46,583 nucleotides of DNA. Origin: Clostridia bacterium (GTDB lineage Bacteria > Bacillota > Clostridia > DUPQ01). A program made the translations under genes and the position numbers. Location of the stretch: contig JAUUZV010000002.1 in the NCBI GenBank assembly GCA_030592085.1, positions 1 through 46,583 on the forward strand, read 5' to 3'. Of the stretch, positions 1 through 46,583 are shown piece by piece. The notes beneath the pieces were generated by a model that was not told where the DNA came from, made no database searches, and saw only the letters and a program-made list of their open reading frames with translations. How positions within the stretch are numbered: the first letter of the stretch is position 1; each line of letters opens with the position of its first letter.

Positions 1-910
1 AACCCTAATGGCTGTTATTCAATTAAGTAATGGTGTTTTGAATATGTATTGGATACTTAGTGATTCTCTTACAACACTACAACAATCAATAGCTGGTAGT
101 GATCGAGTGATGGAAGTTCTTGATAGTGATGAGGAAATAAATGGTGAAGTTATAGAAACTATAGACTCTACTAAACATGCTATTAATATAAGTAATGTAA
201 CATTTGCTTATCAAACAGGAGAAACAGTTATAGATAATATTTTACTATCTGTAAAAAAAGGGCAAACCATTGCTCTAGTTGGTGGTAGCGGAAGTGGAAA
301 GAGTACATTATTTAAATTATTACTTGGTTTTTATAAGGTTGATAGTGGTGACGTTAAAATATTTGATAATCCAGTAAATACTCACATAGAAAGTATTAGA
401 GAACAGATTGCTTACGTGCCTCAAGTTAATTACCTTTTCTCTGGAACTATAAAAGAGAATATATCATATGGTAAAAAAGAAGCAACAACAAAGGAAATTA
501 TAAAAGCTGCAAAAGCTGCACAGGCTCATGACTTTATAATGGAAATGACAGAAGGATATGACACATTAGTTGGAGAAAGAGGCTCATCTCTATCTGGTGG
601 ACAAAGACAACGTATTGCTATTGCTAGAGCCCTAATAAAAGATGCTCCAATTCTACTATTGGACGAAGCTACATCTTCACTTGATAGTCAATCAGAAAGC
701 AAAGTTCAAAAAGCAATTGATGAATTGATTAAAGGACGCACATCAATAATTGCTGCACATCGTTTATCAACCATTAAACACGCTGATAAAATCATTGTTT
801 TAGAAGATGGATTAATTACTGAAGAGGGAACTCACGAAGAATTATTACTTAAAAATGGACGATATGCTTATTATTATCAACTACAATTTAGAAAAGAAGT
901 TTCTGTGTAA
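1..910 (+). CDS. ABC-type exporter, C-terminal nucleotide-binding domain (gene 5'-truncated by window edge)
   Basis: Frame is open from the window start. Walker A GGSGSGKST, ABC signature LSGGQRQR, Walker B ILLLDEATSSLD, H-loop AAHRLST. Confidence 0.9.
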   Translation, partial: TLMAVIQLSNGVLNMYWILSDSLTTLQQSIAGSDRVMEVLDSDEEINGEVIETIDSTKHAINISNVTFAYQTGETVIDNILLSVKKGQTIALVGGSGSGKSTLFKLLLGFYKVDSGDVKIFDNPVNTHIESIREQIAYVPQVNYLFSGTIKENISYGKKEATTKEIIKAAKAAQAHDFIMEMTEGYDTLVGERGSSLSGGQRQRIAIARALIKDAPILLLDEATSSLDSQSESKVQKAIDELIKGRTSIIAAHRLSTIKHADKIIVLEDGLITEEGTHEELLLKNGRYAYYYQLQFRKEVSV

Positions 911-915
911 TTATA

Positions 916-2160
916 TTATTTAGCGTTTGCAAGCATTAGTTTAATTCTGTTTTCTTGATTTATCTTTGTGGCACTTGGATCATAATCAATTGACACAATA
1001 TTTGCATCTTGATGATTGTCCTTTATTTTTCTAATCATTCCCTTACCAACAACATGATTTGGTAAGCAACTAAATGGTTGTGCACAAACTACATTATTAA
1101 TATCCATATGAATAAACTCAAGCATCTCAGCTGTAAGCAACCAACCTTCACCCATTCTATTCCCTTGTCCAACATATCCTTTTACTAATTCTTTTAATTT
1201 GGAAAATCGTGCTACTTTTCTAAAGTCACTATTTTTTTCAATAGCATCAATCATTTCATCTTGCATAACAATAAATTTATCCATTAGCCATTTAGTAATT
1301 TTATACTTTATTATTTTTCCACCAAATAATTCAATATCAACAACTCTGTTATCTGCTTTGAAAATTAGAAAATCCATTAATCCTGGAACAACAACTTCAC
1401 AATCCTCATCTAATAAAAATTGCTCTAAATTATTATTTCCTAACCTTGCATATTTAATATATATCTCACCAACAATCCCTACTTTTTTCTTATATACATC
1501 ATGTTTTTTTATTGCAGCAAAGTCTTTAACAATTAAATGTAAATTACTTTTTACTTTCTTGTATTGGAGGTTTCTACTCTTTGTAAACTCAAGTAAAAGC
1601 TTTTCTTCCCACTTATGTACCAATTTATTACTTTCCCCTTTATTTACTTCATAGGGACGAACTTGATTAAATAGCCACATAAGCATATCTGCATAGGCAA
1701 CAGAATAAGTCATTTTTAGTACCAATGGCAATCCTAGTTTAAATCCAGGGTTTTTTTCAAACCCTGATAAATTTAAAGAAATTACAGGAATATATTCAAG
1801 GTTATTATGTTTTAAAGCTTTTCTAAGTAAGTGTATGTAATTACTAGCTCTACATCCACCACCTGTTTGTGTAATCATTAAAGCAAGTTTGTTTTTATCA
1901 TACTTACCACTTTTAATAGCTGTAATTAATTGACCAATAACTAATAACGCAGGATAGCAAGTATCATTATGAACAGCTCTTAGACCCTCTTGTACAATGT
2001 CATTTCCTTCAGTATCTAATAATGCAGTATCATAACCTTCTACTCTAAATAACCCTTCAAGTAAAGTAAAATGAATAGGTAACATAGTTGGAAGCAAGAC
2101 TTTATATTCTTTTTTCATTTGCTTTGTAAAAATAATTCTATCGTCTTTTTTCTTAGCCAC
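916..2160 (-). CDS. 2-hydroxyacyl-CoA dehydratase-family protein (HgdB/YjiM-like; activase-related partner)
   Basis: 414 aa. Conserved Cys contexts HNDTCYPALL, TGGGCRASNY and CAQPFSCLPNH fit the dehydratase/benzoyl-CoA-reductase superfamily. 8-nt overlap with the upstream activase gene implies co-translation. Confidence 0.7.
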   Translation of the reverse strand: MAKKKDDRIIFTKQMKKEYKVLLPTMLPIHFTLLEGLFRVEGYDTALLDTEGNDIVQEGLRAVHNDTCYPALLVIGQLITAIKSGKYDKNKLALMITQTGGGCRASNYIHLLRKALKHNNLEYIPVISLNLSGFEKNPGFKLGLPLVLKMTYSVAYADMLMWLFNQVRPYEVNKGESNKLVHKWEEKLLLEFTKSRNLQYKKVKSNLHLIVKDFAAIKKHDVYKKKVGIVGEIYIKYARLGNNNLEQFLLDEDCEVVVPGLMDFLIFKADNRVVDIELFGGKIIKYKITKWLMDKFIVMQDEMIDAIEKNSDFRKVARFSKLKELVKGYVGQGNRMGEGWLLTAEMLEFIHMDINNVVCAQPFSCLPNHVVGKGMIRKIKDNHQDANIVSIDYDPSATKINQENRIKLMLANAK

Positions 2161-5083
2161 GTTTACTCCTTTTATTTTCTATAGCTGCTAATAAGCTTCT
2201 TATCCTGATTTTTGCAGCTCCTAGATTGTTAATTTCGTCAATTTTTATTTGTGTATAAAACTTATTTCCTTTTTCTAGTATTTCTCTAATTTCATCTGTG
2301 GTAATGGCATCTGTTCCACAACCAAAAGAGACTAATTGAATCATCTCCATATCAGGTTGTGTTGTCACATAAGTTGCTGCATTATACATTCTAGAGTGAT
2401 ATGTCCACTGATTTAAGATACCTAGTGATTGTTTCTTTATGTGATGAGATATACAGTCTTCTGTAATAACTACACAATCATATGTTATTAATAAATCATC
2501 AATTCCGTGATTGATTTCAGGATCTATATGATAAGGACGTCCCGCTAAAACAATAATTTGCAAATTATTCTCGCGAGCATATGTAATTGCTTTTTCACCT
2601 TGGGATATAATAAATTGTCTATACTTCTCATAAGCTGTATATGCAATCTTACATGCAATTTTTATTTCTTCCTTAGTTACATTGAATTTTTCATTAAAAT
2701 ACTCAAAAGCTTTCTTTTCAAAATCTTTTCGACGATGAATTCCAAAATATGGCATATGATACTCTACTTCTTGTAATCTGTGTACATTTGCGCTTAATAG
2801 TTCAGGATAGTAAGCAACAACAGGACAATTATAATTATTATCTCCAATTTTTTCATCAAAATTATATGTCATACAAGGATAAAAAATATGCTTTATACCC
2901 TTATCTATTAATTTTTCAATATGACCATGCATTAATTTTGCAGGGTAACATACGGTATCTGAGGGAATTGTATGCTGACCAAGTGTATATAGTTGCCTAT
3001 TAGAAATTCCTGAAATAATCACTTCAAATCCAAGTGATGTCAAAAATCCATGCCAGAAAGGATGGTTTTCATACATGTTTAAACCAAAAGGAATACCAAT
3101 TTTTCCTCTCCTACCTTTTTCAGGAACAAGTTTTCTAAGATAATTACTTTTTTCTTTAAATAAATTAGGATGTCTTTTTTTAATAGTATTTTCATATGGT
3201 CTTTCACATCGATTACCTGATATATATTTTTTATCACTACCAAATTCATTAATAGTTAATGGACATTTATTTGTACACAATTCACATGTTGTATTGTTTG
3301 TTGTATGTTCAAAGTTAGAAAGTTGTTCTAATGATATTAGATTCCCTTTTTTAGGGATATTAGCTTTAGCATATAAAGCAGAGCCATACGCACCCATTAA
3401 ACCTGCAATTTCTGGACGAATAACTTGTCTGTCAATTTCTATTTCAAAACTTCGTAAAATACCATCATTTAACAGTGTTCCTCCTTGAACGACAATCTCT
3501 TTTCCTAAATCATCAGCAGAATTGGCTCTAATAACTTTATATATCGCATTTTTTATAACACTCATTGCAAGACCTGCAGATATATCTTCAATTGATGCAC
3601 CTTCTTTTTGTGCTTGTTTAATTGATGAATTCATAAACACTGTACAACGGCTACCAAGATCTATTGGCTGTTTCGCAAATATAGCTTTTTTCGCAAAATC
3701 TTTTACCTCATATCCTAATGCCTTTGCATATGTTTCAATAAAAGAACCACACCCAGAAGAGCAAGCTTCATTTAATATAACACTATCAACTGAGTTATTT
3801 CTTATTCTGAAGCATTTAATATCTTGGCCACCAATATCTAAAATAAAATCAACTTTCTCATTAAAGTGTTTTGCGGCTAAATAATGAGCAAAGGTTTCAA
3901 CTAAGCCATGGTCTATTGAGAAGGCTGTCTTTATAATATCTTCACCATAACCAGTAACAGTACTCGCCTTTATTATTGTTTCTTCATTTTTTTCACTTAA
4001 TAGTTTTTGTAGTTGTTCTTTTATTACAATCACAGGATTTCCATGATTTGATGTGTAGTATTCATATAATATTTTATTATCTTCTGATAGTAACACTAGT
4101 TTTGTAGTTGTACTTCCAGCATCAATTCCTAAATATGCATTTCCTTTATACTCACCTAAAGATTCTCTTGGAACTTTTGTACTTTGATGTCTTTTTAAAA
4201 ACTCATCATACTCTTGTTCATCATTAAATAAAGGATTAAAAGTGTTAGTCAATTGATTATCAGAAACTTTATGTCTTATGCTTTCCATTAAATGATCAAA
4301 GAATATAGGTTCTTCATTAGCTGCATACATAGCCGCTCCCATAGCTACATAATATTGTGCATCTTCTGGAAACATTGCATACTCTTCATCTAATTTAAGA
4401 CTAATGACAAAGCGTTCTCTTAATCCTAAAAAGAAAGTTAAAGGACCTCCTAAAAATGCTACCTTACCTTCTATAATTCTTCCTTGTGATAATCCTGCAA
4501 CAGTTTGGTCAACTACAGCTTGATAAACACTAGCAGCAATGTTTTCTTTTTTAGCACCTTGATTTAATAGGGGTTGAATATCTGACTTTGCAAAAACACC
4601 ACATCTACTGGCAATAGTATAAATTTTATCATGAGACTGACTTAGTTCATCTAATTCTTCCATTGAAACATTTAACAAAGTGGCCATTTGATCTATAAAT
4701 GCACCAGTTCCACCGGCACAGGACCCATTCATTCTAAACTCAAATCCGTTGGTTAAAAAAATTATTTTTGCATCTTCTCCACCTAATTCAATGACAACAT
4801 CACAATCTGGAATTTTTTCATTAATTATTAATTGGGTAGCATATACTTCTTGTACAAAAGGAAGTTCACAATCTTTAGATAACCCAAGTCCTGCTGAACC
4901 AGTTAAACAAACATATAATTTTTCTTTTTTATTTATAAATTGATTAACTACAGCCAATAATTCAATGGTTGTTTTACGAACTTCAGATAAGTGTCGCTGA
5001 TACTTTTTATATACTATTTGATAATCTTTATCAAATAGTACTAATTTAACAGTTGTTGATCCAACATCAATGCCTAAATACAA
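2153..5083 (-). CDS. Fused double BadF/BadG/BcrA/BcrD-type ATPase (HgdC-like 'CoA-substrate-specific enzyme activase') with C-terminal dehydratase-related domain
   Basis: Two copies of the N-terminal ATPase motif (MYLGIDVGSTTVKLVL; AYLGIDAGSTTTKLVLL). Each is followed by cluster-Cys contexts (GSCAGGTG/SRCGVFAKSD; ACSSGCGSF/GSRCTVFMNS). Then CX2CX3C (CELCTNKC) and a roughly 380-aa Cys-containing tail (TVCYPAKL, YNCPVVAYYPE, SFGCGTDA). TTG start at 5083, 4 nt after GGAGAG. Confidence 0.8.
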   Translation of the reverse strand: MYLGIDVGSTTVKLVLFDKDYQIVYKKYQRHLSEVRKTTIELLAVVNQFINKKEKLYVCLTGSAGLGLSKDCELPFVQEVYATQLIINEKIPDCDVVIELGGEDAKIIFLTNGFEFRMNGSCAGGTGAFIDQMATLLNVSMEELDELSQSHDKIYTIASRCGVFAKSDIQPLLNQGAKKENIAASVYQAVVDQTVAGLSQGRIIEGKVAFLGGPLTFFLGLRERFVISLKLDEEYAMFPEDAQYYVAMGAAMYAANEEPIFFDHLMESIRHKVSDNQLTNTFNPLFNDEQEYDEFLKRHQSTKVPRESLGEYKGNAYLGIDAGSTTTKLVLLSEDNKILYEYYTSNHGNPVIVIKEQLQKLLSEKNEETIIKASTVTGYGEDIIKTAFSIDHGLVETFAHYLAAKHFNEKVDFILDIGGQDIKCFRIRNNSVDSVILNEACSSGCGSFIETYAKALGYEVKDFAKKAIFAKQPIDLGSRCTVFMNSSIKQAQKEGASIEDISAGLAMSVIKNAIYKVIRANSADDLGKEIVVQGGTLLNDGILRSFEIEIDRQVIRPEIAGLMGAYGSALYAKANIPKKGNLISLEQLSNFEHTTNNTTCELCTNKCPLTINEFGSDKKYISGNRCERPYENTIKKRHPNLFKEKSNYLRKLVPEKGRRGKIGIPFGLNMYENHPFWHGFLTSLGFEVIISGISNRQLYTLGQHTIPSDTVCYPAKLMHGHIEKLIDKGIKHIFYPCMTYNFDEKIGDNNYNCPVVAYYPELLSANVHRLQEVEYHMPYFGIHRRKDFEKKAFEYFNEKFNVTKEEIKIACKIAYTAYEKYRQFIISQGEKAITYARENNLQIIVLAGRPYHIDPEINHGIDDLLITYDCVVITEDCISHHIKKQSLGILNQWTYHSRMYNAATYVTTQPDMEMIQLVSFGCGTDAITTDEIREILEKGNKFYTQIKIDEINNLGAAKIRIRSLLAAIENKRSKRG

Positions 5084-5112
5084 AAGTCTCTCCTATCGAT
5101 ATAATATATTAG

Positions 5113-5141
5113 AGTATACCAATTGTAAAAATCATAGTCAA
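5113..5141 (-). promoter_or_regulatory. Putative sigma-A promoter for the activase/dehydratase operon
   Basis: On the minus strand: TTGACT (5136-5141), 17-nt spacer ending in TGg, then TATACT (5113-5118). This lies about 30 nt upstream of the TTG start. Confidence 0.45.
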
Positions 5142-5222
5142 TGAACAGCTGTTACATTTTGTCAAAAAGAAGTAATAATTTCTCTTAATACTCTTATATA
5201 TACTATAAAATATATATAATTT

Positions 5223-6572
5223 TTACTTTTCGTTAAAAGGTGCTAAATGTTTTTTAAAATGTTCTTCTAAGTATGTATTATATAAATCTATATGTAAAAG
5301 CAGTGTTTTATTAAAACGCTCTTTATATTTGTCTAATACAGAACCAAAGGTAACATGAAGCACTTGCCTTGCATCAAAGTTTGAAAACAATTCAATATAT
5401 TCATCTACCTTTGGTAGATTATCTAATTTTGCAGATACATGATAAGTAGCTTTATCTGTCAAATATCTTTGCTTACAAAATTCATAGATTTCTTTAAAGA
5501 AAGGTTTGTCAACTGTTGCAATTACTTTTAGTGCTTCTAAATAACTAGTACCTGCTGTTTTAACATGAATTTTGTTATTTGTTCTAAGAGCAAGTTCGTT
5601 ATAGATACTAAACTTATCACTTCCTGTATGTATTGACAGTTTATATCCACCAATATAATTCATGATTCTCACATGCTTTTTAAGTTGTTCATTAAACTCT
5701 TTTATATCACCAATATAATCTACACCCTTTTCAAAACTACCCACAAATCGTGGTGCTATGCTTATAAAAGGAACATTACTTTTTCGCAATTCTCTAACAA
5801 TGAAAAAATGCTCAAATGGTGTTGTTGCTGAAGTTGTTTCATCAACGGACATTTCTAAATCAAATTTTTCTAATTTTTGTTGTAAAAATAAGGCCATTTC
5901 CTTAGCATGTTTAATAGCTTTTCCATACTTAACTTTGGCCATTAGTACTTTTTCCTCAGTAATATCTAAATCTAAAGGATTTTTTAATAATAAATATTCG
6001 TTGACTAAAGATTGATTATTTCCAACTTCTTTTAACTCACTTATTGAATATTGGTTAGCTTGATTATTAACATAATCACTTGGATCAATAGTATAAAAAG
6101 TAAAACCTGCATTTATAAATGAAATAAAATCATCCTTCTCTTTAATATGATCAGCATCTGCTCCCCAAATTTCATGATAACCACTTTCAAATATTTGCCA
6201 CATAGCATCATCTATTACCTGTTGTGGAGTTCTCCCTGTTCGCTGGTTTTCTCTTACTGATTGCTGAGCGAAAACAGGATAAATCGAAGTTCCCTCAACT
6301 GCACTAATATGACCACAGGTAGCATATCCAAGTCTGTCTCCAAATCCAAAAGATGTATTCATTGATAATGGCTTTGGTGTTAACCATGGAAAAATTTTTC
6401 TTACTTGATTAGCATTTTTTTCTGTTAATGGAGCAATAAAAACTTCATCTAAATATTTTCCATCAAATCCATCATGACTACCAACAATGCACAAATGCTT
6501 TGTGTGGTCAATTATACCAATATAGTAATTAGTGTTATTATAACTTGCTTTTGATTTCTTAAAGATAACCAT
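5223..6572 (-). CDS. Tagaturonate/fructuronate epimerase (UxaE)-like sugar epimerase
   Basis: 449 aa. The block FGFGDRLGYATCGHISA...PVFAQQSVRENQRTGRTPQQVIDDAMW...WGADADHIK matches my recollection of the UxaE family core. No search was run. Confidence 0.5.
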   Translation of the reverse strand: MVIFKKSKASYNNTNYYIGIIDHTKHLCIVGSHDGFDGKYLDEVFIAPLTEKNANQVRKIFPWLTPKPLSMNTSFGFGDRLGYATCGHISAVEGTSIYPVFAQQSVRENQRTGRTPQQVIDDAMWQIFESGYHEIWGADADHIKEKDDFISFINAGFTFYTIDPSDYVNNQANQYSISELKEVGNNQSLVNEYLLLKNPLDLDITEEKVLMAKVKYGKAIKHAKEMALFLQQKLEKFDLEMSVDETTSATTPFEHFFIVRELRKSNVPFISIAPRFVGSFEKGVDYIGDIKEFNEQLKKHVRIMNYIGGYKLSIHTGSDKFSIYNELALRTNNKIHVKTAGTSYLEALKVIATVDKPFFKEIYEFCKQRYLTDKATYHVSAKLDNLPKVDEYIELFSNFDARQVLHVTFGSVLDKYKERFNKTLLLHIDLYNTYLEEHFKKHLAPFNEK

Positions 6573-6658
6573 AAAATCCTCTTTTATTTATTATTTTTCT
6601 TTATTCTACAATTTTATAAATTATTATTCAATAGATTTATAAGTAGCTAGTAAGAAAA

Positions 6659-8188
6659 TTAATACATCATCTTCTTATAAAGAGAGTGTAAACTTCTATA
6701 AATTTTCTGATAAATATTATGATAGATTCCATCATAAATTTTCGCATTTTTTTCATCAGGATAAAATATCTTAGACTCATGAACCATCTCGTTTACCGCT
6801 TGTTCAAAAGAGGAAAACTTTTTAAGTGCTACAAATCCTACAATTGCCGCACCTAACCCTGATGTTTCATATGTCTGTACTCTCTTAACTTGACGGTTAA
6901 ACATATCTGCAGTAATTTGTGCTATACCGTCACTTTGTGAACCTCCACCTGATAACATAATCGTTTTAACTTTAACTTTGGATTTTTTTTCAATGGCTTT
7001 TACACCTTCAAATAGTCCATATCCAATTCCCTCAATAATTGCTCTGTAAATATGTATTCTCGTATGAACATCACTAAATCCAATTATGGATCCCTTTGCT
7101 TCAGGTGTTTTAATACCACTACCCCAATAAGGTTGTAATATTAATCCTTCACTTCCAGGAGGAACTTCACTTAATCTATCATTTAATAATTTCTCTGGAG
7201 TTGTTCCTAAATCAATTGCATCTTGTGTTTCTTTTTGAGCAAATTGTTCTTTAAACCATGAAATCATCCAATACCCTCTATATATCTGAATCTCAGGATT
7301 GTACTTTCCTGGAATAGCCGCCATAAATGGTGGAATAAAAGGAATTGCCTCATAATACTTACTTGATGTAGTTTGTACTGAAGCCTGCGAACCAAGAGAG
7401 ATACTAGCTACATCATTATCCAAACATCCTACTCCAATGGTTTCACATGCTTTATCGCTACCTGCAGATATAAATGCTAACCCCTCTTTAAGTCCAGTAA
7501 CTTGGCTTGCTTGTTTGGTAATTTTACCTGTTACTGTTGCAGGGTCTTTTAATGGTATAAATTTATCTCTATCTATTTGAAAAAACTGAGATTTAATCGA
7601 ATATGGTTTTTCCCATGTGAATCGTTTATGATCAAATGGAACATGACCAACTTGGTTAGATGCATTGTCAACTAATTCTCCACAAAGCAAATAATTTAAA
7701 TAACCTGATAACATTACATAATCAGTTGTTTTGCTCCAAATATCCGGTTGATGCTTTTCAATCCAATGGCCAGCACAGGATATACTTAATTTATGTGCAG
7801 TTTCATACATTCCAACAATTTTTGTAATAACATTATAATACCATTTCATTGGTTTCATCTCTTTAAGTTTACGTTGATCCATCCACACAATAGCAGGTCT
7901 AAGGACTTCATGGTTTTTATCTAAACAAATGGCTGTATCTCTTTGTGTTGTTAATGAAACTCCAATAATTTTATCAAAAGCTTCTCTATTTTCTTTTTTA
8001 AGTTGGTTTGTAACACGACATAAACTATCCCAATAAATTGTGACATGTTGTTCTGCATATCCTGGTTTGTCAGAAAAATATGGTTCAAATGTTTCTTTTA
8101 CTTTATGAATCATCTTCCCTTTACTATCAAAAATAATAGCTCTTATACTCTGTGTTCCACAATCAATTGCTAAGATATATTCGTTCAT
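6659..8188 (-). CDS. FGGY-family carbohydrate kinase (xylulokinase/glycerol-kinase-like)
   Basis: 509 aa. N-terminal ILAIDCGTQSIRAIIFD and C-terminal MLSGGGSQSDGIAQITADMF are typical FGGY N- and C-domain motifs. GGAG RBS upstream. Confidence 0.85.
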   Translation of the reverse strand: MNEYILAIDCGTQSIRAIIFDSKGKMIHKVKETFEPYFSDKPGYAEQHVTIYWDSLCRVTNQLKKENREAFDKIIGVSLTTQRDTAICLDKNHEVLRPAIVWMDQRKLKEMKPMKWYYNVITKIVGMYETAHKLSISCAGHWIEKHQPDIWSKTTDYVMLSGYLNYLLCGELVDNASNQVGHVPFDHKRFTWEKPYSIKSQFFQIDRDKFIPLKDPATVTGKITKQASQVTGLKEGLAFISAGSDKACETIGVGCLDNDVASISLGSQASVQTTSSKYYEAIPFIPPFMAAIPGKYNPEIQIYRGYWMISWFKEQFAQKETQDAIDLGTTPEKLLNDRLSEVPPGSEGLILQPYWGSGIKTPEAKGSIIGFSDVHTRIHIYRAIIEGIGYGLFEGVKAIEKKSKVKVKTIMLSGGGSQSDGIAQITADMFNRQVKRVQTYETSGLGAAIVGFVALKKFSSFEQAVNEMVHESKIFYPDEKNAKIYDGIYHNIYQKIYRSLHSLYKKMMY

Positions 8189-8202
8189 TTTTTAGTATCT
8201 CC

Positions 8203-8766
8203 TTACTTTGCTATTCTTATCATAGACATAAATATGTCCCACCCATAGTATTCCTCATGCCCTTTATGTTGTAAAGTTTCTGTTGTTAGCTTTTCAATAT
8301 ATTCTGTTAACTCATGCATTTGCTCTTCAGTTAAATAGGCTATCCCATTCTTAAAACTACCATTTTGTCTAAATTTTTCTTTACCAACTGGTAATTCTTT
8401 AAGTCTATCAATATAGTTATCTTTAATCTTTCCAAACTCATTTTCTACCATTGAATATATTTCATCTGTAATTTTACTGTCATGACTTCTTTCAATCCTA
8501 ACACCACAATACGCAATTTTCATGTATCGTGCTACAATTCCATTAATAGTTTCTGTATGATCTAGGGATAAAAATGAAAATTTCTCAAGCACTTTAACAT
8601 GATAATGAACTTTAGACGGTGGCTCGCCTAACATATCTGCAACCTGTTTTGCAGTCATAGGTTTATTTGATCTTTCATATACTTTTATAATTTGTTGACG
8701 GTAAGGATCTTGAAAAGCCCTTATTTCCTTTAATGTTTTTAAAACTAAATCATTTTTCATCTTCAA
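8203..8766 (-). CDS. ArsR-like winged-helix transcriptional regulator
   Basis: 187 aa. wHTH segment MTAKQVADMLGEPPSKVHYHVKVLEKFSFL. Overlaps the 3' end of the upstream MFS gene by 17 nt. Confidence 0.65.
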   Translation of the reverse strand: MKMKNDLVLKTLKEIRAFQDPYRQQIIKVYERSNKPMTAKQVADMLGEPPSKVHYHVKVLEKFSFLSLDHTETINGIVARYMKIAYCGVRIERSHDSKITDEIYSMVENEFGKIKDNYIDRLKELPVGKEKFRQNGSFKNGIAYLTEEQMHELTEYIEKLTTETLQHKGHEEYYGWDIFMSMIRIAK

Positions 8767-10018
8767 CCTCTAATAACATATCTTTCCTCTTTAAATACCC
8801 AAATCCAGTATAAGCCATAATACCTGATATAAGCAAGACGACAGCAAAAATAAGAGTTACAATATACATATCATTTTTCTCAAGCATTCCTCCATATACC
8901 ATTTGACCTAATGGAATACTAGCTGTTGCCAATGTGGCTAAAACGCCATTAACCCTACCTAATATTTTTCCAGGTACTAATTTTTGTTTTGCTGTTCCAA
9001 TTGTAATATTTGTTATAATTACTAAAGCAATTATAACAAAGAATAGTGTTGTTAGTGAAATCCAAGATGCTGTATTTGATAAAAATCCTGGAATTGAAAT
9101 TACAGAAACTCCAAATAAAATAAAAGCTGTTATGGTCAAAGCAAAAGACATCATCTTAGTGTAAGTTATTTTCTTAACTAAACTAGATGCTAGTATTGAT
9201 CCAAATACTGCACCTACCATAATTAATGAACCACTTAATCCATAGATAAAATCTGATACACCAATTTCAGAACGCAATCTAAAAGGTAAACCAATACTAA
9301 ATATTGGGCTAATTGCTGTGTTTGCTATAACTGCAACAAAAGCAAATATAACTAACGTTGGTGTTTTTATAACATACATAAATCCTTCTTTAAACGATTC
9401 AAAGAAAGACAAATCACTATTTTCTTCATGATGGGATCTATCAGGTTTTATAAACATTTCGCTTAATGCTGATATTAGATAACTTATACCATTTATAATC
9501 ATTAATATAAAAATACCCCATGCTCCATATAATATTCCACCTAGTACAGGTCCTAAAATAGCAACCATACTAGAAACTAGTGAAACACTACTATTTACTT
9601 CAACTAACTCTTTTTTCTCTACAATATCTGGAATAATTGAAGTAATTGTTGGCTCAAATACAGAAGCTACAACTGCAAGTAAGAATACTAATATATATAT
9701 TGCTGTCATAGAGAATTGTCCATTAATAAAATATATAAGAGCAAATGTTAAAGTAACTACGCCACTAATGGCATCTAAAATTACAATTAACCATTTTCTG
9801 TTAAATTTATCTGCAATAACTCCACCAAAGGGGCCAAAAATCAATTGAGGTATCATAGCTACTGCTAAGACAGAAGCAAATTTAACCCCTGAGCCAGTTA
9901 CATCTAATACATAAAGAGACAATGCAAAACGTTGTAGCATACTACCAAACATTGATACCATTTGTCCCGAAATTAGTAACAAGGTATTTCTTCTAAGTAA
10001 TACTTTGATATTCATCAT
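8750..10018 (-). CDS. MFS transporter (MFS_3 / efflux-type)
   Basis: 422 aa, about 12 hydrophobic spans. Loop motif GPFGGVIADKFNRK between TM2 and TM3 is typical of MFS. Confidence 0.8.
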   Translation of the reverse strand: MMNIKVLLRRNTLLLISGQMVSMFGSMLQRFALSLYVLDVTGSGVKFASVLAVAMIPQLIFGPFGGVIADKFNRKWLIVILDAISGVVTLTFALIYFINGQFSMTAIYILVFLLAVVASVFEPTITSIIPDIVEKKELVEVNSSVSLVSSMVAILGPVLGGILYGAWGIFILMIINGISYLISALSEMFIKPDRSHHEENSDLSFFESFKEGFMYVIKTPTLVIFAFVAVIANTAISPIFSIGLPFRLRSEIGVSDFIYGLSGSLIMVGAVFGSILASSLVKKITYTKMMSFALTITAFILFGVSVISIPGFLSNTASWISLTTLFFVIIALVIITNITIGTAKQKLVPGKILGRVNGVLATLATASIPLGQMVYGGMLEKNDMYIVTLIFAVVLLISGIMAYTGFGYLKRKDMLLEVEDEK

Positions 10019-10040
10019 ATTCTCCGTTCAATAATTTTGT

Positions 10041-10081
10041 ACGTTAAAATAAGTATAACGTTGATATATGATTATTGTCAA
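10041..10081 (-). promoter_or_regulatory. Sigma-A promoter with overlapping inverted-repeat operator for the MFS-regulator operon
   Basis: Minus strand: TTGACA (10076-10081), 18 nt, TATACT (10052-10057). The inverted repeat ACGTTA-N9-TAACGT (10041-10061) spans the -10 element. Confidence 0.5.
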
Positions 10082-10093
10082 TAAATTTTTATT

Positions 10094-11608
10094 TTATTTT
10101 ACTGCTGGTAAATCTAAGAAGAATCTTGTGTATTCTGCCTCTTTAGTATTAAAGCTTAATTCTCCATTATGTTCTGCTACAATTCCATAACTAATTGACA
10201 AACCTAACCCTGTTCCTTTAAATTTGGTCTTTGTAGTGAAGAAAGGTTCATACATCTTATTTTGAGTTTCACGTGTTATTCCAGTACCATAATCTTCAAC
10301 TGTTGTTCTTATCCAATCTTGATTGTTTTTTATAAATTTTTCACAAGAAATAATTAATTTTTTATTTTCATTAAATCCCTTATATTTTTGGTTTAGCGCG
10401 TCTCTTGAATTAGTCATTAAATTCATCAACACTTGTTGTATTTGCTGACTTCTACAGTCAATACTTGGTAAGTTTTTATTTATATTAACTTCAAGAATTA
10501 TTTGATCTTTTTTTATTAGCATTCTTATTAATAACAAAGTATTCTCAATTATATCTTCTATTCTTGCTTTTGAATGATATTTAGTATCTTGTCTTGAAAA
10601 TTGTAAAAGGCTTCTCACTATTGATGACACCCTATGTGTTTCAAGTATAATTTCATCTGCATAACCTTTTATTTCGCTATTATCAAAGGTAGAATCTACT
10701 ATTAATTGACTATAATTCATAATACCATTTATTGGATTATTTATTTCATGGGCTACTCCACTGGCCAATAGTCCAATTGATTCTATCTTTTGTTGGTTTC
10801 TTATAATCGCTTGTGTTTCTTCTTTTTCCTTTTCTAATTTAATTCTAGCTGTTATATCTCTAATAACCCCTAAAACCACAGTAGGATTACCATCTTTATC
10901 ATAATTACATTCAGCTTTTGAGTGTACATATTTTATCTTTTTTGATTTTTTGATAAATATTCTATACTCAAGATTATACTCTTCTTCTTTTTCAATAAGG
11001 TTAATTAGTGCTTCATGTACTCTGTTTTTGTCATCTTCATAAACAAAGTTTTCAATTTCCTCAACAGTAATAACTTTTTGATTATTAACTTCAAATATAT
11101 TGTAAGCTTCTTCAGATGCCCATATAGTTTCCTCACCAATTTTTATTTCCCATGATCCAACTTTAGCCATTTTTTGACTTCTATTTAATCGTTCTTCACT
11201 TGCAACTAAGTCTACCTCTGTCTTATGCTGCTCCGTTATATCTCTAATAATAGAATATAATAATTTTTGTCCTTGTACCTTTGCTAAACTACTATTTACC
11301 ACTACATCTCTGATTTCTCCTGATTTAAGTTTGTGTTTAAATTGAAATTTACTTCGCTTCTCTGTTAAAGCACGTTTCATTTCAATATCTATTTTTTCTT
11401 TTGATAATATATTAATTTCATAAATCTTCTTTTTAGCCATTTCATCAAATGTCCATCCATAAAAATCACAAGCTGCAGGATTAGCAAGTTTAATATCTCC
11501 ATTCATTGGATTTAGTAATAACATTATTGAATTATTATTTTCAAACATACTTCTAAATTGTTGTTCAGATTCAACAATACTAATTTTTTGTGAGGTTTTT
11601 TCTTTCAT
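10094..11608 (-). CDS. Soluble PAS-PAS sensor histidine kinase
   Basis: 504 aa with no hydrophobic span and two PAS-like segments. H-box SGVAHEINNPINGI, N-box LMNLMTNSRDAL, G-boxes EDYGTGI and GTGLGLSIS. Confidence 0.85.
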   Translation of the reverse strand: MKEKTSQKISIVESEQQFRSMFENNNSIMLLLNPMNGDIKLANPAACDFYGWTFDEMAKKKIYEINILSKEKIDIEMKRALTEKRSKFQFKHKLKSGEIRDVVVNSSLAKVQGQKLLYSIIRDITEQHKTEVDLVASEERLNRSQKMAKVGSWEIKIGEETIWASEEAYNIFEVNNQKVITVEEIENFVYEDDKNRVHEALINLIEKEEEYNLEYRIFIKKSKKIKYVHSKAECNYDKDGNPTVVLGVIRDITARIKLEKEKEETQAIIRNQQKIESIGLLASGVAHEINNPINGIMNYSQLIVDSTFDNSEIKGYADEIILETHRVSSIVRSLLQFSRQDTKYHSKARIEDIIENTLLLIRMLIKKDQIILEVNINKNLPSIDCRSQQIQQVLMNLMTNSRDALNQKYKGFNENKKLIISCEKFIKNNQDWIRTTVEDYGTGITRETQNKMYEPFFTTKTKFKGTGLGLSISYGIVAEHNGELSFNTKEAEYTRFFLDLPAVK

Positions 11609-11662
11609 AATTCTATCCCTCTTTTAAAGTGTAATTTTAAACTTTATTTAATTTCAATTATA

Positions 11663-12328
11663 TTAATGATTTTGAGTAATTATAACATAATTATTTTCAA
11701 AATCGAAGGAAACAGTCACCAACTGTTCTTGATAACGGTAAGTAATATTATCTTCAACAAATGAATAATTGTCTTTATCGCGACATTTATCAATATAATA
11801 ATTCATTGCTTTATCTAAATCTTTACTTAAATAAATATATGTAACTTGCCCTATATTTTTATAACTTTTACTAATTAATTCATCAGTATCATGAACTTTA
11901 GGAACCCATCGCTTACTCCATTTACTTTCAATAAATTTATCAATTTCTAGATTACTAGTCATGGGAATTTCTATAAATGTATTAGTGTATCCAGCTTCTT
12001 TGTATACTTCAAATTTAAAGAAGGTACCATCATCAACATATTCTCCACTTAATTTTAGTCTGTCCCCTGAAAACCCATCTAAAAATTCTCCAATTAATAA
12101 GGCATAATAATATAAGACATCAGGAAGTGTATCTTCTGTTCTAGTCATTATATTATAAAAATAACCACCCTCATCATGTAATACTTCATTAAAAATGATT
12201 TCATCATTAGAATAGTATATAAAGTTTTCTACAGGGTTAAAATCTGTAGCAAGTATATTTGTTTGACTACACCCACTTATATTAAGAACTAATACCAGCG
12301 CAATTATTAAAACAATTAATTTTTTCAT
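11663..12328 (-). CDS. Lipoprotein of unknown function
   Basis: Signal peptide with lipobox (LVLNISGC). GAGGA RBS. No recognisable catalytic motif. Confidence 0.7.
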   Translation of the reverse strand: MKKLIVLIIALVLVLNISGCSQTNILATDFNPVENFIYYSNDEIIFNEVLHDEGGYFYNIMTRTEDTLPDVLYYYALLIGEFLDGFSGDRLKLSGEYVDDGTFFKFEVYKEAGYTNTFIEIPMTSNLEIDKFIESKWSKRWVPKVHDTDELISKSYKNIGQVTYIYLSKDLDKAMNYYIDKCRDKDNYSFVEDNITYRYQEQLVTVSFDFENNYVIITQNH

Positions 12329-12442
12329 AAATTTTCCTCAATCCATATAATACTATTTTACCATAAAAAATAATTTTTCAAACATTGTATTTGCTTTTTT
12401 TATCAATTATATATTACACTTTACATAAAGTGAGGAAATATT

Positions 12443-13207
12443 GTGGAAATATTGGTACCATCTTCAATTGATCAAACAAAACAGCCTTCATTGTTTTATA
12501 AGGCATCTAAAAAAAATATGCCATTATTGGTAATTTTACATACATGGAGTTATGATCGTTATAATCAAATTAACGATTTTTTACCATATAAAAAAATAAT
12601 AAATTGGAATATGCTTTTTCCAGAATTCAGAGGTCCTAACTTGCTAAGTAATCATATGGGACATCAAGCATGTGGTTCGCTTTTAGCTAAACAAGATATA
12701 ATTGATGCAATTGATTACATAAAAAAGCATAACAATATTGATGAGGAGCAAATAATGTTAGTAGGAAGTAGTGGAGGAGGTCATATGGCTCTTCTAATGG
12801 CAGCATATAGACCAAATCTTTTCTCTTTTATTATTGCAAATTGCTCTGTCACTGATATTAATAAGTGGAGAAATGAAAACACAGAATATACTAAACATGT
12901 TGAGCATTGCTTATGGGGATCTCCTAATAAAGATAATATTAAAGATTATGAATACCGTTCTCCAATTTTTCATGTAAAAGAAATTGCTAAAGCAAATTTA
13001 AAAATAATTCATGGTAAATATGATCAAAGTGTTCCTTTTTCTCACTCTCTTGATTTATATAATCAAATTGCTAAGGAAAACAATAAATCTAATGTTACTT
13101 TAGAAATTAACGAATTAACTCATGAATGGGTTATTAGTGAAATTATTGAAGACTTAAAAAAAAGCACTATCGTAATTTCAGATAGTGCTTCTAGTATATC
13201 TAAATAA
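12443..13207 (+). CDS. Alpha/beta hydrolase (S9 peptidase / esterase catalytic-domain-like)
   Basis: Nucleophile elbow GSSGGG, candidate Asp (GKYDQSVP) and His (LTHEW). GTG start 6 nt after GAGGA. Confidence 0.7.
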   Translation: MEILVPSSIDQTKQPSLFYKASKKNMPLLVILHTWSYDRYNQINDFLPYKKIINWNMLFPEFRGPNLLSNHMGHQACGSLLAKQDIIDAIDYIKKHNNIDEEQIMLVGSSGGGHMALLMAAYRPNLFSFIIANCSVTDINKWRNENTEYTKHVEHCLWGSPNKDNIKDYEYRSPIFHVKEIAKANLKIIHGKYDQSVPFSHSLDLYNQIAKENNKSNVTLEINELTHEWVISEIIEDLKKSTIVISDSASSISK

Positions 13208-13209
13208 AT

Positions 13210-14037
13210 TTATTTTTCTAACATATCCACTGCTTGATCTAAATAGTTATGATTAAACTTTTCAATTTCTCCTGTATCTGCTAGTTTAGCAATAACAGGA
13301 TCAATTGGCATGGAGGTTAAGTGAGGAATTTTAAGTTCTTTGCAAATTTGAGTAGTTTTAGATGGTCCAAATAACTCAATTTTTGTATCACAATTTGGAC
13401 ACATAGCATAACTCATATTTTCTATTGCTCCTAGTACTTTAATATTCATTTTATCTGCCATATTAAACGCCTTTTTCACAATCATGGAAACTAATTCTTG
13501 TGGTGAAGTCACTACTACAATGCCATCAACAGGTACAGATTGAAAAATAGTTAATGGTACATCACCTGTTCCAGGAGGCATATCAATTAATAAAAAGTCT
13601 AAGTCTCCCCATAAAACATCTGTCCAAAATTGAGTAACTGTTCCTGCAATAATAGGACCACGCCATACTACTGGATCTTCTTCATTTTCAAGTAACAAGT
13701 TTATTGACATAATTTTAATTCCATTGTGGGTAGTTGCAGGATGAATAAGTTTTCCGTCTCCTGTTGCTTTTTGAGAAATTCCAAACATTTTTGGAATAGA
13801 TGGCCCTGTAATATCTGCATCTAAAATCCCTACAGAATAGCCTTTTCTAGACAACAGTGTTGCTAAAATAGCTGTCATTAGTGATTTACCAACGCCACCT
13901 TTACCACTAACAACAGGAATAACTTTTTTTATGTGATTCCATTCATTTGTTGGTTTTAATAAACTATTTATATCACAGTTTTCTTTATCTGTAACATTAC
14001 AATTATCTTTACTTTTGCATGTACTGCAATCTGCCAT
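13210..14037 (-). CDS. mrp: Mrp/NBP35-family Fe-S cluster carrier ATPase
   Basis: Deviant Walker A SGKGGVGKS and C-terminal CPNC (CxxC) motif. N-terminal Cys-rich extension CSTCKSKDNCNVTDKENC. Confidence 0.85.
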   Translation of the reverse strand: MADCSTCKSKDNCNVTDKENCDINSLLKPTNEWNHIKKVIPVVSGKGGVGKSLMTAILATLLSRKGYSVGILDADITGPSIPKMFGISQKATGDGKLIHPATTHNGIKIMSINLLLENEEDPVVWRGPIIAGTVTQFWTDVLWGDLDFLLIDMPPGTGDVPLTIFQSVPVDGIVVVTSPQELVSMIVKKAFNMADKMNIKVLGAIENMSYAMCPNCDTKIELFGPSKTTQICKELKIPHLTSMPIDPVIAKLADTGEIEKFNHNYLDQAVDMLEK

Positions 14038-14104
14038 GTAAACACTTCTTTCTTCTATAATCTATAAAAAATGGTACTCCTTATAAATCTTAATGTCAAT
14101 ATAA

Positions 14105-15136
14105 TTAATGCGTTTGCAAAAACCGTGATAAAACATCAACAATATATGGAACATCACCTTTTTTTACACCGTTATTTGTCACAAAACGATATACCCCTTC
14201 TTCAGGAGGATAAATCAAAATATTATGAGATTTAAAGAAATTAATCATTTTTTCTTCATCTACTTTTTGTGAAACAGTAAAAAACACCATATTAATATCT
14301 AGATTATTAGTCATGACATTTATCATTGGTAACTTATTTATCATCATAGCAAGTTTCTTAGCATTTATATGATCATCAACCAAACGATTAGCCATCTCTT
14401 CCATTGCAATAATTCCAGGAGCTGCTAGAACTCCAACTTGCCTCATTCCACCACCCATGATTTTACGATTATATATTGCTTTTTTTATAAAATCTTTTGT
14501 ACCTGCAATTATTGAACCAACAGGTGCACATAATCCTTTTGACAAACAAAATGTTACAGAATCAGAATATTTAGTAATATCTGACACAGGCACACCTAAA
14601 CTAATTGCAGCATTAAATAATCTAGCTCCATCTAAATGAACATTTAAATTATATTTTTTTGCCAAATCATAAATACTCTTCATATATGACAACGGAAGTA
14701 CTTTTCCATTTGATAATGCATTTTCAATACATATTAATTTTGTTTCTGGAAAATGAGGATCTTTTACTTTTCTGATTTTATGTTCTACTTCTTTTAGATC
14801 CATTAATCCATCAACTGAATCAATAGCACGTAATTGAACTCCGGCAATAATAGCAGAAGCTCCCGCTTCATGTTGTATTATATGACTTGAATCATGAAGA
14901 AGAACCTCGTCTCCACGGTTACAGTGAGTAAATAAACTAACTTGATTCCCAAATGTTCCACTAGGTACAAAAAGGGCTGCTTCCATCCTTGTTATTTTTG
15001 CAGCTTTTTCTTCTAGTAAATTAACAGTAGGATCATCTTTACACACATCATCGCCAACAACAGCGGTTTTCATGGCTTCTCTCATTTTATCTGTTGGAAG
15101 AGTCCCTGTATCACTTCTTATATCTATTATTCTCAT
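14105..15136 (-). CDS. ltaE: Low-specificity L-threonine aldolase
   Basis: IDIRSDTGTLPT N-terminus, HLDGARLFNA, and PLP-Lys context FCLSKGLCAPVGS. All are typical of the threonine aldolase family. Confidence 0.88.
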   Translation of the reverse strand: MRIIDIRSDTGTLPTDKMREAMKTAVVGDDVCKDDPTVNLLEEKAAKITRMEAALFVPSGTFGNQVSLFTHCNRGDEVLLHDSSHIIQHEAGASAIIAGVQLRAIDSVDGLMDLKEVEHKIRKVKDPHFPETKLICIENALSNGKVLPLSYMKSIYDLAKKYNLNVHLDGARLFNAAISLGVPVSDITKYSDSVTFCLSKGLCAPVGSIIAGTKDFIKKAIYNRKIMGGGMRQVGVLAAPGIIAMEEMANRLVDDHINAKKLAMMINKLPMINVMTNNLDINMVFFTVSQKVDEEKMINFFKSHNILIYPPEEGVYRFVTNNGVKKGDVPYIVDVLSRFLQTH

Positions 15137-15251
15137 GATTATTTCTCCTACTATACATTATACAGTACAATGTTTACATTTTGTTAACAAATGATTCTCT
15201 CTTTTTTGTTATACTGAAATAAATATATGGATGTATGAGAAAGAGGTTGTT

Positions 15252-16190
15252 ATGGTAAATTTAAACCAATTACCACAGTTAATTATTGCGAATATGGGAA
15301 AAGTTATTATTGGAAAAAGAGAAGTTCTTGAATTGGTTACAATTTCTTTATTGGCCTCTGGTCATGTATTAATTGAAGATGTCCCAGGTATTGGAAAAAC
15401 AAGTTTAGTCTCAGCGCTTTCAAAATCATTAGGTCTTAAATTTAAAAGAATTCAATTTACTCCTGATATTTTACCATCAGATATTACTGGGTTTTCCATG
15501 TACAACAAACATACCGGTGACTTCGAATTTAAACCTGGAAGCATTATGAGTAATATCATCTTAGCAGATGAAATTAATAGAACTTCACCAAAGACACAAG
15601 CTAGCATGTTGGAAGTAATGGAAGAAAAGCAAGTAACTGTTGACGGAAACACCTATATGTTGCCAAATCCTTTTATGGTACTAGCTACTCAGAATCCTGT
15701 AGAATATTTAGGAACATATCCTCTTCCTGAAGCACAATTAGATCGTTTCTTAATGAAGATTAAAATTGGGTATCCAACACAAAAGCAAGAAATTGAAATT
15801 CTTAATGTGTATAAAGAGGTTAATCCATTAAATTCTTTAAGCAAGGTTGTTGCAGGTGAAGATATAATTAAAATGCAACAGTTGGTAAAAAGAATTAAAG
15901 TTAATGATGTATTAAATGAATATGTAGTAAATATAATTACAAAATCTAGAATGCATCGTTCTGTGACACTTGGTTGTTCTCCTAGAGCTTCTTTACTTTT
16001 AATAAGAGCTGCACAAGCCAAAGCTTTTATAGATGAGAGAGATTTCATTACTCCAGATGATATTAAGTATTTAGCCGTACATGTTTTAGCTCACAGGCTT
16101 ATTTTAAAACAAGAAGAACAACTTAGAAATGTAGATCCAGCTGATATTATTGAGGACATTTTAAAAATTGTTAAAGTTCCTATTAGGTAA
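15252..16190 (+). CDS. moxR: MoxR-family AAA+ ATPase
   Basis: Walker A DVPGIGKTS, Walker B ILADEINR, ATQNP. I prefer the ATG at 15252 (AAGAGG 5 nt upstream) over the track start at 15231. Confidence 0.9.
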   Translation: MVNLNQLPQLIIANMGKVIIGKREVLELVTISLLASGHVLIEDVPGIGKTSLVSALSKSLGLKFKRIQFTPDILPSDITGFSMYNKHTGDFEFKPGSIMSNIILADEINRTSPKTQASMLEVMEEKQVTVDGNTYMLPNPFMVLATQNPVEYLGTYPLPEAQLDRFLMKIKIGYPTQKQEIEILNVYKEVNPLNSLSKVVAGEDIIKMQQLVKRIKVNDVLNEYVVNIITKSRMHRSVTLGCSPRASLLLIRAAQAKAFIDERDFITPDDIKYLAVHVLAHRLILKQEEQLRNVDPADIIEDILKIVKVPIR

Positions 16191-16193
16191 AGT

Positions 16194-17363
16194 ATGAAAA
16201 AAAATAAAGTTTTCTATTTATTTATCTTTTTATTATCATTGTCATTTGTTTATTTACATGGCGGTTCTGTTCCATGGTCAATATTTTACTTCGTCTTATT
16301 ATTACCACTTATTTCTTTTATCAATTTATATATAGTATTTAAAAGGTTTACCTATAAAGAAGAAACAAATGAAAGTAATTATGTTAAAGGTGCTAACATT
16401 AAATATACTTGTTCTTTTGTCATAGAATATTTTTTACCAATAGCTTATGTTACTCTATACATTAAATCACCTGAAACATATTTAACTGATGAAGTTGATG
16501 TAAAACATTTATTAATATCCAGTAAGAAATCTTCTCATTTTACATATAGAATTAAATGCCGTTACCGTGGTAAATATGATATGGGTATACAAAAAATTGA
16601 ATTAACAGATATGTTAAATCTTTTTACACTTACTTACACACCTTCACTAACAAATATGGTTACTGTTTTCCCCAAAATTAAAAGAGTATTTGAAGCTTCT
16701 ACACAAAATATAACTATGTCACAAAAGCAATTATCATTTTTCTATAAGAATAAAGGTGATGAATCTACTGTAAATTTACGTGATTATATGTATGGTGATT
16801 CAAGTAAATTAATTCATTGGAAATTATCGGCTAAGTTAGACGAGTTGCTTGTAAGAGAAAAAGAACATGTTCTTGACACTCAAATAATTATGGCAATTGA
16901 TTTAAATCGTGTTGATATGGTAACAAAAAAGCGAATTATTTATGAAGACTTATTAATAGAAGAAGCAATTGCTACAGCTCATTACTTTATAAGACGAAAC
17001 ATACCTGTTGATGTTGTTTTTAACTATGAAGGTATTAAAAATGTACATGCAGAAACTATTAATGATTTTTACAAAGTATATAAAATTTTATCAGAAGTTC
17101 CTTTTACTAAAGAGGCTGATTTAAAATCAGTCTTGTTTGATTTTTTAAGCAATAAAGAAAAAATAAACACTATTTATGTGTTTAGCCTCACTTTAAGAAA
17201 ACAAGTTGTGAATAATCTTATGGCACTACGTAGCCTAGGAAAACAGCTAACGGTCAAGTACTGTGTATCTGAAAATAAAGCAGACACATATTTAGAGATT
17301 AATGGAGTTAATAACGAAAAACTTATTATTGTAGAGGAAAGTGAGAATTTGTATTATGAATAA
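16194..17363 (+). CDS. DUF58 (vWA-like) protein, MoxR partner
   Basis: Two N-terminal TM helices. DUF58 signature LRDYMYGDSSKLIHWKLSAK. Starts 3 nt after the MoxR stop. Confidence 0.85.
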   Translation: MKKNKVFYLFIFLLSLSFVYLHGGSVPWSIFYFVLLLPLISFINLYIVFKRFTYKEETNESNYVKGANIKYTCSFVIEYFLPIAYVTLYIKSPETYLTDEVDVKHLLISSKKSSHFTYRIKCRYRGKYDMGIQKIELTDMLNLFTLTYTPSLTNMVTVFPKIKRVFEASTQNITMSQKQLSFFYKNKGDESTVNLRDYMYGDSSKLIHWKLSAKLDELLVREKEHVLDTQIIMAIDLNRVDMVTKKRIIYEDLLIEEAIATAHYFIRRNIPVDVVFNYEGIKNVHAETINDFYKVYKILSEVPFTKEADLKSVLFDFLSNKEKINTIYVFSLTLRKQVVNNLMALRSLGKQLTVKYCVSENKADTYLEINGVNNEKLIIVEESENLYYE

Positions 17364-19905
17364 AAAGCAAAAACATCCTATTTTCCTAATACTAGCTTCT
17401 CTTATGACTTTTGCTATTTCTCTAGCTAGCATTCAATATACTGATTTAGATTATAAAGAAGTTTTAGGAATAATTCCCATATTGTTGTTATCTTTTGCTT
17501 TTTCTTATATATGTAAACCTGTTTTCAAGAACACAAAGTCTCTATTCCTTTCAATTGGAATATTGTTAAGTACTGGTAGCTTCTTCTATTTTGTTAATCT
17601 TTATAATACTGCTGAAAAAATTGAAAGCTCGTTTTTGTCAGAATTTTTTATCTTTTTAAAAACATTTATTTTCGAGTGGACAGTTGGCTTAAATAAACCT
17701 CTTGAATTTCAAAGAATTATTATGATAGGTCTCATTTTTTTATTATCAATTGTAATGCACTTAACAATCTATCGTTTTAAAGCAACTTTTATTGCTATTA
17801 TTTTATCAACCGCAATATTTACTGCTCAATGGGCTTATATTCACGAAGTACAAAAACTAGCTTTTTACGTTTATCTCCCAACTGTATTTTTATTATATGT
17901 ATTTTTTATACACGGACGTAAAAAAGAATCATTATCAGACGATGTTAAAACAGATGATCAACAGCTAAATACTCTTTTTAAAATTGCTGTCCCATTAATA
18001 TTACTTTCATTATTTATAATGTTTTTATTACCATTAAACAAAAGTGCAATACAGGTACCATGGTTAGATAAAATAATTAAAGAAAATAATTTTAGAGTTC
18101 GTATTACTAAATATGATTTTTTCTCACTAGCAAATTCAGGTTTTTCAACTGGTAGTGGTGAATTAAATTCAAAGGTTCGCTTAGATAATACAGTTGTCCT
18201 TAATATTTATGGGGGGGATCCTATGTATTTAAAAGGAGCTGTATATGATATTTATACAGGTAAACGCTGGTTACAAAGTGAAGATGATTTAAAGTTGACA
18301 TATAGTGATACAAGTAATAATCGAGTACAAGCGATAGATGAATTGTTCTATGGAACAAAATTATTATTAATACCTATTTTTAATGATATGACAGGGTATG
18401 ATCAATTTTACGCTATACCAACATTGTTAACATCAATGTTGGATAATAAACGTTCACCTAATTACACTTTATATAACCCTTATTTTGAAAGTAAAGTAAT
18501 GACACTTATCTACAAAGATTTACAGACACATGCCATGTTTAATCCCCCCTATTCAAGATTAGTTAATTCGTCTCAATCAAAAAATGTGTTTATAAATAAA
18601 GACGAAGTATTCACCAATGAGGAACTACTAGTTAATGGTCAGAAATTCTCCCTTGAATATTTAGATGTTGATTTAGAAAATGATATAACTCAATTAATGG
18701 TAACCTACAGTTATGAAGGCTTTTATTATGACATAGGTCAGTACTTAGACCATTTCACAGCTAATCTGTCAAGGGAACAAGAAGAAGAACCAGGAAACAT
18801 CTTATCCTATGAAGATTTTGAACCTAATTATATATTCTATAAAAATAAGTTATCTGATTTAATGGAGCAGGCTCAATACAACATTATTAACTATACATCG
18901 CTTCCAGATAATATTTCTAACAGGACCATTCAGCTAGCCTATGCTCTTACAAAAGATGCTACTAGCAATTTTGATAAAGTCAAAAATATTGAATCTTATT
19001 TTAAATATGGATTTACTTATACATTAAATCCTATGGTTTTACCTTCAAATGACGAATTTGTTGATTTTTTCATATTTGAATCAAAAGAAGGTTATTGTTC
19101 CTCTTTTGCGACTGCAATGGCTGTTTTAGTAAGAAGCATTGGATTACCTGCTAGATATGTAGAAGGTTATGTTATGCCTGCAAAAACCATTGATGATAAT
19201 TTATATGAGGTAAGAAACAGTAATGCACATTCTTGGGTTGAAGTCTATTTTGAAGGAGTGGGATGGATTAGTTTTGAACCAACTTTTGCTTTTGCCTATA
19301 CACAGGATGGTTCTTTTGAAGGTGATAGCACAATAGATGATAGCCTTTATAGTTCTAATCGTTATTCAGAATATTTAGAAAATCTAGGCGATGACGAATA
19401 TCTTGATTTATATGACCCCACTATAGATGAATCAGAGTTAGATATTCCACAAGATGAGTATACCATTGGTCCAATTAAAGATGATAATACCTCAACCTTT
19501 AATTATCTGATTTTACTTTATATCTTTCTTAGCATAATATTTATTACTTATCTAATAGTTAGAATTAGTAGATGGTATTTATATTCTCATATAAAAAATA
19601 ATAAGCGCTTTACTAATAGATATCAACATATTTTACAAACACTGAAGCGATTAAAGTATAATAGATTACAACATCAAACATTACGTGAATACGCATTAGT
19701 AATTGATGGAATATTCTCTTTTTATGATATCAAGTTTTCTGATATTACTGAAATTTACTATAAGATGATATACTCAAATCACAAAGTGACAGCAAAAGAC
19801 TGTGAGAAATTTAGTCTATTTTATAGGGATTATGTTAAAAGCCTGAAAGATGATGTGGACTTCTTAGAGTATCTAGTTAAAAGGCACATTTTCCCACTTA
19901 TATAA
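17341..19905 (+). CDS. Polytopic transglutaminase-like protein (TgpA-like) with C-terminal DUF4129-like tail
   Basis: N-terminal multi-TM region. Core EGYCSSFATAMAVLVRSIGLPARYVEGY (Cys) and HSWVEVYFEGVGWISFEPT (His). Late TM FNYLILLYIFLSIIFITYLIV. The start could be the in-frame ATG at 17356, which overlaps the DUF58 stop. Confidence 0.85.
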   Translation: MRICIMNKKQKHPIFLILASLMTFAISLASIQYTDLDYKEVLGIIPILLLSFAFSYICKPVFKNTKSLFLSIGILLSTGSFFYFVNLYNTAEKIESSFLSEFFIFLKTFIFEWTVGLNKPLEFQRIIMIGLIFLLSIVMHLTIYRFKATFIAIILSTAIFTAQWAYIHEVQKLAFYVYLPTVFLLYVFFIHGRKKESLSDDVKTDDQQLNTLFKIAVPLILLSLFIMFLLPLNKSAIQVPWLDKIIKENNFRVRITKYDFFSLANSGFSTGSGELNSKVRLDNTVVLNIYGGDPMYLKGAVYDIYTGKRWLQSEDDLKLTYSDTSNNRVQAIDELFYGTKLLLIPIFNDMTGYDQFYAIPTLLTSMLDNKRSPNYTLYNPYFESKVMTLIYKDLQTHAMFNPPYSRLVNSSQSKNVFINKDEVFTNEELLVNGQKFSLEYLDVDLENDITQLMVTYSYEGFYYDIGQYLDHFTANLSREQEEEPGNILSYEDFEPNYIFYKNKLSDLMEQAQYNIINYTSLPDNISNRTIQLAYALTKDATSNFDKVKNIESYFKYGFTYTLNPMVLPSNDEFVDFFIFESKEGYCSSFATAMAVLVRSIGLPARYVEGYVMPAKTIDDNLYEVRNSNAHSWVEVYFEGVGWISFEPTFAFAYTQDGSFEGDSTIDDSLYSSNRYSEYLENLGDDEYLDLYDPTIDESELDIPQDEYTIGPIKDDNTSTFNYLILLYIFLSIIFITYLIVRISRWYLYSHIKNNKRFTNRYQHILQTLKRLKYNRLQHQTLREYALVIDGIFSFYDIKFSDITEIYYKMIYSNHKVTAKDCEKFSLFYRDYVKSLKDDVDFLEYLVKRHIFPLI

Positions 19906-21655
19906 ACTCGCTATCATCTTTGTTCTCAGGAGTAATTTTACTTGTTCCAGATAAATTTCTTGTTTGTCTTCTGAGAATTTCGACAGCTTTTATAATATGA
20001 TCATTTTTAGGTTTCTGTTCATTCCACTCAACCCAATAATCCCTTGTATAACTATCAGGTTTTATCTCTGGTATATCTAATAGTATTTTACTAGGCATTA
20101 AAATAGCATCTCCAAAAACCATGGCTTCACCAATTCCTAGTAGGGGTAACATATCTACAATTCCTTCTAATGATTCAGGAATTAAACTTTTCACCATTTC
20201 TCTGTCACGCTCATTAGTTAATCTCAAAGCAATAAAATTATTACATTGACTTAGTATTGTTCGACTAACATCATATGGTCGTTGGCTTACTACTGTCAAA
20301 GATACAGAATACTTTCTTCCTTCTTTAGCAATCTTTTCAAAATTTTCAAGGGAGCGTTTCAATAAATCATTATCTTTTACCTCTGGTAAATATAAATGGG
20401 CTTCATCACATATAATATTTAAAGGAGTTCTTTTATCACTATCCATCCAAAATTGTACAGAGTAAATTAAACTAACTAGTTTCCCTGTAACAATTGGTAA
20501 AATATCTGTTGGAACTTCAGAAAAATCGATTATTTTAATAGTTTCATTAGTTTCTGAGATACCTAGTAGATTAGCCATTAATTGACCTAACCACTCATAG
20601 TTTTTTGTTTTTTCATGGGGATTAAATAAAAATGCATATCGCTTATCACTCATTTTAGATCTCAATGTGTTAACTAAATCTGTTAACTTTCCTTCATATG
20701 TTCCAAGTGTAGCAGAGCCGGTTGCTCCAGAATATCCTTTTTTTGAATTATCAATATTTAAATTTTTAACTAAATCAGTAATTTCATATGGTATAGGTGA
20801 ATCAATTGTAAAAGTGCTTTGAACGTCACTCTTATTCAGATCTTTCAATGTTTTTTCTTTTAACCTCTCAATATGAGTTGTTAATCGTAAAGATTGAACG
20901 TCCGAATTTTCGTTATCTTTATCAATTACTAGTGATGTAAATTCATTCATTTTTAGCAACCAATAAGGTAGATAGATCGTACTCTCTTTATTAGATTTTT
21001 TGTCTCCAGGACCTGCGATTTTATATCTCTTTGCTACAGCATTTTCCCCAATTGTTAATGGTTTATATTCACCGTGTATGTCAAAAACAATAATATTTGG
21101 AAAGTTTAATTTATTTGCTTGTTGTAAAATATTAGCAACACACCAACTTTTTCCAGACCCTGTACTGCCTAAAATAGAGGCATGTCTTTGAAAAAAAACA
21201 TCTCCATTTAAAATAGCTTTTGCTTGCTCTTCTAAGGCAAATTTTCCAATTACTAATTGATTATTTATGTTAATTTCATAACTTACTAATTTCATTAATT
21301 GGTATAAATTTCGTTTTTCTACTAAGAAACAAGGACTATTGATGGTTGGGAATGTATTAATTCCTCTTTTATAAACATTATTTGTTCCTTTAAACTGTTC
21401 ATAAAAAGTACCAAACAAATTAAGAGAAATATAAAATTTTTGTTTTCCTTCTTTATCTGTCTCATAGAACACTTTGTTAACAACCCCAATAAAAGCTGTT
21501 TTTTCATCTTCCTTAACAATACTTAACAAGTGGCCTACGCTGAATCTCTTTGTAATTTCTAAAGCTATGACTTTTACAGTTAATAAACTTGTTTCAACAC
21601 TAGTAACTTGACCAATATACTCATGCTCAGAGAAATTAAAAATTTCATTTTTCAT
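19898..21655 (-). CDS. herA: HerA/FtsK-superfamily ATPase (DUF87)
   Basis: Walker A GSTGSGKSW, Walker B NIICDEAHLYLP, LTVVSQRPYDVSRTILSQCNNFIALRLTNERD, GEAMVFGDAILMP. N-terminal barrel-like segment GQVTSVETSLLTVKV. I prefer the ATG at 21655 (GAGGGAGAA 5 nt upstream) over 21694. Confidence 0.85.
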   Translation of the reverse strand: MKNEIFNFSEHEYIGQVTSVETSLLTVKVIALEITKRFSVGHLLSIVKEDEKTAFIGVVNKVFYETDKEGKQKFYISLNLFGTFYEQFKGTNNVYKRGINTFPTINSPCFLVEKRNLYQLMKLVSYEININNQLVIGKFALEEQAKAILNGDVFFQRHASILGSTGSGKSWCVANILQQANKLNFPNIIVFDIHGEYKPLTIGENAVAKRYKIAGPGDKKSNKESTIYLPYWLLKMNEFTSLVIDKDNENSDVQSLRLTTHIERLKEKTLKDLNKSDVQSTFTIDSPIPYEITDLVKNLNIDNSKKGYSGATGSATLGTYEGKLTDLVNTLRSKMSDKRYAFLFNPHEKTKNYEWLGQLMANLLGISETNETIKIIDFSEVPTDILPIVTGKLVSLIYSVQFWMDSDKRTPLNIICDEAHLYLPEVKDNDLLKRSLENFEKIAKEGRKYSVSLTVVSQRPYDVSRTILSQCNNFIALRLTNERDREMVKSLIPESLEGIVDMLPLLGIGEAMVFGDAILMPSKILLDIPEIKPDSYTRDYWVEWNEQKPKNDHIIKAVEILRRQTRNLSGTSKITPENKDDSEFI

Positions 21656-21909
21656 AAAGTTTCTCCCTCTTAGTGATTTTATCTTAGGTAACATACAAAT
21701 TATATCTCTATTTTACCAAATTTTCACATGTTTTGCTTATTTTTCGAACATTTCACTGAAGCATACAATAAAGTGATGTAATAACGGAATTAATCTTAAC
21801 AATATACTCATTGTACTTAAATATATTAATATTGTAATGAATTATATTAATTTATCATTAACTATGTTATAATAGTTCTGAGTTTATATTAAAGAGGGAA
21901 GTGTAAAAA

Positions 21910-22455
21910 ATGAATATAGAAGATTATAAACCAAAATATTTTAGAAATACTATTATCACACTACTAATTATTGCCATTGTGGGATCTTTTTCATATTTTG
22001 TTATCATACGAAAAATTAACTATAATTTAGGCGAAAGATACTATTTAGCACGATTATATCCAGATGCTATTAAAAAATTAAAACCCTTAGGTAATTATCA
22101 GGATAGTAAAAGTTTATATATTCGTTCCTTGTATAAGCAAGGCGAATTATTTTACTTTACATATAATTATACAATGGCTATTGATAATTTTGAAGAATTA
22201 GCATTAATACTTCCAGAGACAGAAATTTTAGTGATGGATGCAAAGTATATGATGGCTGTTCACGAAGGTGTTAATCAACGATATGATGAATGTATCGCAA
22301 TATTAAAAGAATGTTGTGTGGGTTATGCTAAATATTCTGAGCTTCTCGATGCCGCCAGAGCAGGATACAATAAAGCGTTTGTTCTGGAGCACCGAAATCA
22401 TGTTATTGCTTTAGACTATGCAGAAGTAATTGGATATTACTTAAATTCCAAGTAA
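21910..22455 (+). CDS. Membrane-anchored helical (TPR-like) protein, unknown function
   Basis: Good RBS (AGAGGGAAG). Upstream extended -10 TGTTATAAT (21865-21873). One N-terminal TM (TIITLLIIAIVGSFSYFVII), with the rest predicted helical. Confidence 0.55.
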   Translation: MNIEDYKPKYFRNTIITLLIIAIVGSFSYFVIIRKINYNLGERYYLARLYPDAIKKLKPLGNYQDSKSLYIRSLYKQGELFYFTYNYTMAIDNFEELALILPETEILVMDAKYMMAVHEGVNQRYDECIAILKECCVGYAKYSELLDAARAGYNKAFVLEHRNHVIALDYAEVIGYYLNSK

Positions 22456-25400
22456 ACTGAGTTACCTGGTACTATTACACTATGTGAATAGTATAAGGTT
22501 GATACCGAAAAGTAGTAACTAACTCCTTCTGTTAATTTTGATAAATAACTACTGTCTACTAACAATGATGTTACGTTTCTATCTGTTATCCATGTGATGT
22601 ACCCATCATCTGGATAACTAGGATTTGGATCTGTGGCAGATGCTACAATCTTATAACCTTCAAATCCTTCATGATCAATTCTATCCCAAGTTAATAATAT
22701 ACTACCATCTTCTAGTCTTACTCCTAAAATATTGCTAGCTTCATAAGAAACTACATCCCCTTCATTCATATATTGAAGATAAACAGCATTACCAGCTACT
22801 CTTTGATCTCCATATAATACTGTAACTGAAAAATAATATGAAGTGCCAGGAATTAATTGTTCTAAGAAGGCCTCTCCCACATTTAGTGAGGTATTATTAA
22901 CATCTGTTATATATTTAATGTATCCATCTTCTGGATATTCAGGTGTGGGATTAGTTGCTGATGCTACAATCTTATAACCACTAAAAGCTACATTATCTAT
23001 AGTTTGCCAAGCCAATTGTAAGCTGCCATCCTCTAATCTGACCCCAGCAATTGCACTGCTTTCATAAGTAGAAACTATACCTGTATCTAAATATTGTAAT
23101 CGCACAGCATTTCCTGCAACTTTTTCACTGCTATAAAGAACTGTAATACTAAAGTAATACTCTTCTCCCGCTTCAAGTTGTCCTAAAAAGCTCTCATCTA
23201 CTAATAACGACGTTGTTGTATTACTAGTTATATATCTTATATATCCATCTTCTGGATATTTAGGTGTTGGATTTGTTTTTGAAGCTACCACTTTATATCC
23301 TTGGAAAGCTGAGTCATTAATCTGCTCCCATGTGAGTAATACTTGTCCATTTGAAAGGCGCTGTCCACTTATTGTAGAAGAACTTCCTGTACTTGGTGGT
23401 ATAACTTGTGTATCTAAATACTGTAACCTGACAGCATTACCTGCGACCTTCTCATTTGTATATAACACTGTAATACTAAAGTAATACTCTTCTCCTGCTT
23501 CAAGCTGTCCTAAGAAACTCTCATCTACTAATAGAGATGTTGTTGTATTACTAGTTATATATCTTATATATCCATCTTCTGGATATTTAGGAGTTGGATT
23601 TGTTTTTGAGGCCACCACTTTATATCCTTGGAAAGAAGTATCATCAATTTGTTCCCACGTAAGTAATACTTGTCCAGTTGAAAGTCGTTGTCCACTTATT
23701 GTAGAAGAACTCCCTGTGCTTGGTGGTGTTACTTGTGTATCTAAATACTGTAACCTAATAGCATTTCCTGCAACTTTTTCATTTGTATACAATACAGTAA
23801 TACTAAAATAATACTCTACACCGGCTTCTAATTGACCCATGAAGCTATCATTGACTAGTAATGAGGTTGTTGAACTACTTGTAATATATTTAATATATCC
23901 ATCTTCTGGGTATTTAGGATTAGGATTAGTTTTTGAGGCTACCACCTTATATCCTTGAAAAGAGGAACTCTCAATTTTTTCCCATCCTAAGATAATATCA
24001 CCATTACTTAGTCTTTCACCTGTAATTGTAGACGATAAATCAATAGGAGGTTCTGGCTCTTGTTCTTCAAAATACTTAAGATATATTGAGTTTCCTGCAA
24101 CTGGTGATTGGTTGTTATATAGTACTGTTATGCTGAAATAATAGGAAGTTCCTAATGATAATTTACCTAGGTATTCGTTTCCAACATCAACCGAGGTAAT
24201 ATTTTTATCTGTAATATATACAATATAACCATCATCTGGATACTTAGGATTAGGATTAGTTGACGATGCTACTACTTTATATCCTTGGAAATGTTCACTA
24301 TCAATCTTATCCCATGATAGAGATATTGATCCATCATAATTTCTTTGACCTGTAATATTACTAAAAGGAATAACAATTGGAGTAGGTGTAGGTATCGGAG
24401 TTGGAGTAGGTGTTATAACTACTTTATTTGCAACAAATTGTGTTAATACTGCATTTCCTGGAATTACTTGTTGGTTATATATTGCGCTTACACTAATATA
24501 GTAACTCTCCATATCCTCTAAATAACCACCAAAATCACCGTCATTATAGACTAGTTGGTTATCAATTATATATGATGTCATGTTTTTATCTGTTAAGTAA
24601 ACAAGATAACCATCTGCAGAATATACAGGGGTTTCATTGTTTTTTGATATTACAATTTTATATCCTAGAATATCTTCATCATCAATAGCTTCCCAACTAA
24701 CTAAGATATATCCTGTTTGTGAATCTGTACTAACAACAGGTACAATGTATTCTTTTTCGTTAAAAATATCTCCCACTTCTTCTGTGGTTCCTAAAAGCAC
24801 TTCATTAATACTTTTTTCAATAAGGTCAATATCTGTTATATCAACTCCGATTTCTTTGGCTTTTTCTTGAAAAATCTCTTTACCAGTAGAAATTCCTTTT
24901 ACATCAGCACTTTCTTTATTAGCAAGATCACCAATGAGAAATACTAATTTAACTGAATCAGGTTTTATAATATTCTTGACCTTTTCTTCCATCGATTCAA
25001 ATGTATCTTTAACTACAATTTCAGAAACTATTACATAATTTTCTGTGTTAGCATCAATGTATCCCATTTCTTCTGCCATTTGTAGCAGTTCATCTATACT
25101 CACATCTAGCTTTTTACCAATACAGTTTACTGCTTTTAGTAATTCTTTTCCTTCTTCATTCAAACTTCTAACTTCAATAACTTCTTGTGATAAATCAACT
25201 CCCAATTCTATGGAAGGATTAATATCCAGAGAGTAGATAGCAGCCGTTTCTCCTGAAACCATAGGTTGTCCCATACTTGCATTCAAAAACATCACTACTG
25301 CAAATACAATAGCTATTACAGCAACTAAGCTACTTGCTAATGTTGGCATCCAATTTATATTGGATCTCTTGTTTCGTTGCTCGGTAGCAGCTCTTGCTAA

Positions 25401-25487
25401 CATTTTTGTTTTATGTAATAACTGAGAAGAAGGGATAATTTCTAAGTTTTTTAAAGTATCAAGTTTTTTATCAATATTATATGACAT
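22437..25487 (-). CDS. Single-pass anti-sigma factor with RsgI-like juxtamembrane module and seven FN3-like repeats
   Basis: 11-nt overlap with the ECF sigma gene. About 46 aa cytoplasmic, then a TM (aa ~47-69). LDINPSIELGVD...VIEVRSLNEEGKELL resembles the RsgI middle domain. Pro/Thr linker TPTPTPIPTPTPIVIP. Seven repeats of about 100-110 aa with pattern LxW..I....FxGYK.V.S....P.YP.DGY..YIT...........G..YYFS.TVLY. Confidence 0.75.
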   Translation of the reverse strand: MSYNIDKKLDTLKNLEIIPSSQLLHKTKMLARAATEQRNKRSNINWMPTLASSLVAVIAIVFAVVMFLNASMGQPMVSGETAAIYSLDINPSIELGVDLSQEVIEVRSLNEEGKELLKAVNCIGKKLDVSIDELLQMAEEMGYIDANTENYVIVSEIVVKDTFESMEEKVKNIIKPDSVKLVFLIGDLANKESADVKGISTGKEIFQEKAKEIGVDITDIDLIEKSINEVLLGTTEEVGDIFNEKEYIVPVVSTDSQTGYILVSWEAIDDEDILGYKIVISKNNETPVYSADGYLVYLTDKNMTSYIIDNQLVYNDGDFGGYLEDMESYYISVSAIYNQQVIPGNAVLTQFVANKVVITPTPTPIPTPTPIVIPFSNITGQRNYDGSISLSWDKIDSEHFQGYKVVASSTNPNPKYPDDGYIVYITDKNITSVDVGNEYLGKLSLGTSYYFSITVLYNNQSPVAGNSIYLKYFEEQEPEPPIDLSSTITGERLSNGDIILGWEKIESSSFQGYKVVASKTNPNPKYPEDGYIKYITSSSTTSLLVNDSFMGQLEAGVEYYFSITVLYTNEKVAGNAIRLQYLDTQVTPPSTGSSSTISGQRLSTGQVLLTWEQIDDTSFQGYKVVASKTNPTPKYPEDGYIRYITSNTTTSLLVDESFLGQLEAGEEYYFSITVLYTNEKVAGNAVRLQYLDTQVIPPSTGSSSTISGQRLSNGQVLLTWEQINDSAFQGYKVVASKTNPTPKYPEDGYIRYITSNTTTSLLVDESFLGQLEAGEEYYFSITVLYSSEKVAGNAVRLQYLDTGIVSTYESSAIAGVRLEDGSLQLAWQTIDNVAFSGYKIVASATNPTPEYPEDGYIKYITDVNNTSLNVGEAFLEQLIPGTSYYFSVTVLYGDQRVAGNAVYLQYMNEGDVVSYEASNILGVRLEDGSILLTWDRIDHEGFEGYKIVASATDPNPSYPDDGYITWITDRNVTSLLVDSSYLSKLTEGVSYYFSVSTLYYSHSVIVPGNSVYLEFK
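22440..24749 (-). repeat. In-frame tandem array of seven ~300-330-nt FN3-like domain repeats
   Basis: Repeat boundaries read from the protein at aa ~247, 375, 485, 594, 703, 810 and 917. Inner copies are much more similar to each other than outer ones. Confidence 0.85.
23061..23708 (-). repeat. Two adjacent near-identical 327-nt repeat units (repeats 4 and 5 of the array)
   Basis: The period is 327 nt. Roughly 90% identical by eye, including a perfect 53-nt match (23212-23264 vs 23539-23591). Confidence 0.85.
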
Positions 25488-26034
25488 TGTAATTCACCTC
25501 CATAGTTTCTTTTAATTTTTGCTTTCCTTTACTAATTCTAGATTTCACCGTACCCATGGAAATATCCATGACCTCAGCAATCTTTTGGTATTGCATACCA
25601 TCAAAGTAAAACAAAATGAGGGGAATCCTGTAATGGTCTTTTAGTGAATAAAGATTTTCCATCATGTAATTTACCAGTTCTTTTTGCACAAGAATATTTT
25701 CACTATTAGTGGCTTGTACTTTTTCCAAACGTCTCATATACAATTCATCTTCCATTAGTGAAAATAAGTTTTTTTGTCTTTTATTTTTTCTATACTGGTC
25801 TTTATAGGTATTAATACATACCTTATAGAGAAAATTCTTAAAGTTTTTTAATTTGTATTTATGAATATTTTTGATTATTTTTATCCAGGTTTCCTGAAAG
25901 AGATCATCTGCTTCAAAATTATTCTTCACAAGATTAAAGCATAGTTTGTATAAAGGTCTTGAGTACCTTTCAATCAGTAAATCAAGGGATTCATCTTTTC
26001 CATCAAGATATTCATTGATTAATATTTCATCCAT
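25477..26034 (-). CDS. ECF-type RNA polymerase sigma-70 factor
   Basis: 185 aa. Region 2 (DDLFQETWIKIIKNI) and region 4 HTH (MQYQKIAEVMDISMGTVKSRISKGKQKL), with no regions 1 or 3. Confidence 0.85.
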   Translation of the reverse strand: MDEILINEYLDGKDESLDLLIERYSRPLYKLCFNLVKNNFEADDLFQETWIKIIKNIHKYKLKNFKNFLYKVCINTYKDQYRKNKRQKNLFSLMEDELYMRRLEKVQATNSENILVQKELVNYMMENLYSLKDHYRIPLILFYFDGMQYQKIAEVMDISMGTVKSRISKGKQKLKETMEVNYNVI

Positions 26035-26061
26035 TGCAAAATAACTCCTCTCACTACTTAC

Positions 26062-26087
26062 AACGAATTATTTTACCATTTGTTCGC
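26062..26087 (-). promoter_or_regulatory. ECF-type (autoregulatory) promoter GCGAAC-N16-CGTT
   Basis: Minus strand: GCGAAC (26082-26087), 16 nt, CGTTGT (from 26065 downward). It lies in the 56-nt gap directly upstream of the sigma gene and resembles GAAC-N16/17-CGT ECF promoters. Confidence 0.5.
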
Positions 26088-26090
26088 AAA

Positions 26091-28325
26091 TTAGCTTAAA
26101 TTTTTATATTTTGCAAAGATTTCCAATGTTCTGACAGCTGAACGAATGTCAGAAAACACAGGTAATCCTCCTTTTTCCATAATTGAAACAAACTCTCCAT
26201 AATATTCACTTGCATTAACTGATACAATAATTGGCTTGTTATATTTATGAAATAATTTTACTACAATATTTGCTAAAGAATTTTCATTATGACAAGTATC
26301 TGGTGTAGATTTTATGTTTTCAACATGTGGAACAACGCCAACCAAAACACTATCCACATTATCATCTTTTAAGAAAGCTTCAATATATTGACCATACATC
26401 ACATCATCAGTCATAGGGGTTACATCCATGATGCTATTACTCACATCAACTAACCCATGGGTATTAATACTTTTTAGTGTTTTCATTGTCTTTTCGCTTG
26501 GTTTAGCTAGATTAAGACTACCTAACTCATCAGAAGCAATTGTAGCTTCAAACCCAGCATTTAATACACCTGCAACATTCATTCCATTTATTTCTTTATG
26601 GGCTAATAATGAAAAAGTTTTAATAGTATTCATGTACATACTAGCATCTTCTAGTAAAATCACATTTGCTTGTTGACATGCGGATTTAAAAACTTCATAA
26701 TCACCAGTCATAGAAGCTGTATGGCTTTGTGCAGCCTTTGCTCCCGCTTCTGTTTTCCCACCTTTGTATACAATAATAGGTTTTATAGAATTCTTAGCCA
26801 TTTCAAAGAATGCTCGTCCTTCTAACGTATCAAAACCTTCAACATAAAGAGCAATAACTTCAATAATATCTTGTAATTCAAATAAAGCTATTAAATCAGT
26901 AATTTTTACATCATATTTATTTCCAAAACTAACAACTGCCTTAAAAATTGGTGTGTTTTTAAGTTTATCAATCATAGTTATTGCCATTCCACCACTTTGT
27001 GACAGTAGAACAACATTACTTCGTTCATTAGATTCAATATGTAATCGATCCTCTTCAATAAATAGAGAATTAACACCAATGGCATCTTTTCCTTTTCCAT
27101 AGTAAGTTCCCATACAATTTGGACCAATAACTCTAATTCCTTCTTTCACCTTGCTTTTAAGGTCTCTTTTAAATTCTTGGTAATCTATATCTGATGGAAT
27201 TCCTGGTATTAATACAACAGATTTAGGTATATTTTTTTCCATGCTTTCAAAGAAAGACGAAATATATTTTGCAGGAGCTGTATAAATAGCTAAATCTACT
27301 TCTTTTTCAATGTGGTCCATACTTTGATATAGAGGATAATCTTTATCCCCTAATTTCACTGTGCCACCCTTTGGATTTACACAATATAAATCATCTCGTC
27401 CTAGTTCGTGCATTAAATGTGCAATTTCTTTTCCCATACTATATTTATTAGGATCTGAAGTAACACCTACAACTGCTACTCCATTCGGTTTAAAAAATGG
27501 TATTAAATTACTTGTATTAACTGTTAATTCATCATTTTGCTTTTGAGCTTTTTCAAAGGATACATATCCATCTACTGCCACAAATTTTCCAGACTTAGAA
27601 AACACAAAAGGATTAAAATCTGCTTGTGTTATATAGTAAGATGGATTATCTAGATTAACTTTTGAATAAGTATATGCAAGTGCACTAATGATTGAAGTAG
27701 TTTTTGCAATTAAATCTGTGTATTCAGGATGTCCTGTTTCAATATATTTATGTCTTATTTTAATACTGCTAGCTAACTGTGTTGCTTGTTCTAAGTTTAA
27801 ATGAGGTAAAACTAAATTCGCCTTATCATAGTACTTAGCAAAAAACTCTGCATCATCGCCACCTTTACTTAATGTAATAACTGGACCAAAAGCTCTATCA
27901 CACTTTATTCCTAAAAGCAGTTCATTTCCTAATCCACTGGAAAACTCCACAAACTCAACTATGAGAAATCCCTCAATATGAGGTAACTTTGTATCATAAT
28001 GAGATAAAATTTCAGTTCTCATTTTATCTATGACATATTGTACAAAAATAGGGTCATGTTTATTAACAATTTTCACGCCCCCTAGCTTTTGCTTATGAAT
28101 AATATCTTTAGATACTACTTTTATAACTACTTTATCTCCAAAGGGTTGTAAAACATCTTCAGTTACTTGATTTGATTCAGTAATAAGTACATTTTTAGGA
28201 ACAGAAAGCCCAACCCAATCAAGAAGTTCATATACTTCATGTTCATATAACATTGTTCGTTTTTCACTGTCAGCTTTTTCAAATATGTTGTTAATTTTAT
28301 TGATTGAACCAATAGATATTTCCAT
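26091..28325 (-). CDS. ADP-forming acyl-CoA synthetase (NDP-forming, ACD family), fused, ATP-grasp domain first
   Basis: N-terminal ATP-grasp-like region (MLYEHEVYELLDWVGLSVP...VVIKVVSKDIIHKQKLGGV...FGPVITLSKGGDDAE). Then a CoA-binding region (GVAVVGVTSDPNKYSMGKEI...IGPNCMG). Then a ligase-CoA region with the phospho-His context AAQSHTASMTG. Confidence 0.75.
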   Translation of the reverse strand: MEISIGSINKINNIFEKADSEKRTMLYEHEVYELLDWVGLSVPKNVLITESNQVTEDVLQPFGDKVVIKVVSKDIIHKQKLGGVKIVNKHDPIFVQYVIDKMRTEILSHYDTKLPHIEGFLIVEFVEFSSGLGNELLLGIKCDRAFGPVITLSKGGDDAEFFAKYYDKANLVLPHLNLEQATQLASSIKIRHKYIETGHPEYTDLIAKTTSIISALAYTYSKVNLDNPSYYITQADFNPFVFSKSGKFVAVDGYVSFEKAQKQNDELTVNTSNLIPFFKPNGVAVVGVTSDPNKYSMGKEIAHLMHELGRDDLYCVNPKGGTVKLGDKDYPLYQSMDHIEKEVDLAIYTAPAKYISSFFESMEKNIPKSVVLIPGIPSDIDYQEFKRDLKSKVKEGIRVIGPNCMGTYYGKGKDAIGVNSLFIEEDRLHIESNERSNVVLLSQSGGMAITMIDKLKNTPIFKAVVSFGNKYDVKITDLIALFELQDIIEVIALYVEGFDTLEGRAFFEMAKNSIKPIIVYKGGKTEAGAKAAQSHTASMTGDYEVFKSACQQANVILLEDASMYMNTIKTFSLLAHKEINGMNVAGVLNAGFEATIASDELGSLNLAKPSEKTMKTLKSINTHGLVDVSNSIMDVTPMTDDVMYGQYIEAFLKDDNVDSVLVGVVPHVENIKSTPDTCHNENSLANIVVKLFHKYNKPIIVSVNASEYYGEFVSIMEKGGLPVFSDIRSAVRTLEIFAKYKNLS

Positions 28326-28399
28326 AAAATTTAGCCCCTTACCTTTTGATATAATTATTATATCATAGACTAATATGTTATGAAATTTTAATACAAGGT

Positions 28400-29986
28400 T
28401 TAATATTTATAAATTGGTGTAACCCCAAGTTTTTCATTCATTTCATTTATTTTTTCTTGTCCATTTAATCTTTTCATTATAGAAATATATTCTGTTATTA
28501 CTTCATCTATATTCCTATTGTTGTTAAGCATACTCGTCATTGAATTGTCAAACGTATTTAGTTCATTTGGTTCACCAACCAGTATATCTAGCAAAAACCT
28601 TAGGTCAGTAAACTTTGGAAGTAGTAGATAAGCTTCTTTAGAATCAACTCTATCATCAACAAAACTATAAACATCTTTTTTATACTCTGAATATTTCATG
28701 CTTTCATCATATGGCATATTAATGTATTCATATTGTACATTACCTGAAGCATACGTCTCAAATTCTCCCACTACAGGTTGTAAAAATTCTCTTTTCATTT
28801 GAAATTCAAGCATATTCAATGTAACCACATGATTCTCAATTTCATAATACCCACCAGGTATCCCATATTTACCCATAAAATGCCCTTCCTCATTTCCATA
28901 AAATATATCTAGAAATTGATTAACAACGTACTTTGGATTTTCACTGTTATTAGTCAACACATAAAATCCAGTCAGTTTATTGATATATACTGGCATAGTG
29001 TTGATACTTCTACTTCCTTTTAAAGAATATATAAATTCATATTTGCTACTTGAAAACATTTCAATATCATTATTGTATTTACTACCAACTGTTATCTCTT
29101 TATCATTTGCTTTTTTTACATATATATATTTATTTTGAACCATATTCATTATGTAGTGCAATGTATTTCTCATCTCTGGCTTCAACATACTATCTTCATA
29201 GGTATTTGTCTCAGGATCAAAAGAAACACTGCTTGATACACCATTTATTTCTCCATTGGTAATATAACATCCATTAGCATTAAATATATCAATTAATCCT
29301 CTAGTAGGATTATAAAAACTTAAACTTGTAAAATATTCAGTATTACTTCTATTACTGAACTGCATAGCTAATTCTAATAATTCATCTAGTGTTTCTGGCA
29401 ATGGTAGCTGACTATCTTCTAACCATTCCTTATTAATATATCTTGCACCAAATGTAGGTTCAAACCCATATGGAATAGCCCATATATTTCCTGCTTCATC
29501 TTTATACATGTTTTGCATCATCAGTGGTAGATTATTCCATGTTTCATTATCTTCTACATAATCATTTAATGGTAAAATATTATTATTTTCAACAAATACA
29601 TCTATATAATTCTTAGCTATATTGGGAATAAACACAAATCCATTAGCACTGCTATTCTCAACATAATATGCTTGCATGTAACCATCAAATTTCTGCCAGA
29701 AGTTACCTGCGTCTTTTAAATTAATTTTAACATTATATTTTTCATAAATCTCAGCTTCCCATGACTGTATTTTATCCACATTCTCAATTTCCATTTCTCC
29801 GTATCGATTTACTCCATATCGATATGACACAATCTCAAATGGAACTGCTTCTCCTAGTTCTTTTCCCTCAATAAAAGTATTTTCACTAATAATAGGCTTT
29901 AGATTTTCTTCATTTATATTTGTATTGCATCCTGTTAACAATATTAATATTAATAATATACTGATGCTTCTTATACAACTTCTCAT
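28400..29986 (-). CDS. Large extracellular solute-binding lipoprotein (family-1 sugar SBP, LplA-like)
   Basis: 528 aa. Signal peptide plus lipobox LLTGC. AAGGGAG RBS. Size and Trp/Tyr-rich composition fit oligosaccharide-type SBPs. No permease or ATPase genes are adjacent. Confidence 0.65.
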   Translation of the reverse strand: MRSCIRSISILLILILLTGCNTNINEENLKPIISENTFIEGKELGEAVPFEIVSYRYGVNRYGEMEIENVDKIQSWEAEIYEKYNVKINLKDAGNFWQKFDGYMQAYYVENSSANGFVFIPNIAKNYIDVFVENNNILPLNDYVEDNETWNNLPLMMQNMYKDEAGNIWAIPYGFEPTFGARYINKEWLEDSQLPLPETLDELLELAMQFSNRSNTEYFTSLSFYNPTRGLIDIFNANGCYITNGEINGVSSSVSFDPETNTYEDSMLKPEMRNTLHYIMNMVQNKYIYVKKANDKEITVGSKYNNDIEMFSSSKYEFIYSLKGSRSINTMPVYINKLTGFYVLTNNSENPKYVVNQFLDIFYGNEEGHFMGKYGIPGGYYEIENHVVTLNMLEFQMKREFLQPVVGEFETYASGNVQYEYINMPYDESMKYSEYKKDVYSFVDDRVDSKEAYLLLPKFTDLRFLLDILVGEPNELNTFDNSMTSMLNNNRNIDEVITEYISIMKRLNGQEKINEMNEKLGVTPIYKY

Positions 29987-30206
29987 TATTTACTCCCTTC
30001 TTTTGCTAATTTTAATATTTTTTACATGGAAAACTCATTTAAACTTCTACATTAATTTTCACAAAAAATATCCCTATAACTGATGTAATAAGGATATCAT
30101 TGTTATTATTTTTATGTGTTAATAAATCGCGAACGTTTTATTAACATTCTGTGAACATTACTGACAGCCTCCCACCTACTAGATGGGTGACTTCTTGTAG
30201 ATTATT

Positions 30207-31406
30207 TTAAAAACACTTTGAAATGCGTTCTAATGTTTCGTCAATATCTTTTTCTTTATGTGAGTAGTTCACATAAGAAACATTATATAAAGACACCCCA
30301 TTAGCATATGCTTGTCTAAAAAATTCTTGTAAAAGAGATTGATCTTTAGTAACAAAAATAGCACATGGGGGAAAGCCTTTTACACGAATATCATAGTTTT
30401 TCTCTTCAAACAAACGGTTTAAAGCACCAAACAATTTTTCTCCCATTTCCCACAAATGATTTATTACAGGTTCCTTTTTATATGTTTTAATTACCTGCTT
30501 ACATGCAGCTAGAGATAGAGCTTCTCCGCCATAAGTTGATGAAATTGTAGCTCCCTTTGTAACAAATTTCATAATATCTTTTTTGCCACAAAAACAAGAT
30601 AACGGCATACCATTTGCAATTCCTTTTGCATAAACAGCTAAATCAGGAATAACATTAAAGTATTCAGACACTCCTCCTAAAGCTATTCTGAAACCTGTAA
30701 CAATTTCATCAAAAACTAATACACTTTTGTTATTTTTTGTTATCTCTCTTAAAAATGGATAGAAGGTTTGTCCTCTTTCCATTTCCTCATAATCAGCTGC
30801 AACTACAACAGCCGCTATATCACCTTTATATGTTTCATATAATTGTTTCACAGTTTTCTCATCATTCCATTTAACTGTATGATGTAATTGACTAAGTTCT
30901 TTTGTAATTCCAAGAGGAACTCCTGTTGATATATCTCTTGGATTTAGTTTTGCTCCTTCACCTAAGGTGTTAATCCATCCATTATAACCAATCTGTATTA
31001 TATGTTTTTTACTAGTATATGCCCTTGCTAGTTTAATACATGCAGCTAGCGCTTCTCCTCCTGTTTTTAAAAAGCGAACTTTCTCTGCACAGGGTATAAT
31101 TTTAGTAAGCATTTTTGCAACTTCTGCTTCTAAAGGGGTTGGTTGTCCAAACACAATTCCTTTATTTAACTGTCTTTTAATAGCACTAGTTACTTCTTTG
31201 TAATTATAACCTAGTGTCACTGGGCCAAGTCCATTTCTAAAATCAATATACTCTTTATTATTAGCATCAATTACTCTACAACCTTCACCTTTAACAATAA
31301 CCGACGGTTCTTCTGGTTGTAATGTGGCTCGTTTTGAACCTGTAGATGAACCACCTGCCACATATTTTTCTAACTGATTAAACCAATAATTATTATCTTT
31401 TTTCAT
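30207..31406 (-). CDS. Class-III PLP aminotransferase (glutamate-1-semialdehyde aminomutase-like)
   Basis: 399 aa. LVFDEIVTGFR and the Lys context AVYAKGIANGMP are typical of class-III aminotransferases. Starts immediately after the upstream stop. Confidence 0.8.
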   Translation of the reverse strand: MKKDNNYWFNQLEKYVAGGSSTGSKRATLQPEEPSVIVKGEGCRVIDANNKEYIDFRNGLGPVTLGYNYKEVTSAIKRQLNKGIVFGQPTPLEAEVAKMLTKIIPCAEKVRFLKTGGEALAACIKLARAYTSKKHIIQIGYNGWINTLGEGAKLNPRDISTGVPLGITKELSQLHHTVKWNDEKTVKQLYETYKGDIAAVVVAADYEEMERGQTFYPFLREITKNNKSVLVFDEIVTGFRIALGGVSEYFNVIPDLAVYAKGIANGMPLSCFCGKKDIMKFVTKGATISSTYGGEALSLAACKQVIKTYKKEPVINHLWEMGEKLFGALNRLFEEKNYDIRVKGFPPCAIFVTKDQSLLQEFFRQAYANGVSLYNVSYVNYSHKEKDIDETLERISKCF

Positions 31407-32366
31407 TTATAATCCCTCTATCTCTTCTAAAAATACTTCTCTATTGCCTTCATTTTTACTTTTAATTCCTGCAATTATAATTTTCATCAACTCAATTGTT
31501 TCACTAAACTCAAAAGGCATTATACCTGTTCGCAAATAACTTATAAACGCTTCTAGTTGATTTCTAAAAGAGAAATATGATCCCCCAGATTCAGCAAAAG
31601 TAAACCCCTTGTCTCCTCCTAGTAATACTTTTCCAAAACATCCTCTCATATCATAAATAGCTGCAATAACTACATCAATATCTTTTTCATGTTTAAGATG
31701 AACAATATCACGTTTATCGTTTCCTGAATTTCTTACTGAGATAAAACCTGGTTTTACAATTGTATATATTCCTTCTAAAGCATGTATTCCATAACGTTCC
31801 CAAGTTTTTGCAGTTGTAATTGTAGCGTATTTTAAATTACCATATTGGGTTGTATTTTCTCTTAGATCTTTTAATCCTGGATTATATCTCATGGAACTAG
31901 AGGATATAAACTTTTTACCTTCCTTGTGCCATTTTATAAATTGCTGTAAGTCTTTTTCATTATCACACATTGGTTTATCAATAAATATAGGTATGTTTGC
32001 TTCCATAAATGGTCTCACCCTATTAACATGTTCCCATCCTTTATCTGTAGGAATTACAACTGCATCTACCTTTCCTATAACATCTTCAGGATTTTTTACC
32101 ACATTAGGAATAAGAGATGCTTTTGCTACATGTTTTGCCTGGTCATAATCATCACACCAAATATGTGTTACGTTCACATTAGGAATAGTTAGTGTTTCTT
32201 TTGGTTGTTCACCTAAATACTGAGGTATAACTGGATAACCACATTCTTTCATTTCCTTTTCGTCATAACCATTACAAATGGCACTCCAAGAATATGGATG
32301 TCCATTTTCAGCAACCATTCCTATCATGGCTAGATTTATTTGCTTTTTTTGAATAATCGGTTTCAT
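31407..32366 (-). CDS. Gfo/Idh/MocA-like oxidoreductase (atypical dinucleotide-binding N-terminus)
   Basis: 319 aa. INLAMIGMVAENGHPYSW...VDAVVIPTDKGWEH...IPIFIDKPM follows the Gfo/Idh/MocA N-domain layout, but the glycine motif is non-canonical. AAGGAG RBS. Confidence 0.6.
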   Translation of the reverse strand: MKPIIQKKQINLAMIGMVAENGHPYSWSAICNGYDEKEMKECGYPVIPQYLGEQPKETLTIPNVNVTHIWCDDYDQAKHVAKASLIPNVVKNPEDVIGKVDAVVIPTDKGWEHVNRVRPFMEANIPIFIDKPMCDNEKDLQQFIKWHKEGKKFISSSSMRYNPGLKDLRENTTQYGNLKYATITTAKTWERYGIHALEGIYTIVKPGFISVRNSGNDKRDIVHLKHEKDIDVVIAAIYDMRGCFGKVLLGGDKGFTFAESGGSYFSFRNQLEAFISYLRTGIMPFEFSETIELMKIIIAGIKSKNEGNREVFLEEIEGL

Positions 32367-32469
32367 CTTTTGCTCCTTCTTATGATAATAGTAAATATAA
32401 CCAAACTGTATTTAAGTAATTATTTTCTTTTATATCCAGTTTTTTTGTTGATTGCATTCAACAATCTTC

Positions 32470-33258
32470 TTATTTAGCTGTTAATCCACCATCAACTGGT
32501 ATATTTGTTCCCGTGATATAACTTGATGCATCACTTGCTAGAAAAACTAAAATACCTTTCATATCATCATCATTTGCTAATCGCTTTAAAAATGTTTTTT
32601 TACAGTAATTTTCTTTAAATTCTTTTGGTTGCTGACTAGTTTCATATCCACCTGGGTGAATACAATTTACTCTAACACCTTTTGGACCATAGAATCCTGC
32701 AAAAAACTTAGTTAAATTTGCAATTCCTCCTTTGTTATAGTAATAAGCAGCTCCTCCTGTTTTTAATAACCCTGTTCCTTCATATAACCAATCATCATAG
32801 CCCACTAAACCATAAATTGATCCAATATTAATAATTGAACCAGTTCCTTGAAGTGCCATTTGATCAGCAAATTCACGATGCATTAATATCAATCCTGTTC
32901 CATTCACTTTAAAATCATTGTCTAATTTTTCAGCAGTTAATTCAGCAATATGTCCGCTTCTAGCTACAGAATTATTAATTAGTATATCAATTTTTCCACT
33001 TCGTTTCACTATTTCATTTTTTAATTTAATAATAGATTCATGATTACTTTGATCATATTCCAATGGAATAACAGTTAAGTTTTCTTCTTTTTTTAACTTA
33101 TCTGTAAACTCTGTTAATTTTTCTAAATTTCTAGATGCTGTATATGTTATAGCTCCTGCTTGTGCTAAAGCAATAACCATCTGTCTTCCATATAACCCTG
33201 ACCCACCTGTAACTAATGCCACTTTCCCAGCCAACGAAAATCTATCTAATATATTCAT
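32470..33258 (-). CDS. Short-chain dehydrogenase/reductase (SDR)
   Basis: 262 aa. VTGGSGLYG cofactor motif, NNSV, and a C-terminal ASSYITGTNIPVDGG tail. Confidence 0.85.
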   Translation of the reverse strand: MNILDRFSLAGKVALVTGGSGLYGRQMVIALAQAGAITYTASRNLEKLTEFTDKLKKEENLTVIPLEYDQSNHESIIKLKNEIVKRSGKIDILINNSVARSGHIAELTAEKLDNDFKVNGTGLILMHREFADQMALQGTGSIINIGSIYGLVGYDDWLYEGTGLLKTGGAAYYYNKGGIANLTKFFAGFYGPKGVRVNCIHPGGYETSQQPKEFKENYCKKTFLKRLANDDDMKGILVFLASDASSYITGTNIPVDGGLTAK

Positions 33259-33270
33259 TTTAATCCCTCA

Positions 33271-34179
33271 CTATCCTTGTTTATCCCAAAGCATTGGGAA
33301 AAATATCCATTCAGGTACTCCACTTAATAATTCTTCAATCTCTTTCATTTTATCATTTGAAAAAGGAGTTTTGTTAAGTAATGTTATATTTTCTTTTACT
33401 TGTGTTATATTGTCACATCCAATTACCAATGAATTTACATAATTAAGACTATTAACATACCTTAAAGCTAATTCAGCAACGCTCATATTCTCTTTGTCTG
33501 CAAAGGAATTAACCTTATCTAAGTAAGGTTTTATTTCTTTTAAATTACCAGTTAATTTATTTGGTTCTTTAAAGAAAATCCCTTGTAAATAAACACTTCT
33601 AACATATATGGTTTTATTTAGTAATTTCTTTTTTTTATCAGCTTGTGATGTAATACGTTGATCTAACATATTTACAGGTAGTTGATATGATGAATATAAC
33701 TCATTTGACAACATGTCTTTTATTTCATCATATGTATATCCACTTGCACCTGCTTTTTTAATCAGTTTCTCATCTAGTAATTTTTTAAATGCTTTATCAA
33801 TTTCACGACCATATATTTTATATTCTTTAGCATCATGCATTAATAAGGTATCAACATTTTTAACTCCTAAATTTAATAGTGATTTCTCTAACGATTGATA
33901 AATATTCTTTTCAACATCATTTTTTGTAATGTTTCCTAATTTAAATTTTGTCACTATTTGAGTAATATCTTTTGCTTGGCTGTTTTGAAAAAAGTATTGA
34001 CCAATAACTCTTTCGCTATCTCCGTATCCTGCGGCTGTATCTAACGTAGTAATTTTATTAGCAAGGGCCATATCTAAAATATCAAATGCTTTTTCTAGCG
34101 AAGGTTTTCCATCTTTATTGTTAATACCATAATTTAATCCTAACTGTACAGTACCTAATGTCATTTTGTAAGGTTTCAT
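33271..34179 (-). CDS. Aldo/keto reductase
   Basis: 302 aa. LGTVQLGLNYG...LDTAAGYGDSE...LLMHD are typical AKR motifs. Confidence 0.8.
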   Translation of the reverse strand: MKPYKMTLGTVQLGLNYGINNKDGKPSLEKAFDILDMALANKITTLDTAAGYGDSERVIGQYFFQNSQAKDITQIVTKFKLGNITKNDVEKNIYQSLEKSLLNLGVKNVDTLLMHDAKEYKIYGREIDKAFKKLLDEKLIKKAGASGYTYDEIKDMLSNELYSSYQLPVNMLDQRITSQADKKKKLLNKTIYVRSVYLQGIFFKEPNKLTGNLKEIKPYLDKVNSFADKENMSVAELALRYVNSLNYVNSLVIGCDNITQVKENITLLNKTPFSNDKMKEIEELLSGVPEWIFFPMLWDKQG

Positions 34180-35039
34180 AATGTTACCTCATTTATTCTA
34201 TTCATGAATTCTTTGATTTCTTCTTTTGCTTCATTCGATATATTTATTGAATAATCTTCATGATATCGCCCAGGCATTCCTAATAATTCCATGGCATATG
34301 AAAAGCTGACCAAGACACCATGTTTAATAAATATATTTCTTAAATCAAGAATATTTTGTAAGTGAAATGATATGTTTTCGCCTTGATACATTTTTTGTGT
34401 ATTTAAGGGAGTACAGCAAAACATACCATCTAAGTTTTTCTTAATACCTCCTTGTAATGCTATATCAAATGTATCTAAGCCACTATATAGTAAATCAAAA
34501 TCTGCTTGTTTGTATGGATTTCTCATTATTGAAGATATTAAATTCATATTACCTGATTTAATTCCTTTTATATTGTCATGTTTCATTAAAGTAAGGACTG
34601 TGTCTACTGTCATTGGAGATTGTGTTACTCCTGGTAAGTCATATAAATATAAAGGTTTAATTGATTGATTTGCAATTGCTTTATAAAATGAAATAATCTG
34701 TGTTTGATTAACCATATAATAAAATGGTGTGGTTGCCACAATACCATCAAAATTTAAATGATCTATTGCGTTTACTCTATCCATAACCCTACCAATAGAA
34801 TTATCCATTACTCCAATCATTAAAGGAACTCTTTTTTTATTTGCTTTTATACTCGCTTTAGCGATTGAAACATAATCCTTTTCTCTTACTCCTATCATAT
34901 TACCCATTGAGCCCATGCAAAGTAGACCAGACGCTCCAGCTTGAATTTGCTGATTTATCTGTGTTACAAAACTTTTCTCTATTAACTGTCCATTACTATC
35001 AAGTGGGGTTCCTAAAGCTGTGTAAAATCCATTATTCAT
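34176..35039 (-). CDS. DapA/NanA-family class-I (Schiff-base) aldolase/lyase, divergent
   Basis: ALGTPLDSNGQLIE N-terminus, LYLYDLPG (Tyr) and NIKGIKSGN (Lys). The family GxxGE motif reads GSMGN here. I prefer the ATG at 35039 (GAGGT 8 nt upstream) over the TTG at 35060. Confidence 0.7.
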   Translation of the reverse strand: MNNGFYTALGTPLDSNGQLIEKSFVTQINQQIQAGASGLLCMGSMGNMIGVREKDYVSIAKASIKANKKRVPLMIGVMDNSIGRVMDRVNAIDHLNFDGIVATTPFYYMVNQTQIISFYKAIANQSIKPLYLYDLPGVTQSPMTVDTVLTLMKHDNIKGIKSGNMNLISSIMRNPYKQADFDLLYSGLDTFDIALQGGIKKNLDGMFCCTPLNTQKMYQGENISFHLQNILDLRNIFIKHGVLVSFSYAMELLGMPGRYHEDYSINISNEAKEEIKEFMNRINEVTL

Positions 35040-35040
35040 A

Positions 35041-36135
35041 TTAATATACCTCGTTTTCAAAAAGTGTTTTTGTGGTTATGGAAATATTTCCTAAATTATT
35101 AATAATTATTTGTTTAGTAAATTGTAATTCTAAAAGACTTTTCACTCCTAAAATATATTGCGTAAATCCTTGTATCGTAAAGCGAATAGCTGCTTTTTTT
35201 GTAGTGATTATACATTGATTGTTTCTTTTAATATATGATATACCATCAATATTAATAACTATATTTTCTGGGAAATCAGATATAACTAACATTCTTTTTA
35301 CATCTAGTATTTTTGACATTTTATCTTGTATTAATTTAATACTCTCACAATCACTTTTTATGTTATCAATAATTAAAGAATCAGGAGGTGTAATTATAAC
35401 TATATTTTCCTTATTTTTATATACATTATATATATAGGCAAGTAATTCCTCTAATATAGTAAAATCATTATAGACTATTTCACTAATAAATATATCATTT
35501 TTCTTTTCTTTATATATAACATATCCACTATCTTTAATTGCCTTTATTTTATATCCTTTTTCGTAAAAAGATTGTACATATGATGCCATTAATTTATTGT
35601 CTCGTTGGCAATATAGATTATACCGTTTTGAAAAGTTCCTTCGTGCTTTTACAAGTTTCTTTGTTAATTCAACTGTACCATCGTCATTTACTACTTTCTT
35701 TTCAAGGTAACTAAGTTGTTTCATTTGATATGTTAACTCGTAGAAAGACAAGGTATTACTATATCCAAATTTTTCATAAAAGCTTGTTAAAAAGGGCGCT
35801 AGTGATGACAGAACATAACCTCTTTTATTCATTATAGTAAGTGCATGGTTTATTAGTCTTTTAGAATATCCTTTGTTACGGTATAAAGGATTAGTAGCTA
35901 CTGAACCAATTCCCCCTGCCATAATTAATGTATTGTTAAAAGTTAACTCCATTGGTTTAATCCAGATTACTGATATTAGAAATTCTTTAGAAAACATGCC
36001 ATACCAATTTATCTCATCATAATAATATTTCATGGCAAAATCTTCCTGCTTTTTAGTTAAGATAGGAAAACATTCTCTTCGAAGATCATAAAGCTGATTA
36101 TAATCAGTTTTTTTTAGTAATCGTAATTCGTCCAT
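35041..36135 (-). CDS. Eis-like three-domain GNAT N-acetyltransferase
   Basis: 364 aa. Acetyl-CoA motif VATNPLYRNKGYSKRLINHAL. The length and long C-terminal extension fit the Eis (GNAT-GNAT-SCP2) architecture. Confidence 0.6.
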   Translation of the reverse strand: MDELRLLKKTDYNQLYDLRRECFPILTKKQEDFAMKYYYDEINWYGMFSKEFLISVIWIKPMELTFNNTLIMAGGIGSVATNPLYRNKGYSKRLINHALTIMNKRGYVLSSLAPFLTSFYEKFGYSNTLSFYELTYQMKQLSYLEKKVVNDDGTVELTKKLVKARRNFSKRYNLYCQRDNKLMASYVQSFYEKGYKIKAIKDSGYVIYKEKKNDIFISEIVYNDFTILEELLAYIYNVYKNKENIVIITPPDSLIIDNIKSDCESIKLIQDKMSKILDVKRMLVISDFPENIVINIDGISYIKRNNQCIITTKKAAIRFTIQGFTQYILGVKSLLELQFTKQIIINNLGNISITTKTLFENEVY

Positions 36136-36136
36136 C

Positions 36137-37180
36137 TTATAACTTCACATACTCATTATTCTTTGATGAAGCATATGCTGCTTCAATAACACGTTGTATT
36201 TGAATTCCATCTGTTGCTGGAACTTCAACTTTTGTGTCTTTTAAAATCGATAGGCTAAAACTATCAATTTCTTTGGCATACATATTTCCAAATTCAACAT
36301 CAATATGTCTAGTCCTATTTTCACTTCTATCTTGTGTGGCATCATATTCTTTTGTATCATCTGAAAAAGTAACTTCAAGTGAACCTGTTTCAATTTGTGA
36401 AATAGTTCCTTCTGCTAATAAACTTCCTTTAGTTCCATAAAATTCTAATCTACATTTTGCTGCATCATCTGGAATATTAAAATTTGATTCCACATGACAT
36501 ATTGCACCATTTTCAAGTTCAACTAAAAAGGCACCTGAGTCTTCTACTTCATAATCAAAGGTCAATGTATTTGTAAGACCAGCTACTCGTTTACTTTTAT
36601 AACCTGTAATATATTGTATTAAATCTAAACAATGAACACCCATATCCATTAAAGCTCCACCACCTGATGTATTATAACTCTGTCTCCAATTTCCTGGCAT
36701 ATCAGGATACCAACATGTTAACTGTGCCCTTGCAGATACGATGTTTCCAATTTTTCCCTCTTGTACAAGCTGTTTCATTTTTTGATGATATGCGTGAAAC
36801 CTCATCATAAAACCTGTTGCTAGTTTCACGTTTTTTAATTGGCAATAATTAATTACTTCTATTCCTTCTTTTACTGTAAGACAAATAGGTTTTTCAAGTA
36901 ATATGTGTTTTCTAGCATTTGCAGCTTTTATTGCCTGTTCTTTATGATAAATAACTGGAGATGCAATATATACTGCATCAATTTCTTTATCGGCTAATAA
37001 GTCATCAATATTATCAAATGCTTTTTTTGCATTAAATTGTTCTTTAATCTCATTAGCTAAGGTCATATTAACTTCCATAACACTAATTAATTCAGCATTC
37101 TCTGATAATAAGATACCTGGAATAGTTCGCCTTCTAGCAATACCACCTGCTCCAATAACTCCCCATTTTACTTTATCCAT
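36137..37180 (-). CDS. Gfo/Idh/MocA-family NAD(P)-dependent oxidoreductase
   Basis: KWGVIGAGGIARRR Rossmann motif and HILLEKPI (EKP motif). I prefer the ATG at 37180 (GGAGAG 8 nt upstream) over 37195. Confidence 0.85.
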   Translation of the reverse strand: MDKVKWGVIGAGGIARRRTIPGILLSENAELISVMEVNMTLANEIKEQFNAKKAFDNIDDLLADKEIDAVYIASPVIYHKEQAIKAANARKHILLEKPICLTVKEGIEVINYCQLKNVKLATGFMMRFHAYHQKMKQLVQEGKIGNIVSARAQLTCWYPDMPGNWRQSYNTSGGGALMDMGVHCLDLIQYITGYKSKRVAGLTNTLTFDYEVEDSGAFLVELENGAICHVESNFNIPDDAAKCRLEFYGTKGSLLAEGTISQIETGSLEVTFSDDTKEYDATQDRSENRTRHIDVEFGNMYAKEIDSFSLSILKDTKVEVPATDGIQIQRVIEAAYASSKNNEYVKL

Positions 37181-38255
37181 GATAAATCTCTCCATTTTCT
37201 ATAACGTGATAAACTTCACCTTTTTCACTCATTATCACAATATTAGCTTTTTTTTCTTTTTTTATGCTTCCAAGTCTTTCGTCTACTCCTAATAATCTAG
37301 CTGGATTTAGTGTTGCCATTTTAACTGCCTGTGGCCATGTAATACCTGTGTGTTTAACCATGTTACATACAGCTAAATTAACACTCATCATAGACCCTGA
37401 AAGTTGTCCTAATTCATTATAGTTTAAATCTCCATCGCTATAATCATCTTTAGTACCAATAGCATCAGATATTAGAATAACTTTATCTTCACCCATTGCT
37501 CTAAAAGTTACTTTTAAAAGCAAGTCAGATACATGAACCCCTTTATTATCTGCAATAAGCTCTGCATATAAATTCTCATCAGCAAGCACGGCCTCTGCTG
37601 TACCTGTTTCATGAATATCCTTACAAGCTCTCTCTTTTGGTCCCATACCATCATATAAGTGACAAATTAATTGTATGTCTTTTAATTGCTCCTTAGTGCA
37701 ACCTGTATGGCCAGCACATGGAATCACTTCTGGTTTTGTTAATAAGAAATCAATAAATTCTCTGGAATTATCAATATCAGGTGAAATCATCCAAATTTTT
37801 ATTTTTCCTTGACCAGCTTTGTATATAGCTTCATATTCATCTTTATCTACACTTCTTACATTTCTTGTATCTGCTCCATATTCTTTATTAACAAAAGGTC
37901 CTTCGCAATTAATTCCTAGAATTGCATCATCTTTTACTTTAACAATCTTTTTTACTCCCTCTTCAAACAAATCTCTTGGCATGTTATATCCAATTGTTGG
38001 ACAAATACCTAAAGTTCCTCGTTTTTTATGACCTTTTAATGCAGTAATAGGATCATAAGCAAATAATTGTCCTTGCCCACCATGACAATGAATATCAATA
38101 AATCCTGGAGTAACTAATTGTCCTTTTGCATCAATTACTTCACCTTTAAAAACTTTATCTTTTGAAATTGTTTGAATCAATCCATTCTTTAAGTATAAAT
38201 TACCAACAATTATTTTATCTTCTAATACAATTCTGCCATTAATTACATTCAGCAT
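37173..38255 (-). CDS. N-acetylglucosamine-6-phosphate deacetylase (NagA)-like amidohydrolase
   Basis: All NagA landmarks are present: [34 protein letters not shown]. Confidence 0.8.
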
Positions 38256-39189
38256 GGAGTGGCCCCGCTAATTCTTTTAAGAAAAACAATTTTCCTGGAA
38301 GTGTTGGCATAAAGGTTGAAGGTATCCACATATCGGGGCCATATCTTAACGTCATCCAAAAAGACATACCCTGCCACATCATTCCTCTTCCTAGTGTGCC
38401 ATCACATCCACCAATTATTTTGTCAGATTGCAAAAATAATCCTGGTCCAATTGTATTTGCTCTACAAGGAACTAGTGATGTTCTGCTTTTAAAACTTGTA
38501 ATAGCATTTTGCTCAATCGTTAAAGGATGTAACATTGCACCAATTCTATGTGTTTGTTTTTTCCACTCTTCCACACTGTCAAACTCACTTGCAAATTGAG
38601 GTTCCCAGAAAGCAATATGGCACATTCTTCCAATCCCAAATACTGTCACCAATTTAGCACCTTCATTTTTAAGCTTGCTTATTTTCTCAGCATAAGTAGG
38701 CAAATTATCTTTTGTTGCAAAATTTCGATGACTAACTGGAACTGTTAAATCTCCAAGTGGTCCATAAAAAGCATCAATCATTGCATTTTGAAAAGAGGCT
38801 GGATCATCTGATTCTAATGTATTTCCATCACTATCAGACCATTCATCCATGTTAAATCCATATACGTGTTTAGCATCAACTTGCCATTCTGTTAGAAAAT
38901 AGACAGCCCATTTGTACATACCCATGGGTCCAACTGGTAGAATCATTGCTAGTTTTTGATTATTCTCTCCAGTTGCTTTTATCTCCATTGCAATTTCATG
39001 ACCCATCATCATGTCAAAATCATGAATAGACTCACACATTACTGGTGTGAATTCATCATTCCAAAAAGATTGTCTTTCTAAGACATTTGCAGGATCGATT
39101 GAACAGCATTTGTCAATTTTTTCAAAGTTCCATCCTTTAGGGTAAAACCCTTCTAGTAATGAACCTTTCACAGTATTAATAAAATTCAT
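38239..39189 (-). CDS. Divergent glucosamine-6-phosphate deaminase/isomerase (NagB)-superfamily protein
   Basis: [20 protein letters not shown] and [13 protein letters not shown] parallel the NagB motifs (LPTGxTP, NLDEY, GIGxNGHIAFNEP). I prefer the ATG at 39189 (GGAG 8 nt upstream); the track start at 39267 runs into the upstream gene. Confidence 0.65.
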
Positions 39190-39202
39190 ATATTTTACTC
39201 CT

Positions 39203-39907
39203 TTATGGTAATAATCTCTTGGTTGTTCCTCGCGGCCAAGTATGACAACTTCTAAATGCTTCAGCATATGCTACATTGCATTGTAACCCTCTAAACTTAG
39301 ATACTGTTTTTGCAAAATCTAAAAAATTTATTTCATCATGATCGCTCATCCATTTTATCTGGCTCTCATGTTTGTCAAGAGCTTTAAGTTTTTTGTCAAT
39401 GTACTTTGTTATATCAACATACTCTTCTGGTTGAAAATTTATTCCTGCTAATGTGTCCATATAATATATAGGGACAATGCCAGTAGCTTTTGATTGTGTT
39501 TCATAATGGGGTACAGAGACAGAAAAAGAAGCATCAAACACTATTTGACTAGTTTGACGATGGTCTTCCATATAATCATCAGGATCATGAGTAATAATTA
39601 AATCAGGATTAACCTGTCTAATCACCTCAATCACTTTTAAAACCGTATCTTCATTAGAAGCTTTAACAAGTAAATCAGGTACATCGATTGAAAAAACTTT
39701 AATAACACCTAAAACCTTGGCAGCTTCATTTGCTTCTTTTTCTCTTATTACTCGTAATTCATCTGGTTTAATAATTGCATGGCCTTTATCACCGTTTGCA
39801 ATGTTACACATATATACTTCATGCCCTTCATCTTGATATCTAGCTAATGTACCACCACAACCAATTTCAAGATCATCAGGATGACAGCCAATGGCTAATA
39901 TTTTCAT
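39203..39907 (-). CDS. PIG-L/LmbE-family N-acetyl-amino-sugar deacetylase
   Basis: [20 protein letters not shown] and [12 protein letters not shown] are metal-binding signatures of the PIG-L family. Confidence 0.85.
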
Positions 39908-39919
39908 TTTCTCACCTTC

Positions 39920-41191
39920 TTATACTAAATGTTTCTGTATAACTTTTATAAAAGCATCAATACAACGTTGGATGTGAGTTTCTTCCCATGATGGATGTAA
40001 AAATAAATTAATTGTTCTATCTCTTAATGAATTTGCAACATCACAATGTACTTCGTCATATTGTACACTTTTCTTATCAGTGTATTCACGTGATTTAAAT
40101 GGGAATTTGTGTTGACCAAATCCATTTAACTCTTTGTACGCTTTTTCCATATATGCTTCTGGCCATTGGATACCATAACATGGTATTCCCATTCCTTGAA
40201 GTTCTTTAATGATTTCTGTAGCATCTACATCTAAAATATCAGTAGCTAAAATCATTGGATACCACCAATAAGCATTCTTTCTACTTTCTGTATTTACAGG
40301 TAATTTACTAATTCCTCTTTGGTTTTTAAAAGCTTTGTCATACATGTCGGCATATTTGAATCGTCTAGCTAAATTCCATTTATCAAATCTTTTTAATTCA
40401 TTTAAACCAATAATTGACTGAATTTCAGTCATCCTATAATTAAATCCCACTCTATTATGTATATAAGGTAGTTTTTCTTCTAATGCTAACATGTTCATTC
40501 TCTCTTTTACATCATAACCATGGTCTCTAAACGAACGACATTCCCAAGCTAAGTCCTCATCATTTGTTACAACCATTCCACCTTCTCCTCCAGTGGTAAA
40601 ATGTTTGCTTTGACAAAAACTAAAACAACCAGCATCTCCTATAACACCCGCTTTAACTCCATTATATTCTCCTCCAAAACATTGAGCACAATCTTCAATT
40701 ACTTTTAAATCATTTTCTCTAGCAAATTCCATAACTGGTCCCATGTCTGTCATAACTCCATATAAATGAACCACAATAATAGCTTTAGTTCTCTTTGTTA
40801 GTAGTCCTTCTAGTAATGATGGATCTAAAGTATGATCTTCTGTTACATCACAAAAAACAGGAATTGCGCCTGCTTGAACAATTGCAAATGATGAAGCAAT
40901 AAATGAATAAGATGGCACAATAACCTCGTCTCCTGGTCCTATATTCATACTAGCTAGGGCAATATGTAAAGCTGCGGTTCCATTTGTACACGACATAGCA
41001 TATTTAGCGCCGTTCCATTTTGCCCATTCTTTTTCAAACTCCATACCCTTTGGTCCTGTCCAATAATTAACTTTTCCATTTAGTATTGGTTCTTGTATGT
41101 CTTTTGCAGTTTCGCTTGCAAATTGTGGCCACATTGGGAATCCTAATTCCTCAATACCTGCCCCATTCATAACTTTCTTTTTTTCTCCCAT
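39920..41191 (-). CDS. DegT/DnrJ/EryC1/StrS-family PLP sugar aminotransferase
   Basis: 423 aa. CTNGTAALHIAL, DEVIVPSYSF, and the PLP-Lys context FSFCQSKHFTTGGEGG. Confidence 0.85.
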   Translation of the reverse strand: MGEKKKVMNGAGIEELGFPMWPQFASETAKDIQEPILNGKVNYWTGPKGMEFEKEWAKWNGAKYAMSCTNGTAALHIALASMNIGPGDEVIVPSYSFIASSFAIVQAGAIPVFCDVTEDHTLDPSLLEGLLTKRTKAIIVVHLYGVMTDMGPVMEFARENDLKVIEDCAQCFGGEYNGVKAGVIGDAGCFSFCQSKHFTTGGEGGMVVTNDEDLAWECRSFRDHGYDVKERMNMLALEEKLPYIHNRVGFNYRMTEIQSIIGLNELKRFDKWNLARRFKYADMYDKAFKNQRGISKLPVNTESRKNAYWWYPMILATDILDVDATEIIKELQGMGIPCYGIQWPEAYMEKAYKELNGFGQHKFPFKSREYTDKKSVQYDEVHCDVANSLRDRTINLFLHPSWEETHIQRCIDAFIKVIQKHLV

Positions 41192-41195
41192 GTTT

Positions 41196-41645
41196 TTATC
41201 CTCCCTTGATTTCTTTTTTAGTAACGACTAATCGGCACACTGCTTTATGGCAGTTTGATAAATCAATCATATATGTAAACCCTAAAGGTTCAAGTACTCT
41301 TCTATATAATAAATCACAATGTTCACAGTAATCTTCATATGGACTCATGTGTGATAATTGGTTAAGCATTCCTTTTGACGGACAATGATGCATGTTTATT
41401 TCAATCGTTTCACTTTCCTCATCTAAAATCATTGTAAAATCAGCAGCTTCTTCATTTAATGCTTTTTCCCAATAATCATAACATCCTCTTATTCCTTTAT
41501 CTTCAACTTGTTTTTTTAAACTATTAGTTAAGTACAAGTCTGATAGGGTTTCCCAAAACTTAACAACTTCGCGTTTACCACCTTTTTTATTTAAATATTT
41601 AAATCCCTCTGAGTAAGCTGGGATAAACTGAGTACATGAAATCAT
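41196..41645 (-). CDS. Small Cys-rich protein (possibly ATC-hydrolase-like fold), paralog of upstream ORF
   Basis: 149 aa with 7 Cys, including HHCPSKG, CEHC and CHKAVC. ATGA start/stop overlap with the upstream ORF. The family assignment is from memory of the PF14196 pattern only. Confidence 0.6.
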   Translation of the reverse strand: MISCTQFIPAYSEGFKYLNKKGGKREVVKFWETLSDLYLTNSLKKQVEDKGIRGCYDYWEKALNEEAADFTMILDEESETIEINMHHCPSKGMLNQLSHMSPYEDYCEHCDLLYRRVLEPLGFTYMIDLSNCHKAVCRLVVTKKEIKGG

Positions 41646-42112
41646 CTATTATCCCTCCTAGTAAATACATGGCTACTTTTCCCTGAGGATTTATCAAATG
41701 ATTTTAACTCATAGATAAAAGGTGTTTTTTCACAAATGCTTTGATAAACAGTTCTATATGTTTCAATATATACAGTGGAAGGGATTTTTCCTTTACTGAG
41801 TATATATGTCATACCTGGACAGCTATTTATTGAAAATTCTAATTTATCTACTGTTGCACTTATTTTTATTTCCCATTTTTCCTTTTTATACAATTCTTTA
41901 ATATATGTTTCCAGAGGCTGTATATTCCCCTTTTTTAATTGGTCAATTAATGGTTTGTGATAAACTTTTGAAAAATCATTTAAATATTCTATGACACCTT
42001 CATTTCCATAGTTCTCTAAAATATAGTCAAGTAACATATTCATTGATAAATGAAAATCTTTGTGATAATATTCATTGTCAGCTGCTCTGACATCAAGAAT
42101 CTTTAAAGCCAT
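41642..42112 (-). CDS. Small protein, Cys-depleted paralog of the downstream ORF
   Basis: 156 aa. Colinear with the next ORF: helical N-half, then E.KISATVDKLEFSINSCPGMTY against ETIEINMHHCPSKGM. It lacks the CxxC and Cx4C motifs. Confidence 0.6.
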   Translation of the reverse strand: MALKILDVRAADNEYYHKDFHLSMNMLLDYILENYGNEGVIEYLNDFSKVYHKPLIDQLKKGNIQPLETYIKELYKKEKWEIKISATVDKLEFSINSCPGMTYILSKGKIPSTVYIETYRTVYQSICEKTPFIYELKSFDKSSGKSSHVFTRRDNR

Positions 42113-42114
42113 TA

Positions 42115-43443
42115 TTATTCTCCAATAATTTTATCTTTAATATAATCTACTAAGAAATCTCCTGCTTTATATATTAATTGAGAAGACCAGGCAGTCCGTA
42201 CTTCATATCCGCCTTGTGAATATGCTTCTTCTTTTGGAATATATCCTGACTGTGAATTAGCCAATCCAATAATCATGGTATTATTTTGTTTGGTTTCTTC
42301 CTTAACTGCTAATCCAAACTCCACATAAACTTCTCCAGGAAAAGTAACAAAAGCGAAATTATCCATAAACATTCCTTGTATCACTGTCTCGTACGTTGTT
42401 TCTGTTCTCTTGTTCATAGCTAAAACCATTTTTGCATATGTTTTATCAGGAATACCATCAAACATATCTTCTTCTTTTTCTTTATCTCTAATCATTACCA
42501 TATTTGCCCATTTTATTTCTTCTTCTTTAATAGGTCGTAATGGGAGGTGTAATATTTTTGAAACAAATTTCACATTTCCTGTTACATTGATTGCTTTATC
42601 AATGTTTTCTCTAGCATATATTCCTAATTTTTTCCCAATTCTTTTAGTTTCTCTAAAATCACGCCACTGGTCTGGTTTTTCAAAATTTAAATGATTAATA
42701 TTTCCTTCTGCTCCATTTGCAAAAAGAACAACCAATTGATTCCCATAAAATTCTTTTAATTGTTTATCAAGACTATCTATATAATCTCTAGAAATTAGCC
42801 AATCTAATCCAACTAATATTGCTGGATGTAAAGTGAAGTTAACTAAAACTCCAATTAGTTGTTTCTTATCATTCCATACACTTAAAGTAATCAACTCAGG
42901 ATCTATTGGTCCAGTAGTTCCAATAATGTCATCAATAGCAAATTTTTCAAAATTCATAACAATATCACCATTTTTTCTTATTAACCTTCTGTTGAAACTT
43001 AAATCAGTAACTAATGTTTTCCCTGTTTTTAAAGTGACTTCACTAAATTCTTGTTGATTTAATTTGACTATCTCCTTTAAAACTTTTTTTTCAATTTTAT
43101 CTAAATATATATCAATAGCTTTTTCAATGCCATGATACATTCTCATACAAGTATCAGGTCCTGAATGAGTGTGAGTTGCGAACATTATAATGTTTTCAAA
43201 AGGAATATCTGTGTTATTGGAAATAACTTTTTTCATTGATGTACATGTATCATATTTTAAACCAACCACATCATATCCTAACAAACATATTTTTTTAGTA
43301 CCATCGTTTAAAATCATAACATTACAATATATGTCGTCATGAACTCCACGCACTTTATTATCGCTTCTTACATTTCCTCCCATAGGTGTTCCAATGGACG
43401 GTGTGATTTTTACTTTTCCCATAATTGCTTTCATTTTTTCCAC
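42115..43443 (-). CDS. Neutral/alkaline ceramidase N-terminal-domain-like amidohydrolase (cytoplasmic, truncated form)
   Basis: 442 aa. GKVKITPSIGTPMGG, then DDIYCNVMIL, then the FATHTHSGPD motif (ceramidase HTHxGP Zn site). No signal peptide and no C-terminal tail domain. Confidence 0.6.
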   Translation of the reverse strand: MEKMKAIMGKVKITPSIGTPMGGNVRSDNKVRGVHDDIYCNVMILNDGTKKICLLGYDVVGLKYDTCTSMKKVISNNTDIPFENIIMFATHTHSGPDTCMRMYHGIEKAIDIYLDKIEKKVLKEIVKLNQQEFSEVTLKTGKTLVTDLSFNRRLIRKNGDIVMNFEKFAIDDIIGTTGPIDPELITLSVWNDKKQLIGVLVNFTLHPAILVGLDWLISRDYIDSLDKQLKEFYGNQLVVLFANGAEGNINHLNFEKPDQWRDFRETKRIGKKLGIYARENIDKAINVTGNVKFVSKILHLPLRPIKEEEIKWANMVMIRDKEKEEDMFDGIPDKTYAKMVLAMNKRTETTYETVIQGMFMDNFAFVTFPGEVYVEFGLAVKEETKQNNTMIIGLANSQSGYIPKEEAYSQGGYEVRTAWSSQLIYKAGDFLVDYIKDKIIGE

Positions 43444-43444
43444 C

Positions 43445-44602
43445 TCATCTAATTAATATTCTATCAAGTAAGTATCTAGCCCCACCAAGTGTTACAGCGT
43501 TTTCTTCCACCTGTGATAGCAAAATTGGTAAATTCTTGTTTTGCCCTAAAGCTATATCTTTAAATATTTTTATAACCTCTGCTAGATACTTTTGTCCAAA
43601 TATAGTGATTTGTCCTCCAATAATAACTACTTCTGGATTTAATAAGTTTACTGCATTATTAATTCCATAAGCTAAGTATTTAGCATTCTTATTAACCACT
43701 ACAGTTACATCCATATATAGTTCATCATATCTGTTTTGTATTTCTTGTAAGGAATACTTTGGTAATTTTTTAGTAATAGTTGGAAAACTAGCTACTGTTT
43801 CTAAACAACCTTTTGCCCCGCACTTACAACGAGGTCCATTTATATCAACTGAAATATGTCCAAATTCTCCAGCTAAGTTGTGGGATCCACGATAAATATT
43901 TCTATTAATAATAATGCCAGCTCCAATGCCGGTATGTACATCAATATATAATAAGTTTTTAATATTTCTTATTTCTTTAACAAAAATAATCTCTGCATAA
44001 GCTGCTAGTGATGATTCATTTACTAACTCAATTTGACACAATGGATAAGCTTTTACTAATTGCTCATAAAACAAGTTGCTTTCTGTTAAAGGAATAATTG
44101 TTGAAGAAAGCACTTTCTTTTGTTGCATATCAATTAACCCCGGTGCTCCAATGGATATTCCTAATAATTTCTCTTTTGCAATATTTTCTTTTTTTAATAA
44201 TAGTTTACTGGTTGTAACTAATGAATTTCCCAATTCACCATAAACTACTAGTGGGTGAAATTGTCCACTTATTAATTGGCATTTTAAATTATATAGTCCT
44301 AAATAATATCCGTGCTGTTGTAAGTCAGCACAAATAAAGTAAGCGCCTTCTTCATTAACATCTAATAAAATGGGGCGACGTCCACTGCTTTTAACAATTT
44401 TTATTCCTATTTCTTGTACTAACCCTTTTATAAGAAGTTCATCAGTTAATGATGAAATTGTTGTGGGACTTAATTTTGTAACATTAGCAATCTGTGCTCT
44501 AGAAATACCGTCATGTTGATTAATCAACTTAAATACTAGTTTACTATTAGCTTGCTTAATTGTTTGTTGTGAAGAAAGCTTTTCTTCTTGTTTATTAAAC
44601 AT
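43445..44602 (-). CDS. ROK-family transcriptional regulator (NagC/XylR-like)
   Basis: N-terminal wHTH ISRAQIANVTKLSPTTISSLTDELLIKGLV. ROK Zn motif GHISVD...CKCGAKGCLE. First gene of the operon. Confidence 0.85.
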   Translation of the reverse strand: MFNKQEEKLSSQQTIKQANSKLVFKLINQHDGISRAQIANVTKLSPTTISSLTDELLIKGLVQEIGIKIVKSSGRRPILLDVNEEGAYFICADLQQHGYYLGLYNLKCQLISGQFHPLVVYGELGNSLVTTSKLLLKKENIAKEKLLGISIGAPGLIDMQQKKVLSSTIIPLTESNLFYEQLVKAYPLCQIELVNESSLAAYAEIIFVKEIRNIKNLLYIDVHTGIGAGIIINRNIYRGSHNLAGEFGHISVDINGPRCKCGAKGCLETVASFPTITKKLPKYSLQEIQNRYDELYMDVTVVVNKNAKYLAYGINNAVNLLNPEVVIIGGQITIFGQKYLAEVIKIFKDIALGQNKNLPILLSQVEENAVTLGGARYLLDRILIR

Positions 44603-44751
44603 AATTAATTGCTCCAGTGACTTTATTAATTAAATTGTAACATAAATAAAAAAAAACACAACAATTTCTTTCTATTAAATATCTATTTTAAATGGGGATA
44701 AAAAATAATATTAATAATTTCTTTTACTAGCAGAAAACAACGTTAAACTAC

Positions 44752-44777
44752 CAGTATCCCTAATGATAGGGATACTG
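44752..44777 (-). terminator. Hairpin downstream of the carboxypeptidase gene (probable terminator/insulator)
   Basis: Perfect 11-bp stem CAGTATCCCTA/TAGGGATACTG with a 4-nt loop. On the minus strand it is followed by a moderately U-rich tract (GUAGUUUAACGUUGUUUUC). Confidence 0.5.
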
Positions 44778-44818
44778 TGTAATTGTGCAATAATATATTT
44801 TCTAATGCTATTCTTATT

Positions 44819-46312
44819 TTATAAAGACTTAAATTTACTATTTAAGTAATTTGAATAGTAAGAAGGATTAAACTCTTCGCCACAAGTTTTCTTGATTAAT
44901 TGTTTTGGTGTGTAAATAGCACCATGTGTTTGAATGTTTTCTTTTAACCATAAATTAATCTTTGTAAAATCACCTTTTGCCACTTCACTATCAAAATCTA
45001 GCGTTTCTTTCATTTTAGCTAAAAATTGTGAGGCATACGCACTACCTAAAGCATATGAAGGAAAATATCCCATCATGCCAAATCCCCAATGAACATCTTG
45101 TAAAACTCCTTTGGTGTTATTTGGAGGTGTAATACCTAAATACTCTTCATATTTCTTGTTCCAAATAGCAGGTAGATCTTTAACCTCTACTTCTCCTTCA
45201 AACATCATTCGCTCAATTTCATAACGGACCATAATATGTAATGAATAAGTTAACTCATCCGCTTCAATTCTAATTAGTGATGTTTTAGGTTTATTTACAG
45301 CTAAGTAAAACTCATTAGCGGTAACATCTCCTAGTTGATCAGAAAATAGTTTTTTCATGGTTGGAAAGATGTATTGAATAAATTCTTTTGAACGACCTAT
45401 TAAGTTTTCATAAAATCTAGATTGTGATTCGTGTATTCCGTTTGAAGCACCTCCAGATAATATTGTAGTATTTAGTTTAATATCATTATTCAATCCATAA
45501 ATTGCATGTCCAGCTTCATGCATGGTGCTATAAAAAGATGATGCAATCATATCTTTGTAATAATGAGTTGTAAAACGCACATCATTGTTATGAAGCCCCA
45601 TTGTAAATGGGTGCTCACTTTCAGCAATAATATAATCGTCTCTATTCATTTTGAGTAAATCAGTTAAAATATAGCTTAGCTCTTTTTGTTTGTTAATTGG
45701 AAAAGACCTATTTAAGAAATCATCTCTAATTGAAGCGCTTTTTTTTACCACTTCTTTAATATTTGGTACAACATCTTTTTTAAGTTGCTTAAAAAACTTA
45801 TCAATATCATCCATTTCCATACCTTTTTCAAAATCATCTAATAATACATCATAAGCTTTCTTATCTGGTTTTCTATAGTTGGCAAAGCGTTTGTTAAACT
45901 CAATTATCTTAGTTAAATATGGTGCAAAACTTTCAAAGTCATCATTTGTCTTTGCCTGTTCCCATGCATGATTTGATTCGTTTCTTAGTTTTGTAAACTC
46001 CATGAACTCTTTCATTGGAATTTTTGAAATCTTTTCAAAATTTTCAATATACTCTTCTACTTTACGATTACTTATAAAATCTAATTTGTCTTTTTTGTCT
46101 TTTAAATTATATAGTAACTCTTTTACATCGTCATTAATGAATTTTTTGTATGTTTCACCAGATAAAATCGCCATAGCCTGTCCTCTAGCTTGATAGCTGT
46201 TTTTAGGTGCTGCAGTATTTCCATCAAAATTTGTAACTCCCATAACATATTGGTAAGCATACTGTATTTGTTCTAGTTCTGTTAATTTTTGTAACATTTC
46301 TTGTGTATTCAT
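44819..46312 (-). CDS. M32 thermostable-type carboxypeptidase (Taq carboxypeptidase family)
   Basis: SEHPFTMG (HPF), HEAGHA (HExxH), GIHESQSRF, DVHW, GYFPSYALG. Confidence 0.9.
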   Translation of the reverse strand: MNTQEMLQKLTELEQIQYAYQYVMGVTNFDGNTAAPKNSYQARGQAMAILSGETYKKFINDDVKELLYNLKDKKDKLDFISNRKVEEYIENFEKISKIPMKEFMEFTKLRNESNHAWEQAKTNDDFESFAPYLTKIIEFNKRFANYRKPDKKAYDVLLDDFEKGMEMDDIDKFFKQLKKDVVPNIKEVVKKSASIRDDFLNRSFPINKQKELSYILTDLLKMNRDDYIIAESEHPFTMGLHNNDVRFTTHYYKDMIASSFYSTMHEAGHAIYGLNNDIKLNTTILSGGASNGIHESQSRFYENLIGRSKEFIQYIFPTMKKLFSDQLGDVTANEFYLAVNKPKTSLIRIEADELTYSLHIMVRYEIERMMFEGEVEVKDLPAIWNKKYEEYLGITPPNNTKGVLQDVHWGFGMMGYFPSYALGSAYASQFLAKMKETLDFDSEVAKGDFTKINLWLKENIQTHGAIYTPKQLIKKTCGEEFNPSYYSNYLNSKFKSL

Positions 46313-46421
46313 GTTTTGCTCCTTTGCAAATTTATTTCTACCTACATTTTACAGTTTAAATTGTTAATTTTCAATAGTTGTACCTCTATGAAACATCCCA
46401 CTTTTTGAACATAATAAAAAC

Positions 46422-46451
46422 TTGTAATAAAAATATCATATATGGTATAAT
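46422..46451 (+). promoter_or_regulatory. Sigma-A promoter for the downstream lipoprotein gene
   Basis: TTGTAA (46422-46427), 18-nt spacer, extended -10 TGGTATAAT (46443-46451). AAGGAGGA RBS precedes the ATG at 46491. Confidence 0.55.
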
Positions 46452-46490
46452 TATTTATAATATAATGTTATGTTCAGAAGGAGGAATATT

Positions 46491-46583
46491 ATGAAGAAAA
46501 AGTTAATGGTTATTATTAGCTTTATTTTGGTCTTTACCTTGGTTTTCGCAGCGTGTGGTGCAAAAGACGACACTGGTGCTGGA
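46491..46583 (+). CDS. Lipoprotein, N-terminal fragment (3'-truncated by window edge)
   Basis: MKKKLMVIISFILVFTLVFAACGAKDDTGAG is a signal peptide with lipobox FAAC. Strong RBS. Confidence 0.7.
   Translation, partial: MKKKLMVIISFILVFTLVFAACGAKDDTGAG

Follow-up and report, generated by a model that had tools for sequence, protein, structure and literature searches.

Which compound is processed by a set of amino-sugar enzymes that matches no canonical pathway is the question raised by a 15-gene locus in the genome of an uncultured Clostridia bacterium. The window, that is, the whole stretch of DNA analyzed, is 46,583 nucleotides long, and the first-pass annotation had described fifteen same-strand genes between 30207 and 44602, proposed to act on a multiply N-acylated di-amino sugar, a nonulosonic acid, or an aminocyclitol glycoside. 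All 15 ORFs were located on the minus strand (Table 1). The assigned family labels were confirmed by Pfam and NCBIfam searches, with the two small proteins, smA and smB, giving no Pfam match, and the tally of three amidases, two transaminases, four oxidoreductases, and one lyase was correct. The Pfam results also agreed with the reported absence of kinase, PTS, permease, glycoside hydrolase, and glycosyltransferase genes within 30207-44602. Furthermore, none of the 15 products reached an NCBIfam equivalog cutoff and no description of the cassette was found in the published literature, both in line with the claim that no canonical pathway is matched. Three protein families of the operon, the NagB-like protein, smA, and smB, have no Pfam family.

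Table 1. Features of the operon and its flanks, in the direction of transcription.
Feature	Position	Strand	Basis or remark
Promoter/operator region	44603..44714	-	Scan match and sequence read
ROK-family transcriptional regulator	43445..44602	-	Pfam ROK 7.7e-44; wHTH and ROK domain
CerL, ceramidase-like amidase	42115..43443	-	Pfam PF04734 2.2e-11
smA, small protein, unannotated family	41642..42112	-	Remote paralog of smB; alignment A3
smB, small protein, unannotated family	41196..41645	-	Remote paralog of smA; alignment A2
DegT/DnrJ/EryC1-type PLP aminotransferase	39920..41191	-	Pfam 2.9e-90
PIG-L/LmbE-family de-N-acetylase	39203..39907	-	Pfam 1e-30
NagB-fold deaminase/isomerase (NagB-like)	38239..39189	-	Distinct, very conserved 316-aa family; start is Met27 of the longest ORF
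NagA-like amidohydrolase	37173..38255	-	Pfam Amidohydro_1 1.3e-18; second or third de-N-acylase
Gfo/Idh/MocA oxidoreductase 1 (Gfo1)	36137..37195	-	Both Pfam domains (N- and C-terminal); start in relatives ~5 codons downstream, ~37180
Eis-like GNAT acetyltransferase	35041..36135	-	Pfam Acetyltransf_9 5.8e-28; weak Eis matches (NCBIfam)
DHDPS-family class I pyruvate aldolase-type enzyme, own subfamily	34176..35060	-	Pfam 1.7e-31; probable start 35039
Aldo/keto reductase (AKR)	33271..34179	-	Pfam 6.9e-35
Short-chain dehydrogenase/reductase (SDR)	32470..33258	-	Pfam adh_short_C2 1.2e-37
Intergenic gap, 103 nt	32367..32469	-	Between SDR and Gfo2 genes; sequence read
Gfo-like oxidoreductase 2 (Gfo2)	31407..32366	-	Pfam GFO_IDH_MocA 1.7e-8; NAD-binding N-terminal domain only
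Class-III (glutamate-1-semialdehyde aminomutase-like) aminotransferase	30207..31406	-	Pfam Aminotran_3 1.3e-44
Terminator-like hairpin and U-run, operon end	30063..30098	-	Sequence; RNA fold

The 15 genes form a single transcription unit, with tight junctions, a conserved promoter-proximal 60 nt, and stable flanking hairpins. Junctions of -17 to +13 nt had been reported, and these values held with the start codons called in relatives, which shift the NagB-like, Gfo1, and DHDPS-type starts (Table 1), but not with the longest ORFs, which overlap by up to 65 nt. The one reported larger gap is real, and in two close relatives (loci L003 and L005) a gene for a 469-aa AAA_14/DUF4143 ATPase occupies this site. 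The ~60 nt immediately before the ATG of the ROK gene are 100% identical to L003, with a 61-nt indel further upstream. This region contains an extended -10-like element, TGTTACAAT, at 44642-44634 and a GGAG ribosome-binding site at 44615-44612, and a TTAATA-18-TAAAAT site at 44714-44685 was detected by a promoter scan whose match count was no higher than in shuffled sequences. The hairpin at the operon end had a dG of -14.8 kcal/mol (z -4.9; 0 of 200 shuffles folded equally well), and a second stable hairpin follows the M32 peptidase gene (dG -22.8, z -6.9). The consensus terminator scan overlooked the end hairpin. The ROK protein carries the CxCGxxGCxE zinc motif, and its residues 25-63 gave weak MarR/HTH_24 matches in Pfam, corresponding to an N-terminal winged helix-turn-helix. 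Its top NCBIfam match was NagC (residues 14-373, 172.8 bits versus a cutoff of 650), and kinase models matched only from approximately residue 135 onward. ROK is also the first gene in L086, L087, L093, and L106.

The first-pass annotation implied one 15-gene system, but the neighborhood comparison showed a mosaic of three evolutionarily separable modules, each recurring across phyla and much more common than the complete 15-gene set. The first module consists of the PIG-L and NagB-like genes, which are adjacent in 69 of 85 loci and, like the NagB-like family, occur in more than 600 species, usually behind a divergent AraC regulator and often with PfkB and a class II aldolase or with Gfo and a XylTIM protein. 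The second is smA plus smB, usually with an adjoining pyruvate aldolase, and the third comprises the DegT aminotransferase, a Gfo oxidoreductase, and the ROK regulator. The order ROK-CerL-smA-smB-DegT-PIGL-NagBL-NagAL-Gfo1-(GNAT)-DHDPS-AKR-SDR-Gfo2 is kept in L086, L087, L093, L095, L106, and L008, and in other Clostridia the order from ROK to Gfo2 is found at 47-85% amino acid identity (47-80% for L086). Since the same gene order is co-conserved in relatives, the genes cannot be regarded as a fortuitous juxtaposition. It could still be argued that chance brought several small, separate operons together and that they share no pathway, as the modules occur separately in most genomes and a relative has an extra gene in the 103-nt gap. 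However, a 13- to 14-gene order persists at 47-80% protein identity in L086, L095, and L106, partial combinations of these modules recur in Bacteroidota, Kiritimatiellia, and Paenibacillus, and gaps of no more than 13 nt or overlaps between genes, together with hairpins restricted to the two operon ends, indicate one transcript. Chance placement is therefore not supported and is extremely unlikely.

Two members of the operon, the GNAT and the loosely attached class-III aminotransferase, are accessories confined to certain clades. Only L003-5, L087, and L093 carry the GNAT gene, which L086, L095, L106, and L008 lack. The class-III aminotransferase, which scored below the cutoffs of the GSA-AM and GntE models, is missing from L086, L095, and L106, lies beside smA/smB in L088 (53% identity), and is fused to Amidohydro_2 in L092 and L174. 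Gfo2 is 70-80% identical in L086, L093, L095, and L106 and 40% in L091; SDR is 75-98% identical in Clostridial relatives; and the AKR gene comes next after the DHDPS-type gene in both Clostridia and Bacteroidota.

The NagB-like protein has 6,657 homologs, with 73-96% identity among the top 120. It had no match in a Pfam search and reached 48 bits (E=8.8e-13) against TIGR00502, whose cutoff is 236.9. It has a NagB fold with catalytic residues retained: the top Foldseek matches of its AF2 model (pLDDT 76.6) were all GlcN6P deaminases (E~5e-14), and the equivalents of NagB D72, H143, and E148 are present. In contrast to NagB, the phosphate loop of this family is two residues shorter and Thr41 is replaced by Val. 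Judging from sequence, the shortened loop fits an operon with no kinase or PTS gene and may resolve the puzzle of why relatives of NagA and NagB, which normally use phosphorylated substrates, are encoded here. Model confidence is lowest in the region corresponding to NagB Arg172. PIG-L scored 132.9 bits against the BshB1 model (cutoff 182.5, NCBIfam), with archaeal diacetylchitobiose deacetylases and BshB1 as its nearest PDB entries, and the NagA-like protein, 53-84% identical in Clostridial versions of the operon, scored 157 bits against TIGR00221 nagA (cutoff 225.65).

These enzymes could instead serve a variant route for chitin/GlcNAc (or GalNAc/ManNAc), with a neutral HexNAc rather than a sugar acid as the substrate. 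PIG-L would then act like the diacetylchitobiose deacetylases, its nearest solved relatives, the NagB-like enzyme would deaminate a hexosamine, phosphorylated or not, and the remaining enzymes would provide side-activities for modified hexosamines. The co-occurrence of NagA-like and NagB-like genes is consistent with this, as is the minimal AraC-PIGL-NagBL cassette, which is accompanied by PfkB and a class II aldolase in ~10-15 loci and follows the same logic as the aga pathway. A GH18 gene is also found near the module in L092, L173, and L174, but these loci are close relatives of each other and the gene is on the opposite strand. Furthermore, canonical NagB or NagA genes share loci with the cassette in L047, L049, L055, and L060, and thus the cassette does not merely duplicate their role. 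A HexNAc route also leaves the aldolase, smA/smB, CerL, DegT, and the class-III aminotransferase unexplained, together with the sialidase-like and nan-like context described below, and we consider it unlikely.

CerL corresponds to the N-terminal catalytic domain of neutral ceramidases only (Ceramidase_alk N-terminal domain, 43.6 bits, above the gathering cutoff of 32.1; PDB match 2zws, a neutral ceramidase, E=8e-4), has 651 homologs, and is fused to smA in ~600-aa Bacteroidota proteins. The proposal that smA and smB are paralogs was borne out as remote paralogy (hhalign 94.7%, E=5.6e-8, 129 columns), with a pairwise identity of only 22% (E=0.018). The two genes are paired in 47 of 49 loci. Invariant residues are D12, N13, Y15, H17, D19, F20, and H21 in smA and C4, C55, C88, C107, H109, C110, and C137 in smB. 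For smA, no Pfam or NCBIfam match was obtained even at E<=10, and its 196 clusters at 50% identity include ~313-aa forms with the smA-like domain in the C-terminal half. For smB, Pfam detected no domain, and all named members among its 1,740 homologs are hypothetical proteins. The AF2 model of smB (pLDDT 90.5) gave weak Foldseek matches only (E>=4e-3, TM 0.5-0.57), to TRAPP Bet3-family proteins, BcsD, the PoxR sensor domain, and H-NOX, suggesting a weak resemblance to the Bet3/V4R-like fold. The pair usually follows immediately after a pyruvate aldolase gene of the DHDPS or HpcH type. It may have a more general role, as many of its loci carry none of the amino-sugar genes.

CerL, as a member of the neutral ceramidase catalytic-domain family, could be a true lipid amidase with smA/smB as Bet3-like lipid-binding helpers, the smB model resembling Bet3-family and V4R-type small-molecule binders. 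The operon would then degrade a lipid- or amino-acid-linked amine, such as a sphingoid/ceramide-type lipid, an N-acyl amine, or a glycated amino acid of the Heyns/Amadori type. AA_permease, PfkB, XylTIM, GntR, and peptidase genes recur in related loci, and the frl operon likewise has AA_permease, PfkB, XylTIM, and GntR genes. However, the structural matches are weak (E>=4e-3), CerL lacks a signal peptide and is encoded among cytoplasmic sugar enzymes, smA/smB accompany pyruvate aldolases more often than CerL, neither an SIS-type deglycase nor fatty-acid beta-oxidation genes are encoded, and the SusC/D and sialidase-like context indicates glycans. Such a substrate is thus very unlikely.

The lyase had been called DapA/NanA-like. 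Alignment with E. coli NanA and DapA showed that the Schiff-base Lys and the catalytic Tyr of the aldolase type are invariant, and that GSMG[NKRQ] replaces G[ST]TGE. Unlike NanA, the enzyme has no Thr48, Glu192, or Ser208, the latter two being sugar-binding in NanA, and unlike DapA it has no Arg138. The NanA-type label is therefore not warranted; scores against both dapA and nanA models stayed below cutoff, the best models being generic dapA.

The top NCBIfam models for DegT were PseC and LegC-family, both below cutoff, and its nearest PDB entries were 7l7x, perosamine synthases, QdtB, and scyllo-inosose aminotransferases (E~1e-53 for the last); it is 71-86% identical in relatives across phyla. 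For Gfo1, the top model was inositol 2-dehydrogenase (IolG, 168.9 bits, cutoff 355) and the nearest PDB entries were 1,5-anhydrofructose reductase and inositol dehydrogenase; its orthologs (at least 44% identity) adjoin PIG-L/NagB-like genes in 12 loci. With the Eis-like GNAT, these matches would suit a cluster that makes a surface sugar or a natural product of the aminocyclitol/amino-sugar type. The Gfo/DegT oxidation-transamination pair would then work with the PIG-L deacetylase and the GNAT, as in the biosynthesis of 2-deoxystreptamine, kanosamine, or pseudaminic/legionaminic acids (Pse/Leg). Yet every equivalog score falls far short of its cutoff, most versions of the operon lack the GNAT, and neither among the 15 proteins nor in relatives is there a cyclitol synthase, nucleotidyltransferase, NeuB-type synthase, glycosyltransferase, flippase, or exporter. 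The contexts are moreover catabolic, including SusC/D PULs, AraC/ROK/GntR regulators, uptake permeases, and sialidase-like genes. Biosynthesis is highly improbable, and its aminocyclitol form is not supported. An aminocyclitol glycoside as the substrate is not supported either, given that neither the operon nor its relatives contain a cyclitol synthase or glycosyltransferase.

Related loci include SusC/D PULs, AraC, ROK, or GntR regulators, and AA_permease, MFS, or SSS transporters. Bacteroidota carry their versions in SusC/D loci, some of which also contain sialidase-like genes and a nan-like pair of lyase and epimerase. BNR sialidase-like genes were found in L091, L092, and L174, and BNR-like ORFs in L110, L112, L166, and L168, a minority (~6-7 of ~55) of the smA/smB loci, in which the Bacteroidales loci L092, L173, and L174 are similar and hence not independent. 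The module of L091 adjoins genes with NanA and N-acylglucosamine 2-epimerase as best hits, a GDSL esterase, and an MFS transporter. The SusC/D contexts, the sialidase-like genes, and the nan-like pair therefore favor catabolism of an N-acylated amino sugar acid. Peptidase-type genes (M32, M29, M20, M55, M19-like) also recur nearby and could indicate a glyco-amino-acid substrate instead. Among the three substrates originally offered, the nonulosonic acid gained most, and the aminocyclitol glycoside found no positive support. The locus is probably an uncharacterized catabolic amino-sugar(-acid) operon. More specifically, we assign a probability of roughly one half to a ROK-repressed catabolic operon for an imported, multiply N-acylated amino sugar acid, with a nonulosonic acid or a similar acidic amino sugar as the leading candidate. 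That the substrate is a nonulosonic acid in particular, for which the Pse/Leg type is our leading guess, is a tentative proposal. The substrate most likely originates from microbial surface glycans. If this reading is true, the operon would represent a breakdown route for an N-acylated amino sugar acid of which we found no description; the text of a 2023 review on how sialic acid is used in the gut makes no mention of Pse or Leg.

With no transporter, glycosidase, or kinase encoded in it, the operon itself shows neither the entry nor the exit of the pathway. For catabolism of an amino sugar acid, we infer the following order of steps throughout. The substrate would enter through a transporter encoded elsewhere, such as the Opp-type ABC system adjoining the M32 gene in the closest relatives, SusC/D with AA_permease/MFS in Bacteroidota, or SSS in other phyla. 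CerL, partnered by a putative smA/smB heterodimer, PIG-L, and the NagA-like enzyme would strip amide-bound acyl groups, after which the DHDPS-type Schiff-base aldolase would cleave a 2-keto-3-deoxy acid to pyruvate and an amino-aldose, whose aldehyde would be the substrate of AKR. The DegT and class-III aminotransferases would convert a non-C2 amine to a ketone for reduction by Gfo, SDR, or Gfo2, and the NagB-like enzyme would remove the C2 amine, possibly on a sugar not phosphorylated at C6 (e.g., a 6-deoxy sugar). The ketose product would reach central metabolism via enzymes encoded elsewhere, with the GNAT as a clade-specific accessory. A point against Pse and Leg, which carry two amines each, is that three amidases and three amine-removing enzymes are encoded in the operon.

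The 15 consecutive open reading frames that run on the minus strand from 44602 down to 30207 in the ORF listing of the window form a unit with boundaries of its own. RNA folding placed a strong hairpin (dG -22.8 kcal/mol, z -6.9) downstream of the M32 carboxypeptidase gene and upstream of the operon, and a second hairpin, followed by a U-run, after the last operon gene (dG -14.8, z -4.9). In addition, the 60 nt preceding the start codon of the ROK gene are identical in a relative, and the sequence farther upstream differs by a 61-nt indel. Scans for consensus promoters and terminators gave match counts no better than those in shuffled sequences and missed both real hairpins; they were therefore uninformative, and the boundaries rest on folding and conservation instead. 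No Rfam RNA family was found within 25000-46583, and base composition, with a GC content of 0.28-0.34 throughout the window (approximately 30% overall), gave no sign of a foreign island across it. The family labels that the first-pass annotation had attached to the 15 proteins were all borne out by Pfam and NCBIfam: a ROK protein with an N-terminal winged helix, a 442-aa protein with a neutral-ceramidase N-terminal domain (CerL), DegT, PIG-L, an NagA-like amidohydrolase, Gfo/Idh/MocA, an Eis-like GNAT, DHDPS, AKR, SDR, and a class-III aminotransferase, with the NAD-binding Gfo domain alone recognised in the second oxidoreductase, Gfo2. None of the 15 proteins reached an NCBIfam equivalog cutoff. 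The junctions of -17 to +13 nt described for the operon hold when start codons are set as in the relatives, and not otherwise.

When related loci from other genomes and metagenomes (L-numbers) were compared, the order ROK-CerL-smA-smB-DegT-PIGL-NagBL-NagAL-Gfo1-(GNAT)-DHDPS-AKR-SDR-Gfo2, in which smA and smB are two small proteins, NagBL and NagAL the NagB-like and NagA-like enzymes, and Gfo1 the first Gfo-type oxidoreductase, was kept in the near-identical metagenome contigs L003-L005, in a Clostridia MAG that is 84% identical (L087), in a 2.45-Mb contig at 47-80% identity (L086), and in L008, L093, L095 and L106. The more distant copies (L086, L095, L106, L008) have no GNAT gene. In L086, L095 and L106 Gfo2 is not followed by the class-III aminotransferase gene, and in L086 a URO-D-family gene comes after Gfo2. 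In L003 and L005 a gene for an AAA_14/DUF4143 ATPase occupies the position of the 103-nt gap at 32367-32469 in the window, which reflects either an insertion in these two contigs or a clean loss in the window. The proposal that the genes are co-conserved thus stood up to the gene-neighbourhood comparison. The alternative named with it, a chance juxtaposition of separate small operons, conflicts with the preserved gene order and with the architecture of a single unit and is highly improbable. The closest relatives of the window are uncultured Clostridia and Clostridiales MAGs (L087, GCA_023145435.1), and the full operon was not found in a cultured organism. The operon is a mosaic of three modules: PIG-L with the NagB-like enzyme (module 1), smA with smB (module 2), and DegT with Gfo1, usually together with ROK (module 3), the last of which adjoins module 1 in about 10 loci.

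Module 1 is by far not confined to this operon. The NagB-like protein has 6,657 homologs, of which the best 120, at 73-96% identity, were drawn from Clostridia, Paenibacillus and Bacteroidales, and the family is 70-85% identical across phyla. A one-genome-per-species scan found carriers in at least 600 species, with Bacillota, Bacteroidota, Planctomycetota, Spirochaetota, Chloroflexota, Armatimonadota and Latescibacterota represented among the matches listed, and cultured strains of Paenibacillus, Virgibacillus and Cohnella carry the module, among them Paenibacillus spongiae (L001, CP091430.1 at about 4.466-4.487 Mb), Virgibacillus sp. W0181 (L020) and Cohnella sp. WQ 127256 (L035). PIG-L adjoins the NagB-like gene in 69 of 85 loci; most often the two make up a cassette of their own, with a divergent AraC regulator gene upstream. 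Frequent insertions into the cassette are PfkB with a class II aldolase, or a Gfo protein with a xylose-isomerase-like TIM barrel, and canonical NagB or NagA genes sometimes share a locus with it. Gut and rumen Clostridia MAGs (L017, L018, L032, L067, L071, L076 and others) have a compact cassette in which the divergent AraC gene is followed by PIG-L, PfkB, a class II FBP/tagatose-BP aldolase and the NagB-like gene; it appears to be a full hexosamine-to-triose route that parallels aga and is uncharacterised. The NagB-like genes carry the annotation 'glucosamine-6-phosphate isomerase' or 'hypothetical protein' in thousands of genomes, gut Clostridia MAGs among them. The family is uniformly 316 aa long, which places the true start of the protein in the window at Met27 (position 39189).

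The NagB-like protein had no match in Pfam, even at E<=10, and scored 48.2 bits (E=8.8e-13) against TIGR00502 (NagB), for which the equivalog cutoff is 236.9. In its AF2 model (pLDDT 76.6, pTM 0.83) the protein has the alpha/beta fold of NagB, as the top 20 Foldseek matches in the PDB were all GlcN6P deaminases, with E down to 4.7e-14 and target-normalised TM of 0.64-0.76. In an HMM alignment to NagB chains from the PDB, the invariant FNMDEW and HIAFWEP of the family align to FNMDEY and HIAFNEP of NagB, and equivalents are kept of Asp72, His143 and Glu148, which we take to be the catalytic residues in E. coli numbering. Met stands in place of NagB Asp141, the phosphate loop LPTG(G/S)(T/S)P has become LPVG--P, two residues shorter and with Val for Thr41, and the C-terminal third, where NagB has Arg172 and Lys208, could not be aligned, model segment 225-240 having a pLDDT below 50. 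These differences fit, but do not prove, a substrate that is not 6-phosphorylated. Such a substrate would account for the missing kinase or PTS gene, neither of which is present in the operon. The partner PIG-L protein scored 107.3 bits against a Pfam gathering cutoff of 28.2 and remained below the BshB1 equivalog cutoff (132.9 vs 182.5); its closest solved relatives are archaeal diacetylchitobiose deacetylases (E~5e-25) and BshB1. An operon for a neutral hexosamine of the chitin or GalNAc type is unlikely in our estimation; if the substrate were an ordinary hexosamine, the finding would amount to a nag/aga variant plus some accessories left unexplained.

The two proteins of module 2, about 150 aa each, had no Pfam match even at E<=10. 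For smB, 1,740 homologs were found, none with a recorded Pfam domain and all named ones called 'hypothetical protein', and identity remains at 60-70% as far as Omnitrophota, Armatimonadota and Kiritimatiellia. Profile-profile comparison (94.7%, E=5.6e-8) showed smA and smB to be remote paralogs. Of 49 loci from metagenomes and genomes, each 5 kb or longer, 47 have them as a pair. Their commonest immediate neighbour is a pyruvate aldolase, of the DHDPS type (at least two subfamilies) or the HpcH/HpaI type, typically in the order aldolase-smA-smB. Alignment showed an invariant DN-Y-H-DFH motif in smA and invariant C4, C55, C88, C107, H109, C110 and C137 in smB. The smB model is confident (pLDDT 90.5) and had no Foldseek match at E<=0.001; the weak best matches, with E from 4e-3 to 6e-2 and TM of 0.5-0.57, were TRAPP Bet3-family proteins, BcsD and the PoxR sensor domain, and H-NOX was also among the weak matches. 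Bet3/BcsD/PoxR/H-NOX-like proteins are ligand-binding scaffolds that form heterodimers and are not known as enzymes. An identity of smA/smB with the sialic-acid accessory proteins NanQ/YhcH was considered and set aside on fold matches, those of the smB model falling with the Bet3/BcsD/PoxR-like proteins. A representative library holds proteins of about 304-333 aa (about 313 aa) whose C-terminal half contains an smA-like domain (P0392, P0394, P0411, P0420, P0426, P0452, P0483); for some, the match falls into two stretches. These proteins probably arose as tandem fusions of the smB/smA type and would then speak for an smA/smB heterodimer. CerL scored 43.6 bits against the ceramidase N-terminal catalytic domain (PF04734, gathering cutoff 32.1), and neither the C-terminal ceramidase domain nor a signal peptide was found in its 442 aa. 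In Bacteroidota smA is joined in frame to the C-terminus of CerL, giving proteins of about 600 aa. Peptidase genes recur close to the module. The reading that the operon degrades a lipid- or amino-acid-linked amine is, in our estimation, quite unlikely.

As for the regulator, Pfam places MarR/HTH_24 matches at residues 25-63 and the ROK domain at 134-376 of the ROK protein, which bears the Cys-rich zinc motif CKCGAKGCLE. The NagC model aligns to residues 14-373 (172.8 bits, below the cutoff of 650), and since this alignment is full length and includes the DNA-binding domain, the protein is a regulator and not the missing kinase. The NagA-like protein has the amidohydrolase fold and the HxH motif (IDIHCHGG), with 157.1 bits against the TIGR00221 equivalog cutoff of 225.65. 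The DHDPS-type aldolase had been taken for a DapA/NanA-like lyase; the label of a NanA-type lyase was considered and rejected on its active-site residues. In an alignment including E. coli NanA and DapA, the equivalents of the Schiff-base Lys165 and Tyr137 of NanA are invariant and that of Asp191 is kept, but Thr48 is missing, Glu192 is replaced by Thr, Ile or Ser, and Met occupies the position of Ser208. Furthermore, GSMG[NKRQ] stands instead of G[ST]TGE, Val is found at the position of DapA Arg138, and the scores stayed below the cutoffs of the NanA models (62-84 bits vs 281-382) and of DapA (104.6 vs 206.15). Judged from this alignment, the protein forms a subfamily of its own; YagE is among its closer solved relatives. 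No sialidase, transporter, NanE/NanK or AGE epimerase gene accompanies the lyase gene in the window.

The closest solved relatives of DegT are nucleotide-sugar and scyllo-inosose aminotransferases, with NtdA, BtrR-type and WbpE structures among its matches, and those of Gfo1 are 1,5-anhydrofructose reductase and inositol dehydrogenase. A biosynthetic role, for an aminocyclitol or an amino sugar, is very unlikely, as Pfam assigned no cyclitol synthase (2-DOI or inositol-phosphate synthase), glycosyltransferase, exporter or resistance gene to the operon, its flanks or its orthologous loci, and the contexts of the operon's relatives are catabolic, with SusC/D pairs, AraC/ROK/GntR regulators, and AA_permease, MFS and SSS transporters.

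We therefore read the locus as an uncharacterised operon for catabolism of an amino sugar or amino sugar acid, with a probability of about 0.75. With regard to the substrate, one SusC/D-type polysaccharide utilisation locus (L091) contains CerL-smA, smB, DHDPS and AKR. Also in it are SusC/D, a GDSL esterase gene and three genes of the BNR sialidase-like type, besides an MFS transporter, a further DHDPS for which N-acetylneuraminate lyase is the best model, and a gene with N-acylglucosamine 2-epimerase as best match. The module has BNR sialidase-like neighbours in L092 and L174 too, and BNR-like ORFs occur in L110, L112, L166 and L168. These contexts favour a sialic-acid-like acidic amino sugar, and a nonulosonic acid (NulO) is the leading specific candidate, which we put forward tentatively as possible rather than probable. 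A 5,7-di-N-acyl NulO of the pseudaminic/legionaminic (Pse/Leg) type would account for a pyruvate lyase together with several N-deacylases, its second amine would be a task for an aminotransferase and a reductase, and the NagB-like enzyme would act on a 6-deoxy hexosamine, which cannot be 6-phosphorylated. In its most specific form, the pathway encoded by the operon and its relatives in other phyla would be the first for the catabolism of bacterial 5,7-diamino NulOs or a similar acidic diamino sugar, using three undescribed enzyme types: a deaminase of the NagB fold whose substrate is a 6-deoxy hexosamine without 6-phosphate, a ceramidase-fold sugar-amide N-deacylase, and a Bet3/V4R-like smA/smB heterodimer with conserved Cys/His and Asp/His sites as an obligate partner of pyruvate aldolases. 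We regard this combination as rather doubtful. A sialidase-like gene is missing from most smA/smB loci, and genes for nan-type partners were found near a homologous module in some Bacteroidota loci only (L091, and partly L092 and L174). Amino-uronic or aldaric acids fit the chemistry of HpcH-type and KdgD-related aldolases equally well. Because the sialic link is partial, with few sialidases, a non-NanA aldolase and the peptidases, our commitment stops at the catabolism of an N-acylated amino sugar acid.

Coordinates of genes in the flanks of the operon and of additional genes in related loci
Feature	Locus	Coordinates (strand)	Remarks
BcrAD/BadFG-type CoA-enzyme activase with DUF2229 (976 aa), UxaE tagaturonate epimerase, FGGY kinase, MFS transporter	window	2153-10018 (-)	unrelated to operon
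Transglutaminase-like TgpA-type protein	window	17341-19905 (+)	overlapping convergent gene
HerA-type helicase/ATPase	window	19898-21694 (-)	best NCBIfam 'anti-phage-associated helicase HerA', E=5.9e-84, below cutoff
ECF sigma factor (185 aa), then RsgI-like anti-sigma factor (1,016 aa)	window	22437-26034 (-)	anti-sigma factor with fn3 domain and faint M90-peptidase-like segment; just downstream of operon region
Fused ADP-forming acyl-CoA synthetase (744 aa)	window	26091-28325 (-)	ATP-grasp_5 + CoA_binding_2 + Succ_CoA_lig
Orphan lipoprotein	window	28400-29986 (-)	lipobox LLTGC; between operon terminator and acyl-CoA synthetase gene
AAA_14/DUF4143 ATPase (469 aa)	L003	16807-18216	between SDR and Gfo2; relatives 93-99% identical
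AAA_14/DUF4143 ATPase (469 aa)	L005	7315-8724	between SDR and Gfo2; relatives 93-99% identical
URO-D-family gene	L086	20956-end	
URO-D-family gene	L092	539-1642	
URO-D-family gene	L173	8777-9880	
URO-D-family gene	L174	1-1005	
URO-D-like ORF	L168		upstream of smA
Amidohydro_2 + class-III aminotransferase fusion (770 aa)	L092	6373-8685	29% identical to last gene of operon
Amidohydro_2 + class-III aminotransferase fusion (770 aa)	L174	6380-8692	29% identical to last gene of operon

The orphan lipoprotein had no Pfam match (nothing useful at E<=10), has no adjoining permease genes, and shows weak similarity to large ABC solute-binding proteins of the AlgQ1/AlgQ2 type (E~4e-4); it is missing in L003 and L005, where the acyl-CoA synthetase gene comes straight after the aminotransferase gene. 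The synthetase was rejected as an operon member, as a terminator-like hairpin and the lipoprotein gene intervene in the window and as it is not downstream of Gfo2 in L086, where the URO-D-family gene lies; it may still have a loose link to the operon, for instance in dealing with the acetate or acyl groups set free. ECF sigma/RsgI-like pairs sense extracellular polysaccharides in cellulolytic clostridia, and the pair just downstream of the operon region is of this type. The HerA-type gene may indicate a defence system. The MFS transporter, FGGY kinase and UxaE genes (5.2-10 kb) were rejected as missing parts of the operon, as they lie more than 20 kb away in a separate group, part of which looks like a hexuronate-type utilisation group. 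The URO-D-family gene (uroporphyrinogen decarboxylase/MtaA-like methyltransferase fold) recurs beside the module in Clostridia and Bacteroidota and is absent from the window; it may represent a further pathway step, a decarboxylation or demethylation. The fusion proteins tie an amidohydrolase/decarboxylase-type step to transamination.

The surface glycans of bacteria and archaea, and sludge and biofilm matrices, widely contain NulOs and further N-acylated diamino sugars. In the literature outside subscription-only papers, we found neither this cassette nor any Pse/Leg catabolic pathway described, nor a breakdown route for the other sugars of this group, and this, together with the result that every protein of the operon falls outside the equivalog-level families, agrees with the initial claim that the gene set matches no canonical pathway. 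Neither Pse nor Leg appears in the text of a 2023 review on how sialic acids are used in the gut. A 2021 Accumulibacter study noted that the role of NulOs in sludge- and biofilm-type matrices has been overlooked, and its proteome of NulO-rich biomass contained no NulO-catabolic enzymes (PMC8053191). The locus offers a concrete, testable gene set for a breakdown route of NulOs or diamino sugars. Three large, strongly conserved families have no Pfam family or informative annotation, namely the NagB-like (316 aa), smB (~1,700 sequences) and smA families; knowing their function would mend annotations and could show how anaerobes recycle microbial cell-surface sugars.

The operon is probably an amino-sugar catabolic operon with new components, and each known system resembles it in part. 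Like the nag regulon, it has a ROK/NagC-type regulator first, an NagA-superfamily amidohydrolase, and a NagB-fold enzyme with the three catalytic equivalents. However, its ROK, NagA-like and NagB-like proteins are far under the equivalog cutoffs, kinase and PTS genes are missing, the phosphate loop is shortened and the C-terminal third unalignable in the NagB-like enzyme, and canonical NagA/NagB coexist with the cassette in some loci. As in nan clusters (E. coli nanATEK-nanQ and the Bacteroides nanLET type, which consists of lyase, AGE epimerase and MFS), a DHDPS-family Schiff-base enzyme would be followed by amino-sugar processing, whereas NanE, NanK and NanT are missing, the aldolase is without NanA Thr48, Glu192 and Ser208, and nothing in the E. 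coli nan gene list corresponds to the additional amidases, the two aminotransferases, smA/smB or the NagB-like enzyme. The archaeal chitin pathway likewise couples a deacetylase of the PIG-L family, the diacetylchitobiose deacetylase Dac, to a deaminase at the glucosamine level, which there is GlmS-like and not NagB-fold; unlike that pathway, the operon has an aldolase, aminotransferases and CerL, and its distribution is bacterial and covers many phyla. The aga (GalNAc/GalN) pathway consists of a deacetylase, a deaminase/isomerase (AgaS/AgaI), a tagatose-6-P kinase and a class II tagatose-bisphosphate aldolase. The same four activities occur as PIGL-PfkB-class II aldolase-NagBL in approximately 10-15 related loci, but the deacetylase there belongs to the PIG-L superfamily instead of the amidohydrolases, PTS is missing, and both the kinase and the class II aldolase are absent from the operon in the window.

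In having a pyruvate aldolase beside a constant partner, here smA/smB, the operon resembles E. coli YagF/YagE and YjhG/YjhH, which combine a dehydratase with a DHDPS-family aldolase; the partner is not an IlvD/EDD dehydratase but a pair of proteins of about 150 aa each with a weak resemblance to non-enzyme folds, and a Paenibacillus locus (L001) has an IlvD/EDD gene instead. CerL shares with neutral/alkaline ceramidase (Pseudomonas aeruginosa, PDB 2zws) an N-terminal catalytic domain above the Pfam cutoff, and its sequence also shows an H-x-H motif (THTHSGP) and, towards the C-terminus, a segment resembling GY..EEY..GGYE, both of which we take to correspond to ceramidase motifs. Unlike that enzyme, it has 442 instead of 646 aa, lacks the C-terminal domain and signal peptide, matches the PDB entry with E=8e-4, and is genetically tied to sugar enzymes and joined to smA. 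The biosynthetic Gfo/DegT pairs (NtdC/NtdA, BtrR with a dehydrogenase, GnnA/GnnB, WbpB/WbpE) share with the operon the adjacency of both families, which are co-conserved with ROK in about 10 loci, but the context here is catabolic and every other biosynthetic function is missing; therefore, the reaction probably runs in the direction amine to ketone to alcohol. The operon thus combines the logic of nag (ROK, deacetylase, deaminase), nan (pyruvate lyase first), aga (PfkB/aldolase variants) and the Gfo/DegT pairs (oxidation and transamination).
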